From contig RDEW01000070.1 of NCBI GenBank assembly GCA_011109175.1, positions 104,486 through 168,485 on the forward strand: a stretch of DNA of 64,000 nt, read 5' to 3'. The notes under the pieces were generated by a model, which had not been told where the DNA came from, searched no databases, and worked only from the letters and a program-made list of their open reading frames with translations. Position 1 is the first letter of the stretch. The number at the start of each line of letters is the position of its first letter. The stretch is from Dicyema japonicum. Lineage: Eukaryota; Animalia; Dicyemida. Shown here piece after piece: positions 1 through 64,000 of this stretch. The position numbers and the translations under genes are program-made.

Positions 1-1024
1 TTTATTGTGGATTGGTACCCCACTTACTGTGGCTAGTTTGGACAGAGATCTATCAAATTCTGAGTCGTCTGCTCTTAAGGACGGGTACTTGGTTTGTTCT
101 CCAGTCAAAAATAAATTTTTGAACGTAAACAGACCAATGTGCAATCTATCTGAATGTTCTGGTGATGAGGTTACAATTAAATATTTATTTTTTGTTAACA
201 ATTTTATTTATTTTTATAAATCAATTTTTTATGTTTAGAATGATAGTTCCCACGTTACTATCTTGGGAGTAATTCGACGAACGAGGCTAATTTGATCGAT
301 AATGGCACAGAGGTCTCAGTGTTATCTAAGGTAGAGGAATTTAATCAACGTGTGTAGATTCACCACCAACTCGCATTATATCACCAAATGGGACGCTTCA
401 CTGATTCTTCAGTTGACTGGATAGCCTATGACTTCCATGAGAATATTGCTGCTAAGCTTGGCAACCCCGAAGCGATGGAAAACCTCTCAAAGATCTACTT
501 GGACTTGATGATTACTGACTTTAAGCTCAACGACATTCTGAACCCCCAGGTCCCCGACTTCTTTTATTTCAGAGGACTCTTGAAGATCTTAAAAACTTGG
601 GAGTTGAGTTCATGATTCGCTGCGCGGAAACTTTCGGTTCCCTTTTCTGTTTAAGACACGTGGCTCACTGTTGGCTGGAGGGTTCTGGGCCTGGTAAATT
701 AAGGTTGATGGTTGACTGATGTGTTAGTGAGAGAAACTGGAGACGTGCTGCCGACTGTCTGGAGACTTTGATTATGAGCGGGACAGAGGAGTTCTACGAG
801 GAGACACATTTGCAACTGTTCAGAGAGAGGGTCGAGCTGGCTAAAGTCTACATGGTTGGGGGATTTGGAGTTGACGTTGATAAGAGACGTGCAGGCATGC
901 TTACTAGTTTATTGTAGGCCAACTCTTTACTGAGGCTGCCAATGAAGCTATTAAGATTAATTATGTAGAGTTGGCTATGAAGTATTTTTCTTTGGCAGAA
1001 GAGTGCCAAGTCGAGGAGCAATAA
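1..1024 (+). CDS. EEF2K: Eukaryotic elongation factor 2 kinase, 3' part (C-terminal SEL1-like region); gene starts upstream of the window
   Basis: Removing introns 170-246, 331-357, 550-572, 704-727 and 895-917 gives FPR...SVLSK-IHHQLALYHQMGRF...AAKLGNPEAM...EFMIRCAET...NWRRAADC...GGFGVDVDKRRAGQLFTEAANEA...AMKYFSLAEE, stop TAA at 1022-1024. This follows the eEF2K C-terminus motif by motif (SILGKVH..YHEGGRF, GGYGLEKDPQRSGDLYTQAAE). Confidence 0.8.
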
Positions 1025-2050
1025 GCTGTATCGGTGGTGGTTAACTATTTTTTAATTAAACTGTGAAATTTACTGGTTCGCTTGTTAACCACGTGTAAAG
1101 CCTTATGTGCGTAATGCATCACCAATTTTTATTCTTTTCTCGTTCTCTCCCTAACTATCTACCTGTACTAGATCATGAGTTAATATTTTTGAATTCATAT
1201 TGTACACGTGTATAAGAAATTTCAACCTTTGTATGGCCATCGTTGCAACTCACTTGCGTGGGTCGATACAGTAAAAATTGCCAGCAGACAACGAAAAGGG
1301 AGCAGAGTTTTTTCTGAATGGTTATGAGATTATCTTCATGATCCCCATTTTCGTAAGTTCCGCAGTCATCCGATTCTAATGTTTTCCAAATGTAAATCCT
1401 TATCAAACGTCACATTCAGGATGTTTGGTATAACTGTAAAAGCCACATCGCTAATCGTGGTCTTAGGCCCGTTTGTTTACAGACTATCAGGCCTTACCTG
1501 ACATGTGGTTTGGACTAGGGAAAGTCCACAAAATAATCGTCACCACAAAAGGGAGCCTAAACAAGGAATATTTTTAAAGATGTAAATAAGATTTTTTCGA
1601 TATTTTGTAGGTAATAATAAAAATAATAACACCAGAGACCACGGTTACACAAACTAACTAATCAAGTGATTTCAGCACGCTCTAGCAGGGACCTTATCTT
1701 TGCCTGATGCTCGTCCCCACACAAACACGCATCGGTCGAGTGATTGGACCTTCGCAGTCACGACGGCGCGTTCCGTAGTTCATTCTTATCAAGGTTTTTA
1801 GAGGCATTGGTGGCTGGAGTTCTCCAAGAATCCAGCAAACGTTATTTTGGAGGCTCTTTTCCGGCTAGCCTCAATCTTCAAAAACATTCGTCCAAGAGAT
1901 GAGTAGACCCCATATGCCACATGCATAAAGATGAATGGTTCAATGAATTTTTTATACACAGTGCTCAAAGCAGAATGCTTTCCGATCTTCCATAAGCCTG
2001 TGATGGCATTTCAGAACATTAGTTTTTTTCGCAATTTGTAATTACGTTTA

Positions 2051-2372
2051 ATTAATTAATTTATTAACCCCGGATACACCGAGAAAGAAGTTAAAGTAGA
2101 CAACTAATTAAGTGTATCCAGTTTCCACTTCTACAGAAACAGAGTCCATCCGGAATCAGCATAAAAATAGGACGTCCATTACATGCAGTTGTGGAAACCC
2201 CTCCAGTGTAGTGGGGAAGAGCAAATGATCCTTTTTCGTGCCGGCCTGGCATTGGGCGTCACCTAGACAGGTGGATCACATGACGCCACTCTAATAGGAA
2301 AAAAGAGGAGGAACAGACAAGCAAGCAGAAAACTTCAACCAATTAACCACGCGGCTATAATAATATCAATAA
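2051..2372 (-). mobile_element. Short LINE-derived retroposon, copy 1
   Basis: Flanked by the 13-bp direct repeat GTAATTACGTTTA (2038-2050, 2373-2385). AT-rich simple-repeat tail at the low-coordinate end. Nearly identical to 43400-43726. Confidence 0.8.
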
Positions 2373-2669
2373 GTAATTACGTTTAGGTGACAGCACTTTT
2401 TGTGTAATAACACGGTTATTTAATATTAATCACTTTCACTTGATTAATTATTTTATTTTAATAAATAAGTATTTTAAATTATTTTAAACATTTCATGTGT
2501 TATCTTATCTGCAGTGTTATTAAACTCTGCTATATTATTCCTGTTTTAAGAGGCATTTGAGATATAATGCTATCGATTTGCAGGCACATTTAAATTATGT
2601 CCCCTTATTTTATAATCCAATATTTTTTAAGTCTTATATATTAACTACTAAAAGTGATCTCTCAAGGTC

Positions 2670-3350
2670 CCTGGTAGTAAACCCAGACAAAATGGAAAGA
2701 ACTAGAATATCCCGTTGCACCACGAGAAATGAGGAAAGGTTGAGAACATGCAAGAAAGTTGGATCTCTCTTCGGAAAACTTTATTCACAAGAAATTTCTG
2801 GCTGTCGCTTCTGTCAAAAAATTTTAAGCGATCTGGATGCGACGAAAGTTCATAGGCACTCGCCTTCGAATTCGGTTGTACAACTTTTTTATCGAACCAA
2901 TTCTACTTTATAACGCGGGGATCTGGGGACTAACCACCAAAGAATTGGAAAACCTCAACTCTTTCCACAGAAAACAACTGCGACTTCTTCTGGGAGTCTA
3001 CCGGCCAACGAGCTATAGAGAATACTCAAACACAAAGATGGGAATAAAGGTGCTTCTGCGAAATGGCAGCTTTTTGGACATAGCCTAAGAGCTTCGGAAA
3101 TGGCACCGGTAAATCAGGCCATGGAATCATACTTTTCTGTATTAAACAAAACAACGCATCGAGGTCGACAAAGCACTCACTTTGATAGGAAGAAAACTGA
3201 AAACAGCAGAGGATCTGGATGATCTGAGGGCGGATGCGAGAAACATGGGAGGATGGAAACGACTCAAAGAGCGTGTCCAGAGATGCATGGCAAAAGTGGA
3301 ATCTCAAATTAGTTAACTTTGCTGGTTCTGCGGACATTGCTATTAATAAT
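2670..3350 (+). mobile_element. RTE-clade non-LTR retrotransposon, 5'-truncated and frameshifted 3' part
   Basis: Overlapping frames give LVVNPDKME, RLYNFFIEPILLYNAGIWGLT, LNSFHRKQLR, W..FGH.LR and DLDDLR, typical of the RTE RT C-terminus. Homologous to 12.3, 46.7 and 48.2 kb. Confidence 0.75.
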
Positions 3351-3369
3351 AAAATTAACTAGTGTAACA

Positions 3370-3640
3370 AGAGCCTGATGGTCCTTAGTTCTAGTCTCGC
3401 TGCTGAACATTCTGGCTTACGGTTCCACGCATCTACGATGCTTTTGCTTGATCAGTGAACATTCCATTGCGGAATCGGATCGTCTACAAAAGGACTCACT
3501 CCAAACAGAAAAACGAATTGAAGAACATTACCAGGTTCTCCTCTACGATAAGTTATGATAACTGTTCTTTACTTAAAAGAAAGTATGTGTACTCCCTGGA
3601 AGGAGCGATAGCTAATTTGGCTCTTCGTAAAGTGCATAAA
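3370..3640 (+). mobile_element. tRNA-derived SINE, degenerate copy
   Basis: Shares GGTTCCACGCATCTACGATG, the core and the ATAACTGTTCTTTACTTAAA...GGCTCT tail with the full-length copy at 58198-58523. Confidence 0.7.
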
Positions 3641-3814
3641 TACGCGAGAATGCCCATTTATCGCTTTCACACCATGGATAATTCTTTATGTAAGATATTG
3701 CAACAGATCTGTTTGAATAATTTTAGTGATAATTACGAATCCCAGACTCATTGAGAAAAAAAATTAACATTTAACATCTAATCAAATACATCCAGTTCCA
3801 CAATCGCTGAGATA

Positions 3815-4015
3815 CAAATAATTTTCAAATCTCGCTGTTGTCAATTCTGACCTAAAGTTCCACGTGTTCCTGGATTGACGAGTGGAGCCGTCATACGTGA
3901 TACCTTGGGGAACCAGATCGTCTACAGGAACTCACATAAAAAGAGATATAAAGAAATTCCTTGACCAATTTTTAACGATTAGTTAACATAACTGTTCTTC
4001 TCTTGACATGCTACA
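3815..4015 (+). mobile_element. tRNA-derived SINE, partial copy
   Basis: TCTCGCTGTTG...GTTCCACG...TTGACGAGTG...ATAACTGTTC, collinear with the other copies. Confidence 0.6.
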
Positions 4016-4152
4016 AGAATTGGATCTTATTTATTTATTATTTTTTATTTAAGAATTAGGGTTCTGTGAAGTTATGTTATTATTATTAAAAATAAAATAA
4101 AATTATGCAAATATTAATTGAATTTAAAAACTGTTTTGTGGACTTTTAATTC

Positions 4153-6888
4153 ATGTCGGAAGATGCCAGTCAAAATAAAATTAAGTTCATCGAAATAAAA
4201 CTCAACCGTGACCTCTGCAAAAGTACTGATTTTCCCACCCAGGAGTACTATTATGAAGATCTCCTAGCCTCACAAGTAATCCACAATTTTGACCCAGATC
4301 GATAACCCAGAGGAATTGGAAACTCAGAGCACTAAAAGGAAACTCAAAGAGATCAGTGTCTCAAAAAAGCTGCATAAAGAATTTGTAGAACTAATATTCA
4401 CTAAAGAGCAAAATGTTGGTCGAAAAGGGAATCAGTGAGCGGGAGGCATTAATTGAAATGGAGAACTTCTCCCACCTTGGAGACGGCTACGACAAGTCAG
4501 ACCCTTTCATAGACGACGGAGAAATTGTAGACTAATTCATAATTAAAGTTCGATGAGTGCATTCCCACGAACCTGAGGACTGAAATTGGGGGGTTTTTCA
4601 TTAACGAAGGCCCTTTGGTGATCTCCTCAACTGACATGGGAAACGGTTCTAAGCCAAAGGCCAAAAAGAAACGAGAGAACCCTCCAGAAACCTCACCTAA
4701 GATTCCCAAACTACGTGCTAAGTTTTATGGATTTTAATTTTTAGAAAACTAGATAGAGATTTAACTCTCCCCCAGTTTCTTAATGGCTACATTGAGAAGT
4801 GGTACAATCTTATCGGCTACACAGCTAATCTGACTTGTGGAACCACGTGGGATGGGGAGACGGACGCTTTGGAGGCTATTTTTCCACTTATACCTCCTTC
4901 GATGGAGAGAGCCGTCAACAAAATGATTGAAATTTACTTCCCCCATAAAGAAATTTCAATTCTTGACGAATTTGTTGCCGAGTCCCCACAAACACGTGTG
5001 CCATTAACTGCCCTCTGTCCACAAAACTCGTCAAATCAGCCTCCCTTAAATTCAGATGACTCTAAGAGCGCCCCGTTGGAATCTTCAGTGATCTTTATTT
5101 CGCACGACGAACCTCCCCACTTCGAAAAACCGATAATTTCCGTTCTTAATCGATTTTTAGAGGTATACCAACCTAAAATATAAAAAATAGAGAATGGACA
5201 AGAAACGTGCTCAGAGTAGATTGGACGGTCCCCGAAGGCCAGACTACGAGGATTCTAAACTCTTATTAGTGTTTGATGTTATCTAATGCTAGTCTTTATG
5301 CTAACTGTCGCCGTTTTGGCTTGGGGACTGAACAGTGGGAGAGCATATTGGAGATTGTGGCGACCGGCTTAAATATGGGGGGAGATAGAGAGGAAAAGTT
5401 GTCGAAGTTGAGTGATTATTTGGACGACGTGTCTAAGCACTTTTGTGGAGGGATTGATAATGTGTTGATTTTGAAGTTTGTTGGAGATGGTTGTGTGATT
5501 GTTTACTGTCAGAAACGTTGAAGATTGAGATTAAAAGGGCAGAAGTAGAGTGTGATGATCAGAGTGGAAAGAAGAAGGGAGCTGCGAAGGTTATTATCCC
5601 TGAGAGACAAAAGTATTTTTTGTTATTTTTTATTTTATTATTTTTTCGTAAAAATTATTTATTTAATTTTAAATATTTTATTTTTTGTTGTACTTTTATA
5701 AATTTTTTATGACTATAAATTAAAGTATGTTATATGTCAGTAATACACAGCGTAGTGATATAGAATTTGCGCCCTAAGCGAGGGTGAAATGTCTAATATC
5801 TCCTATCTTCTATTATGAACAATTTTGTCAACATCGCCTTAGATTTTTTATTAGTATTAGGAAGAGTTATATTTACTCGTTTTATTCTTTTATGGCTGCC
5901 CGTTTAATTTTTAAGGAATAGTGCAACGAAGAGCTATTAGCGGTTTGAATGTTTATTCGGCATTTTATTTATTTTTCTTGTATTATATTTAATATTTAAA
6001 ATTATTTTTTAATATTTTAGTATTTTTTTGTCAATAAACATATATTTTTAGGAACGTGATAAAGACAGTATTTGTACTGTTTTTCCTGGCTATAAAGATC
6101 GACAAATTGTCAGGTGCTACCTTCCTAATGCACATGAATACGTTCATTAAACACTTTGTCTCTAAACTAGGCGGATCTAAAGCTGGCCTTAACCAATCGT
6201 AGTAGTCTCACTAACTTATAGGTTGCTCCTCTCTGCTTCCGAATTTCCTCTTAGGAAGATTAAGAAACTCTTTGGTACTCCGAAACCTGCCAAGATTCCG
6301 ATAGAGGTTGTGAAACTTGAGAAGCAACCCGAGGAAATTCAGATTCCGATAGAGGTTGTGAAACCTAATACCCAACTCATGGAAGTTCAAATTGAGAACA
6401 GAAACGCGGAAAATCCTATGGATTTGAGTAAAGAAAGAGAGGAAGTCAAAGTTATTGATAAAATCTCAGTTTCTCAGCCAAATCATCAATTTGCTAATCA
6501 AAGCGAATCTTCGTCTTTGTTTACGCCGCCAATTCCTGTGAATATACGAAAAACGTGGCGTCCCCTAGAAATTTCTCATCCCCCTAAAACTCAACAAATG
6601 AAAAAAACTTTAGTAATCCCCCAAAATCATGATCGGTCCTTCGTCAATTTGTTGAATTATTCCCCACGTCGGCATTTTAGACCGAATTATCAGATGGGAG
6701 AACTTCATCAGAGGATGGATATTATTCCGAATGACCACAATTGGAGGGGGTTCGGAAACTTGTATGGCCAAGGGAGGTTTAACAGTCCCGATGTGAGATT
6801 TCAAAATGGATCGATATATCAGTGGAATCCTAATTTGTATAGAGGACCTGATAACGGGAATTTTTATAGGAGATCTCAATTTGAATAA
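4153..6888 (+). CDS. UBN1: Ubinuclein/yemanuclein-like histone chaperone subunit (HUN domain), 10 exons
   Basis: ATG at 4153. Introns 4276-4297, 4385-4406, 4527-4548, 4722-4744, 5163-5190, 5271-5292, 5490-5512, 5613-6051 and 6199-6221 all keep the frame open. HUN motif HLGDGYDKSDPFIDDGEI-FDECIPTNLRTEIGGFFINEGPL. ORFs 4869, 5273, 5491 and 6223 are exons. UBN1 vs UBN2 cannot be resolved. Confidence 0.8.
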
Positions 6889-6919
6889 CCTTTCGATTAT
6901 ATTTTCATTAAATAAATAT

Positions 6920-9142
6920 TTTTTTTTTTTAAATCAAAAATTTATTAACAATAAAATATTATTTATTAACTATGGGTGAGAGCGGCTGCTGACATCACGG
7001 AGTAAGCGTTTCCGCGAATAACAGCGATACCAATTTTTTGCCTCAGCCAGACCGCTTCCCGCACGTCTTTCTTGCGGTGGGCCAATTTTCCCCCGATTTC
7101 CTTTAGGAAAGAGGCTGTAATACTTCCAGCCGCACCAGACGTCTCGATTGCTATCGGTACAAAACGGTAGCGGTCTCCAATTTCGCCATATTTTTTAATC
7201 TTGATTTTTCGGCCAGATCGGCTGCCGATCCAGCAGACTGCGCCGAGCTGAGCATCATCGAGTTCGAGAAAGAATCCACAACAGTGCAGTCCCATACGAG
7301 CGATTTTCCCTCAGTGAACGGAAAGACAGTTAACCCATCCGGTCTTTTCCCATCTCCGCGGTCCAATCCCACAGGTTCCAATACTGCCGGGAAGCCTGCC
7401 GCTTCAAGAGCTCGCAAGACAATGTTGTTCATAGCAGCATGGCGGGGTGCTCTGCCCGCACTCCTTTTGCACGAGAGCGGGTGCAGCCCTTTGGCATCGA
7501 CGATCCCTCCACAGCGACATTGGTGTTCGACGCAAACATCAGCTCCCAGGCGTTGTGCGATTCCAATCCGAATACAGTCATCGTCCAATAGGGTCCCCAG
7601 GGAGGAAGACGGGAGTGCATCCAGCCACGCTCCGCTCCCATGGTTGGCGGCGGACACGAGGCATGCAAGACGATGCTGGTTGGCCTCAGACTTTAGCACG
7701 TCGAAGATATTCTTGGAGTAAATATCATCCCAGTCACGTTGCCTCGAAGGATCGTTCGGCATATCCAAACCAGTTTCACACCATTCGCAACGAGCTTCGT
7801 CGAAGACTTTTTCCCAAGAGAGTCCGGTTGTAATACGTAGGATTTCTTGGACCAAAAGGCTTCCACTTGAGAGCGATGACACATATGCTGGATAGGCGAT
7901 CTCCAGCGCCGACCTGAGACCCGTTCCTCCGAGGCGTGTAGGAAGCTTGCATTGGTTCCAACTCGGCGCATCAAACTGGATGTTTAGAAGTAATTCAGCT
8001 GATTTTCTCAATGTCCTATCCAGTGACAGGAGGATGTCACGATGTTTGAAGCAGGGAGAACATCGGAGAGCATATAGGAGTTTGGGCAAGCCGATGCTAT
8101 TCTTCAAAAGGAAAACGCTGTATGACCATCGAGTAAGGAAAGTTTCTCCGTGACTCTGGAGAGTTCATCCTCTTTTGTTTGTAGATGGCTCCGCAGTTCC
8201 TTTTCGTCAAGTGGGCACCCAAGAAAGTATGTCCGCTCCCTGGGTACGACAGTAATTCCAGGTAATACCGAGTTGAAAGACTCGACCACGTTGATGAAAT
8301 CACTCTCCGAGTATGTGATATTTATTAGCTCCGATTTCTTTATGTTTATCTCAAGTCCGAGGTTTCGTAGTGCTGGCACGGCATGTGACAGAACGTCGTG
8401 TACTTTTCTCCACGGCCCTCCAATTGTGGCGTCATCAAGATACCAAAGGTTAAGTTGTGTGTTTATAGAGCGGACAATTTCATCGATGGCCAGAGCGAAG
8501 AGTAGTGGACCAAGTGGGTCTCCTTGTTGAACTCCGGTCTCCGAACAGATAATCTTGTCCCCGAAAACCAGTGAAGAATTTGTTCCGTAAGCGAGGAAGA
8601 CAAGTGGAATAAGTTCCGGGGCTCGTTTGCTTGTAGTTTCGAAAATTTGATCCCTCCTCAATGAATTGAAGGCATTGCAGATGTCCAGCTTGACCCCAAT
8701 GTGTGGGTTTTGTTCGTCATTCTGTCCAAAAAAACACCTCGCAGCATGCACTGCCGCCTCGCATCCGTTCCTTACACCAACCCCCAGTTGGAGGGGGAAA
8801 ATTCTTCAGATATTCTCGGAGAGACAATGCTGCATGCAATTTTCGCTGTCAATCTTCTGAAATAGTTGCCGACTGCGATGGGGCGGACCCCACCTTCAGG
8901 TTTTTTGAAGGCCAATAAATGTGCACTGAAGAGGAGCTCCCTTGCTTGGGGAGGAATATCTCCGTTCAAAATACGCATAACCAGTTTTGTAATTGATTTG
9001 ACGAGGTTGCAGCCAGCTTCTGCAGTAGCCTCCGCCGTAAGATCTTTGATGTGACCCGGCCGCAAGCCATCGATGCCTCCACTGCTACTCGCCGCAAAGG
9101 ACGAAATGCCGCGTCGCACTTCGCCTTCGGTGACGGTCATCC
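6920..9142 (-). mobile_element. CRE-clade non-LTR retrotransposon (RT + zinc finger + restriction-like endonuclease), 5'-truncated
   Basis: Joined frames give DGLRPGH, RPIAVG, QLGVG, KLDICNAFN, GVQQGDPLGPLLF, WYLDD, CRCG..HPLSC, RHAAMN, KRPDG, WDCT, FVPIAIETSG. The three frameshifts (~8795, ~8113, ~7207) are each one base short in a homopolymer. A-rich tail near 6920-6930. Confidence 0.85.
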
Positions 9143-10444
9143 TTGAAAAAATAAATATTTTATTTATTTTTGTTTAGAAATCTGGATTTTATGTGATTTT
9201 TAATTGTCGAGATTTTCTTATTGGTCTGTTTGGTTGTCAGTTTGATGGTGGTGTCTTCATTTATGAATCACTAGAAGATGGAAATTACCGATGGGCAATG
9301 CTCAATTCAATCTTATTGCTAGTGGTCTTCTGAATTGTTGACTGGCGCAAAGATTGCGTGTATATTCGATTCGAACTTTACCGGAGTTCTGTTAGGCAAT
9401 AAAAAACTGGGAGAAGTTTTTCTTTAAAGGTGGTTTTCCAAGAAGGTTGAAATTATTTGCATTCTTCTACCTCAAAAACTATCTCCACGGTCCAAAGCTC
9501 TTGTATAGTCTAAAATGTTCGCCTGCCTTTGAGCACGTGACAGCTTCATGTTTATACATTGATGGATTTTGTTAAAAATATTTAAAAATCCAGTAAAACG
9601 AATCGGGTTGGGATCTGTGCAAACTCTCCACCGTCTGGGGTGATATGAGTCATTGGTCAGGAACATATATTGCTCAACCAGATTAATTGTTTTTGTCCAG
9701 TTACTTCATCTCTGAGAAATTCTCTTTCGACAAGACACTTTTTGATCTTCTTGTTTATCCCCAATACTGAAAGTCATATACATCAAGGGATGAAATTTTA
9801 AGAAAGGTTAAACCAGCTAATTAGGTGATCTCAGCATCAAATATCTCCAGATCTCTCTATGATTGTTCCGCCAGCGATACAACTGCTTCTCGGAAGTGTC
9901 TTCTGTTGTGTCTAGGGATGATATCGAGGTTAATTACCTACTTCCAATGACCCCATAGGTTTCTCAGACTATCGCTTCAAAAATGGCCTGTCTACTGAGT
10001 TTTCGTATTTTGACCTTTACAAGGCCAATTCTCGGTGAATAGCTGTTAGTTCAAGGTTTGAGGGAGATGAGCCATCCACAAAAGTAACGTCCCAAGCGAG
10101 GCATTTCTAACCCTTCTACTGTAAAAGAGTCGTCCCATATGGGATTTTGTTCGTAGAATCAATCTCGGTGACTCCAGCTGTACATGATACTCAACGACCT
10201 CAAGTACTCCTGGAATTACTTCATTTATTGCGGTGTGACTCGGGCTCCAGTAAGTGAATGAAATCCTTTAACGTCAACCATCTTCCCGTATCTACACCGA
10301 TGACTCAAAAGTGTTCCGACCAATGCACAAGGAAGAATCCTGAACCACATGCCTCTCACACTTGTAGATGTGAAGGTTAGGCATGTTGATCTTATTTAGA
10401 CGAACTTTTAAAAACAATTAAAAATATTTTATTTTAATAAAAAT

Positions 10445-10685
10445 TTAGCAATCGAGACGTTCGGTGCGGCCGGAAGTATTACAGCCTCTATCCTAAAGGA
10501 AATCGGAGGGAAATTGGCCCACCGCAAGAAAGACGTGCGGGAAACGGTCTGGCTGAGGTATCGAATTGGTATCGCAGTTGTCCGCGGAAACGCTTACTCC
10601 GTGATGCCACCAGCTGCTCTTTCCCATAGTTAATAAATAATATTTTGTTGTTAATAAATTTTTCACATTAAAAAAAAAAAAAAAA
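10445..10685 (+). mobile_element. CRE element 3' end (same subfamily as 6920-9142, opposite orientation)
   Basis: High nucleotide similarity to the reverse complement of ~6960-7150, followed by a poly(A) run. Confidence 0.8.
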
Positions 10686-11059
10686 ATAAAAATTTTATTA
10701 AAAAAACAATTTTAAATTAAGAAGACTCTCTAATCAGATTCCACGTGCAGATAATTTATGTGAACAGATATATTCAGAAAGTCAATATATGAATGATCTT
10801 GTGCTTCCAGTTGCTAAAACCTTGAATGAAATATCAATTTGTAAGCAATTTATGACGATTTATTATAAGGATTAAAGACATGAGGAAGTGATATACTAAC
10901 AATATTGGAAACATTATGTTCTGGTCTCCTAGTTAGACGAGGTCGAGAATTCACATTTATAAAATGAGGCAAAATGAAATTTTTTTGAGATCAAGTCAAA
11001 AAATATTAATTAATCGTTAATTTCTGTTAACCAATTGAAAACAGATAAATCGTTGCGGT

Positions 11060-12110
11060 CTTCAGAACCGACTTTAGGCATAAGGCAGTTTTCCGCAAGT
11101 GGGCCCATAATGAGATAGAAATAACACTAATAATTTAAATCCGGGTTGAAGACAACAAAGGACCGGTCCTCAAGATAGAAAAGGTCTTCATTTTTATTTC
11201 TTAAATATTTTTGGAATGAGATTTTGGGGATCAATTCGAAGTTGTGGATCGCATGTCTCCAAGTCATAAGATAAAATACGTAACATACTGGCGCTCAGAT
11301 GAGCTTGAACCAATTTTCTGAACCCTGACTTTTTACATCTCTTCAGCATTCCCAGTGTTTTTACCAGCCTTGGAGCATCATGAATTTGTGTCGTACGTTT
11401 ACGGAATCATTCCCCAGACGCTGTGAAGTATTCTTCCATGATTGTTGGGAGCATTTCTACAACGTGGGCAAACTGATTGCAATGCGCCTATGTGACTAAC
11501 TTACTTATGGTTCTGTGGAATATCTCTCATATAACGCTTCCTTCTTCACCCTCATTGGCCATTTCAGTACTAAGAGGGACCGAAGTCAAGCCCCTCCTCT
11601 TAGAGCTTTGAGATTCCCCATGCGCCCGAATTATTAGATGAGTTAATATAAAGTAAACACTGCAATTTCATGAGGGAAGTAATATAAACGGTAGGGCTTG
11701 CCTACCGACTTGTATCACGAATCTAAACAAAGGGTCATCTCTGAAGATGTCTCAGATACTTTAGTGCGGTTTTTGAAACGTCGTATAAGATTTTCGAGAG
11801 TTTCGCCAACCTTGCACATTTTTCCTTGCAACCATAGAGGAATTGGCATACGAGGACTTATCCCGTACAAGCTTTAGAGCAAAATTACTCGTTTTCTCAA
11901 ATTTCTTTAAGACTTCTTTTTTTGAGTCACACCATATTTTTAAACCAATAATTTTGCAAGAAGTATTTCGGAGTTGTAGACATAAACAAAGGTCTCCAAC
12001 TCGAGCTTTAATTTTTTAACTCAGAACAGAGCGTTCGTGCTTTTTTTCTTTAGCATTATTTTCCATAAAACTACCTCCAACGTCAATTAGGAGTGACGGT
12101 GATCAGAAAT
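11060..12110 (-). mobile_element. Decayed Ty3/Gypsy-like pol remnant
   Basis: Fragmentary minus-strand motifs resembling the RT start (SSYANS..V.RK..GWR), the integrase zinc-finger region (IHDAP..GK) and GPL. Many stops. Confidence 0.4.
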
Positions 12111-12304
12111 AACGCCTATGCAATCCTGGCCTCTTAAATAAAAGACTTTTGTTTTCCTTTTTTTACAAAATAATAATTAAAAAAATATATAACAGTAATT
12201 ATGAGTAGCTATTAAATTTTTAATGTTAATTATGTCAAACATTAAAAATATATTTATTGTACTTTACAGTCGTCACAGGTTAATTTTTAAATTATTCTTC
12301 ATTA

Positions 12305-12730
12305 ACAGCATGAAATCAGTAATCAAGATCAAGTGGCCTAAGAAGATCTCAAACAATGACCTCTACTCGAAGTGCAAATCTGGTATACTATCCGAGGAGA
12401 TCTTCAGATCAAGATGGAGTCTCTTTGGACATATCTTACGTCTAAATGCTCAAGTACCCGCGAATATCGCCATGGAAAACTACCTAATGCATACGGGAGC
12501 CGGTTTCCGTGGAAGACCAAGAGTCACACTCCCAACTATTTTGAATGGAGACCTGTCGGCTGTGGGACTGAAGCTCACTTCCGCAGACGACCTAGATACC
12601 TTAAGGGAACTGGCACGAAGTAGAGGGTCCTGGAAAAGGCTGATAGAGAGGATGGCTAGAAATACGGCACAAGGGAGGCTTGATTAATTTTATGACTTCT
12701 CGGGAGTGCTTTAAATAAATAATAATACAT
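12305..12730 (+). mobile_element. RTE-clade 3' fragment
   Basis: IKWPKKISNNDLY, RWSLFGHILR, PANIAME, FRGRPRVTLP, DLDTLRELA, followed by a TAA-rich tail. Confidence 0.8.
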
Positions 12731-13509
12731 TAACAGCATGCATTTATTACTACAATACGACCCTGGATTAGGATAGACGCCAGTTCACGCATTTTATGAG
12801 TTTTTTTAATCAGCATTTTGGCTGAGTAAAATGAAAACGAAAATTTTGGGGTACCGTAAATTGTGCGGCATCAATTTCTAATCTACATTTCGCGCCTAAC
12901 CACCTTGTTTCATTGCAGTCGTTTATGTCGATCGCCACGATAAATGCAAGTGGGTCACTGAAGTTGTCTAATATTATAATGCCAGGATACATCCTGTTGA
13001 ACTGGCGATTCGGTTTAACTGTGGCGATAGTAGAGGATCGGGTGAAAAGAAGTACCAAGTCTATGACTCTCTTTCTAAGAAGAGAAAGGTTTTTGAGGAA
13101 ATATAGAATTAGTTAAAATTCTACGACGCTCACTGAATTTGTGTACGACAAAAGACCATCCTACCAATGGTCTTGGACAAGGACCTCAAACAGATTGAGA
13201 AGCAAATCAGAGATGAAGAGGATTTAGATAGACCACTGAAGATTGCTTGTGGCCAGGAACATAAACGGTTTCTCGGTTGCACATGATTTGCCATGACCAC
13301 AACATTAGTGATAATATTGAGTGGCTTGAAGCACATGATGCTCATATATTGAATTTTTATTTCTGCCAAAAAATACAACTCCCTACATGTAACCGTTAGA
13401 TATGGGGATATTCGAGACCTTCAAAGATTATTATTCCAATTCCAAATCCTTAGTCAAATTCAGAATATTGAAAATTAATTTAAACAGTATATTTTAAATA
13501 AAATAATTA

Positions 13510-13760
13510 ATTATAACAAAATGAAATAAATAAATAAAAAATAATCTCAGTCGACATAATCGACGTTGCGTCTTCTCTAACGATTGCAACGTAGTTCAAC
13601 TGGAGAAGCCACTGGGTCTCACGTGTGTCGTGGATTTTGAGTGTAACCAGACGTACCAGCTTCTTGCAGAATCCAAGGGATTTCCCACTTATTCCTCCAG
13701 TGGTCTTAGCTACAATGGGACAGAACGTGAATCTGTCTAACAGCACTTCGTATTTTTTCC
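13510..13760 (-). mobile_element. CRE-like 3' remnant
   Basis: RFTFCPIVAKTTGG, RETQWL, AIVR.DATSIM matches the CRE C-terminus. A related short piece lies at ~59430-59485. Confidence 0.6.
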
Positions 13761-14654
13761 TTGACCTTATTAGCTATCCCGATCCCAACAATGTTGAATG
13801 GACAAAGGGCATTGATGAACGCAGAATATCAATAAGTTACAGAAAGATTGTAATTCCGACAGGCCGTTTTCCTTCTCCTCTGTCAAGGCAGACCGGTTCC
13901 AATATGGAAGGTAAAAATAGTTCATTTTAAAACTAATACTTTGTCAGGTAATCATGATTATTTAAGAAATCTAAAAATACGTATTTTTTCTGGCAGTTGA
14001 TTCGTATTTTTCGTTATTAAAAGTGAAACACAAAATAAAGTTTAAAGACCGCAGTCCTAACTGAGTGACTATTTCCTTCAGAATTGCACGGAAATCCATT
14101 TTTTTATTACTAGCAATATAGTCACTTTAATTATCACCCAATACAAGTGATTTCTGATAGATAATCTTCCAAGTTCTTTCTCTCTCATCACAGGAGAGAT
14201 TTAACTGAAGAAATAATATAAAAAATACAGTCGACACTCGCAAATTGGCCATTTTTGGTTTTTCAATTTTGTGGCCAATTTGAAAAAAATCAATAAATTT
14301 AAAAAACAGTGAACAAAGAATTTTTTAGAAAATGCCTTAAATTAAAAAACGAATTTATGTTTTATTAAAATAAAATTTAATTCCTAAATGTTTTTCTTTG
14401 CTTCGATAATTCCTGCTTTGTACTTTCTCATTAAAGAAATTAGAGAAACTTCATGTTCATTCTCAACATTGGTTAAGAGTTCCCTCCATTGCAGCTAATC
14501 TAACTAAAATATATTTTTTGTCTACGTGTCTTATTTTTTCCGATTCTTGTTCACTATTTTCTGAATATTCTGAATAATTTTCAATTCCATTAAATGCTGC
14601 CTTGGTAGGCATTATTCAGAAAACTACCTAGAAAATTGATTTTTCGAAAAAACG

Positions 14655-15300
14655 TGACTGGGATGATATTTACTCCAAGAATATCTTCGACGTGCTAAAG
14701 TCTGAGGCCAACCAGTATCGTCTTGTATGCCTCGTGTCCGCCGTCAACCATGGGAGCGAAGCGTGGCTGGATACACTCCCGTGTTTTTCCCTGGGGACTT
14801 TTTTGGACGATGACTGTATTCGGATTGGGATCGCACAGGGCCTGGGAGTTGATGTATGCGTCGAACGTCAATGTCGTTGTGGAGGATCGTCGATGCCAAA
14901 GGGCAGCATCCGCTTTCGTTCAAAAGAAGTGCAGGCAGAGCACCCCGCAACGCTGCTATGAACACTATCGTCATGCGTGCTCTTGAAGCTGCAGGATTCC
15001 CGGCAGTGCTAGAGTCCGTGGGATTGAACCTGCGGAGACGGGAAAAGACAGGATGGATTAACAATCTTTCAGTTCACTGAGGGAAAATCGCTCGTATGGG
15101 ACTGCACTGTTGTGAATTCTTTCTCGAACTCGATGATGCTCAACTCGGCTGGATCGGCAGCAGATCTGGCCGAGAAAATGGCCCATCGTAAGAAAGACGT
15201 GGTAAGGTCTGGCTGAGGCAACGAATTGGGATTGCAGTTGTCCTCGGAAACGCTTACTCCGTAATGTCAGCAGCCGCTCTTTCCCGTTATTGTTAATAAA
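14655..15300 (+). mobile_element. CRE element 3' part, frameshifted, with an internal deletion near 15180
   Basis: Collinear with the reverse complement of ~6970-7745 (WDDIYSKNIFDVLKSEANQ, SLGT.LDDDCIRIG, KSLVWDCT). Confidence 0.85.
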
Positions 15301-16533
15301 TAAATTTTATTTTTAAATAAAACGAGTTATTCTAAAAAATAATATTAATCTAATTAAGGTAATAAATTATCTAATGTCAAATCTGCGTGATTCAAACGGA
15401 TGCTGATTATCTCATCGAATAGTAATAAACGCCATATAATGAATTATTGAATGTTAATAGCGCACTAAGGTCTTCTGTGTTCAAACAATGAAAGGAACCG
15501 TATCATGTCTAAATTCGAGAGAAATATCTACATTTTTGGTAGAAGTGTTATAACCAATTATCAAAGGATTGGGATATTTGCTCCCACTTCGACTATGAAG
15601 AAATCGTGAGAAAATAGGAGTGGACAACTAAGAGACCTATTAAGTTTACTAACGTAGCGTATTTTAATTAGTTATTTAATTAAAATTTATTTTTTAATTT
15701 TTTTATAAATTTAAATTGACAAATAAAAGTTAAAGTTTTTGAGCAAAAATTATGTTTGAATGAGAAATAAACCAGCAACGTCTTGTATGTCTCGTAATCG
15801 TATTTTTCATTAAAAAAAGTAATTTTTAAGAAAATTAAAATTATACGGCCGATTAAGTTTTCAAAAAAATCAATTTTTTTTAAATTTAGTAAAGTTTGCT
15901 AATTAACATTTTTTGAAAAATTAGCAATTTTTGTACAGAAAAAATCACTAAAAGGAACTGTTACCTCAACACTTTAAGCACCTAAGGAAATTTACTGTTA
16001 TCCCCATTTTTTAAATATTCACAAATTATTAAGTCCTCCAATTTTAATGAATCCTAATTGGTTGCTAAATTAACTACTACGTACGCTAACTGCCTAACTT
16101 GAATAATCAATGACAAGTAACTTTTCCGTAAACTATTATCCAAACCATGGAAATCACTCCCCTCTTCTTAGAGAATTGAAAGTTCTTAGAATACTGCAAA
16201 CTTATTGTATGTGTCCTCATTCGAGTAATCCCCCCTTCTCTGATAAAATAGTCATTTTCTAAATTTATCAAATGCACAATCAGGTTGTACTTATATCTGA
16301 CGGTCAATACATACAATCATGATATTCGAATTTTATTAGTGCTGCTCGTATACAGAGACTTGTAGACTAGTTTTTATCAAATCGTACATTATAAGGGCAT
16401 AGCAGACATATTAATGTGTATGTGCTTTTAATGTCTTTTTAATTGAATTTTCAACAGCCATTAAGTCGCAGTGCGGGCCAAGCATCAATCACGTATGATT
16501 TATATATATTTTTGACGGACAAAAATCATTTCA

Positions 16534-17491
16534 ATGTCAGTTGTTCCATTATTTGATGGAGATGAACAAATGACGGGCGATCGCGTATTGAGGCACAATT
16601 TAGTCAAAAATGCCATTTTAAAGTTTACATAAATCTGTATTTTAGTCATCCCTTTTTTCCGCTACTTTTTTCGATTTTTCAAACCTGCGAGCTGGCTTTC
16701 AAATCTTCACTGCCAAACTCCGATGTGTGTTCAGTCAAATTATTGGACAATGAAATAAAAAACTACTTGCTAAAAGTACACCCCTTTATTTATGGCAGTT
16801 TAAAAACAACAATTATCACAAATCAAACTTCCAAGTCGATATCCTGGTATGTTCCATTAGTCTGACATTTATCAATACTGTTGTTATCATTAATAGATAA
16901 TCCAAGCATTGGACGTGCTAAGATGCCATTTGTTCGAATTACAAGAAGTTTAGTTGATTTTAAAAAAGCAGATCACAACCAAGGCACAGATCTTCTCCAA
17001 AAAATTTATCGAAGAAATCAATTATATAATGACTGAGCATTTCAGAGAACCAGATATGACCGTCCAGTCTGGGTTTAACCAATATCCTTCGCCAAAATTT
17101 GCCTGTGAATCCCAAAACCAGTCAAAGTCAAAGAAACGAGGAATATTTCCTAAAGAAGCCGTCGATAAACTCCGAGGATGGCTTTACCATCACATTGAGG
17201 TACCAGGTTGAATTTCTTGATAGCACGCATACCCAACCGAAGACCAGAAACGACACTTATCTATGGAAACTGGACTTTCAATCCTCCAAGTCAATAATTG
17301 GTTTAAATTTATTTTATTTTAGGTTCATAAACGCCAGACGAAGATATCTCCCACAAATTTTGCAACAACACCACAAACAACCCCAATACTATTCACCCGA
17401 GACTACTATACTTACCCCTACATGTATTATCCTAACCAATATAATAACTAATACTTTATTAAATAAATTTTACATAACTTTTTTTGACTAG
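16534..17491 (+). CDS. MEIS: TALE-class homeobox protein of the MEIS/homothorax-PKNOX group, 7 exons
   Basis: Introns 16623-16645, 16776-16798, 16847-16896, 16948-16971, 17200-17223 and 17301-17322 give the MEIS domain [20 protein letters not shown]...DVCS...[21 protein letters not shown] and the homeodomain KKRGIFPK...[42 protein letters not shown] vs PKNOX is uncertain. Confidence 0.88.
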
Positions 17492-17531
17492 CCATTTTTT
17501 AATCTCACTTTATTTAACCAACAATAAAAAG

Positions 17532-18340
17532 TTAATATTTAATAATCAACAACCTTCTGTTCGGCAGCCTCCTTAGGCAAGTTCGATTCTGGTTGCTGAA
17601 ACAACTCGAGAGCTCCTTGTCCAATTGCCTTTTATACTCCAGTGTCAGGCTCTCTAAGGTCTGCTTTAGTACAGTGGACTGTAGATAGGCCTGAAGCTTC
17701 CTATCTACCCCCAACTATTTCAGATAACCCTTGTGGTACTTTGTTGCAATTCCTTACTATTGGAATTGGAATAACGAGGACCTAGCAACCAAGCATCTGC
17801 CCCATCTCGTTTGCAAGAATGTCATACTTCCTCTTTTTCTCCACCTCGTTTGCAAGCAGATCTTGAGACATAATGCCAACCTCTATGATAAGGACTTGGC
17901 CAGACTCCTTATCGTGTACCACAATATCCGGTTTATTCTGCTTGACTAGCACCGAGGTACGGATAACACTGTCTACCTTAATTTGAACCCTGGTGTTCTC
18001 TACTACAGATTGCACCTTATGAGTCCGAATACCATACTTATTGCATAGTAGAAGATGAAGACTCCTTACTACCTCGTTATGCTTCCACACATACTCGTGT
18101 AGAGCATCGATCCGCACCAAGTGGCTAAATGATCAACCGACATGCTCCTTGACTTACAATGGGGACATGTATTTGTTGATCGACCCCAAAAAATATTGCG
18201 GTTTTGCATATACGTGTACAGCGCTCCAATCGAGTGAGTTGTCACCGTATTTTAGCCATATTGTCGACGACTTAAGGTCGACATGCGGGTTGTCCAATGC
18301 TCTGAAGAGGACCTTATGAAGGCTTTTTGACAAGCCTTAT
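17532..18340 (-). mobile_element. R4/Dong-like RLE non-LTR retrotransposon, 3' part
   Basis: CPHC..SMSVDHLAT, HNEVVRSLHLLLCNKYG, QNKPDIVV.DK, IIEVG, EKKRKYDILANE, AYLQSTVLKQTLE: zinc finger plus PD-(D/E)xK endonuclease. Confidence 0.75.
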
Positions 18341-18479
18341 TATTAATAAATTAAAATTAAATTATTAATTAAAAAAATTAAATTTCAAACCACAAATGGT
18401 AGAAATCCGTATGTATTAAATAGAAGGGATTTTAGCATTACTTGGCTTTTTTTTATTTAATTTTAATTATCACTAATTA

Positions 18480-19530
18480 ACGTCCGCTTCGACGAACTTG
18501 GTTGGAAACAATGCAAGCTTCCCTCTGGATTTGGGGGTGTCAGAATGAGATCGGCGCTGGAGGTTGCGTACCCGGCATACCTATCGTCTCTCTCAAGCTG
18601 CAGCCATTTGACACGGCAAGTCCTTCATAACACAATTGGACTTTGCTGGAATGAGTCATTTGACGAAGCTTGTCGGAAATGGAACGGGTCCGGACTCAAA
18701 ATCCCAGAAGACACAACGAAGCAAAGAAATTGGGATGACATTGTCTGCTCCAAAATTTTGGAAGACCTTAAAAAAGAAGCAAATCAACATCGTCTGGCTT
18801 GTTTGGTGTCAGCTTCAAGTCGAGGGAGTGGAGCATGGCTTGGTGCAATACCTTGCCCAAACTTAGGGACTCTTTTGGACGACGATTATTTGAGGATTGG
18901 AATCGGACAAAGGCTGGGACTAGACGTTTGCCAGGAGCACCGATGCCAAAGCGGGAAAATAGTCGATGCGAAGGGATTGCACCCGCTTTCATGCAGAAGA
19001 AACGTCGGAAGGGACCACGTCATGCCGCTCTGAACGATGTGATCGTGAGAGCTCTGAAGGTTACAGGCTTCCCATCACAACTTGAACCAATGGGTCTTGA
19101 TCAAGGAGATGGGAAGAGACCTGACGGGATGACCCTTTTCCCCTTCACGTCTGGAAGATCTTTGGTCTGGGACGCAACTTGCATAGACACGTTCTCAAGC
19201 ACGAACATTTTTAAATTTGTTCAGACACCTGGAGCAGCTGCTTCGACCGCGGAAAACCTAAAAATCAAGAAATATTCTTGCCTCGGAGATCGCTACCGAT
19301 TTACTCCTGTTGCGACCGAATCATCGGGAGCCGTTGGTCCAATGACGGCTGAATTCTTGCAAGAACTCGGAGAATTGCTTGCCAGAAAGAAAAGGGATCA
19401 ACGAGAAGGGTTATGGCTAAGACAAAAGATTGGAATAGCCATACTCCGAGGGAACTCGTTCGCAATCCACGCAGCAGGCTTCCTCAACTGACATTTGTTT
19501 AATTGTTAAAAAAATTTTTGTTAAAAAAAA
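18480..19530 (+). mobile_element. CRE element, second subfamily, 5'-truncated
   Basis: QCKLPSGFGG, GAWLGAIP, RHAALNDVI, KRPDG, WDATCIDTF, FTPVATESSG, LRQKIGIAILRGN. One frameshift near 19012 in a G run. Confidence 0.85.
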
Positions 19531-21581
19531 AAATTTTTAATTATTAAGGTTAGGACTTTTACTGTAGTAATTGGTCCTAGGTTTGATTCTCTTCGTTGCT
19601 ACTTGAACGAAGGTCTCTATTTTCTCTGTTCCTTATCTCCCATCGTTTTATTAAAGTGGCTTTATGTAACGCCCAGTGGCGGATAACACGAAAAAAGAAT
19701 CATTTGCTGTCTCCTACTTTATTAGAGGAGTTCCCGCAACTTAAAGATTGGATGTGTTCTGCTCTATTCGTTGGTACTGAATGAACTTGTATATGCTATT
19801 GGAAGGACTCTCTAATTCTGCGACCGGGAGAACAGAACACATCTAATCGGCTTTCAACTATCAACTTTCTCAATGAACCCGGAGCAGTTAGCTTAGTGAT
19901 TGATTGGTCAAGTTGATAGTGTATCTCTGGTGCACAGTGGCATAGCTCTAGTAGACTTAAGTCTTCATCCCCTCAAAGTGGATATAATCCATCATCTTCT
20001 TTTTAATAAAGAGACATCAGATACGACAATTTTCGGATGTTAAGAAACATCTGATGTACTAATGTCTGTCTGGGTTAGATTCCAAGTCGCCCAAATTGGA
20101 GGACCGTGATCTGTTTTTAAGGTTCATAAAGATTCACGTGAGACTAGATGGCTTTGAGAGCGTATCTCGATAGCTATCGTCAGAGCAAATAGCATGACCA
20201 TTCAAGCTCTTTTTTAACTCCTAATTGAAACCTGAAAACTCTTTTTAGGTAGCTTGTTGACTGATTTAACAAAAAAATATTATTTAAAACACGTCTTCAG
20301 AATAGTCATTTCGATCACTACGTGTCTTATTTTGGTCGTAGTTCTCATTTAAATTGGCAAACTTTACACTGTAAACTCCTTGAGAGGGCCTACGCGGTGC
20401 AGTTAGCCTTGTTCACAGGCAGCTGTCAAAAGTACAGATTGAAACATCTTTTATACAAATTATTAAATTTAAGTGTTGGTTGAGTGGTTGACTGGATCAA
20501 GTGAAACCCAACCTAGTCGGGGAACGCAAATGAGCTTTTAACTTACTGAGTGGATTAAACTTCTCTAATAATGTCTGTCTTCAACGTACTCTCAGTCTGT
20601 CTATTCTATCCCGTGGACGGCCACTATGATTTGCGGACGCAGGGGAAAGACATGGAGAATACTGATAGAACGGATAGTGAAGAGCAATAAACAAGTGGAA
20701 CCCTAAGGATTCATATGCTTATGGGTGACCCTGGAGTGCATTAAACTAACTAACGATATTTAAGTTTATTCTATTAATTTTCGCCATAATGCCTTAGGAT
20801 ATGCAATATTTGAACTCTCTCCTCTTTCGACCTCTTCTAACTTGGGGACCGGTTCCATGTGGTATTTAGCCCCGTATTTATATCATAATGATCATTTTGC
20901 ATAATTATGAGCCCACGTGAGGAATTATTTATGAAATTTATTTTAATATTAAGGTTTCTGCGTCAGATCATGGATTTCCCTATTCAAAGATCTGATGTGA
21001 GTTAACTGCCAGGTTATTAAAAAATTAAAAAAGTCATCTTTTGTGTAAATGTCGTAATAAAAAACTTCACAACAGTTATCTTAGAATTCAACAGATTGTG
21101 TTTTACAAACAGATTTTACAGGTAGTTAAGACGGTCTCGCTAAGACTATGATGTGCATCGGTCGATGAAAATCTAGCAATCTTACAACTGAGTCATCCCT
21201 TTGTATTATTTGAGAATAAATAATAATTTTATGTAAATTAACGTATATCTGAGAAGAGTATGAAGGAGTCTAACTGACCGAACGCGGAAGTGAACCCAGA
21301 ACAAGTTAATGTAACGCTCAATCAGTTTAAGTGTTTAACTCTATTAAACTCCTATTGATATTCAATTGAAAAATTACAAGTAAATTTTCTCGAATCCGCC
21401 ATTTATGACATTGGCCGTCTTTTGAGTGAGTGAAATCAATGATGTCATTAAAGTGAATGGAGGGAAAATAGAATCATTGAGGTGCAGAAAAAAAATTTTA
21501 AAATTAAATAAATATATAAATTTTAATTATAAATAATTTTAAATATTGATAAAATTATACTATTCAAATTTCGTTTCAGTG

Positions 21582-22182
21582 ATGTCTTCTAAGCGAAGAA
21601 GATTTTCCAAAAATGCGACCAAATCTGACGAATCTCTACAAATAGATGAGTAATAAAAATATATTAAATTTTACAGTACTCCTTGAATATCAGCAATATA
21701 AGTAATTACTTCATGTGTCCAATTTGTCTGGAAATCTTAACAGATCCCAAACGTTGTCCATGTGGACATTCATTTTGCCATGTGGTTTGCTGTTTTAATA
21801 ATTAAGTGTATCACCAATTGGCTCAAAGCTAACAAATCTTGCCCAGTTGATCGGTAAGTTATCCTTTTCACTTTGTAGGCTCAAAGTCATGCCTTCCAGT
21901 CTTCACAGGGACTTCATATTGGAGAATATAATAAAAGAACAGAAAGTTATGTGCCCTTACTGCAAGAAGACAGCTAATCCCTATGAGATAAAGGCCCACG
22001 TGATTAAATGTGACATGTCCGTGGAGAATCTACCAGATTTTTTGAAGGATGAAGGTTTGACTGGGTACAATTTAGATCCTGTGGACCAACCTTCCCTTAA
22101 AATGCGTCTGTATAGTAATATGGATCTACGTGGCTCTATGGTCGATTTTTTTAAATATTCAGAAGATCACTTTGATATATGA
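21582..22182 (+). CDS. C3HC4 RING-finger E3 ligase-like protein with a second (TRAF/C2HC-type) zinc finger, 4 exons
   Basis: Introns 21650-21693, 21782-21806 and 21854-21878 give CPICLEILTDPKRCPCGHSFCH-CITNWLKANKSCPVDR-LKV...CPYC...IKAHVIKC, stop at 22180-22182. Confidence 0.8.
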
Positions 22183-25100
22183 TTTTTACTATTTTGTAAA
22201 ATACTAAATTTATGTGTCTGTCTGAAATGTTGATTTCTTGCTTCTTTTTTTCTTATCAACAGCACTTTAACGAGAGTGAAATGATATTAACAAAATTTAT
22301 TAGCATATTAGTAATATATTAGCATAAAACAGCATAGTTGATTTATTGGTGTATTATTAAGCACTTTTGTCATAGAATTTGTAGCCCACCATGTGCAGCT
22401 AAAGATTTGAATTTTATTGTCAGTGTCTTTCTTATACGCTCTCGGTTGCTAGTCAGGGATTTCACTGAGTTTTGGTCGTTCATTGCTTTCAACTTTTTCC
22501 AATGATTTTGAATCATTATTTAGTATGACTGGCAGAGATAATCTTGGCAATCCATGAAAGAAGGCCTCTTGACAAACACAATGGCCTTTTATGACTATTT
22601 TTGCTCGAAAGGTCGTGTCCGTTTCAAGATATGTCCAAACAGTTTTCAGCGAATTGTACATCAAAAGATTTATTAGCATAAATAGCTAAGTAGCAATTCA
22701 TTATCATCGGATCCTCGAAATCGTTAAATTTTGTGTGGATGAGCTCATCCAACACTTCATTTGTTCAGAACTTTGAGTTTCCAACGTCTCATGAATTTAT
22801 CACCTCGTTCACACATACGAGAAAAAGGAAACAAGGGTTTCATCCATTATGAAGCCAAGTAGACATTTCGTGAATTAAATTACTAGACACTTGCACATGG
22901 TCTAGCTCCTGCGGAAAACTTATCGCGAGGTTTGATTATTTGACAAACGACGTTGAATCTCTTCTGGGACCTTCACAGCTCAGAGGCATGTGTTTTCAAA
23001 TCAGTTAACCGATTGCTATGCTGTTCTGCTGATTCTTCATCCCGCATGTTCTTAGAAGACTTGAAATAAGTATTTTATTGTTGCATTTGTAAGAAGTTTA
23101 AATAAGCAGCGTAAAAAATCAAATTTTGATTGGGGGTCTCTTTATCCCCCATCTCTGGGATTCTGGGATCTTGTATTAGTTCCTAGAAATGATTAAGATG
23201 AAAGTTTTTGAAATTAGCATTGAAGGTCACGCCATTTGACAGGATGATATTGATCGAAATTTTCAGAAATTCAAATTCTTCATATCTGGTTCACTCACTT
23301 TGTCGGCAATGTTTTTATTTGTTCAAAACTTTTTTTATATTAAAATCCGTCCATTTATAGCGAGTTATCGTGGCACATACAACATTGTGCTTTAATAAGC
23401 ATAGATTGAACTAGAAACCACCATCATAGCAAGAATGAAAAAATTCAGGTGATCAGGCCTCTCCCAGTAGTCTTTGCAAGCTCGGACTTGAAGTAAGTGT
23501 CGTCAGGGGAACTCCTCTAATGGTTGTTGACTAGAGGTACGTCGACACTTCCACATTCCCACAAATAAACTACTTTGTTAGCCGATGAATATTCAAATTT
23601 TAATTATTTTGAATTTGCAACATTTTGTAGGTTCGTAGGAATCAATGAAAATATGCAACGAAATTAAAACTTGAAAAGATTTAGGAAATTCGATTTGTAA
23701 TATGAGAGATTTAGTACTAACAGTAAGAAATTTTTTATTGAAATGGTAATTAGTAAGTATCTCTCGTAAGTGAGCGCATTCACTCTTAGAATTTGTATGT
23801 AAACGCGCTCAATCAGCCATTTTTGTTATTATCGATCCGATGGCACGTATCAATTCAGAAATTTGTTAACTCTTTTTTTGCAGATATTAATATTTTTTTG
23901 AAAATGGAAACAACGACATTCCTGACAAATCTTGAATTCATCTTCCAAGAAAAGTATCTATTGCGGCAGACCATGGTCATCTAAGGCGTAGTGGATAACA
24001 TGACTGTAGCATGGTTTCTGAATCGTACCGTAATAGATATTATGATTTTGTAGACGACTTTTTTCTCCAAATTCCCAACCGCCCCAGCGGTTTCTAAAAA
24101 AATTTAGACAAAGCGGAAAAGATCTTCAAGAACGGAATATTTTTCACCATCTATAGTCCTAAAATTAAAATTTTTACCCCCCAGATTTAAATATATTCAA
24201 ATAAATTAAATTTAAATTTTTTTCCGAAAATTCATTGATTTTTTACTTTCTTCTACAATGTTAATTGCATTTAATAGTTGTATTGGGGAAAATTCTTCAT
24301 CAGTCTCTGTATTTCTCGTCGACATTATAATCTCCACAAGAAGGGTGCCGATTTCGTTCTCGTCGAGCATTTTTGTTTGAGTTATCTCATCTTCATTAGC
24401 AAGTTCTTTAGTTTTTTTGGCACATATTCAAAACAGAATTTTGTATGATATTTTCATTAGAAAATGAATCAAGAAATTTAATTGCCCCTGCCTTTTGAAA
24501 CATTTTTTATTGTGTATTCTTTCACTTAATGCGTGAGATACCTAATGGTGGTTGTTCTGTAATTTTCATGATATGCGGAGCTAATACCAAGGCTCAGTGA
24601 AAAGGCTGTTATTATTATTATACCTAATGGTGGCTTTCAATAAATTCACAAAAAAATCTTTTTCAAATCAAGGTCAAAAAATTCTTTTTCCAAATTATTC
24701 AAATCTTGTATTAATCGGTTAGCTTCTTTGTGAAGAACTTTTAGTTCAGGAATAAATCTCCCTTTAAATATGTGTATTCAACATGATTGATTCCTAGCTT
24801 TCATCAAATACCTTAGCTTTTGAAATGATGATATCTTCAGTAATAAAAACTATTGATTTCATCGATCCTTGAAATCCATTTAACAAGTGAATTCTCAATT
24901 TGATGTTGTTTACTAGTCTTGAATTGTTATTCGTAATTTTACAGTCTTCCCGTTTTTCATGGTTTTTAAGAATTTCTGAGTGTCGAAATTCCCAATAAAG
25001 GATCATTTTTATTTTACAGATATGGGTGAATTTTCTGAGAGTCATTTTTGATGTATTTTTTTATTTTACAGATCTTTTTTTCTGTGCAAGATATTTCGGT

Positions 25101-25509
25101 CCCTTTTCTAACCATGTGGTACTGTTATATTTTAAACTTAAAATTTTAATTTAATTTCATCTAATATCAATTCGTCTAATTAACAATTCGTCTAAATCTT
25201 CATGTTTGTCTATTAACAATTCGCTAATTTGCACGTTCGATCTATTTAAATCCAAAGTTTTATCTCATTTTTACTGAAATTACCAATTAAGACCTACTTA
25301 ATTAATCTAAATGCGTAAATGTATTATTTATAACTGTAAAATAAAATACCATAAAACAACAACATAAAAAGAATTCTTGAAAATTTTAAATTTGACAATA
25401 TAAATGAATATCTTAGAGGAATAGCTCACAATATTTCTTTTTGAATATCTGTAATAAAATGATTTAATTGTTTTTGACAAACATGACGATTTAGACGAAT
25501 TGTTTTAGA

Positions 25510-25780
25510 TGATTTTTCTGGTTACCCGACCGGACAGAGTAACAATCTTTCCATTCGAAGAAGGATTAATTTGAGATGCAACATGTGTCGACTCTGTCTC
25601 CTACCAACATCATCGGGAGCGCGGTATAGAAAAAAGCTAAAGAAAAAAAGTATATATGATATTTTCCTCGCGATTACTGTCGAGAAAACGGGAACGACAA
25701 GCAGCATCATCCTTAAGAAACTTGGACGTACGTATTGCCTCCTTCAAAAGTCATGATACCGCGTAACGTATTGGCTCATC
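25510..25780 (+). mobile_element. Highly decayed CRE-like remnant
   Basis: RPDRVTIFPFEEGLI*DATCVDSVS matches the RPDG..FPF..G..L.WDAT motif. Confidence 0.55.
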
Positions 25781-26049
25781 CATTTAGTCTATAAAGCCGT
25801 CTTAATGAGAATCGCCGAATTAATAAAGTTGACTGGAATTAAATAATCACTCGTTTACAATACGAAGTGGCGGACTCAAGTAAAATCGGAAACCCGAAGT
25901 AAGGAACTAACAACAACGTTATCCTTCGCTATGAATATTAAGTTATTTGATGGTCTTGAGAATTTTTGCTAATTTATATTTTAACTTTTAATCAAAAAAA
26001 TTATAAATTAAATTTAAATAATTTTAAATTTAATAATAGGTCAAATTAA

Positions 26050-26620
26050 TAATGCTTCAATGTTTAGTGAAATCTGTTATAATTATTATATCTATCAGAA
26101 AAATTACAGAACTTCAATTAAAATCAGTGCAAAACAACGACGGGGATGAGCCAATGTGGATTCTGTACATCGTGGATAATGTTTTTGCAGTTCTTAGCGA
26201 CAAAATTAGTTTATCATTTATAGAAAATTATAAAGTATTCGTAGACATATAACGATAGATCACTACTCATAAGTTTGTGACAGCAGAGTTATCCATATTG
26301 AAGAGATGGAATGGAGGAATCACTGTCTGTTTGAAGAGCGGCGAAAATTTTCTTTATATCAGCACTAACTTGGTGGGCAATGCATTCCACATATTTCAGA
26401 TAAGCATACAATTTAAAACCGACAAGAGTAGTGTTGTAGTATTATTTAGTTCGAATTGTAACGCATACACCGGTTAACATGACTTCTGAAATTGAGAATT
26501 ATTGTAGCTGTGGCAAGCAAATCTTTGATTTTCAGGATAATACTAGCGTTGAAATTACTAAATTGAAAGTACAGTTTTTCCGCAAAGACAAAATTCCAAA
26601 TTTTATCGGAATAAGTATTT
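26050..26620 (+). CDS. Possible spliced WD40/BCAS3-like gene fragment
   Basis: ISTNLVGNAFHIFQI resembles the BCAS3/PROPPIN segment T...GH.FH.FQI. Micro-intron-like GT..AG stretches are present, but I could not build a full model. Confidence 0.3.
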
Positions 26621-27129
26621 TATTTAGTAACAATTAATAGACAGGGACTGCTGCACTCAAACTCGAATGAGCTAAAATCTGATTAAACATTTTTTGTGTT
26701 GGTAAAATAGCCTTATTATAATTTTTTGAGAAAGTTATGAATTTTCTAGAAATAAAATTATTTCGAGGAGAAGGAGGAACACCAGTTCCCCCGGTGGGAG
26801 TGTGACGCATTATTACGATGAGATGGAGGAACTCCAGTTCTTCCAATGAGAGTGGACGCGTTATTGGAACCTCTTTTGCAGGAGTGACGAAGATTGGAAT
26901 CCTTTTAGAAACCTTCTCGGATTTAGACATCTCCTGTGTTTGATGTATCCAATGACGCTTTTAGAAATTGAAGAAACCAAAGAGGGAAAGGAAAGCATTC
27001 GATCAAGTAAGTAGTTGTATGGGAATGGAACCCCTAGCTAAATTCGACATGAGGGACAGCAGCACTAACCACCATGCTACCTGATCTAGGAACTCCCAAT
27101 AGCACAAATAATTATTTTTGATTTATCAT

Positions 27130-28130
27130 CCCATGATCGCGTAAAAATCAAACTAACTATCACGTGATCCCGCTGCGTTCAATCAAAAACCTCATCTTGC
27201 CTGGTGTTCCTATCTGTATCCGCATATAACCACACCGGGCTGCTAACTGAATTAACGGGGGCGCATCCTCGCATCCAAGACTGCAGTGGCATAAAGCTTC
27301 TTAAAAAATTAAAATTAATTCCAAAGAACACTGTAGTGTCTGGAATAGATTATTTATTCATTTAGCCCCAAGACCACCAGGAAAGATATGTCAAAGCTAA
27401 CTAATTAAATGATCCTAGCCTCCAGCAACATCCGAACTCTCTTCAATTGGTCTTTCGATGATCCAACCACACTCCGGAAGCGTCTTCTCTGCTTCTGCAA
27501 AGGAATTCAATCGGCGTGCACTTTTTTATTACCGACCGAAATTCATCTGCATGGGTTACATTTTCCTTGAATGGGTTTCCCAGTTCTTTGCAGAAACGTA
27601 GGAAACCCTAGCCATTTTTCAACGTTGTTTCATCAGAAACGAGGTCGCCAATGGGGATGTCCGTGTGGTGCATAATTCTCTGCCTGAGGGAGTTCAAACG
27701 GTCCACTCTAGAAAGAGAAATCGCAAACCTCCAGGTGGAGCAGGCATATTCAATGGTCGGTATGATTACTTGTTGATAGACCTTGCTGATGCAATCAGCC
27801 GGGGGGAAAGCTCTTTTTTATCATCGCATTCAGAATGTTCTATTTCCGAGACCTTGGCGAGCACCTCCTCCACGTGACTCGAAACGGCAACAGAGTCGAA
27901 AACTATACCAACGATCTCTGGGTCCGCGTAGAAGGGATGGGAGTGTTTCCGATAGGAAATCTCAAGCCCATTTTTAAACCTTCTGTCCGTAGTGAATAAT
28001 GTGAACTGAGACTTGGATGCTGATACACATAACATATTTGCAGATAGCCAGTCACAAATTCGGTTTAGGTGTGTCTGAACAGTTGCTACAGCCATGGAAG
28101 GAGAATAGATGTAATTATTTTTTGCAATTC
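27130..28130 (-). mobile_element. I-group (Jockey/Ingi-like) LINE 3' remnants
   Basis: QTHLNRICDWL...SASKSQFTLF...P.IVGIVFD..SHV matches the RT thumb, as in 39873-40583. Family terminal motif at 27401 and 27157. Confidence 0.6.
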
Positions 28131-29171
28131 TTCTGGAATTTATTCTGTTTTTAATGATAAAATAATAAAAATTGGTATAATTTAATAAAATATATAATAT
28201 AAATTTAAATTTCATTTCTCAATTTGGTTCTTGTGGTTTATTAGTTTGTAATATGCTAAATTGGTGGTTTGTCCTTAAGCCTGAACGTAACGTCTGATGA
28301 CATCTGATCTGGTAGACGTGAGTTAGAATCCAAAAGATGGAGTTTTCAGCGAAGGCCAATTCTCGTCAAAAGATCCCACCCGTGAGGTGACGAGTCTTTA
28401 GAATACTATCTGCAAAATGAGATTTTTAAAATAGATTAGATAATCGTGTCAACTATGTGCTGCTTCAGACAGGTAGTCTTCTAATTTTTTAATTTTTTTG
28501 CGATTTTGTGCTGGATGAGATTCAAACCCGAATTCTTATGTGCATCCGACACTTTCTTTGTCATAATTTTGGGTTTTGTGTCTCCGCGATCTTGTCTGTG
28601 CTCACGAAAAGAAATCAAGACTAGGACGTTTAGCACAATGGGGGTACATCGCTACCTGACCTTACGACTAACTAACCACATGGCTAACTGGTCCACGTAG
28701 GTAATTTTAAAAATAAGTAAGTTTTCAATGACTAAAAAATGATTTTTTCCGTTCGATATTTGTCATACAATATCAAGGTTAGGGACCACGAAGGAATGAT
28801 TCCAAATAAAGAATAAGTCAGAATTCATTATTTTAGCAAAGACAGGCAAATAAAGCAATGATGCAGCGTTATAGGCACCGGACTGAATTCAGATGCTTTC
28901 CGGTACGAACATCGCTTTGCCAATTGAAGATTTCTTGTATCTATGATGCTTTCTGGTTTGACATGTGACGCCACTCCAAGTAATCAGATTGTCTTCAGGG
29001 ATTGTTTTACAAAAAAAAAAAAAACAAGTAAGAACACTCTTGATGCCTTGGTACTCTCCGGCGATTGACTCTTTATTACTAGATGCTATCATAATTAGTT
29101 TTAGTTTGGGGTTTTTAAATTTGCATATTGATGATTTAAATTTGCAATTAATTGCAATTAAAATTGCATAA

Positions 29172-29385
29172 TGGTTTGACGAGTGACGCCGTCATCAGTG
29201 AATACTCACTGCGGAACTGGATTGTCTAGAAAGGACACTCACACAAGAAAAAGAAAAAAGAAGTGAAGATCATTCCTTGGTTCTCCGATTAGTTAAAAAT
29301 AACTGTTCTTTACTTAAATAAAGTGTGTGTCCTGCCTATGCGGAGCTATAAATACTATGGCTCTCGTGAAAAGGCTTTATATTAT
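29172..29385 (+). mobile_element. tRNA-derived SINE, 5'-truncated young copy
   Basis: Almost identical to the reverse complement of ~58200-58415. Ends GGCTCTCGTGAAAAGGC plus an AT-rich tail. Confidence 0.85.
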
Positions 29386-29525
29386 TATTATATTAAAATT
29401 GCATATTAATTTTGTTGCTATAAACAACAACCGCAAACCACAAACATGTTAAATACAGTAAAAATTAGTTATAAAATGTCCATTAAATACTGATAATCAA
29501 GTTTATCAGATAAATTGTTTTTGAA

Positions 29526-30463
29526 ATGAAATTTAAAATGATTTATCATCACTTTAATACTAAATTGGTCATACTTTTGGTTATTTTTTCGACCGCGATT
29601 TTTGTTTTTAAATCTCACAGGGAAACGAAATCTTATAAATTTTAACGTAACCAAAGAAAAAAATGAAAACGAGATCTTGTTGGTCAGTGCTTGTTACGAC
29701 ATTGGAAAAGTCGCAAAATATGGCTTTACTCGTAAACCAACAGATTATTATAAACTTATGGAAAACTTTTTCTACATAAAAAACCACATTGTGTTTTATT
29801 CAGATATCAGAGTATTCTTAATTACATGAAAGCGATCAGAAGAGATCTTCCTACAACTCTGATATACTTGGATAGAAAAGAACTGCTTGGTTTTAAAAAT
29901 ATTGATGAAATAAAACATATCTTCACCCTTCCTGGGTTCGGTAAATTTTTTTTGGAGACTGCAAATTATAAATACGCTGCATCGTGAATTCTAAGGTTGA
30001 TTTTCTAAAACGAACAATCAAACTCTTCTCAAACAAATTTTCATATATTGCTTGGATTGATGCCGGTTATTTGCGGGACGAAAAGTATACGGAAGAGGTC
30101 ATTTTGAAAAAATCCAAGTACGTTGACGATACAAGAGTGACTACTAGTATAGTTGTTCCTTTTGGTGATTACTCAATGGAAAAAATCATTAAAGAAGCAT
30201 CAGTATGGATTCCAACAGGATTTTATGTTGGTCAGATTAATATAATTAACGAATTTTGTGATGCTTACGAAAAATTCTTTTACGAACTATTATCGAGGAA
30301 GTTAATTGCAACTGATGAACAAGTCCTGTACTCCATGTTTACGACCGAGGGACTTACATTAAGGAGTGATTCAGTTAAACTGAATATATTTCATTGTAAT
30401 TATTTTGGACTTATTACACTTCTAACAAACGTTAAAACGGCGAATTCCTGTCATTCCTTATAA
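29526..30463 (+). pseudogene. HtrL/YibB-family putative glycosyltransferase, copy 1 (three apparent frameshifts)
   Basis: ATG at 29526, hydrophobic N-terminal anchor, collinear with 41664-42602. Small deletions at ~29640, ~29806 and ~29981. Either a pseudogene or sequencing error. Confidence 0.75.
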
Positions 30464-31179
30464 TTCGTTTTTATTAATAATATTTGGTTTTATATTTTTA
30501 CATGATTTATATGTATCATTATTTCACTAAATGTCTATTTAGTGAAATAATAGATGAAAGGAGTCCACAGGGATTCATTTAAGTTCTCTGTTATTCAACG
30601 GATTTCCGTTTCCGAGATCGCCAAATACGAGATCTCTGATATACGCAGACGATGTACTACTGTCTGACGTGTCGTGATCGAATTTATATGGAAGAGATAA
30701 AAGACTTGTGCGGGCTCTAGGGATTAAATTGTAAGAAGAAAAATTTAATGCAATTAAGTTTTTCGGTCTAAATGAAAAATCGTCAGAAAAGCTCCCTATG
30801 TGGAATCAACAAAGTATCTCTGAACAGCTTTTGGAAAAAACTGGGAGTACGTTATATAAGTATTCATATGCTTATGAGTAACACGTGAGTGAATTTACTT
30901 AACTGACAAATTAATCGATAATAGTTTTTTTACTGCATATATTTCCTTCTCATACAAATGGTTTGGTTTAACACTATGATACTTAGATTTCCCCAACCCT
31001 AACCATTAAAGTAAAAAACACACTACAGTCGACCTCTAATTGAAGCACGTAATGTCCGAAATCAGAGGTTTCTCCAAAACAAAGGTTTTCCATATAACTT
31101 GTCCGCGGACACGCTTACTATAATAAGTTATTTTTTTTTATATTTATATTAATTTTTTTAAATAATAACAATTTATTGA

Positions 31180-31698
31180 AGAATAAAACCAAATAGTTAA
31201 AGGCTACTGGCTGATCTCAGGATTGAGAGCGCATTTCCCCTTACGATCAGTAAGGAGATGCGCTCAATGAGCCAGCCCTTCTCTCTGACATCCCTCCTCC
31301 TTTTAGCGACTAACGATCCAATTTTGTTGAGCAGGGCTAACGACCTGCTTCCTATGACTCCCGAAGTTTCGACTGCGACTGGTTCAAATGTGTACTGCTC
31401 GCCGAGGCATGTGTACTTCTTTGCTTTAAGTATTTCTGCTTTCTCTGCAGCTGAGCCTGGATTTGTCGCACTCATTGTAATATTGGAAGGCGAGAAGCTA
31501 TCTACGCAGGTGGCATCCCAGGCCAGGTACTTCCCAGCATCCCACGGGAACAGAGTCGCTCCATCCGGCCTTCTGTTTGCCGTGGCAAGCCCTAGGGGCT
31601 CTATCTGGACAGGGAATCCGGCAGCTTCTAGTCCCCACGCAATAACCTTGTTGATTGCACTATGTCTCAGGCTCTTTCGGCAGGAAAGTGCGTATTAA
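31180..31698 (-). mobile_element. CRE element, third subfamily, 3' fragment
   Basis: RRPDG, WDATCVDSF, KAKKY, FEPVAVETSG, ERISLLIVRGNA. A decayed relative lies at ~63290-63430. Confidence 0.85.
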
Positions 31699-33029
31699 TT
31701 TTTTATTCCTACCGTCACTTCCTTTTGAATTGTTAAAAATCATGAAAATATTCTGCAATCAATCAAAAATATTTTGCCTCTGGGGTTTCCATCAAACTTA
31801 AAGTTTTTAATATTGATGGTTCACATTCTATATCCTCAGAGATTTATTTATGCAATTAAAGTGAGATTGTAGAAAAATTTTTTGCTAGCAGTTAAAAATA
31901 ATATCAACATTACTCCATGCATCTGAGATTGTTGTTGCCACTTACCGCAAATTAATTTGGATAGAGATTCGATAAACAATTCTGATCCTCTCGAAAAACA
32001 TAAGAAATCGATTAGATAGTTCAAATTATTATCTTAAAAATTATTAATGATTCCAGCGTCCAAGGATTGAAGAAATAACGTCGTATTTTTTGGCAAAAAT
32101 AAAAAAATCGATATTACTAAAAATTGATATTTTGTGGCAGCGTTATCCAATAACCAGGATTTATTCTTTATTGAAAATTCATTTGTTCATTAATTTTTTG
32201 AAGCCAGGATGCATAAATGTTTTTTTTTCATCCACGCATTTTCTAAAGGTGTTTTCCCCTAAAATAGAAGTGCATACATAGATGAGCTTGGAAGACTCTC
32301 TTCTAAAACTATGTCTTCCATAAAGTCCCTTTTCTTCCAATTAACACTCCTAGGTAGTGTAAGTTAACGGCATCTTTTACTCAACAACTATTTTTCACCT
32401 CCTTTTGTAATTTAATTTTTATCCCACATATGAAGGTTTAGATTACCTTAGAGACATACCATGTTCTCGACAGATAACTTTTCTTTTGGAATATTTTACT
32501 ATCTCGTAAAAATATCTTATGTCTGATTTTGGGAGAAGTTATACGATGTTATATCCTGCATCATTAGTTAGTAGCCCCGACCTCCCTATCTTGTAGAAGG
32601 TTTGCCGTCTCAGTCGTCTGTACGTCTACTCACTGGAGGTCACATATCTTCGATGCTCACAGGAGGTTCAGGACAGGAAAAAGCTTCTCGTATCATCATT
32701 GATAGTTAGTCTGATAATGCAACCCAAGAAACGGACTTGTTTCTAGAGAAGAAGTGCCCAGAACGTAATTACGATAGAGTCTTCTTTGATTCTTTGTCGA
32801 GAATAGTCTTCGAGTCATCCACCAATGGAGGCGGGCTTGGTTAATAATTATAATATAAATATCAATATTGGCCTTATAACTGTTTCAACAAAATTTAAAA
32901 TTGCTTTTATATGTCTAATTGAACTTAAGACAAAAAATATCCTGGCGAATTTTCTAGCAACAGGTTTTTATCGAATTTTTCGTCTAAGAAACATTTCACA
33001 TTAGCAGGTTTTATTATTTTATTACATTT

Positions 33030-33200
33030 GAGACGTCTGGTTCCCTTGCGCCTGCGAACGCTGGAATTCTTGAGTCGTCTAGGGAATCGGATCGCTACAC
33101 GAAAAAAGACCCTCGTGAGCGCTGCTGGTTATTTGAGCGAATCTCGCTCGCTATCCTAGAGAGATAGCCACGCAGTCATGGCAGCTTCTATATAACCGTT
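33030..33200 (+). mobile_element. CRE-like 3' remnant
   Basis: SRLGNRIAT..KDPRERCWLFERISLAIL, related to 36130-36320. Confidence 0.6.
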
Positions 33201-34015
33201 TACTCTATTTTCTTTCTTCATTCACAGATGGCACTGTAAAAATCTGATTTTCTCATTCCATTTACCGAATCTAGGATAAATAAGGTCACTAATGATCAGT
33301 CGAATATGATTTTCCTTGCATAAGTTGAACAGTAAAGTTTTCAAAACTTGTTGAAGGTATTGGATATAATTTTACTCTTCCTACGATTCACAAAAAGTTA
33401 AGAAAATTTCTTACCAGAAGGAGAAGTTGTTGAAAATTATCGTAAAAATAACTAAGATTTTTGATGGAAATTGAATTTTAATCAAATGGAATGGCAGGTT
33501 GGCACGAAATAGGATCATTTGCTCTCCCACTCCACTGGAGGGGTTTCCACAATTGCAAGGAATGGACGTCTTTTACATTTTATACTGGGTCCGGATGTAC
33601 TTGCGTGACCAGTTCCAGGTTGGCACAAAATAAAGACCATTTGCTCTCCCCCACTCCAGTGGAAGATTCTTTCCAACTGTCTACTGTTATCCTCTCGTAG
33701 GCTCCACAGGAAGGTTCGTACGCCATGCGTCACGAGACACGTTCTAAAATGCTATTTGAGGACAGTTGTTTGTACACATGCATGGATATTTCTATCGACT
33801 TCCAACTATCTCAGGTACCCCAGTAGAATTTATTCCTACAATCCATGTCATCACATAAGGAATAACATGGACTTTCATCAATACATATCCCTAATTCGTT
33901 TACGAGAAAAGCATACTTCCGCTTCTTCTCTATCTTTAAATTTTTTTTATATTTGATAAAATTTATAAAATAAATTTAAAATTATTATTTTCAAATCTGG
34001 TTCTTGTTAGTCGAT

Positions 34016-34803
34016 ATGTCAATAAATGATTGCTACCACGAAAATGGAGTAATTTTATTTTCAGGAGAAAGGTATATTAAAACAACACATAAACAGATAT
34101 TTAATCTACGCTAATAACGTAAAGGGCGAATTCAAGCCACAGAATAGTTACCTTCATTTTTTCGGGAAGCCGCTAACTGGTGAAATTTTTCTCACCTCGC
34201 ACAGAGTAATTTTAAATTTGATTTTGATGATTTTTCGCCATTCTGATCCAAGGAATGACTTCAAAACGCTCTCCATGCCATTTTTCTGTTTGAAGAAAGT
34301 CTCTGTTGAACAGCCTGTCTTCGGTGCGAACTACGTGGAAGGGTCCACTTTCATCCGCTATGAAGTTGACGACAGACCGATTCCGCTTACTTTCAAGTTA
34401 ACCTTCAAGCACGGCGGCGCTATTGAATTTGCTAAGTCGTTACACGTGGCTGCCCAAAACAGTACTTTGATTTTTATACTAGTAAACCACAATTTAAACT
34501 CCGGTATGTATCCAGAATTTCGACCTGCCGACGGGCCTCCACCATATACTGAGAACCTATATGGGGGATATAACACAGCATATGACTACCAGTATAATCC
34601 TCCAATCGATGAAACTCTTTATAATTTTGCTCCGTATAATGCCTTTCCGTCTGCTCCACCGGGTTTGTTGGTGGATGTAATTTGTAGCCAATTCTCTGTA
34701 CGTCTATGACTCTTCACCCCCATATCCTGGAGTTACAAATGAGCCTCGTACTGGGAATCCACCTCCACAGTATGGTTTCGTGGAGTATTATAAGAAGGCT
34801 TAA
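34016..34803 (+). CDS. WBP2: WW-domain-binding protein 2 (GRAM-like domain + PPxY motifs)
   Basis: ATG at 34016. Introns 34072-34096, probably 34206-34226, 34462-34482 and 34663-34687. Motifs SMPFF.LK.V.VEQPVFGANYVEG, FKLTFKHGGAIEF, PPPY, PPYPG, PPPQYG..EYYKK*. Needs one extra C at the CCCC run 34717-34720. Confidence 0.85.
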
Positions 34804-34837
34804 TTAATTATTGACTTTATTCTATAAATTAAATATT

Positions 34838-35300
34838 TTATTGCTTAATGGTGATTTTTCTTTTATTTTTTGATTTTGCTGATTCTTTGACTCTGATGTT
34901 TAAAATGAAGAGGGTTAGCACTTTATTGTCGTCATCGGGAGTTCTAAAAGTGGGTACAATAAGTCTGCTTAGACCACCAGGAGTGACTTGTCTTAGCAGC
35001 GCATCTTCTACTAGCTTCCTGATAGTGATTTGAGTAGACAATTCAATCCAGAATTTGTAGTTAGCTAACACACCGTTTTACAGGCTTCATACAATTTCTG
35101 GAGCTTCATAATCATATTGATCTCTGAAAGCGTCTGCATTCTGCAGTTACGTTTCTTTTAACTATACCTGTTTCCTTTACTTGAAAGGATCGAGTAAATC
35201 AATAAGATTGTGAAACTAATCGAATCTTATGGATTAATAGTAAACGCAGCCCGCAACTGACTATGGAGGTTTTATGTACTTTCTCTATGACAATCACCAG
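34838..35300 (-). CDS. Hypothetical spliced gene convergent with WBP2
   Basis: 77-codon terminal frame and micro-intron-like GT..AG segments upstream. Stop codon 35 bp from the WBP2 stop. No recognised domain. Confidence 0.3.
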
Positions 35301-35809
35301 TAGCTTAAACTCTCCTCTTCTTATTGATCAATTCGCTCATACACGCATAAATCAAAGATTCTATTATCACACACTTTTTTGTATTTATAATTTTATGTTA
35401 AAATTACAGCTGTAATGATTAGAATGAAAATGTTACTAAAGTTAAAGGTCAATATTATGCACTAACTGCCCACTGCGCTTCGCACATAGATATACTCTTA
35501 TCACTTGGGACTTGCTCACGCTGTATCTAACATAGTATTGATCTCCAAAATCTTATTTTAACATTCTAGAATAAATTATCAAATAAAATATTAAATGTGA
35601 TATTTCAAGGTTTTCTAAAGTTGTATTATAAAGTAAAGTCTTTTACTTAAGAACCCAGGATTACGAAGACGTTCCCTCTGATCACCACCACTTCGAGCTT
35701 CTGCCTCAACCAGAGTCCTTCGGAGGCTCTTTAGACTATAATCTTAATCAATAATTGAATGATAATCAAAAGTGTCATAAGTGCACGGCAAAAAGGTCTG
35801 AAGCCCCCT

Positions 35810-36075
35810 AGTTCGAATTTCGCTGTTGTAGACTCCAGCTGAAGGTTCCACGTATCAACGATGCTTTGTCTTGACGAATGACGCATTGCATTGCATTGCG
35901 GTACCGGATCGTCTATAAAGGACTCACAAATAAAAGACTCACACGCAAAAAAAAGAAAAAAGAAGTGAAAAGCATTCCTTGGTTCTCCCATTCTAAGATT
36001 AGTTATCATAATTTTTTTACTTAAATAAAGTGTGTGCTCTGCCTGGGCGGAGATATAGGTAATAGGCTCTCGTTT
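35810..36075 (+). mobile_element. tRNA-derived SINE, degenerate copy
   Basis: TTCGCTGTTG...GAAGGTTCCACG...ATTCCTTGGTTCTCC...TTACTTAAATAAAGTGTGTG...GGCTCTCGT, collinear with the other copies. Confidence 0.75.
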
Positions 36076-36129
36076 ATAGTGCGGTTTTTAACAGTCCCAA
36101 CAATTTCCCGATAATGTCAAATTTGTTAC

Positions 36130-36320
36130 TCTTGCTATGGAGAGTTCCGGATCCTACTCCCCTTCTACATTCGAGTTTTTCGGACGTCTAGGAAACCGGA
36201 TCACCTCATGCACTGGAGATCTCCGTGAACGCCACTGGCTGTTTGAGCGAATTTCGCTAGCAACTCTGAGAGTGAACAGCCACGCAGTGAGGGCGGCATC
36301 TGACCTAACTAATATTTTGT
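36130..36320 (+). mobile_element. CRE-like 3' remnant
   Basis: AMESSGS...FFGRLGNRI...RERHWLFERISLATLRVN. Confidence 0.7.
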
Positions 36321-36649
36321 CCTTATGTTTTTTAATAAAGTTATTTAAACCAAAAAAAATTAAGTAAAATGGTACAATTGGCTAAATAGATTTATATTAA
36401 AAATATTTATTTAAGATTAATATTTAATTCAAAAATATATAAAGTTGATAAATTAATAGTTTTTTATTAAAATAATTAATTCCTATTTTAAGATTTTCAT
36501 TTCATTCAGTTCAATAATTTTTCTGTTATATTTATTAAAAATTGTTAATGTGAGCCCTGACTTCGGTGAAACTACCGGATTCTCTATATTTGGGATTCTT
36601 TTATTAATAGCTTCTCTGATGTTTTTTCTTTGAGATACTCAAATTATTA

Positions 36650-37850
36650 CGTTTTTACTCATCGAATGGTTAAGTAGAATACTCCAATGTTCAGATTAGA
36701 TTAGTTAGTTAAGTAACCCCAGCCTCACTAACTTGCAAGAGGCCAGCATCTATTGAGTAGTACGCAGCAGATGTTGGTCGCTCCCATAGATCAGTCAGTT
36801 CCAATTCAGTGCCAATTCACGTCCCTTGAAAGAGAGGATTCTGATTGGTCTATTGGAGGAGGGGGTCGCTGTAATATTTTATTGTCTCCGAGTCTTCAGA
36901 TGCTTCTCGTAGAAACAAAATCGTGTGTCTGTTTCAGACGACTCCTATCATTGGGGATGGAAGAAATGGATGATAACATCCGAGACAGGTCACTGGTTGT
37001 CATAATAATTTTCCTTTCGTTTTGCGGCTTGCATAGGGAGTGGCAGAGATGTTCTAGACTGTAGGCTTGGGAGAGGAACTGCAGGGCTCTCATTTCCAGA
37101 TGGTCTCCAATTGGAAGGATCTTTGACTCCCAATGTAGATGATCGACAGGAGTTGATCTGAGACTGAGTTATTATTAAATCACATTTACTGGTATAAACT
37201 ATTTATTTCGAGCTTTTCGTTTAATTAGTTTATTTATTTTATTAACCCGAAATCATAAGAAAGAGGATAAAAGTTATCGTCTAATTAAGTGATCCCGTGT
37301 CCATACCAGTCCTTTTCCTGCGGTTAGCTTTGGAGTCCTGGATTAATCTCCAAGCGGGAAAGTTTCTTTCATATTTCGGGCAGGCGTCCATATATAGTCT
37401 GATGTGCGGTCCGGGGATGGTAAAGGGGTTTGCCATCTTGAAGAAGTCCCGGTGACGTTCCGTAGGGTATTCCATGATTGGGGACGTTTAGTGTTTTCCG
37501 CAGTAACGAGGTGGACGTCTTTTTCAACGATCTCAATAGAATCCTGAGACATCGAATTTTTAAAACCTCCAGCTAGATCTGTGCCGATATTGATAAAGGG
37601 ACAATCCATGTAGCACAGGAGTGCTCGATACTAGGTAGAACAAATTGTTTGTATAGAAACTCTAACGATGAATGGGAAGATACTCGAGAGTGAGTGAAAG
37701 CCTTGAGAATACCAATTTTCTTTTGGATCCTCGCGATTACTATGTCCACTTGATGGGTAAATGTAAGTAGGGGACCAGGATGACTCCAAGGATTTAAAGG
37801 GTCTTCTTAATGGAAAGCGGGGAGTCAACAATGTTATTCCTTATGTTGCC
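36650..37850 (-). mobile_element. Two stacked I-group LINE 3' remnants
   Basis: LPIGDHLEMRALQFLSQA..HLCH and LTDLWERP..A in the first; HIRLY..CPKY in the second. Each ends in the GG(G)WTCACTTAA(T/C)TA motif (36705, 37281). Confidence 0.6.
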
Positions 37851-39589
37851 CGTATTTCTTTTCGTGCTAAGGTAAACGTCATTACATGTGACTTTCCTGA
37901 TGATATATTCAGACGCTTCTTCAGAACCCAAGAACTATCAGGTTTAGTAGATCTTGCACGGACCGTGTCGCCTCCTCGATTCTACGCTTTTCGTTTAAAA
38001 TAAGAGTCAATTCTTAAATATTTATTTTATATTTTTAAATTTTTTTAAATTGCTATTTTAATTTGAAAAAAAGCTATAAATAATAAACTAAACCAAGAAG
38101 GCGAATTGGCTTATGTTATATCAACTTTCATGCTTTTCTGTCTAAATAGCATAATTACAGTAAGACCCGATTCAGTATTATCTTCACGATTATTACTAGT
38201 AGTCTGTTACTCAGTGTAGAAGTTTTACTGTGCGTCGTAGGCTCTTCAGAAGTCGTGGATTCATATTTGTTGTCTCTTGTTGGATTCTTGTGTCCTAAGG
38301 TAATTTTTGACACTTCGAATGGTTGTTGGTTTAGGCTTAATTTTACATGTCACTAATTTTAGAAGTTAAAAACCCGCCTTAGCTTCTAAAAGTAGTCCAT
38401 TAGAACATTTAAAAGCATCACCGTCACTCTTAAACTCAGTGATCGAAGTTGTCTTCCTCGTTATTTGGCCGCCTTTAGTTGAACAAGTAGTTGTACCGAT
38501 AGTTGACGAAGTGATACCTCATTTCAACTTTTTAGCATTCGAATGAGTTCTCGTTTCTGATGTCTCACGTTTTGCAAAATCTAATTGCACGCGCTCGTTC
38601 AGACTTTACTAAATTTTAAAAATTAAATTACTTCCACAGTCCGAAGTTCAAAAGATTCACTAACCTCTGATGTATTGTAACAAATCTCAATTTGTTTTCA
38701 AATTTGTTCCTTAATCCTTGTTTTAGACGAAAAAATACAATTCCAAGCTAAATATCGAGTTCCATGGAGATTTCCTAAATCAAAGAACTTTTCCATTGGA
38801 CACTCCTTCCTTGTAAACTCGTCGAAAGTGACATAAATATTCTACCGAATCATGTCTCTGACATAATTTTTCTCAAATTTTAAAATACAACCAACTTTCT
38901 AAAATACTAAATTTAATCAAAATCTAAAACTTAAAGATAAAATTCAATTGTTGTAAAAACTATGTCCCATCAAGGTTCCCCCAACCTTCACATTCCCAAC
39001 ACATAGATTCTTTGTTAGTTTTAAATCCCTGAGATAAGTAAGGATTCCAATTAGGATCTTCGACAATGATGTTCTTTAACTGTCCCGATATCTCGAAACC
39101 TGTCTTAAACTGAGAAATTTATATTTTTAGAAATGGTTATTCTCATCGAAGCTATTAATCCACCATGGTAACCAACAAATGTGAAATGGATCATTAAACT
39201 TACATGTTTGATGTTGATGCAATCGAGATATTTATTTCGGATCAGTAAGCACAGTCAATTAGAAACACTCGAATTGTTAAATGATTAACACTATGATCCA
39301 TTGAAGGTTGATCAGGCGATCCATAAACTTCCAAGATAATAAGGAGAGTTGTAGGAGAGAAATCTTTTATGGCCATGAAGCTTGGGCTTCCAGGTACAAT
39401 CTCAATACATGTTCAAAGAACCTCCAATGAGTTCCACAATTCAGTAGAAAACATACTTGTAGACTCATAATTCCCACAAAATAAGAGAGATATTCTGAAT
39501 TGTTATTCTAAATAAGAGAGATATTCTGAATTGTTATTCTGCTTCTGCTTCAGACCCAGGACATGCTTCGAAGCAGGCCGAGGAACGAA

Positions 39590-39810
39590 AGAGGAGGAAG
39601 TACCAGAGAATTTCGGAGGAGTATATATTTGTTCCATTCGCGGTGGAAACGTCAGGAATCCTTGGCCCCCAAGCAGATGAGTTGGTTCGTAAGATCGGCT
39701 CCATGATTCAAGCTGTGACCAAGGATCCGCGAGAGACTGGTTGGTTCCGAGAACGTATCTCGTTGGCTATTGTTAGGGGAAATAGCATGGCCATTCAGAT
39801 GCCTTAATTT
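39590..39810 (+). mobile_element. CRE-like 3' fragment
   Basis: KRRKYQ..YIFVPFAVETSG.LGP, PRETGWFRERISLAIVRGNS. Confidence 0.7.
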
Positions 39811-39872
39811 TGAACTCTTTTTCATTAATAAATTTTCCTATTCTAAATTAAACTAGATTTGTCTTTAGTACA

Positions 39873-40630
39873 TTGAACTATGCATCTCTCCTTGCCTCTA
39901 AGAACAGATGCATTCAATCAGCGACTCAGTCCGCTCAACAAATGCTCGACAAGCAGGAACTATGGCTCTCGAAGTGGAGACTCGACACATCAGCAGCAAA
40001 GTCCTTTGTCACACTGTTTACCATCTACAAAAAACAGCTCTGTATCGAACCAAAAGACTTTATGAAGAACGAAGCTATCTCTATTAACAAAACACCGAAG
40101 ATTCTGGGAGTAACCTTTGATCAGGGACTAACCTTTATCCGGCATGTTGAAAACAAAGTAACTTCTGCTCTGAAAAAAATGAGAATTTTAAAAGTGCTCT
40201 CAAAAACATTTAGAGACCAAACTAATGTCCTTGCCACGATTTATAAACAATTTGTCCGACCAACGATGACGTATGCACGTCCTTCATGGGCAATGCAGAT
40301 GTCACGATCTTCCTCATTGAAATTATCCGCAATCGAGGAGACTGCAATAAAGTTAATTGGACCAGAACATAATATCCAACCCATTGAAAACTTTTTAATC
40401 GAACTACAGCGGAAACTATTAAAGGAAGCTATTCTACAGAGCTGCCCTCTATTCCATATACTATCGAATTATCTACAATCATACAGAAATTTTGAGCCTA
40501 TGCCATGTCCAATAAGAAAAGCTGTTCAGGATTCTCGATCCCGCCGGACTCGTCCTCACCTTTGTCGGTCTGGGATCACTTAGTTAGATGAGAACTTTTA
40601 TTTCTTTCTCTTTGACCAGTGATCCTGGGA
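39873..40630 (+). mobile_element. I-group LINE RT C-terminal fragment with internal deletion
   Basis: WLSKWRL..SAAKSFVTLFT, KTPKILGVTFDQGLTF..HV, LATIYKQFVRP.MTYA.P.W. Ends in GGGATCACTTAGTTAG. Confidence 0.75.
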
Positions 40631-41663
40631 AGTAATAATAATCTCTTACGCATGTGATATCTGGGGCCCATTCATCTCTTAAACAAATGTCTTGAAGATT
40701 AAGGCTATCGCAAAAAAAGCTTTCAAAATCACGGAACTCTGGGTTCTGAAGCGTTGCAGCCACCAATGCCTCTTGAAGCCATGATACGGATGAACCATGA
40801 AACTCAAGCATATTAAAAATTTGTTGACAATAAAGAATGATAAATAATATAGAAAACATACTAATATAGCTAATTCTGACTCCATTAACCACAAACAAAG
40901 TCATATTAATAATCATCACAAATGTGCAGTTTCAACTGATTATTCTTTGTGTTCTGTCAATTTTGGGAGGAACGAGATTCGAATTTAGATCGTAAACGAA
41001 TCTGTTCGTTGTTAAGAATTTTAGGTTTCTAATGTCTCTGACTCCGTCACGTCAACTATCCCCATAAGAAAAATGAAGACAACGTTTAATCTAAACATAT
41101 CTCGCAATAGAGGTACGTCACCAACTCAACATTTAGACGAGATGACTAACTGCTATTTAAATTTCTATTCAAACAAGTGATCTTCTGTATTTCACGCTCT
41201 TCTGATCTTTGGATTCCTTATAAGCATGACCTGGGTCTGAGACTGAAGCGGCCAATTTTTTATGAAAGTATGTATCAACCTACGTAACGTCCTAAAACAG
41301 GTTCCGACCATTAGCAATAGGTAATGTTGTCTCAGTGTCTGAGCGTTTGCCATCTTTTCGGGTGAGACCAACTGGCTCCTAAATGAGGTGGCAATTCATA
41401 AACTGCATTTCATTTCCATGGATAACGTTGATTTCTGTATTTATTGTTAACCAATTTTAACTAAAAATCAAGATTTGGTAAAAATCAGCGTTTCTTAATT
41501 TTAATTCTACCAATCCATTCGCTGATTTTGAGATTATCTTAAATTTTTCTCAAAAAACCGCAAACATTAAACGGATCGATGACCACAAATATTACAGTTA
41601 TAAGAAAATTTTCATAAAATCTCATTAAATATTGATAATAAGAGCATTTGAATATATAATTTT

Positions 41664-42602
41664 TTGATGAGATTTAAAACACTTTTCTATCACAAAAGAA
41701 ATATTTTGATTTTGATAATTTTTTTGACAGCGATTTATGTTTGTAAATATTTCAAGGTAACGAAGACTTACAAAATTTATAATGTCACCAGAGAGACAAA
41801 TAATGACGAGATCTTATTGGTCAGTGCATGTTACGATATTGGAAGAGTTGCAAAATATGGCTTTACTCGTAAACCAACCGATTATTATAAACTTATGAAA
41901 AACTTTTTCTACATAAAAAACCATCTTGTGTTTTATTCAGATGATCAGAGTATTCTTAATTACATGAAAGCGATCAGAAGAGATCTTCCTACAACTCTGA
42001 TATACTTGGACAGAAAAGAACTGCTTGGTTTTAAAAATATTGATGAAATAAAACATATTTTCACCCTTCCTGGGTTCGGTAAATTTTTTTTGGAGACTGC
42101 AAATTATAAATACGCTGCAATCGTGAATTCTAAGGTTGATTTTCTAAAACGAACAATCAAACTCTTTTCAGAAAATTTTTCATATATTGCTTGGATTGAT
42201 GCCGGTTATTTGCGAGACGAAAAGTTTACAGAAGAGATCATGTTGAAAAAATCGAAGTACATTGATGATACACGAGTGACTACTAGTATAGTTGTTCCTT
42301 TCGGTGATTACTCAATGGAAGCAATCATCAAAAAGGCATTAGTGTGGATTCCTGGAGGGTTTTATATTGGTCAGATTAGTATAATTAACGAATTTTGTGA
42401 AGCTTACGAAAAATTCTTTTACGAACTATTATCGAAGAATTTAATTGCGACTGATGAACAAGTACTATTCGCAATGTTTACGACCGAGGGACTTAAATTA
42501 AGGAGTGATTCTGTAAAACTGAATATATTTCATTGTAATTATTTTGGACTTATTTCACTTCTAACTAATGTGACTACGTCCACTCTCTGTCATTCTCTAT
42601 GA
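41664..42602 (+). CDS. HtrL/YibB-family putative glycosyltransferase, copy 2, intact, 312 aa, intronless, predicted type II membrane protein
   Basis: LVSACYDIGR, KNHLVFYSD, IRRDLPTTLIY, Y..IVNSK..FLK..I, IAWIDAGY, WIPGGFYIG, FYELL...LIATDEQ follow E. coli HtrL motifs in order (VTAFFDIGR, ENEMIIFTS, IRNGKPTTVI, AWIDFGY, IIGG, DDDQ). N-terminal basic residues precede a hydrophobic stretch (ILILIIFLTAIYV). Confidence 0.8.
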   Translation: MMRFKTLFYHKRNILILIIFLTAIYVCKYFKVTKTYKIYNVTRETNNDEILLVSACYDIGRVAKYGFTRKPTDYYKLMKNFFYIKNHLVFYSDDQSILNYMKAIRRDLPTTLIYLDRKELLGFKNIDEIKHIFTLPGFGKFFLETANYKYAAIVNSKVDFLKRTIKLFSENFSYIAWIDAGYLRDEKFTEEIMLKKSKYIDDTRVTTSIVVPFGDYSMEAIIKKALVWIPGGFYIGQISIINEFCEAYEKFFYELLSKNLIATDEQVLFAMFTTEGLKLRSDSVKLNIFHCNYFGLISLLTNVTTSTLCHSL

Positions 42603-43128
42603 TTCGCTTTATTAGGAATATTTATTTGATTTATATTTTTACATATTCATTTTTGAAAATAATTGTTTTTTTTGTTCACAATGAAAGTTGTGCGAAAATT
42701 AATGTAATAATCAAAGTTCCAAGTGTTGATCAGAAGCTATAGGTAGCGACGTATCCCTATTTATATATGATTACTTCGCTTCATGATAGACGAAAGCTTT
42801 AATCTTTCCTTATCCGCTTGCATAGACCGAATGGTGACTCAGGACATTTGTGAAAACAGGATTTGTGGACATAGAACGTGTTGAAGGCATGTATGATTCA
42901 GATTTGAATATAACCGGCCTAAAATTGATGGAAATTGGAAGACTATCAGTCAGAAGGCTGCAAACCTTACAGCCCAGAAGATTTTTGAATTCAATCAATA
43001 TTTTAAAACGATTTGGAAACTGTTTTTATGCTTTTAAATTATCATAATAACAACTAGAGATCAACATTTCAGTAAGAATTATTCTTGTCATTTTCAGCAC
43101 TCTTACGTTTAGATGAAATGTTTTTGGC

Positions 43129-43215
43129 CAGGCATGTCAAACACGCGAACCTTTGAAAGCAGGCATGGATTGTTATACAGATGATGCCATCGAGGCGGGC
43201 CGCGTCATTAAAACG
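43129..43215 (+). mobile_element. hAT/Charlie-type terminal sequence
   Basis: CAGGCATGTCAAACACGCG, repeated at 63934. Resembles Charlie-like TIR starts. Confidence 0.45.
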
Positions 43216-43399
43216 AGACCACCGAAGAAAAGTAGTGTATCTCTGTCAATGGCGTAAAATTGTTAAGCCGCAGTTATGAGCGTTCTATGTGGTCAGAAGA
43301 TGTACATACGCTTAATAACACGAAAAATTCGTAGAATTAGGCAACCCTTATAAACGAACATCCCGGAATTCTATTCTTTGGATCCACGATCTAGATATT

Positions 43400-43726
43400 T
43401 ATTTATTTATTAACCCCGGATACACCGAGAAAGAAGTTAAAGTAAACAACTAATTAAGTGTATCCAGTTTCCACTTCTACAGAGTCCATCCGGAATCAGC
43501 ATAAAAAGTAAGACGTCCATTACATGCAGTTGTGGAAACCCCTCCAGTGGAGTGGGGAAGAGCAAATGATCCTTTTTCGTGCCGGCCTGGCACTGGGCGT
43601 CACCTAGACAGGTGGATCACATGACGCCACTCTATTAGGAAGAGAGAGGAGGAACAGACAAGCAAGCAGAAAACTTCAACCAATTAACCACGCAGCACCA
43701 CATGGCGCCACGCGGCGTGAGAATTC
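43400..43726 (-). mobile_element. Short LINE-derived retroposon, copy 2
   Basis: Flanked by the 9-bp direct repeat CTAGATATT (43391-43399, 43727-43735). (TAAA)n tail. Nearly identical to 2051-2372. Confidence 0.8.
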
Positions 43727-43809
43727 CTAGATATTGCTGTGTGTATTACTGTACATCTGAGTTAACTTAATTTGAATTTTATTAAACTTTTTTATTTAAT
43801 GCAAAAACT

Positions 43810-44160
43810 AACAATTAATAACTAATGGCTGCTCTCATAATTGAGAACGCACATTCCCTGATGATTTGCAAGAAAATGCGTCAATTAGCAAGCTCCCTTT
43901 CTCCTATCATTTTTTCTCTTCGCGATGAAAAATCGATTTTGTATATCAGTTCAGCGGGTCAGTCACCTGCTTCTTACATCTACAGCGATGGATCGCACAA
44001 ACATTCATTCCGAAACAGACGGAGACCTCGATTCTTCAATAGTGTCTCAAGTGAGGTACATGGTAATGCTCTGAGCATGCACCACTCTCGTTCGTCGATG
44101 AAAAAGCCAGACAATACTTGTCAAGTTCAGGTTTATCTTCTATATGATATATGAGCATAA
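43810..44160 (-). mobile_element. Decayed CRE-like 3' remnant
   Basis: The minus strand shows HRCRC and an IIRECAFSIMRAA terminus. The plus-strand ORF 43825-44154 is its antisense. Confidence 0.5.
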
Positions 44161-45456
44161 AAGCTTGTCCCAGTCTCATTGTTTATAAGAGTTCTTCCGG
44201 AACCTCACACTCAGTCTCGTCCAGACTTCCCGATCCATGTACGTCACTAGTTCAGCGTCCGTTCAGTTAATGTAGCGTAGGATCTGGTGTATGAGACCAG
44301 TGGAAGCATATTCCGAAGATAGAAAAGCTAGAGAGCGATTTCTAATGTGACGTTGTCCCATCTTGTCCGCGCATGATCGTTCAGGGCGGATGACTGAAAT
44401 TACGGTGGAGCTTTCTCGCATTATGGAGTCCAGTCTCATAAGGATATCCAGAGGCGTTGGTCCGGTTAGATGTCCACCACAAATAAAATAACCTTTACTC
44501 TGATAACCCTCTCTTGCATTTCGTCTATCATCCTCATATGTGTCCAAAATATGGGAGGTCTCCACGAGGCGCATGCATATGAAACATAGCTCGATGAACT
44601 GTCTGCACACGTTAATAAAGGCCGGGTGAGTACCGATTTTCCTTTTACGACGTTCAGTTTTTTTTCACGCTTCAAAAGCATATTTTCTATTTGTGATAGA
44701 CAGAAATACATATCAAGTGTCATTCCCAAGATCCTTTGACATCTGTTGAAATGGATATCGACCTTATTTCACTACAAATAACTGTCTTACTTCCCAATTT
44801 TTTTTCTGAGGTAAAAAAGATGTGGTCGACTTTTTTGCATTTATATGAGTCGGTTCTCTATTATTCAGGCGTTGAGCCGGTCAAGGTTAATTTGTATTCT
44901 TTCTGAATTCCCCGATCTCGCGAAGCAAAAGCAATATCGTCTGCATAAGAGAAAACAATATTATTGGATAAAGGAGTCGGGAGAACGACCATAAAAATGT
45001 TAAACAGAGCAGGGGATAACGAAGATCCTCGAAGGATTCCGTTGGGGAAGAGACGTGAGATAAATTTCAGACATCTGAGACATGCACGTCATATTCGTCC
45101 ACTTAGGAAATTTGTAATTTATCTAGGAAATATATAGATTGGCTGTTTATAAGACATTCATGGAAAAAATAAAAAATGTCCTAATTTTCCAATTTTTCAC
45201 TCCATCGACTTATTTGTCGCGAAGTAGCCTCCCGTAGTAGCTATTGAGATCTACGATTTAGTAAGTGGGGGTAAAAAATTTGCCTCAAAAAGCGAAGGTG
45301 ACCCAAAAGTGAGGGTAACTTACAATATTTATTTTTAACTTATATACATTATTTAATAATGAAATTATAATATCGAAATAAATCTAATCTCTAATTTATT
45401 TTTACATATTTAACTTGTTTTCGTCACTAAAATATATAAACTTTCTGTTTTAAATA

Positions 45457-46585
45457 CAGTTCAACCCCTGCCCCAATAAAAAATGTCCCAATCACAGAGT
45501 AAAATAATTTAACCTTTTGTCAATACTATTTTTTAATTTTTTTAAAATTAAATAGCATATTAAAAATAAAAAAAACCATTTTATTTATTATTTGAAATAC
45601 TAATGGCTAATTTTGAATAATTTATTTTTCCCTAATTTCTTGGAGACGTTCAATCTAAAATCATAAATTCTTTAAGTGTTTCAGAACAAACATTAAATGA
45701 TGAATTTTGACAAATGTGACATCGAGCATTATACAAAAGAATTAAAATTTATTGATTCTGTAAGAACATTTCAATATTAATTATTTTGTAACCTATTAAA
45801 GATATAACTATTCAAACATGAATTATTGGATGTATGTAACCTATATGTTTAATTTAACTCCATAATCTTCAGTTCTTATATTTTAAGGCATCTCGGTGAT
45901 TTAAACTTTCTAATAACTAACGGTTTTAACTTTTCACGTTTAATACTACTGATATCTTTACAGATTTTTCACCAAAATAATGTCCATCTATAGTGACAAA
46001 AGATTTATTTGAATTCTTTTGAACGAAAAAGCAAGTTTCATCATCTTCCATATTTAACTTGGTCAAAAACTTGCCATAGTGTTCCCATAATTTTTAATTG
46101 AATTTTTGTCGATGGAATTCTTTCACCAAATTATTTTTAAAGATAGTTCACGACGTTTCTTAAAACAATTGAGCTATCCATTTGAGCCTTTGAAATTTTA
46201 AACTTTATCCGTGTTGCGATAGTTCTGGCAATTTTTTAAATTAAGTATTTGGATACTAAATCGAATCCTTTTTTAATCTCAATTTTTATTCTAGATACTG
46301 TTCCATCTTAACTTTAAATATCTTAGATATTTCCCTTTCAAACATAGAACTCCTTTCTAAAGCTTCATAATTTTTTTTGTTTTTTTAGCATGGTTTAAAA
46401 TTTGCAGCTATAATTTAGAATAAAATAATAATTAAAATTTTTATTTAATAAAAATGCCCCATTAAGCGTGGTCGATGATTTTTATTTGTTATTTTTCTCA
46501 TGGTCGGAAAAAAATAAACTGTAATACAATGAACTTTATAAAAAAGTGCCCCAAGCCGGAGTTCTATTGAGGCGAGGTTGTACTG
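45457..46585 (-). mobile_element. pogo/Tigger-like DNA transposon remnant with imperfect TIRs
   Basis: Left end TA-CAGTTCAACCCCTGCCCCAATA; right end (reverse complement) CAGTACAACCTCGCCTCAATAG. The minus strand carries DDETCFF and EKLKPLVIRKFKSPRC, typical of DDE_1 transposases. Confidence 0.6.
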
Positions 46586-46900
46586 TTTTATTATGATTAT
46601 CATCACTTTCACGAGAGCCATAATATTTATGTGCAGCAAAAAATTTAAGAGAATTGGTTAGGTTGCTCCAAAATCTTCTGTTCTTAGCTAGGTCCCTCAG
46701 TGAGTCCAGATCGTCACCAGATGACAATGCTTTCTTCACGGGTATCAGATCGTTTCGTGGAACTACCGGGAGGGTAGTTTTCAATTTTCCACAAAAGTGT
46801 TTTACATTAGAGAAGTAGTAGTACATTAGAGGATCTTCCATTGCGATATTCGGGGAGATTTCGAGTCCAACCTCGGGACGTGTCCAAAAAGTATCTAACG
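46586..46900 (-). mobile_element. RTE-clade 3' fragment abutting the Tigger TIR
   Basis: AMEDP..YYF, TTLPVV, DDLDSLRDLAKNRRFW. The 3' end TATGGCTCTCGTGAAA is shared with the SINE. Confidence 0.75.
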
Positions 46901-47366
46901 AGAGCTAATCTCGTGACTTAATGATGTACAGTCACACTTATTGTACAGTCCATTCCGCGAGATCTTGGATGGCCAGGACATTCCAGTCATGTTTCTTAGA
47001 TGATTCCTGTGAATAAAGTCTAGCCTCTTCAATTCCTCTTTGGAGGTGGCCCAGGTCCCAGAGTTGTATAGGAAGATTGATTGTACAGTATATTTAAAAA
47101 ATTATTAACAAAGTCCTTATTTTTGGGTTTCTTCCTGCTTTTAAAACTTTCCCCAATTTAAGTCTAAAGCCGAAGTAGTAAAAAGTGCCGAGGTGATGCA
47201 TTGTATTTCATTTTTTCAAACTTTTCCATAGATTCTTGTATCTCGTCGATTATAAATTCACGAAAACTAATTCTTTCATTCTGTGTAGGAATTTTATTTT
47301 ATAGAGCATTATCGTCTCTGCGACCTTCTTCGTTACTCGTAATTACTTGTATAATTTCATATAATT

Positions 47367-47900
47367 TTATATATCGTTACTTGCAATAATATTTTCAACT
47401 AATTCAAGAATTGTGTCTTTATCTTTTATCTTTTCCCGGCAGTTTTTGATTGTATTTTCAGTAATTTCTGACCATGCCAAACCGAAAAATTTGATAACTT
47501 CTCTCAAATTAATTTTATTTAAGCACTTAACAGCGATAGTTTGGTCTTCAAATATGAGAGGACATACAACTAAATTACTTATGTAATGCATTTGAAAAAC
47601 TTGATGATTCTCATATCAACTGCTTGGTTAAGGGATCTTGTGTTTTTTAGCAAACAAATATTTTAATATTAGAATATTAAGAATATTGGTGACAACTTTC
47701 GATTTTCCCCACTATCTGTTTTGAAAAACAATTCATGTCTCTTTTGAACTGGTTAAGCAAACCAATTTGACGCTTTGAATTGGGTAAAATTTATTTTTTT
47801 AAATGTTTTTCGCAATCCCTTTTAACGTGGTTCCAGAAACTGAAAAATAATTTTTTCTTTAGCGGCTAAAAAACTTTATATTACATCATCAAATAAATTG
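47367..47900 (-). mobile_element. pogo/Tigger DDE transposase remnant
   Basis: INLREVIKFFGLAWSEITENTIKNC, plus a degenerate DN..H / LD..II segment upstream. Confidence 0.5.
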
Positions 47901-48159
47901 CATTGATTTGAGGACTCTGAACTCAAAAAACTCAGTTTCTTGAACTTGAACTGATCCCGTATTCAGCAGCGAAATAACCTAACATATACAGAATTAAAGA
48001 TGGACCTTTAATAGTTTTATATTTCTTGACTAGTTCTTTTTTAGATAATTCATTATTTTGTAATAATATGGCAATTTTAACTTTAGTGTCAAAACTGAGT
48101 TTAACAGGCATCTAACAGCATCCACTATGAAAATAATGAAAAAGCACACTTGTAATGTA

Positions 48160-48800
48160 TATTATTATTATAAAGCACAACGTCTTGCCATTGGAAATGA
48201 CAAAACCAGTGCAGTACAAAACATTAATTTTTTAGTTAATTTTCTCCACTTTCCACGATCCTGAGCCAAATCCCTCAAGTAATCCAGGTCATCTCCTGTA
48301 GTTAGAGATAATCCTATTCTCTTCAGGTCTTCATTCAGTGTCGTTGCCAGTAATGCTCTCGGACGTCCTCGGAACTTCACCTCTTCGGTTTGAAAGTATT
48401 CCTCCATGGCAACATTAGCTGGAGTTTCGATATTTTTCCGTAGAATGTGTCCAAATAGGCTCCAACGAAATTCCATGATGTCTAGTGAAATCGGTTTAGA
48501 AGACGTAATAGAGTATAGTTCTTGACTTCTTGTTCTCATACGGTCCCAGCACGAATGAATCTTCCGTAGTTGTCCCCGATGGAAGGAGTTTAGTTTTTCA
48601 ATGTCATTAAGGGTTAATGACCAAAAACTTGCATTATATAGGAGTATTGGTTTGACTAACGAATTGTATAGTCGAGTTCTGATCTCTCGATTCAAGCCCT
48701 TCTTTCTTAGAAACCAATTTCTTTTCAAGTTGTATAAGGCCGTATTTGCTTTAATCTTCCGTGCAATGATGTCCTTCTTTATCTCCAAGCAGGGATCCCA
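48160..48800 (-). mobile_element. RTE-clade 3' fragment (206-aa open frame)
   Basis: RLYNSLVKPILLYNA..W, LNSFHR.QLR, RWSLFGHILR, FRGRPR, DLDYLRDLA..R..W, then a TAA tail. Confidence 0.85.
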
Positions 48801-51399
48801 GCTTTTTGTAATGTATACTTGTAATGTATATTATAAATAAAATAATTTTTTAATCAAAAGTAATTAAATAAATTAAAGCGGGGTCATTAAATTTGCTCAT
48901 AAAAATAAAAATTGGAAGAAATTCTTCATCAAAATAAATTGCCTCAAATGCGGGGTACCCTATAGCCGGGTTTGCCCCAAACCAGAGTCCGACTTTATAC
49001 AAAGAAAGAAAATAATAATAACCGAACTAATCAGGTGATCTCTCATCACTCTTACCATTTTATTCTGTGCTTTCGAAAAACCCAACCGTTTTTCTGAAAT
49101 CTCTGACTTTGTGCCTACACAGCCGTAGAGTTCAGGAGGATGTATTTAATCTTTTGTATGGTGAAACTGCTCTTCGAATGAATAATGTAGGAGAGTAACA
49201 ATAATCGGACGAGAATTCCTTCAAGTAAGTGTTACTTGTTATGTAATACTCCCGTCATGACACTCTTAGTGATTAGAGATTCAAGAATTACAATGTCTTC
49301 ATCAGTAGTAGAAATTTTTATTGGCAGTAATGTTGTAAAAATACTATACCTCATGAAAACTCTCTCATCGTCGAAAAGTCCACAATTGAATATTTCGAAT
49401 TTATTTTTATTAAATTCTAAACCTGCTATTGACGGGACTGGAATCGATACCTTCGAATATCAGAAGGCAATATCTGAAATTCCTCAGATAACTGGATCTT
49501 TAAATACCATAGATTGAGTGACAAACAGGTAAGTTTGGTGATTTTCTCAATTGCAAGACAGAATAGTAAAAGTCAAGAAAGACCCTCCTTGCTACCTCTC
49601 AGGGGACGAGAGGATTTAATAATCTTTGAAGAGTAGGGATAACGGTGACTATAGGAATGATTGACTAATCGAATATATTAAGGGATCTTTCCGCACACAA
49701 CTTTTGAATATTATCTCTCCCTAAAAAAATTTCCTGATATCCAATTCGAAGAGAATTTGTCCTCGGAAATATTTCATGCTGTGGTTTTTGAAAATTCGAA
49801 CGGAGTGAACAGCGACTTGGTATCCGAGTCGTACTCTTAAGGGGGGCTTTAGAATTTTGCTATAAGACGAATAGAAAATCGGGAGAAATATTGGGAGCAA
49901 ACATTTTAAAGAAGAACGCGATCCCGAACAGGCTCACTCCACTTCACACTTTATCGAAAGCGATAAGGTTGGCCGAAAACAAGGCGGAGTGGACGGATTC
50001 GTTAAATCTTTCAGACAAAATCCAATTCGTGAGGTAATTTGATTTGTATCACGGAGTTCATTGATCTCCAAAAGATAGTGACTTGATGCCACGGATTCCA
50101 TCATAGAATGACTTTGTACAAACAGAAAAAACTTTAGTTTTCTTGCTAGAAATTCGAATTTTTCGTATTTTGTTATAGAGAGCTCGGAATGTGAATTCCT
50201 TTTGTAAAAGAACGGATGTTAGTTTTTATGGTAGCAGCAAGAGACCCCTTTCCATCACAATCTCGAGAATGTCAAAGGAAGGCTTAAAACTGAGCAGACA
50301 CGTCTAGTCCTGTATCGAGTTAGTCTGGAGGAGATCTTTAGAATCCTCATCAGGAAAGTCCGTGAAGAACGTCACCGGAAATTAGACTAAGATTAATTCC
50401 AGATCCATGGTTGTTGGATGACTAGAAGACGAATTATGACGCCACTCAAGTAGAAGGGAGAAGAGAAACAGACGAAAGAAACAGATATGTTCAATCAGGT
50501 AGTCACATGGCACCACGATAACGTGACACCACGCGGCTTCGCTTATAAGGTTTAATTCTTGCTAATTTTGCTAATTCCTATATAAGAGTTTTGTGTGTTA
50601 TATTAAATAAAATATTTAATTTAATTTTAAAAAATAAAATACACTATATTCTAGTTTCGTGTTGAATTAGTGACGTGGTTCTAAAAACTATGTTTTTTTC
50701 ATCCATTTCGATTAAATTTTCACATTAACGTCATTCAATGCTCGAGAGTTAAGAAAAAACTTAAAAGAGAGGATTTGGTAATTTATTTATCATATAAAGT
50801 GTGACATACAGGAGACTTTAGTAAAGATGCAGTTGAGGAATAGTGAGACTTTATACTTATACTTCTAAACTCACATTGAAACCACTGCGGACATGACTTT
50901 GTTATACATAATGGTTATTGATAGAATTGCATTTCTACAGATTAAGTGGGAGGAAAGATATTTCCTCTACATCCCTAATCTACTCATCCAAAATGGCGAA
51001 GGTGTCTACTAGTGGAGATAGAATTTTATTTCAAAGTTAATTGACTGCTTCCCTAATTGAAGGTTTCCGGATTCGATGCTGTATATATCTTCTTTATCAT
51101 GAAGTTCGATTTTCTTCACTAATATTTATTTTAGGAGATCAGAGATATCATTAATGGGAAAAGTCACCAGAAAAGATGGTTTTATACGGGGATTACATAT
51201 CTAATTACAATGAAAAAGAACTCTGTTACTCAAAGGACTTTAGACCGAGTACATGTATACTATGTTCATACAAGGTGGTTATGAACTGTGTCAACGTAAA
51301 AAAATATCTATTTGCTGACACTTACGATTTAATTACGGAGTACCAGCTTGGGACCAAGCAAATTGACAAAACGGCCATCCTATTTTTAGCAAATTGACA

Positions 51400-52110
51400 A
51401 AACTTATATCAGATAAATATGTTGGAATAAATCATGATGTTATTCGCAGATTTATATCAAATTGCGATTCCTCGCAAGTTTTAATTCTCTAAAAACATCT
51501 GAAGAAATCAAAATGCTCACTGTCTCCAAAAATTATGAACGATTTATGGCTGATTGCATCGATCTTAGAAGATATGCTTCGGACAATAATGACTTCAAAT
51601 AAATTTTAACAATGATCGATTGTCTCTCCAAGTATGCCTGGGCATTTCCGGTTTTAATAAAATGGCGGAAAATGTAAAAACATCATTGGAACATCTTTTT
51701 CTGACGGTTGGTCCACCAGTGTCATTACATACTGATAACGGAAATGAATTCCGTTATTCAATTATGACTAATTTTCTCAGCGAGTGGAAAGTCAAACCAA
51801 TTCACGGAAGGCCTAGAAATCATAAATCACAGGGTCAAGTCGAACGTTATAACCAAACGCTTAAACGTTGATTGCAAAAACACTATTCGAAACAAGATCA
51901 ACAAAGTGGGTTGATATTTTGGAAAAAACCGTATACAAACATAATGTATCTTGCCATCGTGCGACGGGTAAATCGCCGTTTAATGGCTTTCCAGGTTTCA
52001 ATGTTGGTGCAGTATCTGACTTGGAACTATCAGTTGAGTCAACTGAGAAATGTAATAAGGAGGTTAGATACATTTGGAGAAATATAAGAACTAAACAAAG
52101 AAAACGCCAA
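51400..52110 (+). mobile_element. Retroviral-type (rve) DDE integrase remnant, Ginger/GIN-like
   Basis: CIDL, IDCLSKYAWAFP, LHTDNGNEF, HGRPRNHKSQGQVERYNQTLK, W..IL...HN...H.ATGKSPF. Several frameshifts. Confidence 0.75.
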
Positions 52111-55100
52111 TAAAAATTTCAGAAAGGAAGATATAAAGATTGGGGACTTCATACGTATAAAAAGAAACTTTGATAACAATCAACTGACAAAAAATTCCCA
52201 TTGGAGAGCTTTTTTGAGAGAGAGAAGAATACCAAGTGATTAAAGAGAAATTGCACTCTGTCATAGTAGAAAATTCTACAAAAAACAAATAGAAAATATC
52301 AAAGACCCGAATTAAAAAAATCAAAAATAATTAGATGTTTTTTACATTCCTTTATTTTCTCTTATGGATTTGGTTAAAGTCAATTTCTTGAATGGGTTAG
52401 GGTGAATTAAAATGGATTAGGATGTACTAGAGAATGAGTTAGGGTTAATTAGAGAAAGTGTTAGGGTGAAATATAGCATCGGTTGTGTCTATACATTCAT
52501 AAAGTTTATTTTATTGACAGAATACGATGTTCGAACTTTAATTAAATTGACTTGTAATTTTTATCCATAAATTTTCATTTTATTTTTGACATTTATATAT
52601 TACTACTATAAATTAATCTTTAGTTAAAAGCTATCCAAATTTTATTATACATAATTCAAATATGAATTTTTTAGGGTTGGGTATAATAATAATAATAATA
52701 ATTTTTAATAATTATGGTGGGGCCACTGGTGAAAAAAGTGGTGCCACTTGTGCTACAAGACGAAGAAATATACTACGAGTTTGAGTAACATACTTCAGGC
52801 CTAATGGAGATGTGATGAAAGATGCTTTGTTTGTTCAGATTCACATAGAAGATCGCAGTGTCCAGTTAAAAACAATAATAAGTTTTTTGAATTGTGATTC
52901 ATCCATCGACTTTGCCAATTATGGAAGATGTCCCAAGGCTGTTGAAGCTAACATAGCGAAAAAAAAACAAAATTGACCAAAAAGGAAAGAATCGAATGGA
53001 AAATTATCTCTAAAACGAGAAAATGCCCTTAATGGAGAAAGTGAAGTTTCCAAAATTGGAACGAATAAGAAATTAAAACTGGCTGGAATAGGACATATAG
53101 TAAGAAACATTCTAAAAAAGAAACAGTAGAAGCTTCAATACAGAGAAGAGAGGGCAGCCACCGAAAAAAAAACCAGAAGTAGTCAGGATAACCCTGATTA
53201 ATGCCCGTTCTCTTTGAAACGGGCCTCAGTGCTGGTTGCTATAGCCAGCACGATCCAGATGGAAGTTCTAATTATAAACGAAACTAAATTATGGAAGATG
53301 CCCAAGGCTGTTGAAGCTAACATTGCGAAGAAAAACAAAATTGACCAAAAAAGGAAAGAATCGAATGGAAAATTATTTCTAAAACGAGAAAATGCCCATA
53401 ATGGAGAAAGTGAAGTTTCCAAAATTGGAACGAATAAGAAATTAAAGTCAGAGTTTAGAATGTATGGGCAGACTGGCTGGAATACGACATATAATAAGAA
53501 ACCTTCTAAAAAAGAAACAGTAGAAGCTTCAACACAGAGAAGAGAGTGGTGCTCTTAAGAAGAGAGGGCAGCCACCGAAAAAACCAGAAGTAGTCAGGAT
53601 AACCCTGATTAATGCCCGTTCTCTTTGGAAACGGGCCTCAGTGCTGGTTGCTATAGCACGATCCAGATGGAAGTTCTAATTATAAACGAAACTAAATTGA
53701 AGCACATGGATTGGATTTAGCATCTGAAATTGATGACGAATACGAAAGAAAAACAAGAAGAATCGGTGATTTATTACATTGCTTGTGGAAACTCGCATTG
53801 TAATTGGGGCTTTTTACGGAGAAGAGACATACGGTGTCTCATGATAGTGCCCCGATATAGACGACCCTAAATTTTGGCTTTCCTCTTTAGTTAATGGCTC
53901 TTACCTTGTTTAGTTAGTTGGGGTTTTGCGAATAAATCATGTTATCTGTTATCTGTTAATAATAATAATTTTTATGGATTTTTTTATGGTTGGCTTTATT
54001 TTTGCAACCCTTAATTGCAGCATTTATTTCTTCCAGCGTTATAGGATGACACAAGGGACCATTATTATTATTAACTAGCCATTAACTAAAGAACTAGAAG
54101 AAAACCAGTGGTGCCACTAATGAAAAATTGGTGCCACTGGTGCTACAAGACGAAGAAATATACTACGAGTTGAGAAACATACTTCAAGCCTAATGGAAAT
54201 GTGTTGAAAGATGCCATGTTGGTTCTGATTCACATAGAAGATCGCAGTGTCCGGTTAAAAACAATAATAAGTCCTTTGAATTGTGGTTCATCCATCGACT
54301 TTGCCAATTATGGAAGATGTCCCAAGGCTGTTGAAGCTAACATAGCGAAAAAAAAACAAAATTGACCAAAAAGGAAAGAATCGAATGGAAAATTATCTCT
54401 AAAACGAGAAAATGCCCATAATGGAGAAAGTGAAGTTTCCAAAATTGTAACGAATAAGAAATTAAAACTGGCTGGAATAGGACATATAATAAGAAACATT
54501 CTAAAAAAGAAACAGAAGAAGCTTCAATACAGAGAAGAGAGGGCAGCCACCAAAAAAAAACCAGAAGTAGTCAGGATAGCCCTGATTAATGCCCGTTCTC
54601 TTTGGAAACGGGCCTCAGTGCTGTTGCTCTAGCCAGCGACATCCAGATGGATGTTCTAATTATAAACGAAACTAAATTATGGAAGATGCCCAAAGGCTGT
54701 TGAAGCTAACATTGCGAAGAAAAACAAAATTGACCAAAAAAGGAAAGAATCGAATGGAAAATTATTTCTAAAACGAGAAAATGCCCATAATGGAGAAAGT
54801 GAAGTTTCCAAAACTGGAACTAATAAGAAATTAAAGTCAGAGTTTAGAATGTATGGGCAGACTGGCTGGAATACGACATATAATAAGAAACCTTCTAAAA
54901 AAGAAACAGTAGAAGCTTCAACACAGAGAAGAGAGTGGTGCTCTTAAGAAGAGAGGGCAGCCACCGAAAAAACCAGAAGTAGTCAGGATAACCCTGATTA
55001 ATGCCCGTTCTCTTCGGAAACGGGCCTCAGTGCTGGTTGCTATAGCCAGCACGATCCAGATGGAAGTTCTAATTATAAATGAAACTAAATTGAAGCACAT

Positions 55101-55310
55101 GGATTGGATTTAGCATCTGAAATTGATGACGAATACGAAAGAAAAACGAGAAGAATTGGTGATTTATTACATTGCTTGTGGAAACTCGCATTGTAATTGG
55201 GGCTTTTTACGGAGAAGAGACATACGGTGTCTCATGAGAGTGCCCCGATAGAGACGACCCCCAAATCTTGGCTTTCCTCTTTAGTTAATGGCTCTTTAGT
55301 TAATAATAAT

Positions 55311-56770
55311 AATGGTCCCTTGTGTCATCCTATAACGCTGGAAGAAATAAATGCTGCAATTAAGGGTTGCAAAAATAAAGCACCAGGGTGGGATTTTATC
55401 CCAATGAGTATTTTCAAGAACGCAGGCCCAATTTTGATTGAGTGCCTAAAAATATTATATAATTCTTCTTGGAGTTTTGGTCATGTTCCAGCTTATTGGA
55501 AACGAACAATTGTACGCATGGTTGTGAAAAAAGGAAAGCCAAGGTCAAAAGCAGATAGTTATAGGCCAATTAGCCTAGTCTGCTCAATATCGAAAGTTAT
55601 GGAAAAAATTGTTTTCAATCGTCTATCAAGGCATGTTGAGGATAATAATTTTCTCTCTGATAATCAACTGGGATTTCGGCATAAAAAAGGGACTGGAGAT
55701 TGCTTTAAAGAGCTAAGATCTGCAATCGAAATTTCACGAAATAAAAAGGAATTTCTTACAATAGCATGTTTGGATATAACAAAAGCGTTTGACAGTGTTT
55801 GGCACTTTGGACTTGTTGATACGTTGTCAAAAGCAGAAATTGGGAAAACTGCGTTATTATGGATAGAAAACTTTCTTTCAAAAAGAAAGTCATATATACG
55901 TGTTGGAAATTTAATTTCAAAGAAAATTGAATTGCGAAGAGGAGTTCCACAGGGTTCAATTCTCAGCCCGCTACTCTTCAATTGCGTAATGAGAGATTTG
56001 CCAAAAACAGAGAGCGTAAATAGTCAAATGATTATTTATGCTGATGACATTCTTGTGCTTGATTCAAGCATGAATAAACAAATTTCATGGAAAAGGGTGG
56101 AATCCCATATTACTAAGATTGGAAAGTGGTGCCAAAACAATGGGTTGACTCTATCGAGGGAAAAAACAACAGTCACTTGGATTGCAAGTAAAAGAAAAAA
56201 TATTAATCAATGTGTGAATACTGGGGATATAAAAATCTCTGAAACATTGAAGTATCTCGGATTGTTGATAGACCGAAGAGGATCTTTCAAGGAACATATT
56301 AAAACACGAAGAAAGAAAGCTACAGGAATGTTGAAATCTTTAATTCGATTTCATTTGGAGCCTGAAACTTTTCTTTTTGTGTATTCGGCGTGTGTTGAAC
56401 CATTCTTGATATATGGTTATCAAGGATGGTTTAGAACAAAAGAAAGTGATGTCTTTGTCAAAAAATTGGAAAAGTCCAGAAGATTTGCGATTAAATTGGC
56501 ATATGGACTGGACTTAAAATCCAATATCGAAGAGGATTACGACCTGAAAGTCAGAAAGATAGAAAAATTATTACATCACTTATGGAAAATGTGATGTAAT
56601 TTTTGGGGTCCAAACGAAGTAGAGACATGTGGTGTCTCATAAAATGACCCTACACGATGAATACAAACCCACTTAATTAGTTTTGGTTCAGGTTTTGGTT
56701 TCTTTACAGTAATTAGTTTTGGGGTTTGTTAGAAAATAAAATTTGTCTTGTCTTTGTCAATAATAAACCT
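55311..56770 (+). mobile_element. I/Jockey-group reverse transcriptase, open frame (part of ORF 55197-56594), no endonuclease
   Basis: KAPGWD, YRPISL, QLGFR, CLDITKAFDSVWH, GVPQGSILSPLLFN, YADD, YLG. The RT begins straight after the (AAT)4 tail of the upstream module, and the ORF's TTG start lies in that module's 3' end. Confidence 0.85.
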
Positions 56771-58197
56771 GGTATTTTTGGTGCACTTGGTATTTTTAGG
56801 TGGTGCCACTGGTGAAAAAAGTGGTGCCACTTGTGCTACAAGACGAAGAAATATACTACGAGTTTGAGAAACATACTTCAGGCCTAATGGAGATGTGTTG
56901 AAAGATGCTTTGTTTGTTCAGATTCACATAGAAGATCGCAGTGTCCAGTTAAAAACAATAATAAGTTTTTTGAATTGTGGTTCATCCATCGACTTTGCCA
57001 ATTATGGAAGATGTCCCAAGGCTGTTGAAGCTAACATAGCGAAAAAAAACAAAATTGACCAAAAAGGAAAGAATCGAATGGAAAATTATCTCTAAAACGA
57101 GAAAATGCCCTTAATGGAGAAAGTGAAGTTTCCAAAATTGGAACGAATAAGAAATTAAAACTGGCTGGAATAGGACATATAGTAAGAAACATTCTAAAAA
57201 AGAAACAGTAGAAGCTTCAATACAGAGAAGAGAGGGCAGCCACCGAAAAAAAACCAGAAGTAGTCAGGATAACCCTGATTAATGCCCGTTCTCTTTGGAA
57301 ACGGGCCTCAGTGCTGGTTGCTATAGCCAGCACGATCCAGATGGAAGTTCTAATTATAAACGAAACTAAATTATGGAAGATGCCCCAAGGCTGTTGAAGC
57401 TAACATTGCGAAGAAAAACAAAATTGACCAAAAAAGGAAAGAATCGAATGGAAAATTATTTCTAAAACGAGAAAATGCCCATAATGGAGAAAGTGAAGTT
57501 TCCAAAATTGGAACGAATAAGAAATTAAAGTCAGAGTTTAGAATGTATGGGCAGACTGGCTGGAATACGACATATAATAAGAAACCTTCTAAAAAAGAAA
57601 CAGTAGAAGCTTCAACACAGAGAAGAGAGTGGTGCTCTTAAGAAGAGAGGGCAGCCACCGAAAAAACCAGAAGTAGTCAGGATAACCCTGATTAATGCCC
57701 GTTCTCTTCGGAAACGGGCCTCAGTGCTGGTTGCTATAGCACGATCCAGATGGAAGTTCTAATTATAAACGAAACTAAATTGAAGCACATGGATTGGATT
57801 TAGCATCTGAAATTGATGACGAATACGAAAGAAAAACAAGAAGAATCGGTGATTTATTACATTGCTTGTGGAAACTCGCATTGTAATTGGGGCTTTTTAC
57901 GAAGAAGAGACATACGGTGTCTCATGAGAGTGCCCGATATAGACGACCCCAAATCTTGGCTTTCCTCTTTAGTTAATGGCTCTTACCTTGTTTAGTTAGT
58001 TGGGGTTTTGCGAATAAATCATGTTATCTCTCTGTAATAATAATAATAACGAAGTAGAGACATGTGGTGTCTCATAAAATGACCCTACACGATGAATACA
58101 AACCCACTTAATTAGTTTTGGTTCAGGTTTTGGTTTCTTTACAGTAATTAGTTTTGGGGTTTGTTAGAAAATAAAATTTGTCTTGTCTTATGGAATA

Positions 58198-58523
58198 ATA
58201 ATAAAGCCTTTTCACGAGAGCCATAGTATTTTATAGCTCCGCATAGGCAGGACACACACTTTATTTAAGTAAAGAACAGTTAATTTTAACTAATCGTAGA
58301 ACCAAGGAATGATCTTCACTTCTTTTTTTTCTTTTTCTTGTGTGAGTGTCCTTTCTAGACAAATCCAGTTCCGCAGTGAGTATTCACTGATGACGGCGTC
58401 ACTCGTCAAACCATTTCTGCATCGTAGATGCGTGGAACCTTCCACCAGGTGAACAGCAGCGAGATTCGAACCCGTAGCCTAAGCCACTTAAGCCCGACAC
58501 CTAACCACTACGCCACCCGGCTG
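58198..58523 (-). mobile_element. tRNA-derived SINE, full length (~325 nt)
   Basis: The minus strand begins GCCGGGTGGCGTAGTGGTTAGG (A box) ... GGGTTCGAATC (B box), with no well-paired acceptor stem. Core and RTE-like tail follow, then (TTA)n. Confidence 0.85.
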
Positions 58524-59594
58524 AACCCCAACTAACTAAACAAGGTAAGAGCCATAACAGATAACATAATTTATTCGCAACTAGTGTTGGGTATGCAGAC
58601 GCGAAAATCATAACAGATAACATAATTTATTCGCAAAACCCCAACTAACTAAACAAGGTAAGAGCCATTAACTAAAAAGGAAAAAGCAAAATTTGGGGTC
58701 GTCTATATCGGGACACTCTCATGAGACACCGTATGTCTCTTCTCCGTAAAAAGCCCAAATTACAATGCGAGTTTCCACAAGCAATGTAATAAATCACCGA
58801 TTCTTCTCGTTTTTCTTTCGTATTCGTCATCAATTTCAGATGCTAAATCCATGTGCTTCAATTTAGTTTCATTTATAATTAGAACTTCCATCTGGATCGT
58901 GCTGGCTATAGCAACCAGCACTGAGGCCCGTTTCCGAAGAGAACGGGCATTAACCAGGGTTATCCTGACTACTTCTGATTTTTTCGGTGGCTGCCCTCTA
59001 TTCTTAAGAGCACCACTCTCTTCTCTGTGTTGAAGCTTCTACTGTTTCTTTTTTAGAAGGTTTCTTATTATATGTCGTATTCCAGCCAGTCTGCCCATAC
59101 ATTCTAAACTCTGACTTTAATTTCTTATTCGTTCCAGTTTTGGAAACTTCACTTTCACCATTATGGGCATTTTCTCGTTTTAGAAATAATTTTCCATTCG
59201 ATTCTTTACTTTTTTGGTCAATTTTGTTTTTCTTCGCAATGTTAGCTTCAACAGCCTTGGGACATCTTCCATAATTGGCAAAGTCGATGGATGAACACAA
59301 TTCAAAGGACTTATTATTGTTTGTAACCGGACACTGCGATCTTCATATTGAAGAACATGAAATTTATTTAAATCAGAAAACCATATTTACAGTAAATCAT
59401 ATTTAAAACTGCCTTCCATCCAAAGTGGACCCCGCCGACATTATCGACGTTGCGTTGTCTCTCACGATTGCAACAGAGATCTTTTAAAATACGGAAATAT
59501 TGGATTATTAATTCTTGGAATGCTGCGTAATAATTTATTAGAAATTAAAAAAAAAAATTATTAATAGCTGAAAAGTAAATGAAGAATCTTAATG

Positions 59595-59790
59595 AGCCGT
59601 TGGTCCAATGACGGCTGAATTCTTGCAAGAACTCGGAGGATTGCTTGCCAGAAAGAAAAGGGATCAACGAGAAGGTTATGGCTAAGACAAAAGATTGGAA
59701 TAGCCATACTCCGAGGGAACTCGTTCGCAATCCACGCAGCAGGCTTCCTCAACTGATATTTGTTTAATTGTTAAAAAAAATTTAATTTCA
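59595..59790 (+). mobile_element. CRE second-subfamily 3' end
   Basis: Nearly identical to ~19327-19515. Confidence 0.85.
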
Positions 59791-61432
59791 AAAAAAAATA
59801 AAAATAAATATATTATTAAATTTATTTTAACAATTTTAACAATTTATTCATTATTTTTTAATGACGAATTAAAAAAAAGACTATCTAGTTCTTCAGTGAA
59901 ACATAAAAGCAACTGTTTTTTAAAATCGTAAAAATTGATTGATGCAACTAAATGTTACACTCATAAAATAGATTGTTTTATAAAATATTGAACTCCGTAT
60001 TTTCATCAATGATGGACAAAATCCAGATAGTTCACTTAATGTTCATTACGGTTGAAGGTTCTACGCATCTACGATGTTTCTTGAATTGACGAGTAACGGT
60101 GTAATCAGTGAGAAACTTGATTATTTTCAGAAATTCACGCGTAACTAAACTATTCTAATTATCAAATGAAGTGAAGAAAATTCAATTCATAAACTGTATC
60201 AATTTTTGTCATTTTTCTTGCAATCAATGTAAAAATTTGAAAATATAAAAGCAAGTTTTTGTGAATTCAGGTAGAGAATTGTTATGATTAGCCAAAAGCA
60301 TAAATTAAACTACTAGTAACAATACGTCCATAAGCTTTGAAATTTTTGTTCGCACCTGGACAATGAACACCTCATTTCAGAAAAAGGTCAAATAATGAAA
60401 AAATCACTTCTCTTGTTGGAAAAGCTGATAATAAAAAGATAATATTTTATGACATCCTGCATCATCAAGTAATAATAATATTTTTCTTTGTTGAGTAACC
60501 AATTTAAAAATGTTCCCAGTCATCCATGCACTTTTGAAAGCTGAATATAAAACACCCAAATCTTTAACATCGAAATTTTTGAAACAGCGAGATTTATTAC
60601 TTTTCCCAATCCTAATTTTTTAATGATTGGCCCTGATATTGGAAAATTATGTTCTCCGAGTTTCTGGAATATTTCAAATATTTGGTGATCAAATAATTTA
60701 TGCCTTTCTGATGTTGGTGCCCCGGTTTGGGGCTCCAGAAAATTTCCAAATTTGGAAATTAATGCTGAAAAATAAACTCCAAATGAAAAATGCGGGGTGC
60801 TCCACCGCCGGAGTGTTCCCCGAAACGGGGTCGGAATGTATATTAATCTGAATTTTATTTTGAAAATTGATTTTTAAGCTGTGGCATAGGTTTTATTAAA
60901 AAACCAAAAATTGGCGACAAAATAAAAAGGGAATGGGACGTAAGGTGATCCCGGACTTCTTACGCAGCCGTCTCATTTTTTATCTATTTCCCTCCGAGAG
61001 CCGACACACTTTTATATTTATATACACATCTTGAAAAGGATTAATTTGTTAATCCTAACTAAAGTTTATTTTTCGTTAATTCGACAATTTTTAATTAATG
61101 TGTATTTATTTTGTAAAAAAAATACAAAATTGAATAATTATCTGTAAAATAAAAACTTGTTAAATTTCTCTAATTGCATTTTACTCACAGAAGGTGAAAG
61201 GGCAAAATTCTCTAATTACATTTTACTCACAGAAGGTGAAAGGGCAAAATTCTCTAATTAAATTTTCAAAAAATTATGTTGAATCCGATTAAACGCCAAA
61301 TCTTTGACGCTTCTGACGTTAGAAATTATATATATCCGTATTTTTATATCCGCTTTAGCGAGCTAGAAGCGAAGCACACTGCGCTGATAATTGTAATTAT
61401 AATTTGGATATTGTAAGATAAATAATTTTGAT

Positions 61433-62373
61433 ATGAAAAATCAAATATTATATTATCGCTTTAAAAAAAGATTCGTCCTGATTTTTTTAATTTTGTTGAC
61501 TGCGATTTATTTTTTTAAATCTTTCAGTGAAACTAAGTCGTATAAAATTTATAACGTTACCAAAGAGAAAAATGAAAACGAGATTTTGTTGGTCAGTGCT
61601 TGTTACGACATTGGAAAAGTCGCAAAATATGGCTTTACTCGTAAACCAACAGATTATTATATCCTGATGGAAAATTTTTTCTACATAAAAAACCACTTGT
61701 GTTTTATTCAGATGATCAGAGTATGCTTAATTACGTGAAGGCGATCAGAAAAGATCTTCCTACAACTCTGATATACTTGGATAGAAAAGAACTGATTGGT
61801 TTTAAAAATATTGATGAAATAAAACATATCTTCACCCTTCCTGGGTTCGGTAAATTTTTTTTGGAGACTGCAAATTATAAATACGCTGCAATCGTGAATT
61901 CTAAGGTTGATTTTCTAAAACGAACTATCAAACTCTTCTCAGACAAATTTTCATATATTGCTTGGATTGATGCTGGTTATTTGCGTCAAGAAAAGTTCAC
62001 AAAAGAGGTAATGTTAACAAAATCAAAGTTCATTGATGATAAAAGCATGACTACTAGTATAATTGTCCCTTTCCATGATTATTCAATGGAAAAAATTATT
62101 AAAGGAGCATCAGTCTGGATTCCAACAGGCTTTTATATCGGGCAGATCAATCTAATTAACGAATTTTGTGAAGCTTACGAAAGATTCTTTTACGAACTAT
62201 TATCGAGGAAGTTAATTGCAACTGATGAACAAGTCCTGTACTCCATGTTTACGACCGAGGGACTTAAATTAAGGAGTGATTCCGTTAAACTGAATATATT
62301 TCATTGTAATTATTTCGGACTTATTTCACTCTTAACAAATGTTTCAACGGCGAACTCCTGTCATTCCTTATAA
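61433..62373 (+). CDS. HtrL/YibB-family putative glycosyltransferase, copy 3 (one apparent 1-nt frameshift at ~61697)
   Basis: ORFs 61433-61738 and 61699-62373 join into a full-length paralogue if CACTT is really CACCTT. Same anchor and AWIDAG/TDEQ motifs as copy 2. Confidence 0.78.
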
Positions 62374-64000
62374 TTTGCTTTTTTTATTAATAATAATAAT
62401 TATTAATCGCTTAATCAATTTTTTATTGAAAATTATGTCGGTTTGGTAATTTTTATATATAAGAATTACATCGATAAGCTATCAATTAATGACTTTTACA
62501 CGCTGAGTTTACCAGTTGACTACGCGGACGGGAAAAACGCCTGGAAAAACGTTCTGAAAAAATTAATAGAAAGGATATAATGCTGGGAGAAACGTCCTGA
62601 AAGAAATTAATAAAAAGGAAGAAGGGTCCAGGTTTTGACTTCAAGCTCTATGTAGGACTCAGATGTAATCCCTCCAGAAAGCTCCTTTACTCTTTTGTTA
62701 ATAAATCGGTTATTATTTTATTATTAGGCTATCAATTGAGAAACCAATAGACTATCCAATGAAAAAGGATTAATCACATCCGTTGAAGAACACAATCACA
62801 TCCATTAAGTCTTCTTAAAAAATTTTTAAAAGTTGTCGTTGAGTACAAGTTTAGAGGTAGATCTCCGATAAAGATTTCATATATGCTTCGAACCAATTTA
62901 TGAGAATAGGATGTTTTTACAATTTGGATGCAAAGAAGTAACTGACTTTGGATACAAAACTGGAAAAGAAGTAACTGACTTCAATATGGAGAAAGGGGAT
63001 GAGAATCAGTTGGTGTTGCATTCCTCTTATAGGATAGCGTATGACAGTGATTCTGTTAATAATGCTATAATACTTTGATTGAAAATATAGAAATTTTGAT
63101 GAGTATTAGCCTTAAAAAACTATGAAAAGTCTGCAACATATTCGGACTGCTTCAAATGTACAAAATGTTTGGACAGTTTTTTTAGGTTATCATTATCTCG
63201 GAGTCTTAGAATAAAATGAAATAAACGTTAAAGTGCTTGACCTCTTTTTTTAAATTTATTAAGGCAATTAAAGACAAAAATGAACAGTTAGCAATTACTG
63301 GCTGATCTCATAAACGAGAACACATTTCCCCTGCCTATTTGCATGGAAATAAGCTCAATTAGCCAACTCCACTCTTTTCTATCATTTTTCACCTACACGT
63401 TGAGGGATCCGATTCTGATTAACAGCTTTAGTGATCTTTATTATCTTTATTATTAATACAAAATAAACTGATCTATGAGTACATTTAAATCCTGTAAACA
63501 AAAAGGGGATTATATTTCAGCAAAATCATTTTCTTAAGAGCTCTAAATTTAATTTTCCATCAACTGAATCCATACAAATTCATTTTTATGCCACTTTGAG
63601 AGCAAATTCTTTACGTGGCTCAGAAAAAAAGGAATTTCGAGCCTTGAACAATAGAAAACACATATGGTCACAATCATAAATTTACTACATCAATTTAGAT
63701 TGGATGATCGGCTAACTCATTCAAATTGGAACAATTTCATTCAAAATGAGAATAGTGTTATTAAAGTTCGACAATACTAATAAAATGATACTGTCATTCA
63801 AAATGAGAATTTTTCAACTCTATAATAGTTACAAAAATATTTTCCGGTCAACAATCGCCTCTCAACGACACATGTGAGGTTCGCAAAAATCAATACCAAT
63901 TCTGAGATTCTCGTCGACCTAAAATATTTAGACCAGGCATGTCAAACACGCGACCCGCTCAAAGGATTTGTAAATAGTCGACGACATTGGACGTTTTCCT

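Follow-up and report, generated by a model that had tools for sequence, protein, structure and literature searches.

A stretch of 64,000 nucleotides of the Dicyema japonicum genome (contig RDEW01000070.1, positions 104,486 to 168,485; called the window here) carries three similar genes, all on the plus strand, that start at positions 29526, 41664/41667, and 61433. A sequence-only reading had taken them for intronless HtrL/YibB-type glycosyltransferase genes, acquired horizontally or retrocopied, fitted with a membrane anchor, and then amplified. The locus therefore raises the question of what these genes encode, which of them can still work, and how the family came to be in dicyemids. We favor, with a probability of about three in four, the reading that three genes of the animal PF09612 branch form a dispersed-tandem cluster in the window, in which copy 2 is most likely a working type II glycosyltransferase and copies 1 and 3 are decaying, and that the family was inherited vertically and expanded in dicyemids.

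Three diverged PF09612 copies in the window

The three copies share 84 to 89% DNA identity across about 1 kb, which bears out the description of co-oriented paralogues. Since this divergence of more than 10% compares with a heterozygosity of 1.24%, the copies are neither haplotigs nor the product of a duplicated assembly. Between copies 2 and 3 lies a LINE reverse-transcriptase open reading frame (55197..56594, plus strand; RVT_1, E = 2e-39) that does not belong to the gene family.

Measured against the PF09612 (HtrL_YibB) gathering cut-off of 24.1 bits, the assignment to this family held for all three copies: copy 2 scored 55.1 bits (E = 1.2e-14), and intact pieces of copies 3 and 1 scored 35.9 and 26.6 bits, respectively, the latter being a C-terminal piece of 159 aa. 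Profile positions 2 to 243 (of 267) aligned to residues 49 to 272 of copy 2, where the motifs follow in the order DIGR, SDD, AWIDAG, PGG, and TDEQ. Of the motifs named before, DIGR/DIGK, AWIDAG, and TDEQ were indeed present, but GG reads TG in copies 1 and 3. The corresponding residue, G231, is replaced by threonine in both, while a glycine is at least 90% conserved here across 130 family members.

Copies 1 and 3 are probable pseudogenes

The description of each copy as an intronless gene of about 940 nt was right for copy 2 only, the reading frames of copies 1 and 3 being broken. Copy 1 (29526..30463, plus strand) is a probable pseudogene spread over four reading frames: 2 nt are missing after 29639, and 1 nt each after 29805 and 29980. 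The loss after 29805 destroys its SDD motif. In copy 3 (61433..62373, plus strand), the only break is the loss of 1 nt after 61695, which parts the anchor and the first 89 residues from the remainder, a 224-aa open reading frame at 61699 to 62373; it is probably a young pseudogene or else an assembly error. Both copies would thus be decaying duplicates.

Could all three copies nevertheless be functional, the frameshifts being errors of the assembly or consensus? Among the four intron-free copies (the window copies and a fourth, C374), dN/dS was 0.24 to 0.37 at a dS of 0.23 to 0.40, as expected from purifying selection through most of their history. Moreover, every break is a deletion of 1 or 2 nt, some adjoining short homopolymers, and the published assembly is a hybrid with gap closing. 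However, its contigs are Illumina based, and copy 2 is free of breaks, whereas copies 1 and 3 have four separate ones between them and the C374 copy has another. The near-invariant G231 is lost in both broken copies, and more than half of the family loci are unambiguously broken, gene death being the norm. We consider it unlikely that copies 1 and 3 are intact.

Copy 2 is predicted to be a type II membrane protein

Copy 2 (41667..42602, plus strand) is the only intact gene of the three, as judged by its open reading frame, Pfam match, AF2 model, and motifs, and it encodes 311 aa from the ATG. This ATG at 41667 is likely the true start; position 41664, from which the open reading frame was called, is a TTG. 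The short basic N terminus and single hydrophobic segment claimed for each copy were recovered in this one. Basic residues stand at positions 3 to 13, and the best 19-residue Kyte-Doolittle window spans residues 14 to 32 (mean, 2.16); a hydropathy scan of copy 2 gave no second hydrophobic segment, the next best window reaching 1.09. The AF2 model (pLDDT 91.6, pTM 0.86) places an N-terminal helix at residues 5 to 29. The predicted layout is therefore an N-terminal signal anchor that a very short stem joins to a luminal GT-A domain, with three conserved cysteines and three N-x-S/T sequons on the predicted luminal side. This agrees with the proposed type II-like anchor and with a Golgi-type type II architecture, and the protein may accordingly reside in the Golgi apparatus.

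From family, fold, and topology signals, copy 2 is most likely an active enzyme. It would consist of a brief basic tail in the cytosol, a single signal-anchor helix, hardly any stem, and a luminal domain that transfers a sugar, probably with retention of configuration, from a nucleotide-sugar donor to a glycan of the secretory pathway.

The catalytic domain is modeled as a GT-A fold

A structure prediction had been proposed as a check for a GT-A fold, and the copy 2 model can be superimposed on solved GT-A enzymes. Foldseek returned 222 matches at E ≤ 0.001; the top matches listed were all GT6, the best being A/B transferases (E = 1.6e-7). With VIA-align, the first match was BoGT6a (4cj8_A; Z = 11.8, 187 residues aligned, 3.8-Å root mean square deviation), followed by LARGE1, UGGT, PBCV-1 A64R, XXT1, glycogenin, and LgtC, all GT-A, and GT-A transferases made up most of the best 25 rows. 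Most of the closest solved structures belong to retaining transferases (GT6, GT8, and GT24). The GT-A fold is common to residues 43 to 309 of copy 2 and the GT6 enzymes (human ABO GTA/GTB, bovine alpha-1,3-GalT, and Bacteroides BoGT6a), and by fold copy 2 likewise resembles other retaining GT-A enzymes, namely, GT8 LgtC and glycogenin, GT24 UGGT, and GT34 XXT1. However, identity to all these enzymes is only about 10 to 13% and the TM score just 0.40 to 0.46, the family profile had no meaningful match among PDB sequences (the best, at E = 1.4, was a helicase), and the putative metal-binding motif is W-x-D-x-G in copy 2 instead of D-V-D. For these reasons we do not claim membership in GT6 or GT8.

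The invariant D179 in W-x-D-x-G (residues 177 to 181) directly follows the strand at 174 to 178 and is a single aspartate, in contrast to the classical DxD. Together with SDD (92 to 94), K157, R184, and T-D-E-Q (263 to 266), this motif likely forms the putative donor, metal, and catalytic site.

The best structural matches of all were predicted structures of giant-virus glycosyltransferases (Bodo saltans virus A0A2H4UUS7 and Pithovirus LCPAC202 A0A481Z629), with TM scores of 0.58 to 0.62, E values down to 2e-15, and 14 to 18% identity. These proteins, which stand outside our tree, are larger than copy 2 and multidomain (372 to 625 aa versus 311 aa).

A micro-intron in most paralogues

Lack of introns does not characterize the family. 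In the rest of the genome, most paralogues carry a conserved intron of 22 to 23 nt that separates an anchor exon of 25 residues from the catalytic exon; in eight of them it is of the form GT..TAG and lies at one common position. The intron-bearing paralogues include C157, C168, C257, C335, C68, and C290. Because this intron shifts the reading frame and carries stop codons, splicing is required. In the window subfamily, that is, copies 1 to 3 and the C374 copy, about 21 in-frame bases stand in its place. In copy 2, the segment at the intron position (41757..41783, plus strand; GTAACGAAG...TATAAT, residues VTKTYKIYN) makes the gene about 21 nt, or 7 codons, longer than the spliced paralogues. 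The genomic DNA alignment stays collinear across the intron, where the window copies are 2 nt shorter. The segment may be an exonized intron. Counted by hand, positions 41757 to 41795 could also form an in-frame GT..AG unit of 39 nt. By a hand count, the extra 21 nt match the paralogue intron at about 10 of 21 positions, which is not significant in AT-rich DNA, so that the idea of exonization draws on position and length only. The ancestral dicyemid gene would have had one intron of 22 to 23 nt after the anchor exon, and the window subfamily would have lost it, possibly via in-frame read-through.

The sequence-only reading had offered retrocopying as one origin of the genes, and the window subfamily could have arisen as a processed retrocopy from a parent with an intron and then been duplicated: it has no intron, while its nearest paralogue (C290, locus L008; support, 97/85) has one, and reverse-transcriptase LINEs lie between the copies. 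In addition, homology is limited to a roughly transcript-sized unit, from 15 to 120 nt upstream of the ATG to 11 to 42 nt past the stop codon. At a dS of 0.23 to 0.40, though, AT-rich flanks free of constraint would align poorly regardless, and the shared sequence does extend as far as about 120 nt before the ATG. Furthermore, none of the three copies is followed by a poly(A) tract, and the intron was not cleanly excised, given the in-frame bases and the collinear alignment at its position. We found no positive evidence for retrocopying and regard it as rather improbable.

The family is amplified across the genome

We searched the D. japonicum assembly (67,542,437 bases in 377 pieces) and recovered 61 matching pieces of the PF09612 family, corresponding to about 39 loci on 18 scaffolds. 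This genome-wide count upholds the claim of amplification. Besides the three window copies, sixteen places in the genome exceed the PF09612 cut-off. Full-length catalytic exons in a single frame were present at nine loci and C-terminally shortened ones at four, the other loci being broken. The family would thus have grown in dicyemids by repeated duplication at the DNA level with frequent gene death, leaving 9 to 13 loci still open.

Relatives of the dicyemid proteins

Copy 2 on its own had no match in a word-index protein search, and the same kind of search with the paralogue alignment returned only four proteins, all assigned to Octopus sinensis. An HMM search, in which intron-bearing paralogues were represented by exon 2 alone, gave 1,261 hits. 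The best nondicyemid ones (about 1e-49 to 1e-46) came from Lottia, Haliotis, and Octopus, whose homologues sit on chromosome-size scaffolds; further hits came from Ostrea, Lymnaea, Capitella, Tubulanus, and Soboliphyme, and the best 150 of the 1,261 were animal-looking or unnamed. The nearest ESM Atlas cluster (994 members) is eukaryotic and mainly molluscan. A control search for PF09612 across 14 well-known genomes gave no match.

The protostome relatives, such as Lottia gigantea XP_009063932.1, Octopus bimaculoides XP_014782549.1, Haliotis cracherodii XP_071085616.1, Capitella teleta ELU07729.1, and Tubulanus polymorphus XP_074651950.1, are 22 to 31% identical to the dicyemid proteins and share with them a core of V53, G60, Y74, W77, N86, R105, K157, W177, D179, G181, R184, W228, G231, Y248, and D264. 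Multiple paralogues occur in some of these animals as well. Members from Haliotis, Octopus, and Ostrea have an N-terminal hydrophobic segment followed by a stem. Most relatives have 40 to 110 residues before the catalytic domain, whereas the dicyemid proteins have about 20 after the membrane helix, and the dicyemid proteins form a long-branched clade of their own.

This clade contained all dicyemid sequences (support, 100/100) and lay among protostome animal sequences, not nested in a donor clade, in a tree that sampled animal and unnamed sequences only. Its stem measured 1.77 changes per site. Its sister was an unnamed sequence plus a nematode group, a placement that may be a long-branch artefact.

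Descent or transfer

The Pfam family was defined on proteins of bacterial lipopolysaccharide loci (PMC4172580), which speaks for a recent transfer from bacteria or giant viruses, followed by the gain of an anchor and amplification. The fold is common to giant-virus proteins, and family genes have one intron at most, whereas genes in this genome have 6.2 on average. The bacterial HtrL/YibB proteins (from the Escherichia coli waa region, OCL5 of Acinetobacter baumannii, and Campylobacter jejuni lipooligosaccharide [LOS] loci) match the same Pfam profile over about 240 of its 267 positions and are tied to surface glycan (lipopolysaccharide/LOS core) loci; for these bacterial members, no biochemical activity was described in the literature searched. 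However, the NCBIfam YibB models were missed widely: scores of 61.8 bits with TIGR02192 (equivalog cut-off, 264.9) and 32.1 bits with NF008462 (cut-off, 342) mark the dicyemid protein as distantly homologous to YibB rather than as its equivalog. The bacterial profile scores the dicyemid protein no better than other animal proteins (55 bits versus 44 to 60), and closer homologues exist in many animals, several of them with the hydrophobic N terminus and stem that the transfer account would have dicyemids add later. Finally, most dicyemid paralogues contain a conserved spliceosomal micro-intron, which is not expected in bacterial HtrL/YibB genes. A recent bacterial or viral transfer is therefore close to refuted.

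A cephalopod host gene that was transferred to the parasite and then diverged rapidly would be another source, since octopuses have genuine PF09612 genes. An AU test of a tree constrained to a dicyemid plus Octopus clade was nonsignificant (delta lnL = 26.9, P = 0.083), and a stem branch this long could obscure where the clade truly belongs. In the maximum likelihood tree, though, the true Octopus genes group with Lottia and others, and a 98/95 branch separates them from the set of 21 rows that holds the dicyemid clade. Octopus also scores no better with the dicyemid profile (175.8 bits) than Lottia (183.8) or Haliotis (177.4), identity being about 27% to each of the three. Host-to-parasite transfer thus seems very unlikely. 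The dicyemid genes fall largely among vertically inherited animal genes, a placement that the sequence-only reading had said would speak against it if copy number were ordinary; the copy number is high. Nothing in our results supports a recent horizontal transfer, and we prefer vertical inheritance, presumably from spiralian or protostome ancestors, followed by lineage-specific expansion by birth and death. The attractive story of horizontal transfer for the dicyemid HtrL genes is thereby removed.

An expanded family in a reduced genome

Dicyemids have lost most gene families, and their genome is reduced to about 5,000 genes. Against this loss, a family that went on expanding points to what matters in the dicyemid lifestyle. 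A luminal glycosyltransferase family suggests a diversified glycocalyx in the host renal sac, and the family may thus act on surface glycans. As a speculation that we hold to be possible but doubtful, this GT-A family (about 39 loci, 9 to 13 open) might be among the largest multigene families of the genome, its fast birth and death fitting a diversification of surface or secreted glycans at the interface with the octopus kidney, with the window subfamily arising when a 23-nt micro-intron was turned into coding sequence by the loss of 2 nt.

In the literature searched, we found no functional study of HtrL, YibB, WlaTC, or HtrL_YibB and no paper on animal members; HtrL_YibB occurred only in a row of a coral-lineage table of domain and gene distribution and in tables of LOS loci. 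Neither the D. japonicum genome paper nor its supplements mention the PF09612 family. The animal branch is thus uncharacterized, and the GT-A model and list of conserved residues provide a starting point for biochemistry. The Pfam label of PF09612 is still that of a bacterial protein of unknown function.

Some RefSeq proteins of O. sinensis are apparently dicyemid contamination, which could mislead later claims of host-parasite transfer. The candidate loci are LOC115232266, LOC115232269, LOC115232272, LOC115232297, LOC115229855, and LOC115232105; no paper on dicyemid contamination of this assembly was found in the literature searched. The scaffolds labeled O. sinensis that carry family proteins are 207 to 483 kb long.

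The three copies in the window

The sequence-only reading had described three intronless HtrL/YibB-type glycosyltransferase genes here. ORF scans and translations showed that the cluster of three related + strand genes is real and that copy 2 (41664 to 42602, +) forms an unbroken frame of 312 codons by ORF scan and direct translation, with the ORF tool placing the start at a TTG at 41664 and the first ATG lying at 41667. In the assembly, however, the other two copies are frameshifted, translation spreading copy 1 (29526 to 30463, +) over four different frames and copy 3 (61433 to 62373, +) over two. DNA alignment located three deletions in copy 1, one of 2 nt following position 29639 and two of a single nucleotide following 29805 and 29980; the one at 29805 changes GATGAT to GATAT, with loss of the conserved SDD motif. 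Copy 3 has a single 1-nt deletion, following 61695, and a 1-nt deletion is likewise found in the subfamily's fourth member, which lies on scaffold C374. Furthermore, Thr stands in place of G231 in both copy 1 and copy 3; conservation at this site is 90% or more in the 130 family members compared. As assembled, copy 2 appears to be the only intact gene of the three.

The window copies are 84 to 89% identical at the DNA level. Because this divergence is far above the heterozygosity of 1.24% given for the D. japonicum assembly (PMC6736024), they are true paralogues rather than assembly duplicates. Within the subfamily, pairwise dN/dS values of 0.24 to 0.37, at dS values of 0.23 to 0.40, point to purifying selection through most of its history, which would place the disabling mutations late.

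The spacers between the copies are filled by other ORFs. The one at 55197 to 56594 (+) clearly encodes an RVT_1 domain (E = 2e-39), and those at 39873 to 40583 (+) and 48168 to 48788 (-), with zero Pfam matches, look like LINE pieces. Nearly all family members are preceded by an AT-rich motif similar to (G)ATAAATAAWTATTTTTAAAT, in many cases with TGATAA close by. It lies at approximately 29490 to 29525, 41630 to 41666, and 61395 to 61432 in the window, and 10 to 90 nt before the ATG at family loci L003, L009 to L014, L017, and L022; a shared promoter element is one possible explanation, a general dicyemid core promoter another.

Family assignment and predicted fold

The proposed PF09612 (HtrL_YibB) membership proved correct: copy 2 scored 55.1 bits against the Pfam profile (E = 1.2e-14; cut-off, 24.1), and the cut-off was likewise exceeded by the parts of copies 1 and 3 that remain open. 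Against the NCBIfam YibB equivalog, copy 2 reached 61.8 bits, far below the cut-off of 264.9, and is thus a distant homologue of enterobacterial YibB.

A high-confidence AlphaFold2 model of copy 2, built from a 130-sequence alignment (pLDDT 91.6, pTM 0.86), consists of an N-terminal helix at residues 5 to 29 followed by an alpha/beta domain. The best Foldseek matches in the PDB were the GT6 blood-group A/B transferases and bovine alpha-1,3-GalT (E = 1.6e-7, TM 0.40 to 0.46). A separate all-against-representatives alignment placed BoGT6a best (Z 11.8), followed by LARGE1, the UGGT catalytic domain, PBCV-1 A64R, XXT1, mannosylglycerate synthase, glycogenin, and LgtC. These neighbors are GT-A enzymes, mostly retaining, and the model and its matches to solved structures bear out the suggested GT-A fold. 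Predicted structures of giant-virus glycosyltransferases matched still better (TM 0.58 to 0.62).

The sole strongly hydrophobic 19-residue window of copy 2 spans residues 14 to 32 and follows basic residues. All dicyemid paralogues share Cys245, Cys291, and Cys309, and the predicted luminal part harbors three N-x-S/T sequons. Such features are compatible with a Golgi-style glycosyltransferase of type II topology; for copy 2, activity, donor and acceptor use, and location are putative.

Family size in the genome

The published D. japonicum genome comprises 67.5 Mb in 377 scaffolds, with 5,012 genes and a mean intron of 38 bp, and its description does not mention the PF09612 family (PMC6736024). 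A six-frame search of the assembly (67,542,437 bases in 377 pieces) with copy 2 as the query returned 61 matching pieces. Once merged, these represent about 39 loci, spread over 18 scaffolds, so that the family is indeed amplified. Several of the loci are locally clustered: scaffold C168 has seven, C339 has six, and the window has three. By frame analysis, a full single-frame catalytic exon is present in 9 of the approximately 39 loci, 4 are open yet C-terminally shortened, and the remaining 26 or so contain frameshifts or stops or are fragments. From these sequences, the family appears to evolve by birth-and-death. Intact and broken copies are mixed in the neighborhoods G000:C168:321248-331556 and 838919-895185 and G000:C339:22579-200855 (G000, the D. 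japonicum genome), which suit dating of the duplications.

Relatives and origin

A word-index protein search with copy 2 alone gave zero matches, and one with the paralogue alignment gave four proteins, all labeled Octopus sinensis. A full HMM search recovered 1,261 relatives at E ≤ 0.001, one "O. sinensis" sequence scoring 1e-124 before values fell to about 1e-49. The relatives that could be named come from molluscs (Lottia, Haliotis, Lymnaea, and Ostrea, as well as Octopus bimaculoides, O. sinensis, and O. vulgaris on chromosome scaffolds of 148 to 177 Mb), Capitella, Tubulanus, and the nematode Soboliphyme. In the ESM Atlas, we found a 994-member eukaryotic cluster that is molluscan for the most part. 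Most relatives have 40 to 110 residues ahead of the catalytic domain, and the printed N termini of the Haliotis, Octopus, and Ostrea homologues open with a hydrophobic segment. RefSeq isoform series imply that the Haliotis and Octopus homologues are multi-exon genes.

The sequence-only reading had proposed horizontal acquisition or retrocopying. The dicyemid family clusters with PF09612 proteins of other protostome animals, and the bacterial-seeded profile scores dicyemids (55 bits) no better than these animal relatives (44 to 60 bits). In an IQ-TREE analysis (LG+C20, 54 rows, bacterial and viral sequences not among them), a long stem led to a single clade (100/100) made up of every D. japonicum paralogue and six small-scaffold "O. 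sinensis" proteins, and the chromosomal Octopus genes grouped with Lottia, beyond a 98/95 branch. Forcing dicyemids and Octopus together cost 26.9 lnL units (AU test, P = 0.083), a result unfavorable to host-to-parasite transfer, short of formal rejection. The simplest reading is vertical inheritance within protostomes followed by dicyemid expansion. The cluster is a lineage-expanded part of a known yet uncharacterized PF09612 kind.

A micro-intron and its absence from the window copies

Contrary to the earlier proposal, the family as a whole is not intronless: most paralogues carry a 22- to 23-nt intron before the catalytic exon. Seven of the eight paralogues examined start with an exon of 25 to 29 codons encoding Met, a few basic residues, and a hydrophobic stretch; the eighth, on scaffold C290, differs solely in having further in-frame ATGs upstream. 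The intron that follows this anchor exon (GT[AG]AG...TAG) measures 22 nt in the paralogue on C290 and 23 nt in the others; the catalytic exon downstream of it has about 272 codons. It must be spliced out, since the frame shifts across it and it contains stop codons. For intron-bearing paralogues, the searches took exon 2 alone rather than spliced exons 1 and 2. The intron sequence is well conserved (e.g., GTAAGCCAATCATAATATTCTAG and GTRAGCCAATCATAATATTYTAG), strongly so at loci L003, L005, L009 (L009:1475-1497), L010, L011, L013, and L014. Parts of it are more conserved than the adjoining coding sequence, a hint that dicyemid micro-introns are under tight sequence constraints.

Within the dicyemid clade, copy 2 and the intron-bearing C290 paralogue are sisters (97/85), and the intron-free state is therefore derived. 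Genomic alignment is collinear from anchor through intron to catalytic exon, the window copies being 2 nt shorter at the intron position (21 instead of 23 nt, that is, 7 codons), and the copy 2 segment starts with GTAAC exactly where the 5' splice site is expected. These observations suggest conversion of the intron into coding sequence by read-through, a change to which we give about even odds; the 21 nt match the intron at only about 10 of 21 positions, counted by hand in AT-rich DNA, which is not significant. A processed retrocopy, as considered earlier, is the weaker explanation. The shared unit is gene-sized (about 1.0 to 1.1 kb), as a retrocopy would be, but at the dS observed here neutral AT-rich flanks may defy alignment. 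Moreover, a poly(A) tract is absent after all window copies, and homology among them reaches as far as 120 nt ahead of the ATG.

Apparent dicyemid sequences under the Octopus sinensis name

The six RefSeq "O. sinensis" proteins that join the dicyemid clade, P0001 to P0005 and P0155 (LOC115232266, LOC115229855, LOC115232297, LOC115232105, LOC115232272, and LOC115232269; e.g., XP_029657963.1), lie on scaffolds of just 207 to 483 kb. Their clusters lack O. vulgaris and O. bimaculoides counterparts, in the tree they are intermingled with D. japonicum paralogues, and the paralogue on G000:C179 shares 70% identity with one of them. They most likely come from a dicyemid contaminating the host genome assembly; our literature search found no report of dicyemid contamination in the O. 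sinensis assembly. Residues 1 to 47 of P0002 match, at about 60 to 70% identity, a repeat at some 85 of the listed D. japonicum places, for example G000:C344:113323-113454, which is window position 8838 to 8969 approximately (minus strand). Our guess is that this repeat is part of a retroelement ORF, and the RefSeq P0002 model probably joins a repeat fragment to a glycosyltransferase.
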